DNA of 64,000 bases from an uncultured virus (IMG/VR IMGVR_UViG_2061766007_000557) (lineage: Duplodnaviria; Heunggongvirae; Uroviricota; Caudoviricetes), in IMG/VR virus record IMGVR_UViG_2061766007_000557; one strand, written 5' to 3'. Shown here piece after piece: positions 1 through 64,000 of the stretch. The translations under genes and the position numbers were made by a program. The notes below the pieces were generated by a model. That model did no database searches. It was not told the origin of the DNA and saw only the letters and a program-made list of their open reading frames with translations. Numbering within the stretch: the stretch's first letter is position 1; each line of letters opens with the position of its first letter.

Positions 1-2686
1 AAAAGTAAAAGTTTCGACATCTCCTGTAAACGCATTTTTTCCTATATTAGCTGCTGATTCTAGTAATATTACTAGTGGAAATACTTATACATCCATTTAT
101 GATTCAGGCTTAAAAATAAATCCATATTTCCATAGTTTTGCCGAAGGATTGAGTAATACTGCATACGCACATGCATCTCATGCTGAAGGTTTAGGAACTC
201 AAGCATTAAATGAAGCAGAGCATGCAGAAGGAACATATAATAAATCTAATAATATTTTAAATATTGAATTTATTGATTTAGGTTTACCAAGTGGAACAAA
301 ATGGGCGAAGTATAATATTGGTGCAACTAATGGAAATACAGCAATATCTTGGTATGGAAACTATTATTCATGGGCGGAAATAAATGCAAGAACAGTAGAT
401 TATAATGAAGGAACCTGTTAGCCACCATGTAATTGGAATAATTGTTAGTATGCCAATGGCGAATATAATAAATTAACTAAATATTGTCCTAGTGATAAAT
501 CAAACTATTGGGACGGTGATGGGAGTCCAGATGATTTAATAAATTTGGAAGATAGTGATAATATTGCAATTTAGACTTTAGGTGGTCAATGGACTATACC
601 TACTAAAGAACAATTACAGGAATTAATTGATGAAACAGATTATGAATGGATAACTGATTATTAGGACATATCTGGACTAAATGGTTATATATTTAGAGGT
701 AATGGACAAGAGTTATTTTTACCAGCTGCAGGTTATTGTTACGATTCAGAGCTCAAAAATGTTGGTAATAAAGGTGAATATTGGTCTTCTAGTCTTAACG
801 AAGATATTCCTAGCAACGCTTGGGACTTGTCCTTTTATTCTAATGACATAGACTTGAACTACTACTACCGTTACAACGGTTTTAGTATTCGTCCTGTTAT
901 AAGTGCTTTGAACTAGAATACGTCCGAAACGAATTCTGAAACAGAAATGCACACACTACATAGTGTGGGTATTGGAACTAGTGATGAAGATCGCCGAAAT
1001 GCTATCGAAATTATGTCAAATGGCAACGTCTATATTAATGGTGTTGGGAATTATGATGGAACAAATCCAGATGAGGCTGAAACTCTTTAGAATTCATTGA
1101 CTGATTTAATTCCAATTACATATGATGATTTACTTCAAAAAGTTAATTCTAAATTATTAATTCCAGGAAAAAAATATTTAATTACTGATTATATTACAAA
1201 AATTAACAATTCAGATTTTACATCTCTTGAGAAGAAATATGATGGTATTGTGTGTGAAGCAATTTCAAATTCAAAATTGTCAAAAAATAATTGTAAAGCT
1301 TTATTTACAATACCTGGAAGTGGTTAGCAAACTACTAATGAAGATGTATATATTTGGATTGATAATTTTCCTGAAAGTATAATTGAAGATGAGCCAGATA
1401 TATTACAAAATTATCATGACGACTTTAGAAGATATTTTGAGGGCTCAAAATTACATAGACTTGGGCAGATAGAATTTGAAAATGAATCTTATTGGTTATG
1501 GGAATATGTAACAAATAATGGGCTTGGTAGTGATAATTGGCTTCCAGATGTATAGTATGCACTAACTTTAGAATCAGACTTTGAAGGAAATACATTAGTA
1601 GATGATGTTACTAATATTAATCGTCCTATTTTATATTATCTAGGATCTGATAAATCTCAAATAGACTATGGTGGAGATGGAGATAAACATGATGAATATG
1701 CATGGGTAGTTGTTAAACAAGAAAAATATACATATAACCCAACAACAATTACATCAAATACTATATATGTAGAAAAATTTTCATATGATCCATTAAGCAA
1801 TGATATAGATTAGAGTTATTATGAAGAAACTAATTTTTATGAAGAGGGAGCAGGCACAACAAATGAATATAAATTAAGAGGGACTCTTGAATGGGATGAT
1901 AATGAATATTATTTATGGGAATTAACTAGTGGACATGCAATTGATGATGATCAAACATAGTATAGTTGGATGTTAACGAAAACTGCAGATTTTACTGGTT
2001 TATCATTATAGGATGATTATGAAAATAATAGATATTGTCCATGTTATTGTTTCTTAAATGAAGATAAATCTGAAGCATATTTAGATGGGTATAATTATAA
2101 CACTCACGAAATTCTTTTAATTCAAGCTGTTTATGATTCATCTCTTCCAGAAGTTGAGCCATTATCTGGTGGAGGTGGTGGAGAATACATAGCACCTAAA
2201 AAAGTTGAATGGAAAATTGGCTATGATATAATTAATAAATTTGAAGGACATAAAGGAACTATTCTTTATATGGAAGATGAATATGGGAATTCTGCAAACT
2301 TTGATTTTAAAAATATTAAATCATATAAATACGGATTTCTATTTGGTGGGGAAGAAGATTTATCATTAAATGGTGTATACAAAGAAAATAAAGTTCTTGG
2401 AGAATTAAGAGAATTTTCGATATGTTCTGAAATATGTCATGGATCTATATTTACTCAAAATTGTATTGGAACAATTTATTAGGATTTAGAAAATTGTGAA
2501 GTAAGTTATGATTATAATCAATTTATAGTTTTTGATCCATATCATCATGACACACTAAATAATATTTTAATAGAACATCAAAAAAATATTGAAGATATCG
2601 ATACAGTTACTTCCTCACTTTTAGTTGATCATGAAGACAGAATTAGAGAATTAGAATCTAAAATTGAACAGTTATTAAATGCATAA
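1..2686 (+). CDS. Tail fibre/receptor-binding protein, 5'-partial (>894 aa, TAG=Gln): HAEG repeats, internal CLec-like (Fib_succ_major-like) domain, tandem internal modules, C-terminal coiled coil
   Basis: Frame open from nt 2 to TAA 2684-2686 if TAG is read through; joins track ORFs 149, 1097 and 2270. Motifs HAEG, IDLGLPSGTKWA, FLPAAGY, YWSSSL, SIRPV, LHSVGIG. Confidence 0.8.
722..898 (+). repeat. DGR variable-region-like segment, family A, copy 1 (internal, eroded)
   Basis: Codon-colinear with 7362-7538 (PAAGY...WSSSL...RPV); run of NAC codons (GAC TTG AAC TAC TAC TAC CGT TAC AAC). Confidence 0.6.
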
Positions 2687-3533
2687 TAAATCAATTATAA
2701 TAGGCTCGTATTATTTTTTTAATAAATTTAAAGATTATAAGGTTCATGATATTGACAAATTAGTCATTTGTGACAATTTGCCAGTATCAACCTTAAATCT
2801 TAGAAGAAATAATGAAGATATATTCTTCATTAAAAAATGTTCTAAAGAAAAATTATTTAAAGAACATTTAACAAAAGAGAATCCTTTAAAAGCTGGAAAA
2901 TTTTTAATTCCAGAAGTGTGTGAAAATCTTAATATAACATTAGAGGATCTTGAACAATATGTAAAACCTATTTTAAATTCTGTAGATCATAAACATCATT
3001 ATTAGCAATTAATATTAGCTTATTATATTACTAATAAGAAAATGTCTCTTACTGAAGAGCAGTTAAATTATGTTTATGTTGACTACAAATTAACTAGATA
3101 TCAATTATATTATAATGCATTAAAAATAGGTTCCTGGGTATTTTTTGATTAGTTTCTTGATTATAAAATACATGATTTAGATTATTGTGTTTTTGAAAAT
3201 AATATATATAAACATACTTATAATAAAGAAACAAAAGAAGATATTCATGTATTACCATCTAATAATAAATCTGAATTAATAAAATATTTCAAAAATATTA
3301 GAGGTAAAAATACTACAATGATTTCTATATTTTTGTATCCAGAAGTTATTAAAGAATTAAATATAACAATAGATGATTTAAAAGAAATAAAGTAGCAAAT
3401 AGAACCTTTAAAAACTATTAAGCCTTATTTATATGCAATTTATGAATTCTATTTGGAAAATAATGAGATGTCATTAACTTAGGAATAGATAGAAAAAGCT
3501 TACGAAATATATAAAGAATTTAAGAAAAAATAA
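2679..3533 (+). CDS. 284-aa protein with two tandem Pol-beta-like nucleotidyltransferase-type repeats (TAG=Gln)
   Basis: Read-through to TAA 3531-3533. Repeats IGSYYFFNKFKDYKVHDID and IGSWVFFDQFLDYKIHDLD, each followed by FLxPEV...LNITxxDL. Confidence 0.65.
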
Positions 3534-3535
3534 TT

Positions 3536-4561
3536 ATGAATATAAATTTAGTTAAGAATAAATTAGAGATTCCTAGCGAATTAGCTCCAAATGGAATTCT
3601 TATGAATGGAATGGAAATTCCTATTAATCTTAGTGGTGGATTTATAACTTCTTTTGAAGATACTTACGTTGGAGATTCATTACAAGATTTAAAACCTATT
3701 GCAGAAAATTGTGATTGTGTTGGTGCACTAATTAGTTATGATTCAACTACATAGAAATACACATTATGGAATGGTGATAAAAATGCAGAAGGATACTGGG
3801 ATCCTCATAAATATAGTGATGGAAGTGATTATGAACCATCTGATGAATATGGAACAGTTATTGCAGTATGTGCTGGACAAGGATTATGGCCATTTGTTGG
3901 TGATTGGAAAGGATTAGATTCTGAATATTTTAATAATATTATAATAGATGGTAATAATTAGGATCATGTTTGCAAAGGATATATGAATTGGGCATCTCCA
4001 AATTCTGATATATATAATACATATATTAGTAAAATGGCTAGAAATTTAAAAGGTTATGATAATACAAAACATTTATTTGATAATTTTGGGTCTACAATAA
4101 AAGCATGGAACCATTCTGCTATTACAGATGGAGAAGAGTTTAGTACATGGGATGATTATTATGCTGCATTAACTCCAATATGGGAATATTTATTAAAATC
4201 AGATTTTTCAACTATTGGAATTAACAAATGGGAATTAAATAATGATGGCAGTGTTTTAACCTATGGAGATTTATATATACCAAGCGACACTGAATTAAAA
4301 ACAATTTTTAGAAATGTATTTGATAATAACTAGGAAGGCGAAGATGGAGACACCGAAGATATTACTGAAGACTCAATGTACTATACATATTATCATAATA
4401 TTGGTAGACTAATTGGTTTTGTATCTGACTACTATTATTGGTCTAGTTCTTAGGGCCCAGGTTACAGGAGCGCTTTCAGCGCAGGCTCAAACGATGGCGG
4501 CGACGTATTTGGCGAGAATAAGAACGGCTACAACTTGTCTGTTGTCTGTCTACACTTTTAA
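3536..4561 (+). CDS. 341-aa putative receptor-binding protein with C-terminal CLec/DUF1566-like variable domain (paralog 1)
   Basis: Joins track ORFs 3536 and 3983 through TAGs to TAA 4559-4561; YYWSSSQ motif; full-length similarity to 4583-5647. Confidence 0.8.
4421..4558 (+). repeat. DGR variable-region-like segment, family B, copy 1
   Basis: GC-richer 3' end with many NNC codons; aligns with 5465-5598. Confidence 0.65.
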
Positions 4562-4582
4562 TAATTAAAAATTCCATAAACT

Positions 4583-5647
4583 ATGAGTATAATTAAATTA
4601 ATTAGAAATAAAAAAGATTTAGTATCTACATTGCCAGGAAAATCTATTATAATGAATGGGTTAAATGATAATTTTAATTTTGGAGGAGGTCATAGTGATC
4701 CAGAAGGAAGAGTAATTGTAGATCATTTTTCCAAAATTTATCAAGGTTCTTCATTAGCAGATTTAAAAGAAATTGGAGAAAATTGTAATTGTATTGGAGC
4801 TTTATTAGCATATGATGGTTCTAAATATACAATTTTTAATGGCAATAGTTCTGCAGCAGATTATTGGGATCCTTATAAGATCATACAAGAAGATGGGGAT
4901 CCTGCACCAGAAGAACCTCCTACTACATATGGAACAGTTTTAGCTGTATGTGCCGGTCTTGGTTTATGGCCAATTAAAGATTGGTATGGTATGAATGCAA
5001 CTGATATTAGTGTTACAATTGGCAGATCAACATCTACAGTGAAACAAGGATTTATGTGTTGGGCACCTAAAAATTCAGGCTTATATAATTCATTATGTCG
5101 TTCTTGTATAAAGGGAACAGGATTAGAAAATACTTATCATATATTTAATAATCATGGTGGAGAAATTTGTAATTGGAACCATGCAAAAATATAGGATGGA
5201 CAAACATTTACAAACTTGGATGCATATCGTGCTGCGCTAACTCCATTATGGGAACAATTAACTAAATCTCAGGTAACTGGTATTAAGGATTGGCAATTAG
5301 ATGAAAATGGGAATGTTACATAGATAGGAGATTTATATATACCAAATTAGCATGAGCTTGGTGAAATCATATGGAGTTGTTCTGATATTTATGAATCTAG
5401 TGATTTAGAAGAAGAATCTCAATATTTTAGCTACAATTCTAATATTGGTTCATTTTTAGGTTTTGTACCTGCCTACAATTATTGGTCTAGTTCATAGAAC
5501 CCAGATTACTTTAGCGCATTCTACGTAAACTCAAGCAATGGCTACGTAGAAGGCGATGATAAGGACAGTTACTACTTGTCTATTGCCTGCATTCATTTCT
5601 CTTCAGAAATTTCTCATCCAGTTCCAGAAGCAGTATCTTCTAATTAA
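4583..5647 (+). CDS. 354-aa putative receptor-binding protein with CLec/DUF1566-like variable domain (paralog 2)
   Basis: Read-through to TAA 5645-5647. Shares ENCxCxGAL, YWDPxK, YGTVxAVCAGxGLWP, ALTPIWE, GDLYIP and YWSSSQ with paralog 1. Confidence 0.8.
5465..5598 (+). repeat. DGR variable-region-like segment, family B, copy 2
   Basis: Many differences from copy 1 lie at codon positions 1-2 of NNC/NNT codons (GGC/AAC, AGC/TAC, AAC/AGC, AAC/GAC, AAC/TAC). Confidence 0.65.
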
Positions 5648-5655
5648 TAATAATC

Positions 5656-5820
5656 ATGACCCAAGAAGAACATAACTTACTTGTAGCAAATAATAAAATG
5701 TTGCAAGATATTATAAATTATATAGCAGAAAAGAAAGCTACAAAAGATGAAGAAGACTTTAAAGACTTCTTATCTAATGTTGTAGCAGATATGATAGTAA
5801 CAAGAAAATTTTAGCATTAA
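5656..5820 (+). CDS. 54-aa hypothetical protein
   Basis: ATG 5656, MTQEEHNLLVANNKMLQDIINY..., one TAG near the end, then TAA 5818-5820. Confidence 0.55.
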
Positions 5821-5878
5821 TATGACTTATTCAATTGATTTTATTGTAAATAATGGCAAATAGCCAACNNNNNNNNNN

Positions 5879-6104
5879 ACCAGAGAAGTATCATGAAGTT
5901 CTTGATGCTTGGAAGGTTGGTTATGAATTACTGTGGAATATACGGCAAGTAGAACACACTGAGGAGGAGTTAGTTGAATTGGAAGAGCAATACAATGCTT
6001 GGAAAATTGCTAATCCTAATTTAGTGGAAGATGTTGAGGCTCATGTACCTGTAAAGCCAGAACCTGAAGATAGCAGTGAATCTGATGAATCTTCTGAAGA
6101 ATGA
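5879..6104 (+). CDS. C-terminal fragment of an acidic hypothetical protein (5' end lost in gap)
   Basis: Open frame after the N-gap, ending at a TGA that overlaps the next ATG (ATGA). Confidence 0.5.
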
Positions 6105-6592
6105 AAGTCTATAACATAGGCATAATAGACCTACCAAATGCGTCAGGATATCCTTCTTGGCGCACTTGGTTGTACATGTTAAAGAGAATTACTACTGATA
6201 AGTCATATAAAGATGTAAACATCTGTGATGAATGGCTTATATTTAGTAATTTCTAGAAGTGGTATTAGAAGCATTATGTGAAAGGTTGGCAGTTGGATAA
6301 GGACTTAAAAGGACATAAATTATATAGTCCAGAGACGTGCGTGTATTTACCGGCGGAGATTAATTAGTGCTTACAGAGGCATAAAGGCGTAAAGATGGAA
6401 AATGACAAGTGGATTGCAGAGTATAGTCGAGGAGGAAGACTAGAACGTATCGGAGAGTACGATACGGAAACTGAAGCTAAAGAAGCTTATCTTGAAGAGA
6501 AGAGAAGCTATTTAGATTGGCTTATCCAATTGAATAGATTTTAGTTGGATAAGGATACGTAGGAATTATTGATGAATTATCAATTTGACTAA
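6101..6592 (+). CDS. Free-standing HNH-type homing endonuclease-like protein with AP2-like C-terminus (163 aa, 5 internal TAG)
   Basis: Absent from the track. Manual translation: WRTWLYMLKR...SYKDVNICDEWLIFSNFQKWYQKHYVKGWQLDKDLKGHKLYSPETCVYLPAEIN...IGEYDTETEAKEAY. Confidence 0.75.
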
Positions 6593-6632
6593 TATTTTTG
6601 ATTAAGTATAGAATAATTAAAAGATTTTAAAT

Positions 6633-7550
6633 ATGACTTATTCAATTGATTTTATTGTAAATAATGGCAAATAGCCAACTCCAGTTCCTGAATTTGTTGA
6701 CCTCGGATTAGCATCTGGAACTAAATGGGCAAAATATAATTATGGAGTTAACCCAGAACAATTAACTTCTGCTTCAGACTGGTATGGTCAATATCTAATG
6801 TGGGGTGAATTAGAGGAAAAAGAAGGATGGGATGGACAAGGAACTAAAGTTCCATATGACTGGTCTACTTATCAACATGCAAATGGCGCATCTAATAAAT
6901 TAACCAAATATTGTAATGATTCAAATTATGGAAATAACGGATTTACAGATGAATTGACGCAATTGGTTCCAGAAGATGATGTAGCTACAGTAGCTAATTC
7001 TGCATGGAGAATGCCTACTAAAGAAGATTTTGAAGAATTACTAGCAGGAACATCTAGCAGTTGGGTAGAAAATTATAATAGTATTGAAGGTTTGAATGGT
7101 AGAGTATTTATAAAAGCTAGTATTACACAACAAGCATTTAAAAATGTTACTTTATATTCTGAAATGTTTGAAGGTGAATTAACAGAAGAAACCTGGAATA
7201 TGGTAAAAATGTACACATTAGAAGAAATAAATGCATTAATCGGAGGGCAAGATATTAGAACTATGATATTTAAAGATGCAGAATATACAATACCTGCAGT
7301 TTATGGTACTGATTATGGATTTGTTGTAAAACAAACAGACCCATCCATTTCACTATTTATCCCTGCAGCCGGTTATCGTGATGGTTCTGATATCAGCGAT
7401 GTTGGTTCTGACTGTTACTTGTGGTCTTCGAGTCTTTACTTAGACGGCCCTGACAGCGCTTGCTACTTGGACTTCTATTCAGACAGTTTCAGCATGGGCT
7501 ACAACGATCGTCGCGATGGTTATAGCGTTCGTCCGGTTCTTGCAAATTAA
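6633..7550 (+). CDS. 305-aa CLec-like (Fib_succ_major-like) protein, probable DGR target
   Basis: ATG 6633 is in frame with track ORF 6798 via one TAG. FVDLGLASGTKWA, WRMPTKEDFEEL, FIPAAGY, LWSSSL, GYSVRPV at the C-terminus. Confidence 0.85.
7362..7538 (+). repeat. DGR variable-region-like segment, family A, copy 2 (C-terminal)
   Basis: Abrupt rise in C-ending codons (AGC, GAC, TAC, GGC, TGC, CGC) at the variable positions, in an AT-rich genome. Confidence 0.8.
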
Positions 7551-7560
7551 ATTATAAATT

Positions 7561-8324
7561 ATGACAAACATAATACTCTCAAGTATTGCTATACTTATAT
7601 TTACAGTATATAATATAGTGCTTATAAAAATGTATGGTGTTCCACAATCATTATCTCATACATTCTATTATCTTGAAGAACATAATCATTATGGTTGGTG
7701 GTTTACATTTATGATGTGGATAGTCAATCTAATGCTATTAGTTCCTTGGGCTTTAATTAATAATGGAATTTGTGATTGGAGCAAATACTTATGTTTCTTA
7801 CCAATATTAACAAACTTAAGTTTATTAGTTTCTTCTTATGCAGCAAATGCTAGAAAAAATGAGACATTAAAGATTGTTCATTTAACTGGCGCAAGAGTTG
7901 CTGCAGTTACAGCAATTTTATGGATTTGTATTTGTTGTTGGAAATATATGTGGGTTATTCCTGCTTGGATAGTATTTTGTGGAATATTAGCACATGCAAC
8001 AAAATCTGCTAAATTTGGTAGAGATTTNNNNNNNNNNATGGATTTGTATTGCTTGTTGGAAAATTGCTTATATAATTCCTATTTGGATATTAGTATTAGG
8101 TGGAATTGCTCATTTGACTAAAACTGCTAAAAAAGGTAGAGATTGGTGGTTAGNNNNNNNNNNAAAATATCTATCCTGGGGTGAATTAGAGGAGAAAGAA
8201 GGATGGGATGGACAAGGAACTAAAGTTCCATATGACTGGTCTACNNNNNNNNNNCTGGATTGAATGGGTTGCATTTGGACCTACTTTTACTTGTATATTA
8301 CTTGAAGCAATTTTACAATTATGA
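7561..8324 (+). CDS. Multi-pass membrane protein, paralog 1 (interrupted by assembly gaps and allelic fragments)
   Basis: Hydrophobic ORF 7561 to ~8027. Its probable 3' end WIEWVAFGPTFTCILLEAILQL-TGA lies at 8256-8324. Confidence 0.65.
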
Positions 8325-8863
8325 TATCATTTATTTTAGCTTGTATTGCAATAGGAATATTTGTTGCATATAATATAGTAACAACTAGTTTATTAGGTAA
8401 ATTACCTTATAGTATTTCAGGAACTTATTATCTTTTAAATGAAAAATATAAAGGATCTGGTATTGCATTTTCTATTATGATAATATCAGTATTTCTATTG
8501 TTATTATATCCTTGGATGTATATAACATTAGGAATAAGTTCCTGGAGCTAGTATTTATGTATATTACCATTTATATGTTCTGTTGGATGTATATTTGTTG
8601 GATGCACACCAAATATAAGAACTAGTAAACGAATTGAAAAAATACATACTATTTCTGCATTAGTTAGTGCTATTAGTGCTTTATTGTGGGTTTGTATTGT
8701 TTGTTGGAAGATTGCTTATATATTACCAATTTGTATTCTATTATTTGGCGGTATTTCTCATTTGACTAAAACTGCAAAAAGTTCTAGAGATTGGTGGTTA
8801 GAAATGTGTATATTTGTTCCAACATTTACAGCAATAATTATTGAAGGATTGTTATAGTTATGA
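8321..8863 (+). CDS. Multi-pass membrane protein, paralog 2 (180 aa)
   Basis: Read-through of two TAGs to TGA 8861-8863; similar to paralog 1 (PxSxSxTxYxL, YLCxLP, LWxCIxCWK, HxTKxAK). Confidence 0.8.
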
Positions 8864-9186
8864 AAAATTATTTAGAATTTTTTGAACCTGGAGGAGAGAT
8901 AGGACAAAAAGTATTTAAACGATTTTGGTCGAATACATTAAATCCTAAAAAGGATACATTTAATATCCCAAATCCAAGTATTATTGGTGGTAGTTATCAA
9001 ACTATTAAAGAAATATATAAACAAAAAGATGAACCAGAAACGCTTTATACTTGGGCTCTTCAGAAATCTCCCAATCTTGTTTGGTTTGCAAATAATAGTC
9101 ATGTGGACAGGCTTTCTGATGGGAATTGGGTTGTTAGTACCAATAATTCCAATAGAAATAGTAGTATTCCTATTACTGTTTAGTAA
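8860..9186 (+). CDS. Hypothetical protein overlapping the next gene
   Basis: ATGA-coupled to the upstream stop; ends TAG-TAA; overlaps 9029-9355 in another frame. Confidence 0.4.
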
Positions 9187-9355
9187 GGCATTAAATTACT
9201 GTTGGTACCACAGATCTTTCCTTTATATAAGCTGCTTTTCTTCCTATTGTTTATATACTTCCTGTTTATTTAATGATATAATAGGAATAGTATTAATCTC
9301 TTTAGTCTTATTATTAATATTTTATGGAATATGGAAAAAGAAAATAGTTATATGA
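9029..9355 (+). CDS. Small membrane protein
   Basis: Several hydrophobic segments and a YCWYHR motif; ATG 9029 preferred over the track start at 8984; ATGA overlap with the next gene. Confidence 0.65.
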   Translation: MNQKRFILGLFRNLPILFGLQIIVMWTGFLMGIGLLVPIIPIEIVVFLLLFSKALNYCWYHRSFLYISCFSSYCLYTSCLFNDIIGIVLISLVLLLIFYGIWKKKIVI

Positions 9356-9660
9356 AAAATATTGTAATTAAAGCTCTTGAAGTTTTATTAGATAAAATTA
9401 AAGCTGATTCTAGTAATATGACTGAAGAAGAAATGTTACAAGCTCTAGATTTATTAGAGAAAGCTAATCATGATAGAGGTATGAGTAAAGAAGAAGCTTG
9501 TAAATATTTAAATATGTCTAGATCTACTTTTGATACTTATATTAGAAATGGTTATATACCTAATGGACAAAAAAGATTAGGGTTTAAAGAGCTTTCTTGG
9601 TTATAGAGTGATTTAGATATTGCTGTTGAGAAAATAAAATAGAATTCTACTCTAAAATAA
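9352..9660 (+). CDS. MerR/excisionase-like HTH DNA-binding protein (102 aa)
   Basis: MSKEEACKYLNMSRSTFDTYIRNGYIP; read-through to TAA 9658-9660. Confidence 0.8.
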
Positions 9661-9680
9661 ACATTTTTCAAATATTTATT

Positions 9681-9714
9681 TTTTATATAAAGAAATTATT
9701 ATATTTTTGCATGA
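9681..9714 (+). promoter_or_regulatory. Putative promoter TTTTATAT-N13-TATTTTTG
   Basis: Contains the Bacteroidota -7 consensus TAnnTTTG; same architecture at 29681-29714; intergenic, upstream of the capsid operon. Confidence 0.55.
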
Positions 9715-9749
9715 AATCTGGAAAACTCTAGATATGTTAATAAGAAATA

Positions 9750-10805
9750 ATGATTAATAGTATGTACAACGACGAAGACGAATTATTTGGCGAGCCTGTT
9801 CAACAGGAAGTAAATGACCAAGACAATCAGCAAGACAATCAACAGAATGATGATGATTTCTTGCATTCTTATCATTATAATTTCGAAGAAGATGAAAATG
9901 AAATCTTCGGAGAAGAAAATAATGATAATGGTGAACAACATGATAATAAAGTTACCGAGGAAGAAGGTGATTTTATGTCAAAGTATTTAAAACGTAAAAA
10001 AGTAGATAAATCCAAAATTAGGATTTTGAATCAAGATACACAAGAAGAAGAAGAGGTAGATTTTGATACATTGAGTGATGATGAAAAAATTGCTCTTTTA
10101 GAAATGATTAATCAACCAATGTTATCAGATGCCGAAATAGATGCAATTAATTTTATGAGACAGCATAAACTTGCAGATTTAAATACTTATGCTGAATCTA
10201 TAAAACAACAAGTTATTAAAGAATTAGGAGAAAGTCCTAAGACTTCATCTATTAAAAATATATCAGATGACGACTTATTTAAATTCGATCTTATTGATAG
10301 ATATGGATTTGATGAGGAGAAAGATGCAGATGAAATAGAAGCAATTCTAGAAAAAGAAAAAGAAAACGAAAGTTTATTTAATAGAAAGATAACTGCTCTT
10401 CGTAAAGAATACGAAGAATTAGAAGAAAATCAAAGATTAGCAGAACAACAAGAAGTAGAAGCAGAGCAACAAAAACAATGGGAAGAATTAAAAGACAATT
10501 TAATTCAGGTTGCACAAAATACTGAGTTGTTACACGGTCTGGAATTAGACAACCAAGATAAAAACGAAGTTCTTTCATTTGTACTTGATAGAGATGAAGT
10601 AACTGGTGAATCAGAATTTATCAAAAAATATAATGATCCTGCTATGCTATTTAAAATGGCATGGTACGCGTTAAAGGGAGAAGAAGCTTTTAAGACAATT
10701 GAAGACTATTATAAAGGAAAATTGGCTGAAGCTCGTCGCGAAAACAAACAACAGTCTCAACAACAAAATTAGACTGTTAACCGCAGGCAACTGCTAAATA
10801 AGTAA
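9750..10805 (+). CDS. Acidic coiled-coil protein upstream of the capsid gene, putative scaffold (351 aa)
   Basis: D/E-rich; single TAG at 10770 within a Gln-rich tail; TAA 10803-10805; position next to the MCP gene. Confidence 0.7.
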
Positions 10806-10838
10806 ATTTTTTATTAATTTATATAGATATTTTAAGAT

Positions 10839-13660
10839 ATGATTATTGCAAATTTTACGACTCATAAGCCAGAAATGGCTCACAGTCGCACGTATGAGGA
10901 CTTTTCTAAGTTCCTTGGTGAGTAATTTGCCGTCTATATAAGAAATTATATAGTTATGATCGGGTAAAATCGGAAAACATCCGTTAGGAAAATTCCGAGG
11001 TAAACTTACAGATTTCGAACAGGTTGTAAGTCACCGTAGAGCGTAGGTCTTGAATAAATATAATAGACCCAAGAGTGTCCGACACCTTCGCAATAAGAGG
11101 TGAAGATGTACGCCGAACTATATGGCAACATATAGAAGTGCAGATAAAAAGCTGCACGATAACAATATTGGAAAAACCCGCACGTCTCGGTATTGTATCT
11201 CGTATGCAACCATATGACGAAATGACATCTACCTTCCTCACAGAGGCTATGGGTAATGTAGTTCGCAACAGCGAAAAAGCTGCTTCCAAGTATCAAAAAC
11301 TTAATTCGCTCATGTTTGAGTGGGAAATCGAGCAACGCTTTATTAAATACGTATATTTTGCTGCTGATGTAGCTGATGACGGCGCAAATCAAAGTGAAAT
11401 TACAATGTATTTCACAGAGCGTTATTATGAAGTAGAAGATACTTTCATGATTGATTCTACTAAACAAATGTGTTTTGTAGTAGACGGTCCTATTCGTAAG
11501 GATGAGAAATGCTGGGAGTATACAGTTCGTTTGTTAACTGGTAACGCAGATGCTTTGTTAAATAAAGCTGCTTGCTACCGTGGTGCAAAAACTCGTTGGA
11601 TTGGTAATATCAAGCAAGAGTGGCATGATACCGGTTTCGTTAAATATCAAAGCAATGTTGAAAAACAACGCGGTTATATTAACGAGATTCGTGTTGATAT
11701 TGACGCTTCTGCTCGTTATGAAGCAGTAGAGGAAATGTTTATCGAGCTTTCTCGTGGTTCTGATGCAAATGGTTGGGAAACCAAAGTATTTGCTTGGCCT
11801 GATAAGAAGAAAGTTTTGTTAGACAACTTCATGGAGGCTAGAAATAATTCATTGCTGTGGCAGCATGGTACAATGGACGAGAATGGTAAATCGTTAGTAT
11901 TTGATCGTCAAGGTCGTCCTGTAATTGCAGGTGATGGTATTATTCCTCAAATTAATCGTTATGCTTCTAAGTATAACTATAGCAAACTTACAACTAGCTT
12001 GCTGAATGAAATTATCTTGACACTTGCTAAAAAATGTGATAAGATTACTGGTAACACGTTAACAAATACAGGCGTGGGCATTCTGTGAAGAATGTATAAA
12101 TAAAGAATTCAAATTGCTGGAACACCCTTAGAGATTTAACACTACAACGTAATTAGAAATAATAAGCGTGATAGTTTGAAAAGTTAAATATTGGGCAATC
12201 AGCAGCAAAGGCTCCCGAAAGGGGAGAATGTTCAACGACTAAATGTTTTCTATCTATGAATTATATAGTTTATAAAACTACTAACAAAATTAATGGTAAA
12301 ATCTATGTCGGAGTGCATAGAACAAATCCTGATATATTTGACGGATATATAGGATGCGGAGTATCTAAAAAAGATCAAAAGAAAAAAGTTGATATTGGAT
12401 TTCCTGCAGCTGTAAAAAAATACGGATATAATAATTTTATAAGAGAAACATTATTTATTTATCCGGATACAGAAGATGGAATGAAACAAGCTTATGAAAA
12501 AGAAGCCGAAATTGTAACAATTGACTTTGTAAAAAGTAAAGATACTTATAACTTGACAGTTGGCGGTAAATTTACAATTTATGAAAATATTAAGAAAACA
12601 ATTTCTCAATATACTCTTGATGGAAAATTCATAAGAACTTGGAATTCAATATCAGAAGCAGAAGAAACCTTAAATTTAACTTCTATTAAAAACTGTTTAA
12701 TAGGGAATAGTAAATATTGCGGAGATTGGCAATGGAAATATTATAAAGAAGATCTTTTACAAATAGATCCAGTTGTCAAAAAAGAAAAATCAGTATTTCA
12801 GTTCGATTTACAAGGTAATTTAATTAAATGCTGGAAATCTATTACAGAAGCGACTGCAATATTTAAAAATCAAGAATCTGCAAAATCAGCTATACGTAAT
12901 GTTTGTGCAAAAATAACAAGACAAGCATTTGGTTATTATTGGTCTTTTAAAGATAAATTTGAATACATTCCTTATGAACGCGGAACTGCAATTGCAAAAT
13001 ATAATGATTTTGGAGAATTTTTAGAATCTTATACAAGCATAACAGAAGCAGCAAAAGAAAATGGAATAAAATCATCAGCTAATATAATAGCTGCTATAAA
13101 AGGATCTCAAAAAAGATGCGGAGGATTTAGATGGAGATACTTTTATGGAAATACTTCGAATATAAAACCATTAAATTAATAGATAAAGATATAGTCTAAC
13201 CTAGTACGAAATTATTAGATTTTTTGTTGTATTTGTTGTAAATGAAGCTCTTTGGTTTGATCTTCAAAATACAATGAGCGAATTCCTTGCTAATCATCAC
13301 ACTGATGCTGCATACATTTGGTCAAAAACCAACGGTATGGTAAAAGCTGGTGCAACTTATAATGCTTACACCTTCTCAGATAACACTGTTATCTTCAAAG
13401 TAGATAGAGCTCTTTCTATTGAATATCAGAAAGGTTATGGTATTTTGGTTGACTTAACAGCTGATAAAGCTAGCGGTCGTCCTGCTATTGAAATGTTCAC
13501 TTTAGGCAATAAACAACTCGTTGAGAATACTCTCACTGGTGTTGGTATTCAGAATGGTCCAGTTGCATCTCCTGTATCTGGTATCAAATATGTAATGTCT
13601 GGATGGCAAGGTGTAGCAGTTTATAATCCTTATCGTTCTGTAATTTTGTTCCAGAACTGA
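10839..13660 (+). CDS. Major capsid protein, spliced: exons 10839-10919, 11171-12059, 13227-13660 (467 aa)
   Basis: Joined exons total 1404 nt in frame. Junctions read RTYEDFSKFLG|EKPARLGIVSR and TGNT-F-VFVVNEALW. GDGIIPQI and VAVYNPYRS resemble crAss-like MCPs as I recall them. Confidence 0.88.
10920..11170 (+). ncRNA. Group I intron 1 in MCP (251 nt, no ORF)
   Basis: Exon ends in U, intron ends in G. P1 GGU|GAG-uaa-UUUGCC has U.G at the splice site; R-like GUAGAGCGUA 11036-11045; S-like GAAGAUGUACGCC 11102-11114. Confidence 0.85.
12060..13226 (+). ncRNA. Group I intron 2 in MCP (1167 nt) carrying a homing endonuclease
   Basis: P1 CACGU/GCGUG; P AAUUGCUGGAA; Q AAUCAGCAG; R UCAACGACUA; S AAGAUAUAGUCU; P10-like AACAAAUAC pairs with exon 3 GUAUUUGUU; terminal G 13226. 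Confidence 0.92.
12256..13179 (+). CDS. Intron-encoded GIY-YIG homing endonuclease with three NUMOD1-like repeats
   Basis: YIVYKTTNKINGKIYVG...GYIGCG, then three QYxLDGxFIxxWxSIxEA-like...WxY repeats; lies between intron R and S. Confidence 0.9.
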   Translation: MNYIVYKTTNKINGKIYVGVHRTNPDIFDGYIGCGVSKKDQKKKVDIGFPAAVKKYGYNNFIRETLFIYPDTEDGMKQAYEKEAEIVTIDFVKSKDTYNLTVGGKFTIYENIKKTISQYTLDGKFIRTWNSISEAEETLNLTSIKNCLIGNSKYCGDWQWKYYKEDLLQIDPVVKKEKSVFQFDLQGNLIKCWKSITEATAIFKNQESAKSAIRNVCAKITRQAFGYYWSFKDKFEYIPYERGTAIAKYNDFGEFLESYTSITEAAKENGIKSSANIIAAIKGSQKRCGGFRWRYFYGNTSNIKPLN

Positions 13661-13681
13661 TAATGATGATCTAAAGATATT

Positions 13682-13712
13682 GTACTAGCCCGCAATGGGC
13701 TAGTACTATTTT
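13682..13712 (+). terminator. Intrinsic terminator after MCP
   Basis: GTACTAGCCC-gcaat-GGGCTAGTAC followed by TATTTT. Confidence 0.75.
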
Positions 13713-13743
13713 AGATAGTGGTAATAAGAATTAATGTAATAAT

Positions 13744-14592
13744 ATGGAAAACGACAACATTATAGTACTGAAAAGTGCTTATGGAAAAACACAAGGGCAA
13801 ACATATCATATTACGCCTTGTGCTGATCCAGAAACGGGAATGCTCCCACCGCATGTTAGAGAGCGAGATTCGTATGGACAATTAATTTTATCTGAAGAAG
13901 ATAAAGCAAAAGCTTCTTCTACAGATCCGAAAAAGAAAGTTGTATTTTTGGCAGTAGATGTACCGATAATTGTACAACATGGAACGACTTTCGATTTAAA
14001 CAATCCTTTAGATAAAGCAAAATGGGAAGCAATTAAACATTCTTCATTAATTGCTCAAGATCGTATGGAAAAAGATTCTAATGGAAATTATAGAATAGAC
14101 GGAGGTCCTGTAGGAGTAGAAGCAACTGGTTGGGTAAGAGGTCTTTACGGAGATGCTGATTTATATGTAGAACACCCAGGACTTGTTGCTAAAAATAAAA
14201 ATGACTTCAGAAAACTTGTCAATAAAGCACAAAGCTTCATTCTTAATGACAGTCTTGATCAACTTATCGTAAAATGCAAACTTCTAGAAAAAGACATGTC
14301 TCGTGCTAATTCTCACGATATCGAAGATTGGTTGCTTACACAAGCAGAAAAATATCCTAATAAAATTATTGAATTATACACAGGAAATTCAACTGCTGCT
14401 CGTTTGTTGCTTGTAGAAGCTATTGACAAAGGTGTAATTGTAAAAAAAGACGGATTTTACTATTTTGGAGATGATCTTGTTATTGGTAGAGGTCAAGATA
14501 AAGCGGTAGAATACTTAATGGACCCTGAACACACGGTTGTTACAGAGCAAATTAAAAAGGAAACTTTCCCTAAGTTAGAAAAGAAAAAATAA
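13744..14592 (+). CDS. Conserved crAss-like structural-module protein (282 aa)
   Basis: Intact ORF directly after MCP; HGTTFDLNNPLDKAKWEAIK. Confidence 0.75.
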   Translation: MENDNIIVLKSAYGKTQGQTYHITPCADPETGMLPPHVRERDSYGQLILSEEDKAKASSTDPKKKVVFLAVDVPIIVQHGTTFDLNNPLDKAKWEAIKHSSLIAQDRMEKDSNGNYRIDGGPVGVEATGWVRGLYGDADLYVEHPGLVAKNKNDFRKLVNKAQSFILNDSLDQLIVKCKLLEKDMSRANSHDIEDWLLTQAEKYPNKIIELYTGNSTAARLLLVEAIDKGVIVKKDGFYYFGDDLVIGRGQDKAVEYLMDPEHTVVTEQIKKETFPKLEKKK

Positions 14593-14600
14593 TATAAGAG

Positions 14601-15398
14601 ATGACAGTAAGAGATGCTTATGAGGCAGTTCTAATAGAACTAAATAAAGTGCAAGCCCCTTCTATTCTTGTAGATGACTTTGTTTATTATTTTAACAAAG
14701 CAATACAAGAATATTTTAATAAAAGATACAATGTCTTCGAAACAGATCAACAAGCTACAGATGATTTGAGTAGATTGAACCGTCTTGAAACATTAAAAGT
14801 TGAAGACGGAAAAGTTAAACGTAAAGAAGATATTGTATATAAAACAGTTTGGGAGTGTGAACTTCCTTCTGATTATGTGCATATTTTAAATTGTACATGC
14901 GTATTTGAAAAACCTAAAGGGAAATGCGATGAATACTAGACTGTTGTACAAGGGGCAAATAAATTAGATACTAGTCAGGCATCTTAGGTTTTATCTAATT
15001 ATTATATGAAACCTTCTACATCTCGGCCATATTATTATATTATATATAAAGAAGAGCCAAAATTAAATTATCTTACACCAGATTCTGAAAAAGAAACTGG
15101 TATAAGATACGGCAATTCGACATAGCCGATAATGTAGATATTATGTGGAAATGAGCCTGATGTATTAAAAGCAGTTCAAATTGCTTATTTAACAGCTCCT
15201 AAATACATAACAATAGATCAATCATAGTTAGATTCAGTTGAAGATAATACGCAGATACTGGAATTTCAAGATTATGTTGTTAATGAGATAATTAAAGAAG
15301 TTGTAAAGATGATAATGGAAAATGCTAAGGACGAGCGTCTTCAGACTTTTCTTCCTATAAATCAATCAATTCCACAAAACAATAGATCTGTTAAATAA
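14601..15398 (+). CDS. Putative head-tail ring protein (265 aa, TAG=Gln)
   Basis: Read-through to TAA 15396-15398; LIELNKVQAPS, ELPSDYVHILNC, YYMKPS..RPYYY; synteny. Confidence 0.7.
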
Positions 15399-15434
15399 TA
15401 GATAACAGTTTATTTTTAAAAATAGTAATTTAAT

Positions 15435-16556
15435 ATGTTTCAATTTACTAGAGAATTTATAATTAACAATAACGAAGGTAAACTTAATGGAGCAAAATTC
15501 GTTGGTGCAGATGGTATGTTAAAGGTTGATCATATGATCAACATTAAAGCTGATGATGTATGTTCTGCATATAAATCTGCAGGTGAAGATGCAGTTGAAG
15601 AAGTACTCAAATTAGATTTTACAAAAATTAGTAATACTAGTGGAAATAAAGAATTAACTGTTGGTAAATTATATCGTCTTGTATTTGTTTGCGAACAAGA
15701 AGGACGTGTAATTTCTACTTACAATGATCAATATCCAGATCATTCTCGTTCTTTCTTCTACGAGGCTGTTGCTAAAACCACCGATCCGAGAGATTTGGCA
15801 GAAGATTTAGCAGCTGCAATTGATAGTGAAATTAAAAGATTTGAAAGTCCGTTCTTTGCAATAGAAGAAGAAAAAAGTAGCGATAAAACTCAGGCAATTG
15901 TTTTAAAAGCTCTTGAAGGAGATTGCTATACTCGCTTTGTTGAAGTACGTTTAGTAGAGGTTCCTCTCGATCGTCCTTCTGTTGTAGGTGCTGCATTAAC
16001 AGGATATCTTGATTATAAAGTTATTCGCGAAGCAGACCGTAAGAAAATTCTTGCAGGTGTATCAGGAACAGATTTTGCATTTATACCTACTGTTAGTATT
16101 AGTGGAAATAATGTAAAACTTGAAGGTAACACCGGAAAGAACACGACAAATTATATTATTCATAATATGCGCTTGCAGACTGCAGCTAATTTGAATCCTT
16201 ACGGTGTAAATATGGACGAGCGTCCTCTTCCGAAGAGTGTTTATGATCAATATACTTTTGAACTTGTAACTGAAAGACGTCATATTGGCCATCAAGTTAT
16301 GGGTGCTGTTGATAAATCACTTGTAACTGTAATCTTCTTTGTATTACATTCAATAGCAGGCGAATTTGAAGATGAGTTAGAGAATGCTGGTATTGTTGTA
16401 AAAGCTGTTGCTCAACCGCAACCGGTTAAACAACTTGTTGCTATGACAAAAGATGTTGAAGCAGTTCTTCCTTCTACTGAAGGTGCTTCTGCTGGTCAAG
16501 TTTTGAAACTTGATGCAAACAAAGATCCTAAATGGGCTGCTGATGCAACTGCGTAA
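15435..16556 (+). CDS. Putative auxiliary capsid/abundant structural protein (373 aa)
   Basis: TAG-free ORF with MCP-like codon choice, followed by a terminator; synteny. Confidence 0.65.
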   Translation: MFQFTREFIINNNEGKLNGAKFVGADGMLKVDHMINIKADDVCSAYKSAGEDAVEEVLKLDFTKISNTSGNKELTVGKLYRLVFVCEQEGRVISTYNDQYPDHSRSFFYEAVAKTTDPRDLAEDLAAAIDSEIKRFESPFFAIEEEKSSDKTQAIVLKALEGDCYTRFVEVRLVEVPLDRPSVVGAALTGYLDYKVIREADRKKILAGVSGTDFAFIPTVSISGNNVKLEGNTGKNTTNYIIHNMRLQTAANLNPYGVNMDERPLPKSVYDQYTFELVTERRHIGHQVMGAVDKSLVTVIFFVLHSIAGEFEDELENAGIVVKAVAQPQPVKQLVAMTKDVEAVLPSTEGASAGQVLKLDANKDPKWAADATA

Positions 16557-16587
16557 TTTTAATTAATAGTTAACCTTTTAACTTAAG

Positions 16588-16620
16588 AGGCAGGCGGGCA
16601 ACTGCCTGCCTTATTTTTTT
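16588..16620 (+). terminator. Intrinsic terminator
   Basis: AGGCAGGCGG-gcaa-CTGCCTGCCT followed by a T tract. Confidence 0.85.
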
Positions 16621-16625
16621 ATAAT

Positions 16626-17297
16626 ATGATAGTAAGTAAACTGGCTTCCGCTTGTTTTAATGATATTGTGTCTGGACTTAGCGGATTCGAATCGACTATA
16701 AATATGAGTTTAGAGCAACTTGAAGATGAAGTTGTTGAAGAAAGATTATCTGTGATTAAAGACTATAGTCTAAGAAATAGAATTCCAATCAAAGATTTAT
16801 TATATTCTTTAAATTGCATTTCTGTAGATTGTCAAAGTTTGGATAAATGTAATTGCAACGGAGAAGATTATAGTAAGCCAGTTGCACATTTTGAAATTCC
16901 ACAAATTATAAATGATTTTGGAAGCGATGCTATTGAATTTATTGGATCTACAGATAAATCTATAAAATTTAAAGTATATACAAATCCAAATTTCAAATAT
17001 CATAAATATAAAAAACGTGGTGCAAATAAACCTTATGTTTATATAGATACTACACCTAATAAACATAACATGTACGACGGATATATATTTAATGCTCCTC
17101 TTTTAGAGCGATTAACTGTAATAGCAATCTTTAAAGATCCTAGACAAGTTGAACAATTAACTTGTTGTGATTTTAAAGAACAAGATAATATGTCATTTCT
17201 TGCTAGTGAAGTAAAGAAAAGACTTATTGAAAAGAAATTACGTTATTATAGACAATTTTATCAACAACCTATTCAAAATGATCAAACTCCTAAATAA
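16626..17297 (+). CDS. Putative tail ring/tubular protein (223 aa)
   Basis: Intact ORF; SLEQLEDEVVEER, AIFKDPR; synteny. Confidence 0.7.
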   Translation: MIVSKLASACFNDIVSGLSGFESTINMSLEQLEDEVVEERLSVIKDYSLRNRIPIKDLLYSLNCISVDCQSLDKCNCNGEDYSKPVAHFEIPQIINDFGSDAIEFIGSTDKSIKFKVYTNPNFKYHKYKKRGANKPYVYIDTTPNKHNMYDGYIFNAPLLERLTVIAIFKDPRQVEQLTCCDFKEQDNMSFLASEVKKRLIEKKLRYYRQFYQQPIQNDQTPK

Positions 17298-17299
17298 TT

Positions 17300-17998
17300 A
17301 TGAATAAATTTTACTCAGCTATTCCTTTATTGCAAGAATTGTATGGAATTGAATTAGACGAAGATCTTTTTGAAACATATGCTCTAACTGCTTGGAATAA
17401 AATAGGAAATAAACAAACACGAATATATAGAACCAAATTACATCCAATATGTGATTCTAATGGAGGATCATATATTGAAAAACCGTGTAATTTAGATGAG
17501 ATAGAAGCGATAACTCTTAATTATGAAGATGCTAGAGAAATTGATTCTATTAGAAATTATGCAGGAAGTACAAATCATCCAATCGAAGAATTTATTGAAT
17601 CTAGAAAAATTGCTTCAGACTCTTTATATCTTCCTGGAAGATATGTTCATTATTATGAGCAAGGAGATAGAATTTATTTTACAGAAGTTTATCCAGAAGT
17701 AAATGTATTATATAAAGGAATTTATATGGATGAAGACGGACTTCCTTTATTAAATGACAAAGAAGTATTTGCTATTGCTACGTATTGTGCTTATATTCAT
17801 TTCTTCAAAAAAGGATTAATGACTAAAGATCAAGCTACAGTGCAATTAGCTCAGATTCTCAAAAAGGAATGGTTACGCGCTTGTGATCAAGCAAGAATAG
17901 CAGAACACATAAGTCAAAATCAGATAAATGATATTTTAGATGTTATGACCAGTTGGGATAGAAAGGTTTATAACATGTCATATAAAGCAATAAAATGA
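17300..17998 (+). CDS. Putative tail ring/tubular protein (232 aa)
   Basis: Intact ORF; AWNKIGNK, DEDGLPLLNDKE; synteny. Confidence 0.7.
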   Translation: MNKFYSAIPLLQELYGIELDEDLFETYALTAWNKIGNKQTRIYRTKLHPICDSNGGSYIEKPCNLDEIEAITLNYEDAREIDSIRNYAGSTNHPIEEFIESRKIASDSLYLPGRYVHYYEQGDRIYFTEVYPEVNVLYKGIYMDEDGLPLLNDKEVFAIATYCAYIHFFKKGLMTKDQATVQLAQILKKEWLRACDQARIAEHISQNQINDILDVMTSWDRKVYNMSYKAIK

Positions 17999-18426
17999 TA
18001 AATTTTGCAACTTCTTATGCTTTACATCCAAGTCATTTATTTACAAGATTTCCATTTCATAAATATATAAAAGTACGAATTATGGGATGGAATAAAGTAA
18101 GATATCTTATAGAATTTGGGAAAATGTTTAAATATTTATTCTATTTAATTGTTAAAGATATTATTGAAAATAACATAACTTTTAAATTTCCTCCTGGTGT
18201 ATCTGCATATTTAGAAATGACTCCTATTCATGGAGAAGATTTTGAGCGAGCAAGATAGAACGGAGCATTTGATGATGTAGATTATTTAATATCTAATTTT
18301 ACAGGATATCAACTTTATTTACGATATAATACAAGATATGGTCATTGGAGAAAACAATTATATGTCTCTAAACCTTGGAAAGATAGAATAACAAAATATA
18401 CCAATGAAGGTAAACATTACGGATAA
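17995..18426 (+). CDS. Basic 143-aa protein, possibly IHF/HU-like
   Basis: Read-through to TAA 18424-18426; DIIENNITFKFP. The IHF-like call rests on recalled crAss synteny only. Confidence 0.55.
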
Positions 18427-19022
18427 TGCAGAAAGACGTTCGTGATTATATTCCACAAATATAGCAAAAATTTCCAATGTTCACATGGACAGAAATTTAT
18501 AATATATTAAGTTATGGATTAAAAATATATGCGTGGGTAAATAAAATGAGATGTGATGTTTTAATGTGTAATCGAAATGAAGAAGTAATGACTATGTTTC
18601 AAGGTAGATTAGGATATGACACATTAAAGCATTACAAACAATGGATGATGAAATGGAGAATGAAAGAAAGAATTCTCTATACTTTAAAAAAGAAAAAATG
18701 GGATGGCTATTATTATATAGGATTATATGATTGGTAGCACAATGAAATCATAAAACAAAGAAAAAAGAAAACGTTTAAGAACGTATATTTAACAAAGATA
18801 AAGAATGAGCTTCATCATGCTAAATATGTAAAATACATATGGAGAGTCCCTTGGCCAGCTGATTGTGGTTGGAAATTTTTTGTAGATAACTTTAGTAGTG
18901 ATAAAGCCGAATTTGTAGAAGAAAACAATTATGAAAAATACCATCAATGCTTTTTAGGACGGAATAATAACGGATCAGAATCCGTTGACGATGCCGGAAA
19001 CAGCACTGACCAGTGCTCTTAA
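18426..19022 (+). CDS. Basic 198-aa hypothetical protein
   Basis: ATG 18426 overlaps the upstream TAA; two TAGs; TAA 19020-19022. Confidence 0.65.
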
Positions 19023-22000
19023 TGCTGCAATAATTACTGGTAATGGAAACGAAGGATTGCTATAGAATGATATGGGTAATACTCTTATTAAAGACAGTAT
19101 TACTGGAGGAATCATGTCCTTAAACGATGGGTTTGTTCCTGTTGGTATGAAAGAGCATGGTGGAATTCTTTATATTGCGTCTTATAACCCAGAAACAAAA
19201 GAAGGAGAATTAGGAAGTATTCCTAGTCCTATAATTCATTATTCTGATATTGAAAAAGAAATAAATAGTAAAGACATTGTATTAATTGAAAAAGAAATTC
19301 CAGGAGTAATCAAATTTGATTTTTTATCGGATTGTTTAAATAAAAATTTAATTTATTTAGGAGATACAATTTTTAGATGCGGAGATAAATTTATGATATC
19401 TCTTAATCTAAATTTAGATAAAATCAAAGATATCGTATCTTCTATAGATTAGAAAAATTTTTTTAAAATAAATTTATTTGCTATAACAGACTCTGGAAAA
19501 GAAATTTTATTAGATTCTGTTATAAATAAGAAACAATAGTATTTCGATTTAAATAACACTCTTCAAACATCTGATTATTGGTTTATATAGGAAAGTTCAT
19601 CTATTGATTTAGAAAAAACAAAAGTTAATAATCTTTTAAGAACTTATCCTAATATAAAACCGGGAAGATTAGCAATCAGAATAGAGCAAGAATATCCTTC
19701 AGAAATAGAATATTTATACAATGAAAGTTATGGTGCTAATTTTCCAAATATTTATACTGTATCAGAAATCGAAACCGATGCTACAATTCATACTACATGG
19801 GTAATATTTAATGGATTTCAGTATAAATCTGATTGTTCAATCACTATTGCCGGCTTTGAGATATCAGTAAATAATGGAGAATTTCCATTATATAAGTTAA
19901 GAAGCGATGGAACTAAAATAATAGCTGACAAATTTGAAAATCAGTAGTATAGATTTGGCAAGAAAAATGCCTCTGGAAATGGTGATTTTTATATAACAAA
20001 TGATGAAAATACTTATTATATATCCGCTAACGGAGAAAAAAGTGTTAGAAATGATAAAGATCACATATATGGATTATTTGCAATAAAAATTCAAAATCAA
20101 AATACAAATATTGATGTAGCTATTACCCCATACGTTAGTTATGAAGGCCGTTTATTAAAATATAGAGATAATCCTGAATAGCTTCCTAGATTTAATCCAG
20201 CTTTGGCTTTATTAGGAAATGAAGGATATTCTTTAGACATTAGTAAAAGTGATTTATGGTATCAATTTGCTTATAATCAAGAACATCCTGAAGAATTAGA
20301 TCAAGATAAAACTTTTGATATAGAATTATTTAAAGATTCTGAATATAAATGTTTTTTAAAAACTGGAGATAACGATATATTAAAATTCGACGAAAGCAAG
20401 CATAAATATATAAAAAATACATCAATTTCAGCATAGGATTGTTTATCTGCAAAAACTTATATTTATCCTGGATATGTAATTGGTACCAATAATTCTACCG
20501 ATCGACAAATAGACTATAGACCCAATTTTATATGGATGTATGAAGAATCAAAACATTGGGATGAAACACATGAAGCAAAAAGATATTGTCCGGAAGATAA
20601 ATATTTTATAAAAAGTTCAATTTTACCTACAGTTAAAGGTTATACTGTAGATAATAATGGAAACACAATTGATCAAGTTAAAACACGTAATTTATTATTA
20701 CCAATTGATAGATCAAATTTAAGTCATACAGATTTGACTGCCGCGTTCAATAGTCAAAAAGAAGATTTTCTTAAATAGAAAAATAAATTAGGGCTTACTC
20801 CAGATGGAATGAAGAAATATTGTTTATTTGGTGTAAATTTAAATATTATAAATAATTCAGTAAACGATGCCTTATTTAATGGATATAGAGCTTTCGTTTA
20901 TGGAGAAGATAATTCTTCTCAAAACGCTTTAAAGGCATCAGATGGAGTCGAAACTTTTTGGAGATATTAGGATAAAACAGACAAATCATTAGCCGTGTAC
21001 GGAAGTGAAAATGAAAGTTATGAGAAATTTAAAATATTATTGGAGGATGGGTAGAAGCAACAAGCATTAAAAAATACGGATGTTCCTAATATATTTATAA
21101 AAGGAAATAATGATAAGATAGCTACAGATACTTCATATGGAAGATTTTATGAAAATGATGAAATAGTAAGAGTTCACCCATATATCACTAATGATCTTGA
21201 TGCAGGTACATATGGATTAAATCATGGATTTTTAAATACTATTACAAGATAGTGCCCTGGATTTTTTAGTGCAAAGAATCCGATATCTTTTGATTTAAAC
21301 TTTATTGATTATAAATATTCTAGTTAGTATTTATATAAAGATCCTATTGATTTTAAAATAGTAAATAACGGAAATAAGTATATAAAATATCTAAATGCAT
21401 TTTATCATTGTAGATATTCTATGAATACATTATATTTTGATTTATTAAAACGAGCTGATAATTTTAATATAATTTTAAAATATAAATTAAATACTCAAGA
21501 TGTTGATACTTAGGAAATTTATGACAATCACGGAGAAGACTGCGGAACTTTTAAAGATATTCAGTTTGATTTATTAGAAAAGGATATATACTGTAAACTT
21601 CCTATTGAATCTAATTATTTATAGTTAAATTTTCAAGCAATTTGTAAAAACACATCAGAAGAAAACACAGTGACATCTTAGGATGATAATTCAACCTATT
21701 TTAACATTAGCGATGAGAGAATTTTAGTAATGTCTCCTTCTTTCTTTGTAGAACCATTAAACCTTACTAGAAAATATGTATCTGATTATAAAATTATCAA
21801 CTAGGTTGGATATAAGCAGACTGGAGATAGTAAAATAGGATATAATACACAAGGAGGATTAGCTTTAAGTAATATTGTTGTTACGAAAAACTATCTTTAT
21901 AATAATGATTTTGTAGGAACCGAAGAATTTTTAACTTCTGAAATTGTTACTTCTAAACTTGTTTCACATATAAAATCTCCAGATGAGTTTTCTACTAATA

Positions 22001-22644
22001 AACAAGAAAATTCTTTCTGCAACATAAAAGGATTCTTAGAATTGACTAATACAGGATATACTACAATAGTTGATAAAAATATTTCTTTAGAAAAAGGATG
22101 GTATATATTAAATGTTAATAGTTATAGTTCAAAAAATAAAGTAAAATTTAAAGTAACTATTGATTCTAAAGAATTCGAGTTTACTAATTATGTAGCTTTT
22201 TATGTATCTTCTTCTGGGTAGAAAGGTATTAAATTAGAATACAAATTAACTCAAAATGAAGGAGTTAATTATATAAAAAATATAGGAGTGTATAAAATAG
22301 ATCCTGAAAAAGTTGAAGATTTCGATAAATGGCCAGAAGATAAATTATATTTACCAGATAAGTTATATAATGCTATCATTTTACCTTCTGTGTTCTGTTA
22401 TAAAGAATGCTTAAACAACGGAGAAGAGTTGGGATGCATGGATAAAAAATTCAGCGGTTTTGTCCACCTTCCGAATAGATCTTATGAAAGATGCGTCGGA
22501 TTATATTGTTTAGGTACTAATCAAAACAACGAATATAAAAATGCTTCAATAATAAAAGAAAGTTTAGATTCGAGAATTAAGGAGATTGATGGAGCAATAT
22601 AGATCCAAAATATGGAAATTAAATTGAAAAGAGAAGATGCCTAA
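18931..22644 (+). CDS. Large tail protein, muzzle/stabilisation-like N-terminus (~1237 aa, many TAG)
   Basis: MKNTINAFQDG...NGNEGLLQNDMGN...GELGSIPSP; track fragments 19072, 20203, 20536 and 22288 share one frame. Confidence 0.75.
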
Positions 22645-25600
22645 AATAGAAATAAAAGGAAATAACATATATAAAGGAACTTTAAATAAAAAAGGGAGTA
22701 TGTGTAATACATACTCTCCTTTTAAAAATTTACAGGATATAAACTAGACTTTAGGAGATTTCGCTACTGAAAAATTAAATTTCGATCTTCAACATCCGGT
22801 AGATATTATTCCTCAAGATAGTTACGACGGATCTGTCAATTTAATATTAAACGACGGAAAAAATCAACCTAGATTAGTCAATAGCCGTTTTTCTGTAATT
22901 GATAATGGAGAATTTAAAATTCCGGATCATTCTGGATATAAAGATACTAATATCTATGATATTAATACATTCGATATTGATACTTCATTAAAAACAATTG
23001 CTAATAAGATTCCTCAAGTTGAATTTTATGAAATGACTCAATTTGCTGGTTCCCTTCCATGTGGCGCGTATACTTTTTATTTTAAATTATCTGATGCAGA
23101 TGGTAATGAATCAGAAGTATTAGCCGAGTCTGGGATAATTCAATTATTTATAGGAGGTTTGTCAGGTGGATCTGCTAATTCATATGTATCTTCTGATAAT
23201 ATTAGAATGGGCCTCGAAAATGAGAATACTGGAAAATCTATTACATTTAAATTAACTAATATAGATTCTGGATTCGATTATGTACACGTATTATATGCTA
23301 GAAGTTCATCTTCAAATGATCAAGCTTCTGTTGATACATATCATAAAATTATTTTCGATTACCCAATTATAGACGGAGAAGCAATTATAACTATCACAGG
23401 AAATGAACAAATCATAGGTATTTCGGCAGAAGAATTATATGTAAATTACGCAGATTTAGAATCTGTAAAAACTCAGACTGTTGTAAATAACGTCTTATTC
23501 TTTGGAAATACAGTTAAAAAAGAAAGAGACTGGGACGCTTTAAGAATAGCTTCATGGAAAATATTTCCAGGATGTGGTCAAGATACAAACGTTGGAACAA
23601 TTGATCATAATTATAATTTAACTGGAAATAACGGAGAGAAAAATAGTGGAGGATACTACAATCCATATAATGTGTATTATAGAGTAGGTTATTGGCCAGA
23701 TGAATTATATAGATTTGGAGTTGTTTATATATTTAATGATAACAGTTTAAGTCCAGTATTTAATATATGTGGTGCTGATTTAGGACTTTATTCGCCCAAT
23801 TACTCGGATGTTTTTAATTCAGAAAAAATATAGTATGAATCTGAGCAAGATGATTATTATTTTGACAAATCAAAAAGATTGAATTCTAGAGGGGTGGTTA
23901 AATTTCCTAAAAAGAGTCCATTTAAAATGACTCAAGGAATTCTAAAACCAAATCCTTTATATATTACTTTTGATTTATCGGTAATAGGAAAAGAAAAAAA
24001 AGACGATATTACAACTCCTTCTGAATTCTTTGAAAAACATGAAATAAAAGGATTATTCTTTGTTAGACAAAAAAGAATTCCTACTATATTATGTCAAGGA
24101 ATAAGTATTGGATTGACAAATAAAGATTTAGGAGCAATTCCAATTTTAAGGCAATCTGGAGTATATAAAAGTCAATCGTTTTTAGGAAATAATCAAATTA
24201 TCTAGAATGAAGGAACATTTAGAAGTACAAATTCAGAAAATGTTTCTATAAATGGATTATTAGTTCCAGATTCAGAACTAAGCGAATCAACTTTCAATCA
24301 ATTATTTGTATCTAATAAATATTCTTTAAATGATTATGGTTCTTTTAGTTTCTTAAGTGAATCTAATTCAAATGAAAAAGCTTGGATATTTAGTACCGCA
24401 GAACAAAATAATTATTTTAAAAGAAAATTAACAAATGTTCCTGAAGATACCAAGACATTAACTGATGGTGAAATGTATTTCTCGACTTTAGCTGGAAATC
24501 CCCATGAACCATATAAAACAATTGATATTTGTAATGTATGGAACGAAACAAAACCTCAAGATCTTACAAGAAGTAATAGTCTAATAAGAGGTAATTTTGG
24601 TTCTTTTGTTGGAGTTGGAGAAAAAGATAATTCTGAAAATTCTCAAGATTTAAGTTACGGACATCTTTATAATATTAAATTAGAAAATTATTTTGATAAC
24701 GAGGAATCTGCAACAGAATTAGATTTTCAAAAAAGATTTAATTCAGCAGAATCATATCACGCTATAAGTGATAGAATGCAAGTAGATTCTATTCAAAATA
24801 ATAAAGTTAGTTGTTATAGAGGAGATTGTTTCTAGTCATTATTTACTCATAGAATGTTTAGAAACTTTATTGATCCAGAACTTCCTACTAATGATAAAAT
24901 AATCAATCCTGCTTGTTGGGCTTAGAATTATGCTGTAAGATGTACCGCTATTCCTGATGAACAAGCAAATTATAATGTATATAAAGAAAACGAAGGATGG
25001 ATTATTCCTGAAGATAAATTACCTCCATATGCTAATGAAATAGCTCAAGCTTTTGAAATAAAAGAGAATAATACAGGAGACTATCACTGGGATGTTGACA
25101 AGCAAGAATGGTATATTGAAGATAACGGAAACAAAGTTTATCTTGGTAAAACAGCAACAATAGGAGGAACAAGTGCAGTTTCACAATTTATTACCGGAGA
25201 TAATATAAGAATAGTAAAACCTTCAGAACAAGAATCTGGAATAGGAGGAGTATTAAAAAATATTTTCAAATCTAGTCTTTGGGCTATCAGAGGATTAGCT
25301 TCAATTAACAGAGCTGATGTCAATGCTGTAGGCTTAGGACAATGGATTACATTCCCTATATGTTCTTCAAAAAATCTTGCTTTAAGAGATATAGATTATT
25401 CTAATGCTACCGAACAAGCTTCTTTTAATAGAAAAAGATCTTTCTATCCATTTAGCAAAATGGATGTACATAATCCATTAAGAGATTCAAATGTAATAAA
25501 TCAAGCAGCAAGTATATCACTTCCACATAAGCAATATTATGCTATGCCAAATGTTCCGTTTATCAAACAAGAATACTTTACAAGAATTATCAATTCTTTA

Positions 25601-27637
25601 AGAGATTCTGCTAGTTCTATTACTAACGAATTTAAAGTAATGCTTGAAAGTGCATATGTAGATTATACAAAAATATATGGAAGTATTACTAAATTAATGC
25701 CTTTAGGATCTAAGATATTAGTTGTATTTGAACACGGAATTGGTATTCTTGCTGTAAATGAATCAATGAGTCAAGCAGAAAATGCTTTGCAATTCCTTCC
25801 TGCAGAATTAAATATGGTTGTTTCACAAACATACGGTTCTATGTGGAAAGATTCTATAATTGAATCTCAAGGATATATTTATGGTGTAGATACTGTAGCT
25901 AAAGTTATTTGGAGAATAAGTGGAGAAGGAAAACTTGAATTAATCTCTGATAAAAAAGTAGAGAAATTCTTAATTGATAGTATCGATTTATCAGAATTTT
26001 CAAGAACTCCTTATATAGGGCACATTAATGTAAAAACTCATTATAACGCTTTTAAGCATGATGTATTGTTTACATATTATAATGATATTTTATATTAGTT
26101 TGATGCTAATTACCAAGGAGAAATAGATTCTGAAGGATATTTACTTGATTCTAATGGAAATAGAACTGAAATTAAAGGAACTAAAGTAACTGCTAAATAT
26201 AATGAATCTACCGGAGAAGTGAAGAACTATTATGATATTATTTCAGAAGGTGGATATTTTAAATGGGCTAAAGGCAAATCTTGGTCTTTATGTTTTAACG
26301 AGCAATTGGGAATCTTTACTACTTTCTATGATTGGATTCCTATTGAATCTGAAAACATTGATAATATTTGGTTTAGTTTTGACAGAGAAGCTGTTAATAA
26401 TTTAGTAGATAATACTTTAAAATCTAATATTATAAAAGCATCTGGACAAATAAGAGATGACTAGTATTCTAAGAATCTAATAGATTCTGCATTTAATAAT
26501 ACTTGTTCTATTGTATACACTCCTATAACATTTGAAATAGATGGTGGTAAATTATCAAGAACTAAAACGAATGTTATTGGATTCTATGTAAATACAGATA
26601 AAAGTAATTATGAAATTAGTGTAAATAACTCAGATTCAATTTTATCTATTCCTGAAGGAAATGGATGGAAATTAGTTGTTTTAAAAATAACTTCTGGTGT
26701 TATTTTAGGGCATTATACAATTTCTGTAAGCGGAAATAATAGAGGAATGGTGTCCGATGCTATATTAAAAACAATAGATCGAGAAAAAACTAAACCGATA
26801 GATTGCAAATATTACGATTCTTCTAATTGGGATGATTTTTATTATATAAGAGATACAGAACTGGGTATTAGACTTTGGAAACACGGATTTGCTGGTATTT
26901 ACGATAATGAAAGATCTTTACAGCCAACTCATTGGTATGGAAAACAACATGAATTTAATTTTGAATTTATTGCCAGAAAAGATGCCATCCATAAAGTATT
27001 TAATAACTTATAGATAATATCTAATAAAGCAGAACCTTATAAATTTGAATTCGAAGTTGTTGGAGAAGCATATGAATGGCACAAATATAAATCTGTTCTT
27101 AAACAAATTGCTGATAAAGTAACTGTTGCTACTGATAATCCTAATTATCAAATATTACTTGATCAAGCATTCAAAGATGTTCTTAATTCAGGTAAATATA
27201 AAAAACTTCCATATCTTACAGTTACAGATGCTTGTATTCCTACATTAGATCCACAAATTATTGGAAATAAAAAACCAGTAAATAAAGATCATTCTGATAA
27301 TACAGTTGATTGTTGTCTTGTATACGATAAACAATTAAATGAATTTAGAGTACATACAGAACAACTTGGTAATGATATGTGGAAGTATGGCAGATTAAGA
27401 GGTAATATGCAATATCTTGAAGATTTATGGAGAGTTGAAATAAGACCAGTATCTTTTAAATGGGTTTATTTAGATTCTGATGCTCATTTAGACGGCCATG
27501 TTGAAGGAATTAACTTTAGTCGTATTCAAGAAACTCGTCATAGAGATAAATATATAAAGATAAAGGTTAGATATTCTGGTGAAGATTTAGCTGTAATCCA
27601 AGCAATTAATACACTGTTTGATTATAGTTATGCTTAA
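22637..27637 (+). CDS. Large tail stabilisation/muzzle-like protein (~1666 aa)
   Basis: Seven track fragments in one frame, separated only by TAG; SYDGSVNLILNDG, GYWPDELYRFG, RDKYIKIKVRYSG. Confidence 0.8.
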
Positions 27638-27639
27638 TA

Positions 27640-27665
27640 AAAGAGGGTCTTCGGGCCCTCTTATA
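27640..27665 (+). terminator. Terminator-like hairpin with UUCG loop
   Basis: AAGAGGGTC-ttcg-GGCCCTCTT; weak T tail. Confidence 0.6.
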
Positions 27666-27678
27666 AATCTTATTTTAT

Positions 27679-28599
27679 ATGGATAAATTAGAAAGATTAA
27701 AGAAATATGCAAACGGTGGAAAAGTTGCTAAATTTCAAAATCCAGCAGGTCCTTTAATTCCAGACTGGTTAGAAGATGTTACAAATAGTGGATTAGAAGC
27801 TGCACAATTAAATCAAGAAAGAAAAATTGCAAATTTAGCTCGTAGAAATTATGATGCTTTAAAAATAGTGTCAGGAACTGATTCGTATTTAGCATCTGAA
27901 CAAATGATAGCAGAACCTCAACAAATAGGATTGACTACAACAAAATTGACACCTTCGGTTAATTTACAATGGAATAATAATAAAAATCAAGCTGAAGGAA
28001 ATGTTGAAATACAAGAAGAAGAATATACACCTGGTATAAAAGAAAATCAATAGAAAAAAGAATTACTAGATGTAAAAGGAAATGCTGGTTGGAAACCTAC
28101 TACACAAGATGCTCAAATGATGGGAGGAGCCGCTGTTGCTGCTATTAATATGGTCGATGGATCTGTGATGGGAGATAAGAATTTTTCAGCAGGCTCAAAA
28201 GCAATCGATACAGGTGTTCATATAGCTTCAGGAGCAATGATTAAATCAGGAAATCCGTGGGCTATTGGAGCTGCAGTAGCACTAGAAGGATTAAATTTTG
28301 CTACTAAAGCCGGAGGTAAAAATGTACCTGGATATAATGTAAATATTGATAATTCTGGTTACGGTAACTTAGGGCATCAAGATTCTGAAGCAGGAAGAGT
28401 ATGGGATAACTGGTCAGGAGCAATAAATAGAAAACTTGCTAGACGCAATGAACAAGCAAGAATGGCGTTAGCTGCAGCAGATATATCAGAAGATCAAAGA
28501 TTTGAACAAGAAGCAAGAGCTAATTCTGTTACAAATGTACTTGAACAAAACAAAATAGCTTTGGCTGGTGGTATTGATACAAGTTTATTAGGTAGTTAA
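27679..28599 (+). CDS. Putative virion cargo/ejection protein (306 aa)
   Basis: Track ORFs 27679 and 28117 joined by one TAG; Gly/Ala-rich hydrophobic segments. Confidence 0.7.
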
Positions 28600-28601
28600 T
28601 T

Positions 28602-29048
28602 ATGAATAAATTGGAAAGACTTAAAGCATTTGTTCCAAAACATCAAAATGGGGCAAAATTGAAAAAGGTAGAAATTTCTGAAGAATCTAATGTAATTCCA
28701 GAAGGTAACTACCATAAAAATAAACATCATCTTGATCTAGATAATGTTACAGAAAAAGGTATTCCTGTTGTTACTGTAAAAGACGATTCTGTCGATACAT
28801 TTACTGAAATTAAACAGCAAGAAGATTCATTACAACAACATGCTGAAATTGAAAGGGCAGAAGTTATTTTTGTAAAAGAACTTACTGATTTTATTGAAGA
28901 AAAACGCAAAGAATGGCATTCTGATGAAAAGAATGATAATTTACTTATAGAAGTTGGTAAAAGACTTACAAAAGAACTTCTAATGAATACAGAAGATAAT
29001 GTAGATTTAATACAAAAAATTGAGGAGCATGAATAGAACAGTAATTGA
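28602..29048 (+). CDS. Hypothetical virion protein (148 aa)
   Basis: NVIPEG...KGIPV...QHAEIE; TAG near the end, then TGA 29046-29048. Confidence 0.7.
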
Positions 29049-29649
29049 AATTGGAGGAAAACAATATAAAGTACTTATTGCTGAAACAGAAGAAGAAAAA
29101 GTTACTGGTCTGAGTAAAACAAAAGAACTTCCTGAAGACGAAGGAATGTTATTTGTTTACGAAGAACCTCAAGAAGAATTGTATTATACAATGCAAGATA
29201 CAGAAATTCCACTCGATATCATCTTTTTAGATGCAGAAGGTGTAGTAATTTCTGTAAATTCTGTAGAAGCTTTAGAACAAGAGCCAGTATATGAAGAAGA
29301 TGCTCAGTATGTACTTGAAGTAAATATTCATTCTGGAATACAAGAAGGCGATGAAATGGAAGAAATTGATTCTGACGAAGAAGATGATTCTGAACTGACA
29401 GATGATGAAAAGAAAAGAGTTTCTAATAGTAGAATGCTTGTATTAGATTCAGAAGGAAATGTACAAATGAAATTGCAAGGAGGAGAAAGAATAGTTTCTA
29501 TGATTGAAACCAGACGTCTTGTAAAAGCAGCATTAAAAGCGTATCATTCTGATAATGATGCAGATTATAAGAAGGTTGGGCGTTTAATCTTTAAAATACT
29601 AGATGGATAGGATTCTAGAGATCCACAATACGTTTCAATGCCGGATTAA
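29029..29649 (+). CDS. DUF192-domain protein with C-terminal extension (206 aa)
   Basis: AETEEEKVTGL...EGMLFVY...MQDTEIPLDIIFLD...YVLEVN. Confidence 0.8.
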
Positions 29650-29680
29650 CTCGATAATTAATAAAAAACATATAATAGTT

Positions 29681-29714
29681 TTTTATATTATAAATTATTT
29701 GTATTTTTGTATGA
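29681..29714 (+). promoter_or_regulatory. Putative promoter TTTTATAT-N13-TATTTTTG
   Basis: Same boxes and spacing as 9681-9714; intergenic, upstream of the cargo/giant-gene operon. Confidence 0.55.
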
Positions 29715-29763
29715 TAAATGAAATAATAGGCAATAATTAATTAATAATTAAATATATATATTT

Positions 29764-30012
29764 ATGAAATTTGTTGAAAAGTATCAAGAAGGTGGAATGG
29801 CACCAGCACCACAGCAAGGTGGTGAAGATCAGATGATGGCTCAAATTGGACAACTTGCTCAGCAATTAATTCAGCAACTTGGTCCTGATGCAGCCGCTAT
29901 GTTAGCACAGGCTATTATGGAAATGTTACAAGGAGCAGCTCAACAGGAAGTTCCTGCAGAAGAGCAGCCGGCTTTCCAACGTAATGGTGGTCGTTTGACT
30001 AGAATTCGCTAA
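29764..30012 (+). CDS. Small Gln/Ala-rich protein (82 aa)
   Basis: Intact ORF with many Gln codons and no TAG; KYQEGG at the N-terminus and RNGG at the C-terminus. Confidence 0.75.
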   Translation: MKFVEKYQEGGMAPAPQQGGEDQMMAQIGQLAQQLIQQLGPDAAAMLAQAIMEMLQGAAQQEVPAEEQPAFQRNGGRLTRIR

Positions 30013-30030
30013 TCGCGCTGATCGCGTATA

Positions 30031-30063
30031 AGGGGAGGCGCTCAGTCTCCCCATTATTGTTTA
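30031..30063 (+). terminator. Possible terminator hairpin
   Basis: GGGGAGGC-gctca-GTCTCCCC followed by a T-rich tail. Confidence 0.5.
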
Positions 30064-30089
30064 TGTATATTTATTAATGAATTTATAAT

Positions 30090-32045
30090 ATGAGTCAAAT
30101 ATTAAAATTATCAGACGGTAACTAGGTTAAAAATAAGAAAAATCAAGATTTAGATCAAATTGCCGCTAATAGATAGAAAATACAACAAGCATATGATTCT
30201 GGTCAATTAACAGCTGATCAAAAAGCACAACTTGATATGATTTCGTATAATGCGCAATCATATCTTCAAGCAGATCCATTACATAATAGAAATGCTAGAA
30301 AATTTCAGTTAGAACTTACAAATAGAATGGCTGATATTGTTGACGGAAAGCAAGGATACAATCCATATTCTACAGAAGTTGCTGATAAAGATTGGTTTGG
30401 TAATTATAAAGACCATGAAATGGGATTAATTGCTAACGAATTAATTAGATAGACTTTACAAGGGCAATCTGGTTCTAGTTCATCAACGTCATCTTCTCAA
30501 ATCTCATCTCAGCCTACTTCTACAGAAAATATGCATCATACATATGATTGGCTTGGAGGAACTAATTTAGATTTACTTCCTGCAAATGCTACTGTTAAAG
30601 ATAAAGTTAAAGCTGTTATTGCTGGATTAAATAAAGGTATTAATGATGCTGAAACTGCACATGCTGCTGGTAAAAGAGTTCATGGTTTTGATCCAACCAA
30701 ATTTGAATCTGCAAAAGCAAGACTTGCTGGTTTATCGATTACTGATGAAGACGATGATGACGCAGCATTTAACAAGCTAATAGGTGTTGTACAAGATGGA
30801 ACTTTTGCTATTCCTGCTGATACATTTAAATCGTTATTTAGTAAGTATTATGGAGGATCCGATGCAGCACTTGGCGCTTCTGCGGTAGCTACGGCAGCTA
30901 AAGCAAAAGGTTATACACAAGCAGATGATTATTTAAGTTATTTATCCGAATCGCAACTTGCATCAAAGTTAGGAGATGCAAAAATATATTCCAAAGATGG
31001 AGCTTATTATATTTTAGATGCAAATCAAAATCCTTTCTTAACAGGGCATGTTGAAATAAATACAGAACGGAATACTGGAATTTATGTAGACGATAACGGT
31101 CAAATACATACTATTAACGATGTAACTGATACATCTAATATTGCTGCAAACATATTGCAAAAAATTCAGCCTGAAATAGAAAATATTAGAAATAAATACA
31201 AACAATATGATGAGATTACATATGATATTACAAACCAAATATCAAACGATCCATTATTAAAATATGTAAAAAATCAGTTAGGTCAAAACTTTACAGCTTA
31301 TGATGTTTCTAATATGTTCTTCGGAAATGAAAAAGTATTAGCCGTTTCTGCTTCTGGAAAACCAATTGAAAAAGATTATTATGGTCGTTTAAAATATCCA
31401 GAAGATGTTCGTTTCTATGTGTTAGGAGAAGATGGAAAATTAAAACAATTTTCTGGCAGAGATTATGCCAATATTGAAGAATTAGGACAATATAACGCAG
31501 AAGGCTGGAACGAAGGAGCTATAAGACAAATTGGCGGATTAGAAGAATTGGATTGGAGTAATGTTCCTGATATATCATATAAATCTGGATATACAGAAAA
31601 GCCGTCTTTATTTTCAGGAAGACAATATGAGCAAATGTATAAGTTGAAAGGTATTCAGTCAAAAGATAATCCTACTGTACAATCACAAGATCCTGTAAAG
31701 TATGTATCAGATTTATTAAAAGACATTAACGCTTACAATCCTAATGATATTGATAGTAATATTGCTTTAAGAAATAAAGAGTGGAAAACAAATAAAAAAG
31801 AAGTTGCGAAGAAATTTTTATCTATAATTAGATATTATCGCGAACATCCTAATACAGAAATTGCTAGGCAAATAAATACAATTCTCAAAAATCCAGAATA
31901 TCAAGAAGCTTTACATCAAATTTTGTCAGAAATTAAAAAAGTTCCTCAATCTAAAGATGGTGGTAAGATAGAAAAACCAGTACATAAAATAAATCCAGAT
32001 ACTTTTTCAAAATTATCTGCATTAAAACAATATAAAAAGAAATAA
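30090..32045 (+). CDS. Putative cargo/ejection protein (651 aa)
   Basis: ATG 30090 is in frame with track ORFs 30237 and 30531. Confidence 0.7.
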
Positions 32046-32046
32046 T

Positions 32047-33780
32047 ATGAAAGTAAGAGAACCACAATGGTTATAGTCTGGAGGATCTATTCCAAAATTT
32101 CAATAGCCTGCTAGTCCAATATGGAGACATTATTTATTCGATGAAGCGAAAAATGATTATGATCGATATGTAACGACTCCTGATTTGTGGGATAAAACAC
32201 ACGATGTTGATAGAATTTTTAATGATGTTACAGCCATTGAAGGTTTTGCTACAAATTGGGATCCTGAAACATTAAATTCATTAAATTCTGTAAATAAGGA
32301 AAGAACTCTAAATAAAACAGGATATAACGGATGGAATACGTCATTTGATAAATTAGGATTAAATCGATATTTTGGAAGAGAAGTAGATAAGTTTAATTAT
32401 ATGGGTCCTACTACATGGAGCAGAATCGCTTTTATAGATAAATTAAAAGGAAAATATAATTCAAAAGATAATACTTTAAAAACAAAATCTGGAGATTATT
32501 ATTTTGATGCTACACAAAATAAATGGATTCCGACTACTGATTCAAGAACGGTTGATCCGACACGTTTAAATTTTGGTAATCAAGAAGGTCCTCAAAAACA
32601 AAAATTAAATTGGTCCGACTGGGTTCCATTGACAATGATGCTTGCTGGTGATTCAATAACAAATAGTTATGTTAACCAACAGCAAAAGAAAATGAAGTTT
32701 CCACTTAGAGAAGCTCCTTATTTACAGCATAGAACTACCGGTAATTATTTAGCAGAAACTCAATTAAATCAAGCTGCGCAAGAAGCAAGATAGGCTGCTG
32801 GGCAGCATTTAACTTCTGATATAAATTAGAATCTTAGAATTCGTGAGCAAGCAGAAAAGCAAGCTGGTGAATATGAAAAGCAAGCAGCTCAATTAAAAGC
32901 TAACACTTTTGCAAGAGAATCTCAACTCGCAGAAGAAACTAGAAATAAGAATATTTTATCTGGAGTTGAAACTGCTAATTATAACACATAGCAAAATGCT
33001 GCTGCTTGGAATAATATATTAAACGCTAATCAACAACAAGCTTCTAAAAATTTACAATCAATAAATAGTTATATTGGAAATATGTATGAATCGTTAGGAG
33101 AAACTATAAAAACTAAACGTCTTAACGAACAAGGTTATCAAAAAGCATATAATCAATATTTGGCTAACAAAAAATCTCAGAAGGCTCGTGAAGCATATAC
33201 TGCAGCTACTTCTGATATTACAAAATGGAGTAATCTTGAGGGAGCTTTAGAAGCATTCTTGTCTGAAGATAATAATACATATAGACTTGATAATAGCGGT
33301 TGGCAAGCAACAGGTGCTGCACAAATACAAGCAGGCTTAAATGATGCACAAAAACGTCAATTCATAAATTGGTTAACAAATGGCACATCTGCCGGAGCTC
33401 AATTACAGCGTACTAATTGGCAAAGATACCAAGATCAACTTAAATCTAATTGGTATGACGAAGGACAAGAAATTTAGAATTGGCTTGCTGAACAAAATTT
33501 GAAAGTTCCTAACTTTGTTACTGATCAATGGAATATTGATTGGAAATTGCCTTCGAATCAAGTATCTCCTTTATGGACTCCTAAAAAGAAAATCGGAGGA
33601 ACAATTATTGCAAGAAACGGCTCCAAATTATCTGAGTTTACAAGACAATATTCTAGAGAACTTCAACATGTTCGAAGAAGTCAAGATGAAAGAAATAAAA
33701 ATTCTTTAAAACATCTTGATAAACAATTAGAAAGATTAAATAAAGAGCAAATACTTTTATTAAGATCCGCATTTAAATGA
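32047..33780 (+). CDS. Putative cargo/ejection protein (577 aa)
   Basis: Joins track ORFs 32185, 33082 and 33499; Gln/Ala-rich coiled coil. Confidence 0.7.
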
Positions 33781-35621
33781 AATATCGCGAAATAAGTAAA
33801 TTATAGTCTGGAGGAGGGGTATTTTTTTCAGCAGTAGCAAACCCCTTCTCCAGTGCTGCTCAACAAGATATGCAAAGTTCAAGTAGCAGTTCTTCAAAAT
33901 CATCTGATAAAATATTATCAGATTCTATTATGAACAAATTAAATGATGAAGCATTGCCGAATGATTTTCGTAAATTTATGGCAATGGTTACTGATTTTGA
34001 ACAAGAGCAAGCTATGGGATTTGGTGTCGATAGAAGAAAATTGTATGACATTAGAACATATGCAAATCAAATTATTCAGCAATCTAAGTATTTAAAACAA
34101 GCTGAAGAAGAAGCAGTAAAGAATGGAGCATGGGACGAATTCGCGGTAGATTCGCGAGGCTTCTTATACGTCTCAGACGAAAATGGTCAAATATCAAAAA
34201 TTGCTCCAAATAAATTTGATCCAGAAAAGCAGATGGCTTTAACTGTTGGCCAATTATTACAACAAAGAAAAGAAAATGATTCCTTGGTAGATCGATCTGA
34301 TATAGCAACTACTGTAGGTAATAATATAGGAATAGAAAAAATTAATGATTATATTCTGGATATAATCAAAGCAGTTGGTTCAAATGAAACTGCTTCTGAA
34401 GCATATACTGATCTTGCAAGTATTGTAGGGCAAGCAAATGCTAAACGCCCTAATAATGTTCAATTATAGGCAATACAAGGAATTGCTAATGAATTAGACA
34501 AACTTGGAGGTGATGCTATATTTAAACAAAAAGAATTAATGTCTTCTAAAAATGTATAGGAGGCACTTGCTTATATAATGAGTGTTCTTCCTCAAAATAT
34601 GAAAAACCAATTAATGGGAAGATACGTAGCAAATGGAGGAAGATATGAAGATGTTTCACAACATACTTCAGCGCTTATATTAAATGCTATAAATGCAGGA
34701 AATGATAAGAAATATCACTATAGTATAGATTACAATACTAGTATAAATAAAGCTGCTGGTAATTCGCCTGATGATACAAAACAACGTCCGCAAGGTGTTG
34801 TAGAAATGTTTTTTAATCAGAATTTAAATAGAGGACAAATAGAAATTAGTAATCCTAATTATAGAAATGGTTATACAATATCTGTGTAGGGATCAGTTAT
34901 TCCATCATTATCATTAGATAGCGATAAAGGTATTGATACTATGCCATTATATTTAGCTTTAGATCATAATGGAAATGGAATGGGTAAATATCTTGATCAT
35001 AATAAAGTATGGATGGGATATGATAAAGCAAATTATTTCGATTTGTCTAAAGTATTATATACAGGAAATCAAGTTGCTAATGTATGGTTACCTGTTAATG
35101 ATAATGGAGATATTGACTGGCAATCGTTTGATGCGTTTTGTGAAGCAGAAGATAATATAAAAAGATTAGGAATTACAGATCCTGCTATGAAAACAAAAGA
35201 ACATAGAAAAGCAGGATCGCCTGTAGAATATAATTCTGACGGTGAAATAAGTAAAAATAAAAACGTAGCCCAATTTATGATGGTGCACGGATATACGGCA
35301 GATAAATATATAACGTCTGATAATTTATTATATAGAGAACTTGATAATAAAGAAGAAGATCAACTTGATGATATAATAAGTCAAATTAATGATAAATATG
35401 ATTCTGATATCGAAACAAGTGGATTGTTTACTGATCTTGTTCAATTACCTATATTTATAAAAATACAAGACAACGCTGGATTAAATGCTGCTTATTATGC
35501 ACATCAAGGAAGTATGGTAGATAAGAAAACATTGCAAGATGATCAGATCTGGCAAATGACACAACAATCTCCTACTACTAATATATATAGTAGTGGAGAT
35601 ATATTATATAATGTTGAGTAA
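33777..35621 (+). CDS. Putative cargo protein (614 aa)
   Basis: ATGA overlap with the upstream gene; joins track ORFs 33870, 34578 and 34941. Confidence 0.7.
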
Positions 35622-38600
35622 CATGAATCAAGTACAGAAACCAAATGATATGTTTGTGGCGCATTTAAGTGCGCCCCAAGCAAGTCTTTTAGATTTGCTT
35701 CAAAATAATATAAATGCTAGTAATACAGACTTCTTAAAACCAGAAGAATATAAAGAGACGCCGTTTGTTAAAAAACGTTATACTCAAAATAATGTATTCA
35801 ATGAAGAAGCCTTTCTAAATGATTATTTAGCTGCTTATGAAAAATTTGCAGAATTAACTAATGATCAAGCATTTAAAAATTTAGAAAACGATTTGGAGTA
35901 TAGTCCTAGTGATAGATTTAGACCAATAAATGGAAAAATCTTTGATACATCTGTATCATATAATAAAATAATTAATCCACTCTAGCAACAATATAGTGTT
36001 TCTGGAATGAATGTAATTAGTGATCCAACTCTTACTAAAGAAGAAGCTGCGCAAAGTAATTTCATTTGGGATCCGGAAACACATTCATTTACTGATAAAA
36101 CTCCAGAAACATTAAGTTTGTGGAAAAAAGCTACTGGCCAAACGTTAGTATATGCAAAATGGGATGAAGATGGAAAACATATTGATCCTATAACAGGAAA
36201 TGAAGTAATACATAGAAAAGGTGATTGGAAGACAGACGCTAATGGTAATTATTATACAGAATATCTTGGTGATCGTGATTTAAGAGATAAATAGGTTGTA
36301 GCGTTACAGGATATTCTTACAAAAGAGGGATCGTGGCTAAATAAAATAGATTTTTATGATTCTGATGATGCAGATAAATCTGCATTCGGTGTTGCAATGA
36401 AAACATTAATGGCAATTGCACCATATTGTATTCCTTATTTTAATACATATTATGCAGGATTTACTACAGTTTTTGGATTGATGTCTGTGATGCCTACTTT
36501 TTATAAAGCTATGGATGGTGTATTATTTGGAGATGATTCTTCTATAACAAATAGTACAGCAACAGAATTAGAAAACTGGTTTAGAAAATTTGATCCTTCT
36601 AGAACACAAAAAGGAAGAGAAAATTTCTGGTCATTAGAAAGTCTTGGAACATTAACCGCTGATGTATTTGCCCAATTATATCAACAGAGAGCTGCTGCAT
36701 CTGTAGCAAAATGGTTTTTAAAAGAACCTAAATTAGCAAAAGAACTAAAAAATGATACCGAAGCAGTACTAAAATTCATGGCTGATAAAGAAGAGTATAT
36801 CAAGAATTTGACAAAATGGCAAGCGAATCTATCTTTAGGATACATGGGTTTAGTTTCTACGGTAGATATATACAATGATTCATTAAATGCTGGTTATGAC
36901 AAACGTACTGCAGGTATTGCTGCATTAGCTTCAGCAGGTGCATTATTTGGCATAATGAATTTTAATGAAACTACTCGTGGTATTGGTACATGGATGCTGA
37001 ATAAAACAACTGGAACTACTAGAGAAACATCTAGAGGTGTTGTAACAAAATCAGTAAAAGAAGTAATGAATAAATTTGCCAAAGGTGTTGAAAAAGCAGG
37101 CAAAGGTGATAAACGTGCTTTAAAAACATCTTTAGCAGAATTTAAAGCAAAAGTTGCAAGTAATCTTGAAGATGCATTAGTTGTCGGAGGCGAAGAATAT
37201 TGGAAAGGCGCTATAGTTGAAGGAGTTGAAGAAGTAACAGAAGAAATGGTTCAAGACACCATTAAAGGTATTATAGATACATTATCATGGTTAGGTTATA
37301 CTCCTACGCAAGGATCGTTTGGTGGATGGGATAATGTATTTAGTAAACAAGGTGCAGAACGGTATTTATAGACGTTTTTTGGCGGTGCTTTTGGTGGAGC
37401 ATTATTTGCAGGATAGTTAAAATTAGAGAGAAAAATCAATCCTGAAAATGCACAAATTTCTCATATTGATAAATCATTACAACAATTATTTATAGAAGGC
37501 CGAGCAGAAGAAGTATTTGCTGAAATGGCAAGATGTAAGAAATATTTTAATGAACAGTTATCTGCTCAACTATATAATGTTGGTGATAAATAGATATCAA
37601 TGTCTGTAAAGGAAGGAGAAAAATCTCAAGCAGATGTTGTATATGATTTAGCAATTGGATACGCAAGAGGATTATATGAACAAACTATGCGAAATGTCGA
37701 TGGTTTGAAATATAATCCAAGACATTATTTAATTTATGAAGCTTTACAGAAAGAATTTGATGCTAGTAAGTTTGATGAAAAATATACATTTAAAAAATGG
37801 GAAAATCTAATTACTGAAATTACTCAAATTCAAAAACGACTTGAAGAAAATAATAAAAAATTAAAAGATTCGGAAACTTCAGAGGATATATAGAAATTAA
37901 TTGATCAAGATCTCGAATTATTACAAGAAAAGCAGCAAGAACTAGAAAATTATCAAAATGGAAAACAGTTTGCAGATAATACTATTGCTGCTTTATTATA
38001 TATGAATCCTGAACTAAGAACAGGATTACTTAATATAGATGTAAAATCTTATGCTCGTGATGTCCTAAACGTTGATTACGATGAATTAAAAAAAGACGGA
38101 AATGACGAATGGACAAAAGATAAAGTAGATGCATAGTTTAAATTAATGAATGATTATAAAGATTCAGAGGGAAATCTCGATGCTTCAAAAGTACTAGTAT
38201 CATTTCCAATGATCATTGAATTGATTAAAAAAACTATGCCAACTATTGCAAATCCTGCTAAAGCATTTATATAGAATGAAAATAATAAATTATGGTTAAA
38301 AACAGCAAGATTTCAAAAAGATAATAATTTAGAATCGGACGTAATTGACCCAATTATTAGATATTTAGCAGAAAATCCAAAATATTGGTCATTGAGCGAT
38401 AAAATAAAATTTGATATTGCCAAATCACTAGAAAAAGATGGTGCAATTGATCTTTTAGCTTTTGATAGGGAAGAACAAGAAGTTTTAAGAGAATTTATAA
38501 ATTATAAAGCGGCTAGAAAAGGCATTAACGTTTGGTCTGTTGCCAATCTTCAAGAATTATTCGCAGAAATAAATAGTGATCTCGATCAGCAAAATCAAGG

Positions 38601-41600
38601 CAATCCGTTTGTATAGAAATTACAAGAACTCCGAGAATAGAAATCTAAAAAGAAAAAGGAATCTAATTCTGAAGAAGGAGCTGTTCTTTCTGCTGAAATA
38701 AATAGAATAGATACAAATAATTTATATAAAGCACAACCTTATACTTAGAATATAAAATTAGCAACTGTTCTTGATTTAATTTCAGAGGACGATGCTTTTG
38801 TTGATACAGAATTGCTTCATATGTTGGAGACAGCATTAACTGAAGAAAGTTCTGAAATATAGAAATCGACAATAATATCTTTATTCAGTAATAATTACTT
38901 ATAGAATATTATAGAAAATAAATATAATCAAGAAATTGTATTTGTAGATCCAGAAGGAAAACAATGGAAAACTAAAGCAAATACTACTGATTTTAGTAAA
39001 ATGGATTCTTCTAATGTTGCTGAATATCTTATAAAATTAGAACAATTATTAAAAGATATCTCTACTTTAACATCTGATGATGGATTAAAATATCCTGTAG
39101 ATGAAAACGTATTGGCAATGAAATCATAGGCTATGCAAGGATATGAATTTAAAGATGATATTAATGCTTTATCAGAATTAATATCAGCATTGACAAATAC
39201 TGGATTATCTGAAGAATATCAGAAAAAATGGGATATTATTAGGCAAAAAGCTGCTCAAGAAAATCCATTACTTTCTATAATAAAAAATATAGCTCATAAA
39301 GTTGGTGTAAATAGAGATGATGTTTTAACATGGCTTTTCTAGAAAGAATCTGATATAAGATCTGGAGGATCACTTCAACTAGGAACAATAGATTAGGAAG
39401 TAATACATGACATTGAAAAAGTATTAAACTTTGTAGGTGCTATGCTCACTGCAATGACAGAAACAACAGAGTCAGATTATGATAAAGCATTTTTAACAAA
39501 CATACTTCCTGTTAGTATAAATTCTATATTAAGAAATTATTATAAGTTATACGAAGATGAATCTCAGGCAGAAATGTTTCCTGTTTTTTCTGCAGCCGAA
39601 ATGGATATTGTACGAGAAACTTTAAGACAATTTGCTGAAAAATTAGATACTTTGTCTGCTATAAGTCAAGAATCAGTAGAAAATGACGAAAGAAAAGATA
39701 CTATAGCAAGAACTAATTTTAGAAATAACATTCTAAAATCTTTACAAAAAACTATTAAAGTAAACGGCGTAGAATTGCCAATAGTGCCAATTTCTGTTGA
39801 CGTGGATGAAATAGAAAATAAAGAGGCGTATGTTATTGAATGTTTACACGGATTTCATAAATTAGTAAGAGAAAATATTGATTCTAAAAAGTTTACATAT
39901 ACTGAATTACTAACAGAACTTGTCGAAGAATTTAGTAAAGATTGTAAAGATGGAGAAAATATTTTTGATACAGATAGAACTATTATAGAAGCTTGCTATA
40001 AGGATGGAATTTCGCCAGCTTTAACTCTTGAGTTTTTATTACAAGCAATCGCTATTGATCAAAAAACATTAAATCAGAGATATGCAAAAGTTCTTGCTGA
40101 TAAAGAATTAATGCCCAGATTTGATCAAGAATTAATAATTAAATCTTTAATTGCAAGATCAAATCAAAAAGGGAAAGAAATATATAGAACAGCATTAGAG
40201 TTAATACATTAGAAATTTAAAGATAAATTATCTGATTTAAAAATAAATGATAAAGCTCCTGCATACGATCTTGTATTTATTCCAGGAGGAGCTGGTGTTG
40301 GTAAATCGACGGCAATTAAATTAGCTATCGGTGCAGCAAAACCAAAATAGATAATAATTGCGGCACCTACTGAAGACAAAGTAAAAGATTTAAATAAAGA
40401 ATTATCAACAGATTCTGAAATAGTTATTAATAAAGATGCTGGTGGAATTCTTCCAAAAGTTTTAGGTGAAAATTTAGGAACTGCCGGGGAATTATACAGA
40501 CAAGCTGTTCAGGAATCATTAAAAAAGATAATTGAAACATCAGAGCCTGGTAAAGCTAGTATAGAAAAAGGAAGCGTTAAAATAAATGGAAAAGAAATTA
40601 AGTTTAAGATTGAAGTTGATGCTGATAAAATTGTTAAAAACATAGAAATAATATCAGATGATAGTATTTTTACACAACTTGTTGAAGAAGAATATGATTC
40701 TAAAGTTTTTGGAAAAGACAATCTTTTAATAATAGACGAAGCTTCTCATTTAGATTAGTTGACTTTGAAATTATTAAATGCTATATCTAAATCTGAAAAA
40801 CTAGGATGTAATATTTGGTTAGCTGGTGATGTAAATCAGATAGGAACTTCGTTTAAATTAACTGGTATTGATTTACAATTCAATATTCAAAATTTCTTTG
40901 TTCACAGATTGCATAAATTATCAGGAGCAAATAGATTTAAAAATAATGCAAAACCATATAATTTACAAAGATTAGAAAAATTTGTAAATAAATTTACACA
41001 ATTATTCTCATTTCACGAAATTACTGATGACGATAATGTAGAATTTAAATCTATTGTTAACGCTGGATTTAAATATAATAATTTAATGGGTGATAGAATA
41101 ACTTCAAATCAATCCGAATTTGCAGAATCATTAAAAGAATTAGTAAATGCAGCAAATAATGGAAAATCGATTGTAGTTATTTATGATGATTCTACTCCTG
41201 ATGATAAAGAAAAAATAAAGAAAATATTATCAGATGCAGGACTTAAGAAGACGATAGTAGATTCTGATATTTATTTCTCTTTAAAAAATGTTCAAGGAAA
41301 AGAAGCAGATCTTTCTATTATATATAATATAAAATCTGAGAATGTTGATCCGAGAGGGTTAAACGTAGACATAGATGCTTAGAAATTATATACAGCATTA
41401 TCAAGAAGTAAAGATTTTTCTCTAATGTATGAAGATATTCCAGACGGATTGATTACTAAATATAATATTACAAGTTATCTCGATTCTAATGTTAGTGAAT
41501 ATACAAAAGACTTAAGTATATATAAAAGAAAATCTAACGATAGATCTGCAGAATTAAAAACATTGTCTGATCAGTTAGAATCAATTGAACCTGAAAAAGT

Positions 41601-43527
41601 AGAAATAACAGAAGAAGATGAGACAGATGGTGATGAGCCTGGATCAGATCCTGAAAATCCAGAAGATGAAGATAACCATCTTTTAAATCCATCAGATGAT
41701 AAATCAGACAAAATTGATGATAGAATTCCTTCTAAAGATGATTTTAAAGATGCAGTGTTAATCTATGGATATTATCTTAGATTGGGAATTAGCCGAGATC
41801 AAATGGAAAAACTTAAAAAATTATCTACTCTTGATGAAGTAGATAAATTTATGTAGAAAGCATTTGACGATAGTACAAGAGAAGATCAAAATAGAGATTT
41901 ATTACAATTCTGGGCCATTAATAAAGGAAAATATAATTCTGGATCTAGTTTAATAATTGATTTCGTAAAGAAACGAAACGAGTTATTTTATACAATTGAT
42001 GAAAAAGATAAAATTGGTATAAATATTAAAGAAAATAATTCTAGAGATGGAAAAGATTTTCCATATTTAAAACCGAACGATCATCCTGAAAAAGAAGGAG
42101 AAAGTGGTTTCCCGTTAACTTCTGTCATAAAAAATAGAGGACAATATAATATCACAATGTTCAGATGCGGTATTAATATTGAAAATGGAAATTACGTATG
42201 GTCTAAAATACTTTCAGATTGGCAAGATAAATTTAAAACATCTGGTGAATTAACATACTGGCTTCCAAAACCGCAACAAACAAACAGGGCTGAAAAATAT
42301 ATAAAAGAGCGTAAAATAAACAGTAATAAAATATAGACAATATTAGATTATTATAAAAATTATGGAATTCTTTTATATACTGGAATTAATAATTTAACAA
42401 TTGACGGATCGAATAAATCTAATCTAAATCTTATTACTGGAGAAGATGCTAAAATGCAATTAGAATCATTTGATAGAATGATGTTAAGTGATTTTGAAGC
42501 GTTAGGATTTGAATTAATACCGTTTGATATTAAGAAATATAAAGGAAAGGGTATTAATCCAGTAAAAGCTGCATTAAATTCATTTAGATTAAACGATATA
42601 GCATCAGGTGATTTTACGAATTTAAATAATAAAATATGGATGTTTGTTAGGCCAATTGGAACAAATTTTACTCCAAATGTAAATGATAATAGTATGTTTT
42701 CGCACATTATAATGATTCAATAGATTTAGAAAAATAAATCGATATATGATACTTTATCAGATAAATCATTTATGACTCCTATGCAAGCTAAATCTATAAT
42801 GCAATACATTTAGTACAAATTAGGTTTAGAACACTATTGGACGAATATACCTACTGAATTAAAAGAAAACAAAACTGTTATTAATACAAAAGCTGTAAAC
42901 AAATGGATAGAAGCTAGAGATAAATTTGTGCAAGCAATTCGTAAATCAAAAAATACTATAGAAATTGCCGGAAAACAAATCGATAATCAAAAGCTTGCAG
43001 ACGAAATAAACACGTTTTTAGATAATTATTTAAAAATAGACGGAGACAAATTACAATTTTCTTCTAAAGCGGCATTAAATAAAAATTATAAACTAATTAC
43101 AGATATAATTAAAGACAGTAAAGGATTTGCCTTTGATTATATAGAGGAATATCACGAAGATGCTAAAGATACATATGTTGTAACCAGAGCATTTGAACCA
43201 CCACGTGCTATTTTGGATTTTGCTGCATTTAATTTGTCTGGTATTGAAGGCGTATCACTTGCGCCAAAATTAGTAGAGGATCAGCCTATGCAAGCTCCTA
43301 AGCCGAAAATTGAAGACTCTGAATCTGATCTCGCTAAAACTCCAGAACAACAATTTGTAGAAAGATATAAAAGAGGTGAAGATGTTGAAACACTATTTGA
43401 TGAATTATTTCCAGGATAGTTTGCTGATAATTTACTAGAAACGTTAGATTCTAATTCAGCATCACTTGGTATAAGTGAAGAAGATGTAATAAATATAAGT
43501 AATGACCTAAGCACTAAATGTGAGTGA
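35611..43527 (+). CDS. Giant virion protein (~2638 aa) with hydrophobic N-terminal segments and an SF1 helicase-like domain
   Basis: All + fragments in one frame to TGA 43525-43527. Motifs GGAGVGKST, IIDEASH, LAGDVNQ, VQGKEAD, LYTALSR. The start could alternatively be 35623. Confidence 0.8.
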
Positions 43528-43531
43528 CAGT

Positions 43532-46500
43532 ATGGCAAAAAACAATTGTAACATTAAATGGAATAGATACTCAAGCGCTGAACTTGAGTATCTATCCGCT
43601 ATTTAGAAAAACTCTCAATCTACAGACGATTTGATAAATTTCGTTAGAGAATATCTAATCAATTCAAAATTTGAAGGTGGAGGAACATTGAATATATACG
43701 ATGTTAAAAGATTGTTAGATAATACAATAAAAAAATTAGATTTGTCCGAAGAAAAAAAATCTATTATAAACTTTGTAAAGAATAATCTAGAATCTATAAC
43801 TCCTCAATATGATTGTAAGATAGTGCAAGATAGCAACGCATCATTTAATTTTGAGCAAACCGATCAATTGATTCCATTGCTCGATGCAACAACAAATGCT
43901 TATATACGTACAAGATTAGAGAATGAAATATTCGCAGCATGCGTATATAATGATGAGACTGGATATACTTCTCCGAATCAAATTGCTCTTGCACTTAAAG
44001 GATTAAAAAATAGATTATTTTTAATATTAAAATAGGATATAGGCGAAGATGCTACAAATCTATACAGTATATTAAAGGACGAATATAATTATGAGTAGTA
44101 TCAACTTGTAATGAATAAAATCTGGGAAAAATATAAAAATGAAAATTTAAAAAATAGACCGTTAACTTCCACAACAGAACATGTATTACAAGTACTTGAA
44201 GCATTTTATATATTAAATAATTTTGATGATTTTGTATCACATTTTGGTGAAAATATAATTGAAACAAAACAATCTAAATCAGGAAATATGGAAATTTCTG
44301 ATGATAAATATAGATTGTTTGAACAACATAAAGTAAGTTCATCATATAACGGCGATCATCATGATCAAGATTCTAGCAAACAGTTTGGAAAATTATTTAG
44401 ACGTTTCTGGAGCACAATTCCTAATGGAAATTTTGGATTTTTGTCACAAGCTGATTTTAATCAATTGTGTAAATTCATAAATATTTCTATAAACGAGCAA
44501 AATGTAAACTGGGCATTTTTATTTGATCCTCTTTCTACCGATATAGATTATACAGAATCACTTGCTGATAGTTTTATATCTGCGTTAAATAACGACTGGT
44601 ATTTAAAAAAACGTATGGGATATGAAGGTGAAAAAATGATCAGTGAGATCATTCGTAGATTGGAAAAATGTAAAGATTATTATAAAACAATTATTAACCG
44701 GCAAAGAACAATTACTGATGAATTTACATTAGAAAATAATGTTAATTTTATACAACAGTTAAAATCAGAAATAGAATCTAATACAAATAATACATTTGTA
44801 TCAGTAAACGAAGATGGAAATACGGAAATAAAATCTGCAACTAGAATTACAATATCGAAAGAACCAATTATTACAAGATTACAGAGGTCTTTATCTGAAA
44901 ATTTAAAAAATAAAAATTATGCTATATATAATCCTACTATTTTAACTAATCTTCAAGGGTCTTATTTATATGATGATAAATTCCTACAAATGGTTAGAGA
45001 AATAACAGGATTAAATTTTTCGAGAGAATCATTAGATAGATTCTTTGATTCTTAGGAAAATCAGCAAGCATTATTTAATTTCATTTGGTCGTTTACAGAA
45101 GATGTAAATACAGAGTTGATACCAGCTATTAGAGAAGATTCAAAAAATATGGATAAATTAATTCAAGATTTCATTAATAATTTAAAAATGAAATCTTAGC
45201 CATATCTTGATTTTTCTAGTATTTATATATCTTCTAATAGAAATGATACAATAAAAATATTGGACCAAAATAATAATACTTAGCCGTTATATGCTACCCC
45301 TAATACATCAAGACGTTTTGGTAAAAACTTAAAAGATTATAAAAAACAAAGAGAATTAAGAATTGGAGGTGCAATAGATCCTAAAATTATTGAACATATA
45401 ACAAGAGATATAGTTAGACCTATACAAAACATATATATAAAATTCCCAAAATTAGTTCAAGCGTCTTCTTATAAAGGTAAATTAAATGCTAATAAATATA
45501 TAGAACATATTGCATTTAGACAAGATGTTTCTTATACTGATTCTGATGGAAATAAAAGAGTATTAAAAGCAGTAGAAATGAATCCTTCTGAAATTCTTAC
45601 TGTTGCTTTTAATAACGAATTCTTTGACAGTATTGTTTCTCAGGGAACTTTTTATAATCAAACAGAATGTTACTCTGATAAAGTAACAATTGCACTAGCA
45701 GCAATTAATGTACTTGCGGAATTACAAGATGATAAATATAAAGGATGTATTATCGATTTAGATCCAAAAGATCTAAAAGAAATATGGTCGTCTCAACACG
45801 ATGATTATTATCGAGCAGTAAGAGGTAAAATATTAGGCAATCTTAATAAAGTATTTGGTACTAGAGATATAATAGATTTAGATGTTTTAATTAATAAATT
45901 AGAACATACAAAATACGACGATTTTAAAAGATTAGTGTCTAAATATAATAGAGAGCATCCTGATGATCATATTGAAGTTACTGAAGAAATTGATTATTGT
46001 AAAGGAAACAACGGATATTGCGCTTTTAATAATGCTCTGTATTTTCATATAAAAGGAATTGATGACAAAACATATATAAATAAATATTTAAAAGAAGGGT
46101 ATAATACTTTTAAAGATGCTTTAAGTAGTATAAAAATTCCAAGTAAATTTAAGAATTCTTTTTATATAAAATAGAATATAGAAATTCTCGCAAAATTATT
46201 TGGTTTAGATATTTCTACTGAACCAAAAGAAAAAGAAGCTATATCTAAATTAGAAGAATTTTTTGATATTAAAAATCCAGATTCTACAAAAACCTGGGTA
46301 GATGGATCTAGTTTATCAAATTATTTATTAAATAAATATTTTATTTTACAAGCATTAGTAACAGATGCCGAATTGCAAATTTCCGGAAAAAGATCTGAAA
46401 TTCATAAAGGTAAAAAAGTAAAACCTCTTGCTCTAACAAAAACAGATTCAAATGGTAATGTAACAAGTGTAGAAATAGACGATATTTACGAGCATATTAA

Positions 46501-49500
46501 AGAAGAAATTCAAGATAGATTAGTTGCTGGTAAAAAGCGTAATAATGCGTTTGTAGCTTCATATTTACCACAATCTGTTACTCAAAAAGGAGGTGTTGGA
46601 AAAACTGGAAGAATTGCTGTAGTAGAATCTAAAAAGCATACTTTCCAAAATTATAATTATCAAACTAATGATGGACAAGATGTATTAGATGGTTCTTGTA
46701 AGACATTAGGAATTGCTGTAAGATGGGAAAATTTAAGTTACCCTGGAAAAACGGTAACCGGTGTTAAGAAAACAATCGGACTAATTCCTACTTTAACGTC
46801 AATGCAACAATTTAAATTAGCTGATTATCCACTTGATAATAAGGCAATCATAATGTCATTTGCACAGAATGAAGAACAGGGCCAAGATTTGAGGAATCAG
46901 GCTAAAAAAATGATGTTACCTGGTATATTTACAGAAAGTTTTTATAAAGCATTTACAAATAAAAATAGACGCCAATTTGGTAGATCTTTATGTAAATATT
47001 TTGGAAAAAATGTTTATGAATTAACTGCTTTTGAAAAATTAAATGAAGATCCTAACGATCATCAATTTACTTTAGTTTGGCAAGGAGCTGACGATTCTAG
47101 TTTAACTCCAATTACAAAAACTGTTACAATAAATAATGCTTATGATTTATGGGAAGCGTTTGGAGCTGAACATACTATTGAAAATATAGATGGTAATTGG
47201 ATGCCATCTAATAATTCAATGGATATGATTGCAGATATTATTTCTGAATACGATCCAATTGTTAAGACAACAATTATTAGCAAATTAGCGGATGTTAGCT
47301 GTAATAAATCAGGTATTACAAATATAAATATATTAGATGATGTTAATGATCTTAATACACCATTAAATTTTACAGAAATAGACAATTCTCGTTGGGGACT
47401 ACAACAAGATTATTCACATGAATCTGACGAATCAACAATTCCATCACTTACCCAAGTATTATCATCTATTGGATTAAATGGTAAAAATATAAAATTTGTT
47501 TAGAGAGCTTATGAAGTGTTGTCACAAATAACACTTATGAGAGCAAATGAACTTGGTATAAAATATAATGGAACTAAAGAAGATGAAATTAAGTTCTATC
47601 GAAAAACAGTAAAAATGCTTGTAGATAGTCTTGAATCATCTTCTACTTCAATCAGCGATTCTGTCACACAAATTAAGAAAGCACAATAGATTTTGGAAGA
47701 AGCTGGGAAAGATAAATTAACAGAAATTCCAGAAAATGGAAAAGTGCCATTTAGTTCTCCTGATATATTTTATAAATTAGCTAGTGATTTTATATCTTTA
47801 CTCAATAAAAAATCTATTAGATAGACATATAATGGTATTGCTATAATTCAAAATCCATCTCATAGTGTTGTTGGAGTATATGAAGACAATCGAGGTAATA
47901 CATATTTTTCGTGGCAAATTAGAGAAATAGGTAGACAAGATCCTAGAGTAAACGAAAATACTACAGAAGCAGAAATTTTACAATATGGATTAGAAGATCC
48001 TAGATTTAATGAAAGGAGTTTCTTAACAGAAGGAAGACCTTTAACATTAGCAGATCTTGATTTGGAAGATTCTTATAGAATAGAAATTGTTGACAATCTT
48101 GGAAATATAGTAAAAACATCTAAAAGAGATGTAATAAAATCGGGTAAAATAAATTCTGCAGAAGATTTATTTAAATTAGAAGACTACTTAAAAAGAGCGT
48201 TATCTTTCTGGAAATGGGCTACAGGTGATGAGAAAGTCAGCTATAGAATATTTAAAACATTTAAAGGTCAGCGAAATCTCAAAGGACCAATTCTTAAGTT
48301 TACTGAAAACGGTATAAAAAAGAATTTCTGGCTTACAGAAGCTGTTCGAATGAGAAGAGCTGCAGAAATGTCTGGAGATACAAAAGAAATTTTAAGATCT
48401 CTTGAATATTATAGAGCTAATTTAGATGGTCTTGGTAGTGAAAATCCATATTATTATGCTACTTACGCTGATTTTATAGCTGGAAAGGAAGAAAATAAAA
48501 CATATGTTAATAATGTAGAATTTCAACCAGGTGAACAAATATTGCCAAAAGTAAATAAATCTGCTCAATATTTAGGAAATACTGCTTTATCTGATATTAT
48601 TAATCAAGGTCCTAGTTATTTTTACGGACAGGCTGATAGACAAATTGCTAAAACAAACAAACTGTCTATAAGTTCTGTAAGTGAAAGTGGGCAACTTACA
48701 TTTAATGGTAATCTAATAGTTACTGCTGTTAGAAATGATGATGAAATTGTTTATACTGATCAACCTTTTGTACAAAATCAAGAACAAGTTACAACTGAGC
48801 TTTTAGGAGGAAATAATGTAACTTTAAAAGATGGTATTTGGTACAGAGATGACTTTGGACATGATTTATTTAAAGTTCCGTCAGAGAATTCTAAAGTATA
48901 TAAAATTTCTTCTAATTCAAAAACTGTATATATTATAAATGATACATTAGAAAATATTCAAGGATCTATTGTAGACTGTCTATTTGACCTAAGTGGTGTA
49001 AATGCTGTTTATCAAGAAATGTCATCCAGAGATTTAGGATTAAGTACTGGAGCATTACGTGCATTAAATAATGGCATAGATACAGATTCTTCAATAGAAT
49101 TAGAAAAATTCAAACAAGAATATGCACAAAAATTATATGATAGTTTTGTATTAAGTAATTATACTATTTCGGCACGTATTCCGTCGCAATCATTCCAATC
49201 GTTTATGGCTAATAAAACTATTGGATTTACTTTAGATGATTTAAATAACGGATATGTAAATTTACATGAAGTATGGTTTACAGGATCTGATTATGACATT
49301 GATAAATTATATACAATGCTATATTCGTTAGATAAAAACGGATGTATTGCAACACCCTCTCCTTTTAGTATAATTCGCTCTCCTAAATTATTAAAAGAAT
49401 CATTATCATTACCGTTACCTAATAGTAATAGGATTATTCGAGTTGATAAAGAAGATAATGTAAGTGCACAATTATTAACTATTTGTAAGAAATATACAGG

Positions 49501-52500
49501 AACTAAATTTACAGATTTAAAAGCAGCATATAGTGTTATTAATTAGATGCGGCAAAGTAATGAAGAATCTAAAAATTTAAAATATTTATAGATTATTCAT
49601 GAAATGTTAGATGCAGTTAATTCCACTCCAAATCCAAAAGTTAGAAAGATGAGTGGATTAATACACGCATTGAATAAACATAATATGACTAAGCCATCTG
49701 TTGCAGCTCTTAAAAATATAATTGTAAACACTATATATGAGTGTTCTTCTGATATAAAGAATCTTGAATCTTCTCAACAACCCATGGCAGCAAAACCTTT
49801 TACTGATTTAATTAATGAAGTAGAAAGAGAAGCTAAAGGAAGAAAAAAAGTATCATATAATGATTATGATCCAACAACAAAATATAGAATCCAATACGAA
49901 AACTCTGTTGGTAAAAAGAACGTTGGTATTGCGGCTAATGGTATAAAAGCTGCAGCTGCTGCTCAACAATACTTTAATTTATATTATACTAATTGGGGAA
50001 AACGTTTTGTTGCTGGAGATATTATATTGTTAAAAAATAATAATGAAGTTGAATTTTTAGAATATTTGCCAAATAATTAGCTTTAGGTTAAAGTAAAAGA
50101 CAATGATAAACCTATAACAATTAATTCAGAAGATGTTGCGTCCTCATATGCAATTCATAATAATACATATCGTTTTTCTGTAAAAGATGAAAACGGTAAT
50201 ATTAAAGAATATGGATTTCCTATAAGTATTCATCAATCTTATAAAGAAACAGATGAAAATAATCAAGAAGTAATAAGATACCGTGATATTTATACATCTA
50301 ATGAAGTAACATTCGGAGATGTTGTATTAGATGAAAATGAGAATATTGCAAGAGAAAAGTTTAAAAGATTATATTTAGGTGCTGAAAAAGTAAATGGTAT
50401 CTTGAACTTTACTGAAGTAAAAGCATTAAAACATCTTATTGAAAATGGTAAATTCTTAGAAGCTGAAGTTTTAACAGAAGATGGGGAAATTATAAATTAT
50501 TATTGGCTTGACGATAATGACGGAAAAATGAAACTTAAAAGTCAATATCGCAAACTACAAGCAATTTGGGAATTATATAAAGAACGTACTGGAATTCAAA
50601 CATTGTTTGAAGGAACAGAAGAGCAACAAGAAGATGCTGTAATTGATTTTATGTTTTATAAACGTAAATTTAATGCTAATGTTGCAGACCAAATTTCTAT
50701 TTTGTTATCGTTAGCTACAGATAATGCAAAAGAGTTAGCTTTAGCTAGAATCAATGCTAACCCTCAATTAATGTCATTGCCAATTGCTATGTTAACAATA
50801 GGAATGGATCCTAAATCAGTAATTGATGTTTGNNNNNNNNNNTACAGATAATGCAAAAGAGCTAGCTTTAGCTAGAATCAACGCTAATCCTCAATTAATG
50901 TCATTGCCGATTGCTATGTTAACAATAGGAATGGATCCTAAATCAGTAATTGATGTTTGTATTAATGTTCTTGATCCTATTGCAAGGAAAATGGAAGGAA
51001 ATAGATTGCAAGATAATGTTTCTACGAATGTAAGGAAATTGATTCTTAATGAAGATTCTTATGACGAAGTAACAAGGCAATCATTACTAAGAATATTTGA
51101 TTTTGCGCAAGAGTTAAGAACAATTACATCTTTCTTTAAAGTCAACCAAGGTGTTACTGCACAATATATTGAATTGCTCGATTTCTATCAGAAACTTGCT
51201 AATAGTAAGAGATAGATGGAACAAAGAAAAGGTGTAAAAAATGCAACAGTTTCACTAGATTTAAATAAATTATTTGCTTATAGTAATAATCCTGAAGATA
51301 TAGAAGCAACTAAACAATATATATCAAATTTAGTAGCTGATATTAATAAATCTAAAACTGGAATTAATGTAATTGATATTGTTACTAAAAATCCTAATTT
51401 TAATTCAATGCTTTAGGCAGTTCAAATAGACATGAACACCTTGAAACAATTAGCAGGTGCTGCTAGATTTGTAAATCAACGATCATTAGAAGATTTAGAT
51501 TCTGAATCAGATTCAAGAAGATTTAGAAATTTAGTTAGTATTTATTAGGATTTTATTATAGGAGAAACATTAAAACAATTACAGGACTTTAAATTTAAAG
51601 TTGGAGATTTAAAAGTTGCATTAAATACTAACACCTTACCTGTTGATCTTGCAGATGAAGTAGTTTTTGGGTTAAATACAGATATTGGCGTAAATAGCTT
51701 TATGAAAATAATGAATGAGGTAGTTATTCCAAATTTGAAAGATCAATATCAGAATAACTTCTTTATGAATTCATTACAAGAAAGTGTAAGACGTCAAAAA
51801 ACAGTTTGGGATATCAAATATGATGTATTTAATCAAGAAGATGTTGCAGAACAAGAAAACATTCTTAACGCTTTAAATGCATTTAGCCAGATTGGTAGAT
51901 TTAGTTCAGGCCTTGTTACTACTAATGGAGGTCAAGTATCGATTGCTTCTGCTTTATATTTATATAATTTGATAGCATTTAAGAAACAAATGTCAGCACT
52001 TGATAAAATCGTTTCTACTTTTGCTAACAAAGAAGACAATAAAATTGCTTAGCTTCTAACTGATACTTATATTAAATTTGATGAATCTCGAGATCCAATA
52101 GAGACTGTTTATCCTACATTAAATCTAGTGCAAAATGCAGTAATGAATGGCACATTTGAATCAAGTGCACCAGGGCAAGCATCTATTGATTTGCGTGATT
52201 CTTACATATGGTCATTTGTATCACCTCAATATGCTAGAAAATTAGTAGATGTAATTGACAAAAGAATAAATGTTGAAGAAGATTTAGGTGATAAATTATT
52301 ATTAAGTGTTGATTTAGGAGATATTGGAATTTTATCACTTCCTCCAATTAAAAAACCTTTAGGTTATACTACATTAGATAATTTACAATTAAATCCAAAA
52401 GAATTACAAGTAATAGTAGATCAAATTAATTTTGCAATAAATACTTATACAGTTGATGGTAAAGATGTTATTAATAAAAAGAATTTTGATCAAAAATGGA

Positions 52501-54788
52501 TAAAATCATTTGAACCTGATTTAAAAACTATATTTAAATCAATAGATAATGTAAAACTATTACATGGCATAAATATTAATAAAACATCTTTTATATCAAA
52601 TTCTCATGGATATGTTGTAAAACATAATGGCAAGAAACCTACTATTGTTTTAGATGGAGAATTATTTGATGATCAAAGTCCTATAACTGAAGAAAATCAA
52701 TACGAAATCTTAGATTTGATGATTCAATCACAAGTAGATAATACTGTTTAGGAAAAATTAAAGTATTTACAAAACTTGTTAGATACTTTAAAAATTAAAG
52801 ATAAACAAAAAGTATATAAAAAATATTGTGATTGGTTATTAAATAATTATCCAGAACAAAATGTAATACTTGCTGCAGAAAGTGCTTTCAATGCTACTCA
52901 ATTATATAGAGATCGAAAAGATTTATATTATAGAATACCTGCTAAATTTGAAACTGATAAAAAGAATTTAGTATTAGAAATTGGTGATTTTGTAACATTA
53001 GATCAATTTGGTGATGAAAGATTTATGTATATTGGTTTTGTAGATGGAAGTCATATATTCTACGATCTAGAAGAAACTAAATTCCATAAAGCGCAAGATC
53101 TATCTGAATGTAATTTACAAGAACGTTTACGAGTTAATTTAGATTATTCTCCTAAAAAACCATTTGTAAATTATTCATCTGAATGGATTGATAGTAAAGG
53201 AATTCAAGTAAAAGAAGGTGATAAAGTAAAAATTGATCTTAAAGAATATATAGTATACGACCTATTATATGATCCACTTGATTCTGGAGAATATAATACA
53301 TTATATTTAGCTTTAAGTTCAAGAGGTGACTTTTCTATTTTACGTGAATCTGATATAGCAAAAGCTAAAGTATTACAAGCAACTTCTGCCGATCAATAGC
53401 AAGATAAATAGAATAAAATTGATATAGCTACTTCTTTCGGTCAATCTGCAGAATTATTAACAAGATTAAAAGCTGGTGATAATATTGAAATAAAAGGAGG
53501 AAGAAATGCTAAATTCTTAAGATATTTATCTAAAGACAACATTCAAGTAGAAACTGCAAACGGTAATGAAACAATTAAATTATCTAATGTACAAGCTATA
53601 TATACATATAGTGAAAAACTTATAGATAAAAAATTCTTACAAGAATCAAAACCTATATCTATTCCTTTAAAAAACCAATCTGATCGATACGGAACATTTC
53701 CTAAGATGCTTCAAGCTAGTTACGGATTAAAACCAGTATTAGTAAAGCAACAAGGATCTTCTGTATTATATTTTACAGATAATGCTGAAAATTATCAATA
53801 TAATTTTATCACATCTTATACAAAAATATCAAATATGTCAACTCCAGAGCTAGGAGATATATTTATTGAACATAACGGAGATGAAGGAGATGTGATATAT
53901 AAGATTACTTCAAAATCATCTGTAGATGGACAAATTACGTTCGAATTAACATATGTTCAATATAGTACTTCTGATGAATCAATAGATAAAATTAAATGTG
54001 GTAAGTTGTATTTAAATGATTCCGCTACTAAAGTATTAACTGAAAAATCACAGCTATTTAGAGAAAATTCAAAAGTAAATAAACCTACTTATCAAATAGG
54101 TAAACAATATCCAATAAAATTATCTGCTAATAGCAAAGGAGCAATCCTGATTGATTATTTAAAAGATCATTTTGGATTAAAAATAGTTACTACTAAAGGT
54201 CAAAAAGAACTCGCTAGTATTAAAAACGGAATGATAAGTATAAGAGCAAATGAAGATGGAACAAGAATGTCTGAAGGAGAAATTATAAAGCATTCTATAC
54301 ACGAATTTACTCACTTGGCTTTAGCTTCATTTAGAATGAAAGATCCAGATGGATATACTTCTATGATTACCAGATTTGGAAAAATAATTGAGCCGATATA
54401 TTCTTAGCCGAAAGAAAATGAATATTATATTAGAAATTTTGAAGAAATTGATAATGATAATATTCACTATCCGACAAGAATAGATAAGATTGAAGAGAAG
54501 ATTATTAGATATTTAACTAATACTCGTTCATTCGCATCTATTGATGAATAGAATTTTGGTAAAGAAGAGTTAAAGAATTATATTAATAAAGGATTTGGAA
54601 CATTGATAGGAGCAGGTGATTTGCAGCTAACAGATTATGATAAACTTAACTCTATTGAATGGTTAATAAATAGATATGGAGATGAATATTTCTTTGATGA
54701 TGTAGTTGAAAATTTGGATATGCTTGCATTGAAGAAAAATGAAAGATTTAAAAAATTATTAAGTAAAATAGAAGAATATTGTTTTTAA
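43532..54788 (+). CDS. Giant virion DNA-dependent RNA polymerase (~3700 aa) with C-terminal zincin-like motif; frame change at the 50833 gap is an assembly artefact
   Basis: ARIPSQ and GSDYDIDK (DxDxD at 49289-49303); HEFTH at 54300-54314; duplicated sequence flanks the gap. Confidence 0.85.
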
Positions 54789-54789
54789 T

Positions 54790-57700
54790 ATGGGATGTTT
54801 CTATGTATACGATAATTCACTTAGCTCGGGTAAAACCGGGCTAAGTGATAATGTCATTGATGGTGTTAAAAATGGAAAATTAATAGGATATAGTAAAGAT
54901 AATAATTTAGAATATTTTGCAGCAAAAAGTATTTATGAAATTCAAAGTGCTTTAGCTGGAGAAATTGATTATTCAGAAGATCCTGATCTTATATTCTATG
55001 ATGCCTCTGTATCTCCACAAGAGGAGATAAAAGCTAAAATTAAACACGCTGCTGATTTATTTAAAAAAGCTAAAGATTCAGGAGAAGATTTAGGAAAAGA
55101 GGTTACAACTCTCATTAAAGAAACGTTTCCTAGATCTATTTCGGTATCTAAAGATGATTTTTATGGAGATAATAAAACAGCTGAATGGATCCGTAATTTT
55201 TAGTTAGATTTAGGAACGAAAATTCACGAATGCATTGCTGCTTATGGAACAAAAAATTGGAATAAAACATTAAATCAGACAGTAGATTTTCTATTTGAAA
55301 AAAAATCTCAAATAAAGGATTTAAATCTTGAAACGGTTTACACAAAAAATAGAGTAAAAATGCTTCTTGAACTTGTAGATAAAGAAGCTGTATCATCAGA
55401 TTTAACATCATTAGTTGAAAAGTTACATGAAGAATTTGAAGGAAAAGATGTTTTATTTGAAGTTCCATTGTATTATGATTCGCCGACTGGAGAAAGAATA
55501 CAAGGTAGATTAGATGCTATTGTAATAGATTCTGATGGAAATATTACAATATATGATTTTAAAACATCTGCAACAATGAAACATAATGAAAACTCTGATC
55601 GAGATCATTATGCACAACTATTTTTATATAAGAATTTATTAGCTTCTTATGGAATTCCTCCAAAGAAAATAAAAATAATGAATACTCATATAAGATATGC
55701 AGAAGGATTTAGTAAAATACTAGAAATTCCAAATTCAGAAATATATAAAATTTTTAGTTTAAATTCTGCTAGTAATCCTGTAAGATATCAATCTGATGTT
55801 AATGCTGCTTTTCGTAAATATTTTCCAAGAACATCTAATATTTTAACTGCAGAAGAAGAAAGAAAATTAGTAGAAAAAATAAGTGGTTTAAAATCAACAA
55901 TTTTTTCAGAGAAAATATTAAACAAAGAATCCGAAGATCATTTTACAGAATATATAGAAAAATTACCAGAAGATAAACCAATATATTCATATTATCATAG
56001 AAGTACATTTACTATTAAACGAGATGGTGATAGAATTAAACTAATACCAGTTGATAGAAATATAACCCCAGACGATATAGATGAATTGCTTGCCGATTTT
56101 ATAGCAAATGAATTAGATGCTAGAAAAACTCATAAGATAGAAACATTAGAGTTATTTAAAGATGCTTTAGAAAGTGGTGATCCACAATAGATATCTAATT
56201 TAATGACTTCTAGATATGGAGGTAGAAACATTAATATTCTAACAAGTATTGGAGAGTATATACATCCAGATTGGGAAGTTGTAAATAGTCCTATTTTTGA
56301 TAACCTAGGAATTATAGTAATGTATAATTCATTAAGTGATACTTATGATTTTATTAATTTGATAGACGATGTTAATTTCGATGCAACATATCACTTAAGT
56401 TTAGATGAGCAAGTAACCATGAATGCATTAGGAAACGTATTAACAGAATAGGAATTAGCTCGATATAAAGATGGAAATATGCCGGCGACTGTTGGAAATA
56501 TAGCATCTTTACGAGCGTTAATTGCTATTTCATTAGCGTCTAAAACATTAAAAAAAGAAGGAAACAATTTAAAAATAGGACAAATTAAAATTGTAAGTAA
56601 AGTTACAGGTAATTCACATCTTGTTTTAAATTAGGATCCTTATATTAAGCAATTAAGAATTATAAAGGATGCAGAATCAAAAAAAGGAGGAGCTTCTAAC
56701 TTAGATCTAAATAGTCTTGATGAATTATTAAATAATATCAGTACTACTTAGTTTGGAACAATGAGCGATCAGGTATTAAATATGCTGCGAGGAGTAATGT
56801 TTATGGCATATACTTCTGATGATTCTAGATTTACAAGGCATTGGATCGATGAAGTAGATGATTCTACTAAAAAAGGATTAAGTATTGCTGAAAAAATTCA
56901 AGGATTACAAGATATTCAAGAAGAATTTAGAAAAGAATTTTTACCATATATACAAGATAAGACATCTAGACAATATAATACAGATTATGAAAAAATTGAT
57001 CAAATGCTTAGTGTATTGATTACATCATATCAAGGATTATTAACAGATCAAGTATTTGCAACGTCTGGAATGTCTGTAGATTATAATAATTCTTTAAGAT
57101 TATCTAGACAATTATTAAAGCATGGAAATATAAGTAATATATCATCAGAGGGATTTCTTATTACAGGTTTACTTCAAGGATTATCTTCAGCTACTCCTTA
57201 TGCAAATCCTGATGATATAGTACGGCAATTATCAACATTGCATAACTTTGCAACTACAAAAATTCAATTAGAAGCAGAAAAATATATAGAAAATCAAAAT
57301 CAAGCTACATCTAAATGGATTGCATCAAAAGAAAGTTTAGCAAAAACTTTATTAAATGGAAATCACAGAGATTTGTACGCATTACTATTTGAAAAAGATG
57401 AAAATGGAAATATTTCTAAAGAATTTAGATTTAAAAATCCATTTGACGAACAAAGTGATTTAACACTAGAAGATAGAGAATTTTTGAAAACGAGTATTTG
57501 GAATTTATATAGATTGCGTGCAGTTGCACAAGACTCTAAAATTAAATCATATACATATGATGAATTAGTAAAAGATAAAACTGAGCATGAGAAATTTAAA
57601 AAAGCATGTTTTGATTTAAATTCTGGTGTATTAAATATTCCTTTAAGAACAGCAAAAGATGGACGTTTAGTTGCAAATATAGCCAAATCTATAGCAAAAG

Positions 57701-59586
57701 GAGATTTCAAAAAAGTTTCACAATTCTGGAAGAAAAAATTAGAAAAGAGTCGTCATTGGTGGGATCCAATAGGATTAACTGATAAACAACTCAATGAAAA
57801 AGAAGAAAAAATAAAAGCGCTACAAGCATACAATATGTATGCTGCTACTAGTAAAACTGACAGAAAAACTAGACTAGCAGAAACTCCGTTAGATGGATTT
57901 GAATGGAATGTTAATTTCTTAGTAAACGATTTTATTTATAGTTACGTATCTGTAGAAGTAAATCAAGAAGTTTTAAATACAACAGATAGACTAATTGCTG
58001 TTTTACAATGGGTGCATTAGTTAACAGGAAAAGATGTTTCTGGACAAATTGAGGAAATTAAAAAACGTACAAGAATCTCTATATACAACATGAATACTGC
58101 GGATAGAGATTACAAAGACGTTGTTGATCTAGTAAGTCATTTGAGAACTGTTTATAATTTAGGTGTTATAGGATTTAGACCGATTTTGATGGCTAAAGAA
58201 TTAACACTAGGTAGAATTAAAAATATAATGCATACTGCTTTTGGATATTTTGATAATGATGAAATATCAATGAAAAATATGTTATTAGCAGAAAAAATAG
58301 TATTTAGTGAAGGTGTTGTTGGAGAACATTGGAGTAAAGCTACTGGTAAAATGAAACCTGGCGACCGTCTTAAGGTTGATGCTTTGAACTGGTTATATCG
58401 TATTGCAAATATGGATGCTAACATCTTAACGCAAAAAACATTAGCAGATCGTGTAGGATTTTTAAATATGGGTGGAGATATAGCGTATTATACTAATGTT
58501 AGACCAGATTGGTACAATCGACTTTCTATATTTGTTGCTAAAATGTTGCAAGATGGAACATGGGATGCTCATTATTTAGATGAAAACAATCATTTGGTAT
58601 ATGATATGAAACGAGATGAACGATATAATGTATTTTGTAAATATTTAAATAAGCCAGAACCTAAAAAAGGAAATACTGATTTTGAAGAATATCAAAAACA
58701 AAAAGCAAGATATAATTATGCTCTTGATTCGTTTAATAAAGTTGGTATAAAAAACAGAAATGGACAAGCTTTAAAATATGGAGATTTGTTACCAATTGCT
58801 TACACTGTAGAAGAAACTAATTCTATAAAGGAAATAACTGGTATGTTATATGGTTATTATAACCATGAAGAAAAGACAAGTTTCCAAACAGGGACATATT
58901 CGTAGTTATTTATGGCATTTAAAACATATCTTGCTGGAGAATTAAAATATTATTTTGCTTTACCTAATGGTAAAACTTCAGTTGGTAAAATCGCACAAAT
59001 TACAGACGGAATTCCAACAGAAGAACACCCAGAAGGATCTCCTTTATATATTCAACATGACGATGTAACTGACTTAGATATATATACCACTGAAAAATAT
59101 GATAAAAATGGAAATGCTAATGATCCATATTATGGATGGACTTCTAATCAAATAGAAGGTCTTATAACATCTACAATTATTTGTTTAGGAGATATATTTA
59201 CTGAAAGAGGAAGAGAAGATCTCAGAACTAATAAACGCAGAAGAAAAAATGCAGAAATGTTTTTATTAAGAATGTTAATTGCTTTATTATTAGGAAGTTT
59301 AGGAATATTAATAAAAGCAAAAAACGATAGTAAAGAACAAAAAGATGCATAGAAAGGATTAAATTTAACACTCAATGTGCTAAATAAAGTAGGAAACGAT
59401 CTTAGTTTTTATCATTCTGTTTTAGAACCAGTTGATGATTTAGGTTTAGTCGGAGTAGATTATCTAGAAAAACTAGCGAAAAATACAGTAACTGCAATGA
59501 CAAATGGTGATAAAAAAATGCAAAGATTAATCTATAAAAATATATCTGCGGCAAACGACTTTAAAGAATTCTTAGAAGAGCAATAA
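54790..59586 (+). CDS. Giant virion protein (~1598 aa) with PD-(D/E)xK nuclease domain and a C-terminal hydrophobic helix
   Basis: LGTKIHE...EVPL...GRLDAIVID...IYDFKTS...QLFLY; all fragments in one frame to TAA 59584-59586. Confidence 0.8.
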
Positions 59587-59587
59587 G

Positions 59588-59640
59588 AAAAAAAATAACC
59601 CCGGCCTGGATTTCTCCAAGTCGGGGTTAAATTTTTTATT
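59588..59640. terminator. Bidirectional terminator between convergent modules
   Basis: A tract, TAACCCCGGCCTGGA-tttc-TCCAAGTCGGGGTTA, T tract. Confidence 0.85.
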
Positions 59641-60163
59641 TAGTCTTTTTAGGACTTATATTTAATATCATTTGTTTTCCAGTTAAAACTGGAATATTTT
59701 CTGGTTTACCATATTCTTCTAAATCAGAGGCAAATCTAGCAAGAATTAATTCTCCTTGCTCTTTAAATGTTATAGATCTTCCTTTGAAAAAGACATAAGC
59801 TTTGACCTTATTGCCTTCCTTAAGGAACTCAACCGCATGTTTGAGCTTGAAATTGTAATCGTGATCGTCGGTTTGCGGGCCGAAACGGATCTCTTTTACC
59901 TCCTGCTTTTTCTGGTTTGCTTTGGCTTCCTTTTGCTTTTTCTTCTGCGCGTAGAGGAACTTCTGATAGTCGATGACTCGGCACACGGGCGGATTGGCAG
60001 TTGCAGCAATCTCGACGAGGTCAAGATTCTGTTCATCAGCAATACGCATTGCCTGTTGATACGAGTAGATGCCCTGCTCTACGTTGTCACCAATAAGGCG
60101 AACTTGTGCCACACCGCGGATCTTATCGTTGATCCGATGTTGATTCTCCTTTTCTTTGCTCAT
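59636..60163 (-). CDS. infC: Translation initiation factor IF-3
   Basis: HRINDKIR...VRLIG...[23 protein letters not shown]...[22 protein letters not shown]...FFKGR. Confidence 0.95.
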
Positions 60164-60175
60164 TTAAAAACCTTC

Positions 60176-60535
60176 TCAACAAAATTCCANNNNNNNNNNC
60201 ACTTTATTACCTTCTTTGAGAAACTCAATCGCATGTTTGAGCTTAAAGTTATAATCGTGATCGTCGGTTTGCGGACCGAAACGGATCTCTTTTACCTCCT
60301 GCTTTTTCTGGTTTGCTTTGGCNNNNNNNNNNNNNNNNNNNNNNNNNNNNNNNNNNNNNNNNNNNNNNNNNNNNNNNNNNNNNNNNNNNNNNNNNNNNNN
60401 NNNNNNNNNNNNNNNNNNNNNNNNNNNNNNNNNNNNNNNNNNNNNNNNNNNNNNNNNNNNNNNNNNNNNNNNNNNNNNNNNNNNNNNNNNNNNNNNNNNN
60501 NNNNNNNNNNATTGATTCTCCTTTTCTTTGCTCAT
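60176..60535 (-). other. infC: Gapped second infC allele (assembly bubble)
   Basis: Repeats the infC 5' flank exactly; internal fragment differs mostly at synonymous sites; bounded by N runs. Confidence 0.6.
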
Positions 60536-60803
60536 TTAAAAACCTTCTCAACAAAATTCCATTTTGATTATATACTTCTGTCCAATTATATCCTTTTTTG
60601 ATACCTATATATTTTAAAGCTTTACTTAAAGCTCCTTCTAAATTATAATAGCCAGATATCGGATTTTGTAGAAATATCGATATCATATTAGGATCTATTT
60701 GTTTTTCATTGAATTCTTTATCGTATTCTAAAAGAATTGGAATTATATCAGATTGATAAATATTTCCAATTTCAATCCATCTTTTAAATATTTCATCAAA
60801 CAT
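60511..60803 (-). CDS. Hypothetical protein (~100 aa), 3' end overlaps the infC start
   Basis: MFDEIFKRW...[14 protein letters not shown]; the stop is visible only in the other copy (60123-60125). Confidence 0.6.
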
Positions 60804-61197
60804 TTTTATTTAATTTATAAATTAGTTCATCACGAATTTTATAATATTCTTTTATTTGTTTTTCCAATTCTTTTATTTTAGTTGTATATCGTTCAATATG
60901 TAATTCAGGATTTTTCAACAATTGAGTATATAAAGTATTCAATTGTGTATATTGTGTTTTAAGTCCTTTATTAGTATTTTCCAAATCATTTACTTTCTTT
61001 TTGAGTTCTTCAATTTCTTTTTCATATTTAGGACTTAATCCTTCTTCAAGTTCTGCTATATATTCTTCATCGGCAGCATGTTGTTGTTTAAGTTTACTAA
61101 TCAAAGCATCAGCTGCTTTTAATTGATGATTTTCTGTTAAATGTAGTTCCATAATATACACAATTAAATAAATTATACATATTGGCTTATTCATCAT
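60796..61197 (-). CDS. Coiled-coil hypothetical protein (true start may be 61152)
   Basis: Heptad-rich ORF packed between neighbouring genes. Confidence 0.65.
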   Translation of the reverse strand: MMNKPICIIYLIVYIMELHLTENHQLKAADALISKLKQQHAADEEYIAELEEGLSPKYEKEIEELKKKVNDLENTNKGLKTQYTQLNTLYTQLLKNPELHIERYTTKIKELEKQIKEYYKIRDELIYKLNKNV

Positions 61198-62374
61198 CAG
61201 GTCTTATATGTTCAAATACTGGCAAAGTAGGAACATTATCCTGTGAATAATAAAAGAATTTACAGGTAGCCATTTTTCCTATAAATTCATCTTTATGTTG
61301 TAAATAATAAATTCGAGTTGAAGTATCACATGCTGGTTTTGCAGCAAACTCTTTATTTTCTTTTGTTTTTAAAACAAAACACATATCTTCATCTCGAAGT
61401 CCTTCTCTTACACCAACAATTTCAAATTCTTCTGTTTGAAATTCTTTCATTTTTATTAAGTACACTCCAGATCTTTTTCCAATACCGTATTCTTTATCTG
61501 GATTTCTAGCGCATAATCCTTCAAAACCTTCGCTTACAAATTTATCATGCCACTTTTTAATAACAAGTTTACCTGATAATTTATAATGCTCACAGATTAT
61601 AATTTTAGAATCTTTTGAAAAATTATCTTTTAAAGACATTAAATATTCATATCTATCTTTAAAAGGCTCCGTACTTATATAATCATATATCCAATATTCC
61701 AATTCACCACATTCATCTTTCCATTCTTGCTGTCTAGCAAGCCCAGAAATGCGTTGTAATGGCCAATCTGATCCGTGATGATATAATTCTCCATCAAGAA
61801 TAAGATCAGGCTTCTGAGAGAAGATTTTTAAAAGTTCTGGATTTTTTCTTAAATGTTCTGTTGCAGAATCATATGTACCACCGCCTCTACTAGCAGTATG
61901 AATTTCTCCATTTTTATAATACATAAGACAACGCACACCGTCCAATTTTCTTGAACAAAACCATTCTCTTTCAAAAACATTAGCTCCTAAATCATCACAA
62001 CTTTTTGCAAGCATTGGTTTTGGAATTCCACTAGAGTCTGTATTATAAGAATTACCTAAAAATATTTTTAAATCTTCTTCAGAAAATTCAGAATATTTCT
62101 TTTGTGTAAAAGAAGATAGTTTCTTATATCCACTATCTAAATAGTTTTTAAGATAACTTAAAAATTGTAACGTTGCTTGTTCAGCTGTACTTCTTTTTGC
62201 TTTTCCTTCTGTAATTACAATTTCTGGTTGAATTGATTCTTTTCCGCCGAATTGATTAGTTATTCTTTTAATAGTATATTTATATAGAATTTCATCTTTC
62301 TCAAGATGAAGATAAACATGCTGAATTTTATTTTTATTGTTTAATTTAATTAAATGTTCTTCCCTAATTAACAT
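61187..62374 (-). CDS. ATP-dependent DNA ligase
   Basis: PMLAK, KLDGVR (motif I), LDGELY, EGFEGL, LIKMK, C-terminal PVFEHIRPD. Confidence 0.93.
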   Translation of the reverse strand: MLIREEHLIKLNNKNKIQHVYLHLEKDEILYKYTIKRITNQFGGKESIQPEIVITEGKAKRSTAEQATLQFLSYLKNYLDSGYKKLSSFTQKKYSEFSEEDLKIFLGNSYNTDSSGIPKPMLAKSCDDLGANVFEREWFCSRKLDGVRCLMYYKNGEIHTASRGGGTYDSATEHLRKNPELLKIFSQKPDLILDGELYHHGSDWPLQRISGLARQQEWKDECGELEYWIYDYISTEPFKDRYEYLMSLKDNFSKDSKIIICEHYKLSGKLVIKKWHDKFVSEGFEGLCARNPDKEYGIGKRSGVYLIKMKEFQTEEFEIVGVREGLRDEDMCFVLKTKENKEFAAKPACDTSTRIYYLQHKDEFIGKMATCKFFYYSQDNVPTLPVFEHIRPDDE

Positions 62375-62580
62375 GGTTCATAATATTCTATACCTATTGC
62401 ATAATCAGTATTATATTTATCTGGTTTATCAAACACATTTGAAAAATACGAATTTACTAATTGCAATACTAATGTTTCATCTGGATACATTGGATGGATA
62501 CTAGGTTCTAGTATTCCTTCCCAATGTTCTACCAAATATGTATTAGGATCTATAACACAAACTTTAGTTTTATATTTCAT
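62368..62580 (-). CDS. 70-aa hypothetical protein
   Basis: Fills the gap between dut and the ligase gene. Confidence 0.6.
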   Translation of the reverse strand: MKYKTKVCVIDPNTYLVEHWEGILEPSIHPMYPDETLVLQLVNSYFSNVFDKPDKYNTDYAIGIEYYEPC

Positions 62581-62582
62581 AA

Positions 62583-63032
62583 TTATTTTCCTGAACTACC
62601 GAATCCACCAGTACCTCTTGAAGTTTCAGATAAAGTATCAACTTCTTCAATTTCTACTTGAGGAATTTTTACTATTACAAATTGACCAATACGTTCGCCT
62701 GCTTTATATGGAGCGCAATCTAAACCGCAAAACATTTTACTATCACGAAGTTTATATCTAAATTGAATTTCTCCACGATATGTTGCAGGATCAACTAAAC
62801 CAGGAGAATTAGGTAAATATGCATCAGTTTTAGTATTACTACTTCTTGGTAAACACAATAAAGCATATCCTTCTTCCATTTCACATGCCAATCCTGTATG
62901 ATATATATAAACATCGTGCTCTTGATCGTATTCTACATCTATTGCAGTTACATCAAGACCAATATCTCCAGGATGTGCTTTGAACGGAATTACTGCTTTA
63001 GAATCAAGTTTCTTAAATTTTAATTTTGTCAT
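62583..63032 (-). CDS. dut: Trimeric dUTPase
   Basis: GLD, PRSS, GLVDPATYRGEI, RIGQ, RGTGGFGSSG. Confidence 0.95.
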   Translation of the reverse strand: MTKLKFKKLDSKAVIPFKAHPGDIGLDVTAIDVEYDQEHDVYIYHTGLACEMEEGYALLCLPRSSNTKTDAYLPNSPGLVDPATYRGEIQFRYKLRDSKMFCGLDCAPYKAGERIGQFVIVKIPQVEIEEVDTLSETSRGTGGFGSSGK

Positions 63033-63379
63033 GTTTGAATTATAAATTGTCTTGTGAAAACTTCTTTTTTATTGTCATTAAAATCTATAGATTCACATTT
63101 CAACTCTGTATAATTTGAAAATATTGTTATTGTGTAAAGAAATTCGATATCACCGTGAATTCCAGATCCATCAAATTCAAATACACCATCAGTTACTAAC
63201 TCTGTAATAATATTTTCAAATGATAATTTACTTTGTGATGCTAAAGTCTTAAGAATATATTCTAATTCTATTCCTGCACCACTAGGATATCCGTCACAAT
63301 GACGATAAGCACAAACCTGTCTTCTTCTAACGTCAGTGTCTTGAATTATTACATTACATCTTGTACTCATTCGTTCCAA
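63029..63379 (-). CDS. Conserved phage hypothetical protein (probable start MSTRC)
   Basis: MSTR...YRHCDGYP..HGDIEFLY pattern. Confidence 0.7.
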   Translation of the reverse strand: MERMSTRCNVIIQDTDVRRRQVCAYRHCDGYPSGAGIELEYILKTLASQSKLSFENIITELVTDGVFEFDGSGIHGDIEFLYTITIFSNYTELKCESIDFNDNKKEVFTRQFIIQT

Positions 63380-63834
63380 AATTTATAAGTTATATCTTTG
63401 AATTCTCCAGTTTCCTTGTTTATTTGATATAACTTTTGATTAGTAGTTTTAGAATCTAATCCTCCTAATTCTTTCTTATAAGAGCCATATTTATAGTAAT
63501 CTAATTCAACCATCATTATAGGATGTAAAACATCTTCGCCAGAATACCATGCTGTTTTTATAGATCCTTTATATGTTTCATTTATAAGAAATATAAGTTC
63601 TTTTATATACCCAATATCAGAATCCCCTCCCATAAAACAAATACATGTTATTCCTTTATTTTGTTCGATTAGACGCAATAAAGTTGATCTAGTTAGATCT
63701 TCTCCGATATCTTGCCAAAGTTCTTTAGAATGACAATCTGGGCAATGTATAGGACATCCTGATATATTTATACACAAAGTGACTTCGTCTGGTATTTCCC
63801 TAAATGTAACTTGTGTTGTTGTATATTTTAACAT
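63367..63834 (-). CDS. nrdG: Anaerobic ribonucleotide reductase activase-like radical SAM protein
   Basis: FREIPDEVTL..NISGCPIHCPDCHS (CxxxCxxC), FMGGD, TTNQ; ATG at 63834. Confidence 0.88.
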   Translation of the reverse strand: MLKYTTTQVTFREIPDEVTLCINISGCPIHCPDCHSKELWQDIGEDLTRSTLLRLIEQNKGITCICFMGGDSDIGYIKELIFLINETYKGSIKTAWYSGEDVLHPIMMVELDYYKYGSYKKELGGLDSKTTNQKLYQINKETGEFKDITYKFWNE

Positions 63835-63835
63835 A

Positions 63836-64000
63836 TTACCTTTTAAAAATTTTCCATTTTTCCGGGTTTTCGTCAATATCTTTTAGCATAGTTTCTCCGA
63901 TATCCCTGCAGATAATAGTAAAAGGATTATTAGATATTATACATAAATTCCCAATTGAGCATACATCTGGATCAGCAGGATTACCAAAATTATTATATTG
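63836..64000 (-). CDS. 3' end of a hypothetical protein (partial)
   Basis: Open frame from the window end (...DPDVCSIGNL...EKWKIFKR) to TAA. Confidence 0.5.
   Translation of the reverse strand, partial: QYNNFGNPADPDVCSIGNLCIISNNPFTIICRDIGETMLKDIDENPEKWKIFKR

Follow-up and report, generated by a model that had tools for sequence, protein, structure and literature searches.

Reassignment of TAG from stop to glutamine (TAG-to-Gln, NCBI code 15) in the late genes of crAss-like phages has been described by Yutin (2021; PMC7886860), Borges (2021; 10.1101/2021.08.26.457843) and Peters (2022; PMC9523058), with metaproteomic proof of such recoding for two crAss-like phages. The first-pass annotation of the DNA analysed here had rightly called this type of recoding established. 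Borges (2021) reports two changes, TAG to Gln and TGA to Trp, as the only ones observed in phages with a code unlike that of their host.

Two TAG-recoded relatives were used for comparison. In MT835492.1 (Bacteriophage sp., 121.6 kb) the open reading frame (ORF) cover rises from 0.45 with code 11 to 0.88 when TAG is read as sense, and its recoding is restricted to one arm of the genome. In the IMG/VR genome G001 (192.6 kb, locus L057) the ORF cover of the locus rises from 0.54 to 0.97. MT835492.1 has 6 tRNAs, none with the anticodon CUA; G001 has 23 tRNA calls plus a tmRNA, including a tRNA with a CUA anticodon.

Genome organisation and relatives

The stretch of DNA that was analysed (the window; 64,000 nucleotides, IMG/VR record IMGVR_UViG_2061766007_000557) is very probably the late arm, encoding virion and virion-associated proteins, of a previously unsampled Crassvirales phage, followed by the first part of the early arm on the other strand; in the late arm TAG is read as sense, most likely as Gln. 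A profile scan placed it in the Crassvirales by Pfam families for capsid, muzzle and tail-ring proteins, with signature matches to PF23898 (4.5e-15), PF25731 (1.4e-31) and PF24228 (1.2e-9). Like the known recoded crAss-like phages, which belong to the same order, the window has TAG in the late (structural) arm only and a standard-code-compatible early arm, terminates its genes with TAA or TGA, is AT-rich (G + C content 0.27–0.33) and carries a group I intron in the capsid gene; as in those phages, close relatives switch among three codes (standard, TGA-recoded and TAG-recoded). Unlike them, it is divergent and has no suppressor tRNA in the available 64 kb. Its late arm is syntenic with MT835470.1, MT835492.1 and six IMG/VR records. 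MT835492.1 has 23–49% protein identity to the window, is more heavily recoded and lacks the IF3 gene, whereas MT835470.1 uses the standard code and matches the recoded block gene by gene, its homologous genes being uninterrupted.

No match to positions 13744–18426 was found by megablast in the GenBank phage collection, and the muzzle protein alone, used as a query in IMG/VR, retrieved no close relative. The best identity to relatives was 31–33% for the muzzle protein and 68% for the marker protein. A three-sequence alignment of the protein encoded at 16626–17297 led to 80 related loci, of which 55 use the standard code, 22 are TGA-recoded and 3 are TAG-recoded. The public runs sharing most of the window's words carry bovine-gut labels only, and may include its source; the lineage is apparently from the bovine gut. 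Exact 35-base patterns from both ends of the window had no match in viral contigs, and a 35-base window-end pattern had none in genome contigs or metagenome contigs. Most late proteins were without a match in PHROGs, and five window proteins compared with PDB sequences gave 0 matches. There are seven runs of N in the window, and positions 8028–8254 are scaffold debris, in which 8164–8244 repeats part of the gene at 6633–7550.

On the plus strand, the window opens in a gene for a tail-fibre-like protein (2–2686, 5' end open) with a weak Lcl_C-like domain, in which 12 TAGs make up 41% of the Gln-type codons. Two paralogous membrane-protein genes lie further downstream. The first (7561–8324) is broken by runs of N and by the debris; in the second (8321–8863) both Gln-type codons are TAG. 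Their ends agree exactly with those quoted in the first-pass annotation, the first closing with CAA TTA TGA (8304–8324) and the second with TAG TTA TGA (8843–8863). The major capsid protein gene (11075–13660, Pfam Crass_capsid) is free of TAG. It is interrupted by an insert of roughly 1.1 kb, with group I intron signatures at 12097–12251 and 13184–13216 and a NUMOD homing-endonuclease ORF at 12256–13179; in relatives the gene is contiguous.

Among the core structural genes that follow (13744–17998, plus strand), those at 13744–14592, 15435–16556, 16626–17297 and 17300–17998, the last encoding tail ring protein 1, contain no TAG, and the gene at 14601–15398 contains 5. The most TAG-rich large gene encodes a large structural protein (about 18931–22644, plus strand); modelled with a start at 18865 it has 21 TAGs, 45% of its Gln-type codons. 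It precedes the muzzle gene (22637–27637, plus strand, 8 TAGs), which is identified by its crAss_MUZ match (1.4e-31). A DUF192 protein is encoded at 29020–29649, and a protein of 2644 aa with an AAA_19/AAA_30 P-loop domain at 35593–43527 (26 TAGs), both on the plus strand. The next gene on this strand is a giant one (43520–54788, 23 TAGs), listed as 43520–50851 and 50823–54788. These two are probably one gene, split by a gap of 10 N (50833–50842) with duplicated flanks, in which 38 of 38 residues are identical on each side. No family match was obtained for 43520–54788 in PHROGs or Pfam, including virion RNA polymerase; by position only, we take it to occupy the place of the virion RNA polymerase in crAss-like phages. 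The recoded block closes with a gene (54790–59586, plus strand, 8 TAGs) for a protein of 1598 aa with an N-terminal PD-(D/E)XK nuclease domain (PF12705). The nuclease and the giant genes lie downstream of the structural block, in the conserved Crassvirales order.

Use of TAG in the late arm

Across the plus-strand block from 1 to 59586, TAG is beyond reasonable doubt a sense codon. With TAG as sense the block holds 33 gene models (19,199 codons), in which TAG occurs in frame 147 times and TAA and TGA not at all. The figure of 147 would shift with other gene models; the TAG at 18916, for one, is probably upstream of a true start at 18931. In the two off frames of the same models, TAA was counted 861 and 1283 times, TGA 193 and 1062 times and TAG 598 and 372 times. 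The models terminate with TAA (27) or TGA (6), never with TAG. The first-pass annotation had observed that ORFs break at TAG, that the frame continues and that the rebuilt genes end in TAA or TGA with tight overlaps, and all of this was borne out. Overlaps of the ATGA type were found at 8860, 17995 and 33777, and one of the TAATG type at 18426. The proposed comparison of coding density showed that the ORF cover of 1–59586 increases from 0.586 with the standard code to 0.968 with TAG as sense, and that only TAG restores it: the cover was 0.599 with TGA and 0.626 with TAA as sense. With code 11, plus-strand ORFs of at least 100 aa averaged 211 aa and reached 505 aa at most; with TAG as sense they averaged 537 aa and reached 2645. 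In-frame TAGs make up 147 of the 847 Gln-type codons of the late arm (about 17%).

The minus-strand block at 59636–63876 is compatible with the standard code and encodes IF3, a DNA ligase, a dUTPase and a radical-SAM-like protein. Its eight ORFs contain no in-frame TAG and stop at TAA or TGA only. Six of these minus-strand genes have 0 TAGs to 48 Gln codons (P = 1.1e-4), and seven core genes of the plus strand have 0 TAGs to 69 Gln codons (P = 1.9e-6). TAG-free early-arm and core structural genes are what is known from phages in which only the late genes are recoded.

Assignment of TAG to glutamine

Judged from the aligned residues, Gln is the best-supported assignment of TAG, as had been claimed. 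In a Codetta-like test with one observation per column, applied to 37 TAG columns aligned with relatives lacking TAG recoding, the posterior was 0.973 for Q and 0.025 for K; for 9 well-conserved TAG columns the posterior of Q was 0.995. Q was the commonest residue in 6/37 TAG columns, compared with 72/290 CAA/CAG columns and 179/7354 other columns, and the probability of at least 6 TAG columns at the background rate is 2.5e-4. Of the cells in standard-code representatives, 36/155 (0.232) were Q at TAG columns, against 0.242 at CAA/CAG columns and a background of 0.034. Three TAG columns were invariant for Q or nearly so: 19063, with Q in 9/9 standard-code and 9/9 TGA-recoded representatives; 15225, in the gene at 14601–15398, with Q in 9/9 standard-code representatives; and 29608, in the DUF192 gene, with Q in 8/8 relatives. 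In the muzzle gene, column 27011 is mostly Q.

The reciprocal test gave a similar picture, since the TAGs of four TAG-recoded relatives were 5–24 times likelier to fall on CAA/CAG codons of the window than on other codons, and the in-frame TAGs of G001 align preferentially to its Q and TAG codons. As a control of the method, in-frame TGA of TGA-recoded relatives stood opposite W of the window in 66/130 cases. With TAG read as Q the Gln content is 4.4%, without it 3.6%, and in the TAG-free minus-strand genes 4.2%.

Some of the evidence first cited for Gln had to be amended. The motif C[TAG]YANG in the gene at 2–2686 does align to the Q of YQHANG in its paralog at 6633–7550; the TAG spans 446–448, for which 447 had been given. 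Likewise, the TAG of L[TAG]NDMGN at 19063 lies on a Q column, but the gene is not that of the muzzle, which is the neighbouring gene downstream because the crAss_MUZ match falls on 22637–27637. Within the window, TAG stands opposite CAA/CAG in two paralog pairs. Over all paralog columns compared, Q was found in 1/13, with 3 gaps and 2 TAGs opposite TAG; these columns were too few and too variable to serve as a test of the amino acid.

Alternative explanations

We consider it improbable that TAG, though sense, stands for a residue other than Gln (Lys, Arg, Glu, Thr or another) or is decoded ambiguously. The tabulation of homologous residues, which favours Gln overall, draws its signal mostly from 14.6–29.6 kb. 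The far half alone (27–60 kb, 18 columns, 22–30% identity to relatives) ranks R, T, S and K above Q, with R, T and S favoured; there Q is commonest in 1/18 TAG columns and its fraction is 0.096 (CAA/CAG columns: 0.223). Furthermore, at six conserved TAG columns the relatives have E, I, D, G, M or R. Column 15135 is E in 17/17 representatives, 47822 is R in 8/8 relatives and, in the muzzle gene, relatives have I at 24833, D at 24923 and G at 26096; K, the runner-up overall, reaches a posterior of 0.067 against MT835470 alone. However, Q is usually replaced by K, R or E and the CAA/CAG columns spread alike, the combined posterior is for Q and most strongly so at the conserved columns, and repeated invariance at TAG columns is seen for Q only. 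Any other residue would also fall outside the two changes given by Borges (2021; 10.1101/2021.08.26.457843).

It is very improbable that TAG is still a stop, in fragmented or decaying genes or with rare context-dependent readthrough. The lack of a suppressor tRNA within the window would fit this, and four TAGs at most 13 codons from a gene end (genes at 8860, 9750, 28602 and 29020) could be real stops; by arithmetic on codon counts, however, roughly three are expected by chance. Decay would scatter all three stop codons through the frames, which instead run up to 2644 codons with TAG as the only one of them, and homology to relatives persists across the TAGs. These are spread evenly in the genes (19, 8, 13, 16, 20, 14, 13, 12, 15 and 17 per gene decile), and the base that follows them (A 0.43, C 0.13, G 0.23, T 0.21) is unlike that after true terminators (T 0.58). 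The chance that the code is standard, with the TAGs altered in RNA (e.g. edited to CAG) or introduced by assembly errors, appears close to nil. No support for it was found, although gaps and debris are present in the scaffold. From an RNA library (run X10, record 5), a contig of 183 bases matches 18891–19073 with 0 differences and retains the TAGs at 18916, 18955 and 19063, which is weak evidence against editing because DNA can occur in RNA libraries. That 147 errors should all yield one codon, in frame only, is not credible, and relatives from other samples share the pattern. In the covered parts of 14000–29700, four public runs showed no difference at a TAG codon among the 40 differences listed of about 980.

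Decoding of TAG

In agreement with the first-pass annotation, which had seen no suppressor tRNA or release factor, ARAGORN and Rfam detected no tRNA in the 64-kb window, including the phage-encoded CUA-anticodon suppressor that is frequent but not universal in such phages, and Pfam detected no release factor or aminoacyl-tRNA synthetase among the 39 gene models scanned. Because the window has none of these and the rest of the genome was not found, we infer the decoding agent by analogy with known systems. After infection, the host glutaminyl-tRNA synthetase would charge a UAG-reading tRNA (anticodon CUA) with Gln, and this tRNA would outcompete the host RF1; the TAG-bearing late genes could therefore be translated only after this suppressor had become available. 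As an inefficient codon, TAG would be avoided in genes whose products are required early or very abundantly. The suppressor may be encoded outside the window; alternatively, as many recoded crAss-like phages do, this one may lack it or have one that cannot be recognised.

The CUA tRNA of G001 is 52% identical to the tRNA-Gln and 57% to the tRNA-Leu of the same genome, and by similarity it is not distinctly Gln-like. It shares with that tRNA-Gln a U1-A72 start, which we take to be a Gln identity element and which is suggestive only. Searches of five relatives for the RF-1/RF-2 domain (PF00472) and IF3_C (PF00707) gave no match. Rather unlikely, in our view, is that the phage, like MT835492.1, reads its 147 TAGs without a recognisable phage tRNA-CUA, by an undescribed agent that might be a suppressor, split or highly divergent, a host tRNA-Gln in modified form, or the inactivation of RF1. 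On this reading, the phage IF3 adjoining the recoded block might contribute to a wider takeover of the host's translation; a search of the literature on phage IF3 found nothing relevant.

Conclusions

The TAG recoding in this window is one more case of a phenomenon known in crAss-like phages; the phage itself is new and divergent. The existing mechanistic picture is unchanged by it. Annotation with the standard code would break the late genes into about 57 plus-strand pieces (each 100 aa or longer) and would conceal proteins as long as about 2,600 residues; with TAG read as Gln they are recovered. To the TAG-recoding crAss-like phages the window adds a divergent lineage, apparently of the bovine gut.

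TAG is a sense codon in the late genes

Read with the bacterial standard code (code 11), the plus strand of 1-59586, the late or virion arm, breaks into 57 ORFs of 100 aa or more, averaging 211 aa, which cover 0.586 of the block. With TAG as a sense codon the number falls to 37, the average length grows to 537 aa (longest 2645 aa) and the cover rises to 0.968; control reassignments of TGA and TAA to sense gave 0.599 and 0.626, respectively. Codons were counted in 33 non-overlapping gene models of this block, comprising 19,199 codons. These contain 147 in-frame TAGs and not a single in-frame TAA or TGA. In their two off frames, TAA occurs 861 and 1283 times, TGA 193 and 1062 times and TAG 598 and 372 times. 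All models terminate in TAA (27) or TGA (6), several genes being joined by ATGA or TAATG overlaps. In-frame TAGs are distributed evenly over the length of genes, and the nucleotide 3' of them is unlike that 3' of true terminators. Taken together, this stop codon usage, the even spread and the distinct following base show that TAG is a sense codon in the plus-strand late genes. The ORFs broken at TAG with a continuing frame, the TAA/TGA ends and the overlaps described in the first-pass annotation were thus confirmed.

Gene decay or sporadic readthrough as the source of the broken ORFs was ruled out, as both are incompatible with the in-frame stop pattern. Weak evidence against RNA editing of this codon comes from a contig of an RNA library that is identical to 18891-19073 and retains three TAGs.

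Probable assignment of TAG to glutamine

Window proteins with X at each TAG were aligned to relatives by tblastn, and each of the 20 residues was scored for how well it predicts the relatives' residues at TAG columns, with emission tables learned from the same alignments. In the near half (9-29 kb), clustering of the loci at 90% identity left 24 representatives, of which 9 are standard-code, 11 TGA-recoded and 4 TAG-recoded. Among the standard-code representatives, 36 of the 155 cells at TAG columns were Q (0.232), compared to 0.242 at CAA/CAG columns and a background of 0.034. Counting each column once, Q was commonest in 5/17 TAG, 40/132 CAA/CAG and 115/3660 overall columns; the posterior for Q was 0.994. 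At column 19063 (motif L[TAG]NDMGN, in the gene upstream of the muzzle gene), Q was present in all 18 representatives that are not TAG-recoded and TAG in one TAG-recoded relative, and at column 15225 all 9 standard-code representatives had Q.

For the far half (27-60 kb), the relatives were six standard-code records, one TGA-recoded record and the GenBank phage MT835470.1, with an identity of 22-30% except for the small genes at 28602 and 29020 (37-47%). Here Gln was not favoured: its share of cells was 0.096 at TAG columns versus 0.223 at CAA/CAG columns, it was commonest in 1 of 18 TAG columns (29608, Q in 8/8), and R, T and S fitted best. Over all columns, Q was commonest in 6/37 TAG, 72/290 CAA/CAG and 179/7354 other columns; the chance of at least 6 such TAG columns is 2.5e-4 at the background rate, and that of at most 6 is 0.15 at the true-Q rate. 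The posterior over all 37 TAG columns was 0.973 for Q and 0.025 for K. For the nine conserved TAG columns, where the residue is Q in three and E, I, D, G, M and R in one each, the posterior for Q was 0.995.

Two paralog pairs inside the window align TAG to CAA/CAG, in line with the paralog evidence put forward earlier. The Gln content is 4.4% with TAG as Gln and 3.6% without; the former is closer to the 4.2% of the TAG-free minus-strand genes. In-frame TAGs of four TAG-recoded relatives fall on window Q codons at 0.032-0.074 per codon, versus 0.003-0.016 elsewhere. As a control of the method, in-frame TGA of TGA-recoded relatives was opposite window Trp in 66 of 130 cases; the signal is noisier for Gln, as expected because Gln is a weakly conserved residue. 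The alignments therefore support the proposed reading of TAG as Gln, mainly through the better-conserved genes.

Distribution of TAG

The eight listed minus-strand ORFs (59636-63876), at the start of the early arm, include IF3, an ATP-dependent DNA ligase, a dUTPase and a radical-SAM-like protein. None contains an in-frame TAG and all stop at TAA or TGA. Across six of them there are 48 Gln codons and no TAG (P = 1.1e-4 at the plus-strand TAG share); the genes of the early arm can be read with either code. TAG in the late arm and TAG-free early-arm genes match the two-part pattern published for crAss-like phages.

Within the plus-strand block, seven genes are TAG-free (both putative capsid exons, the intron endonuclease, 13744-14592, 15435-16556, 16626-17297 and 17300-17998), with 69 Gln codons and no TAG (P = 1.9e-6), a hint of TAG avoidance in the most abundant virion proteins. 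The TAG share peaks in tail-fibre-like and accessory genes: 0.41-0.67 in the genes at 2-4561, 0.45 in 18865-22644, 0.56 in 6101-6592 and both of the two Gln-type codons of a membrane protein (8321-8863). Gene 6101-6592 encodes a free-standing HNH endonuclease (PHROG 953, 9.3e-43) and has the densest TAG in the window (5 in 163 codons), in contrast to the TAG-free intron endonuclease (12256-13179).

Decoding of TAG

Among crAss-like phages, 243 were reported with TAG as Gln or TGA as Trp, mostly in late genes; the code changes between phylogenetically close phages, and a suppressor tRNA was not found in every case (Yutin 2021, PMC7886860). According to a preprint, 35-40% of recoded phages carry suppressor tRNAs; these are proposed to be charged by host GlnRS, and recoding is proposed to set the timing of late and lysis genes (Borges 2021, 10.1101/2021.08.26.457843). 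A 2026 preprint describes amber reassignment without a CUA-anticodon tRNA in a Segatella copri crAss-like phage. Based on this literature, a Gln-charged CUA-anticodon tRNA, once expressed, would compete with RF1.

As the first-pass annotation had stated for suppressor tRNAs and release factors, a tRNA scan found no tRNA within the 64-kb window, and in a Pfam scan none of 39 window models matched a release factor or an aminoacyl-tRNA synthetase. An RF-1/RF-2 domain was found in none of 5 relatives, and none of the six tRNAs of GenBank phage MT835492.1 has a CUA anticodon. The related, TAG-recoded IMG/VR record G001 (192.6 kb) does encode a CUA-anticodon tRNA, of 90 nt with a long variable arm, which by similarity is not clearly Gln-like. 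Decoding of TAG without any recognisable phage suppressor appears improbable.

The first 36 kb of G001 (loci L117 and L118) contain a tmRNA and yield 23 tRNA calls. Long variable arms and an unusual length of 85-93 nt are common among these tRNAs, for example in tRNA-Gln(UUG), tRNA-Glu, tRNA-Lys and the CUA-anticodon tRNA. Two ARAGORN calls there show an odd anticodon of two bases.

Gene structure and assembly

The major capsid gene (11075-13660) is split into an N part to 12088, identified by Pfam as Crassvirales major capsid protein, and a C part from approximately 13274; it is uninterrupted in MT835470.1 and MT835492.1. The insert (12089-13273) matches Rfam Intron_gpI at 12097-12251 (41.5 bits, E 8e-9, under the gathering score of 50) and 13184-13216 (18 bits), and contains a TAG-free plus-strand ORF for a NUMOD/I-HmuI-like homing endonuclease (12256-13179). 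This insert is probably a group I intron like those described from capsid genes of some crAss-like groups (Yutin 2021, PMC7886860). Pfam also identified tail ring protein 1 (17300-17998) and the muzzle protein (22637-27637), both on the plus strand, and placed a PD-(D/E)XK nuclease domain at the N-terminal end of the last giant gene product.

A tail-fibre-like paralog family (2-2686, 3536-5647, 6633-7550) shares a C-terminal module (...YWSSS...) with weak Lcl_C similarity; paralogs 3536-4561 and 4583-5647 have TAG in the same column after WSSS (4451, 5495).

The window contains seven runs of N: 10 N each at 5869, 8028, 8154, 8245, 50833 and 60190, and 188 N at 60323-60510. Region 8028-8254, in which 8164-8244 duplicates part of gene 6633-7550, looks like scaffold debris. 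Since an identical 38 residues are encoded on either side of the gap at 50833, 43520-50851 and 50823-54788 probably form a single gene of approximately 3,700 codons.

A full-length translation initiation factor IF3 (59636-60163, minus strand; IF3_N 1.1e-26, IF3_C 3.6e-31) lies directly beyond the recoded block, contiguous with it up to 60189. IF3 was present in none of 5 relatives. Of 50,697 phage records searched by tblastn, 30 carry a similar gene, and huge phages account for several of these. Its CAG:CAA ratio (7:7) differs from the rest of the window, so it may have been captured recently from a host.

Relatives and their genetic codes

The plus-strand block is syntenic, in reverse orientation, with the metagenomic phages MT835470.1 (117 kb), which uses the standard code (ORF cover 0.93), and MT835492.1 (121.6 kb), which is likewise TAG-recoded in one arm (cover 0.45, rising to 0.88 with TAG as sense). 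No near-identical sequence was found among GenBank phages or in IMG/VR; the only public runs with most of the window carry the label bovine gut, and the window may derive from them.

A profile search of IMG/VR gave 80 related loci, many with parent records of 90-193 kb; judged by ORF cover, 55 of these loci are standard-code, 22 TGA-recoded and 3 TAG-recoded. The closest by marker protein (L007, 68%) is TAG-recoded, and the next eight listed (L008-L015, 59-61%) are TGA-recoded; the genetic code therefore flips repeatedly within this clade. TAG recoding is already well established in the Crassvirales, and the window adds another case.
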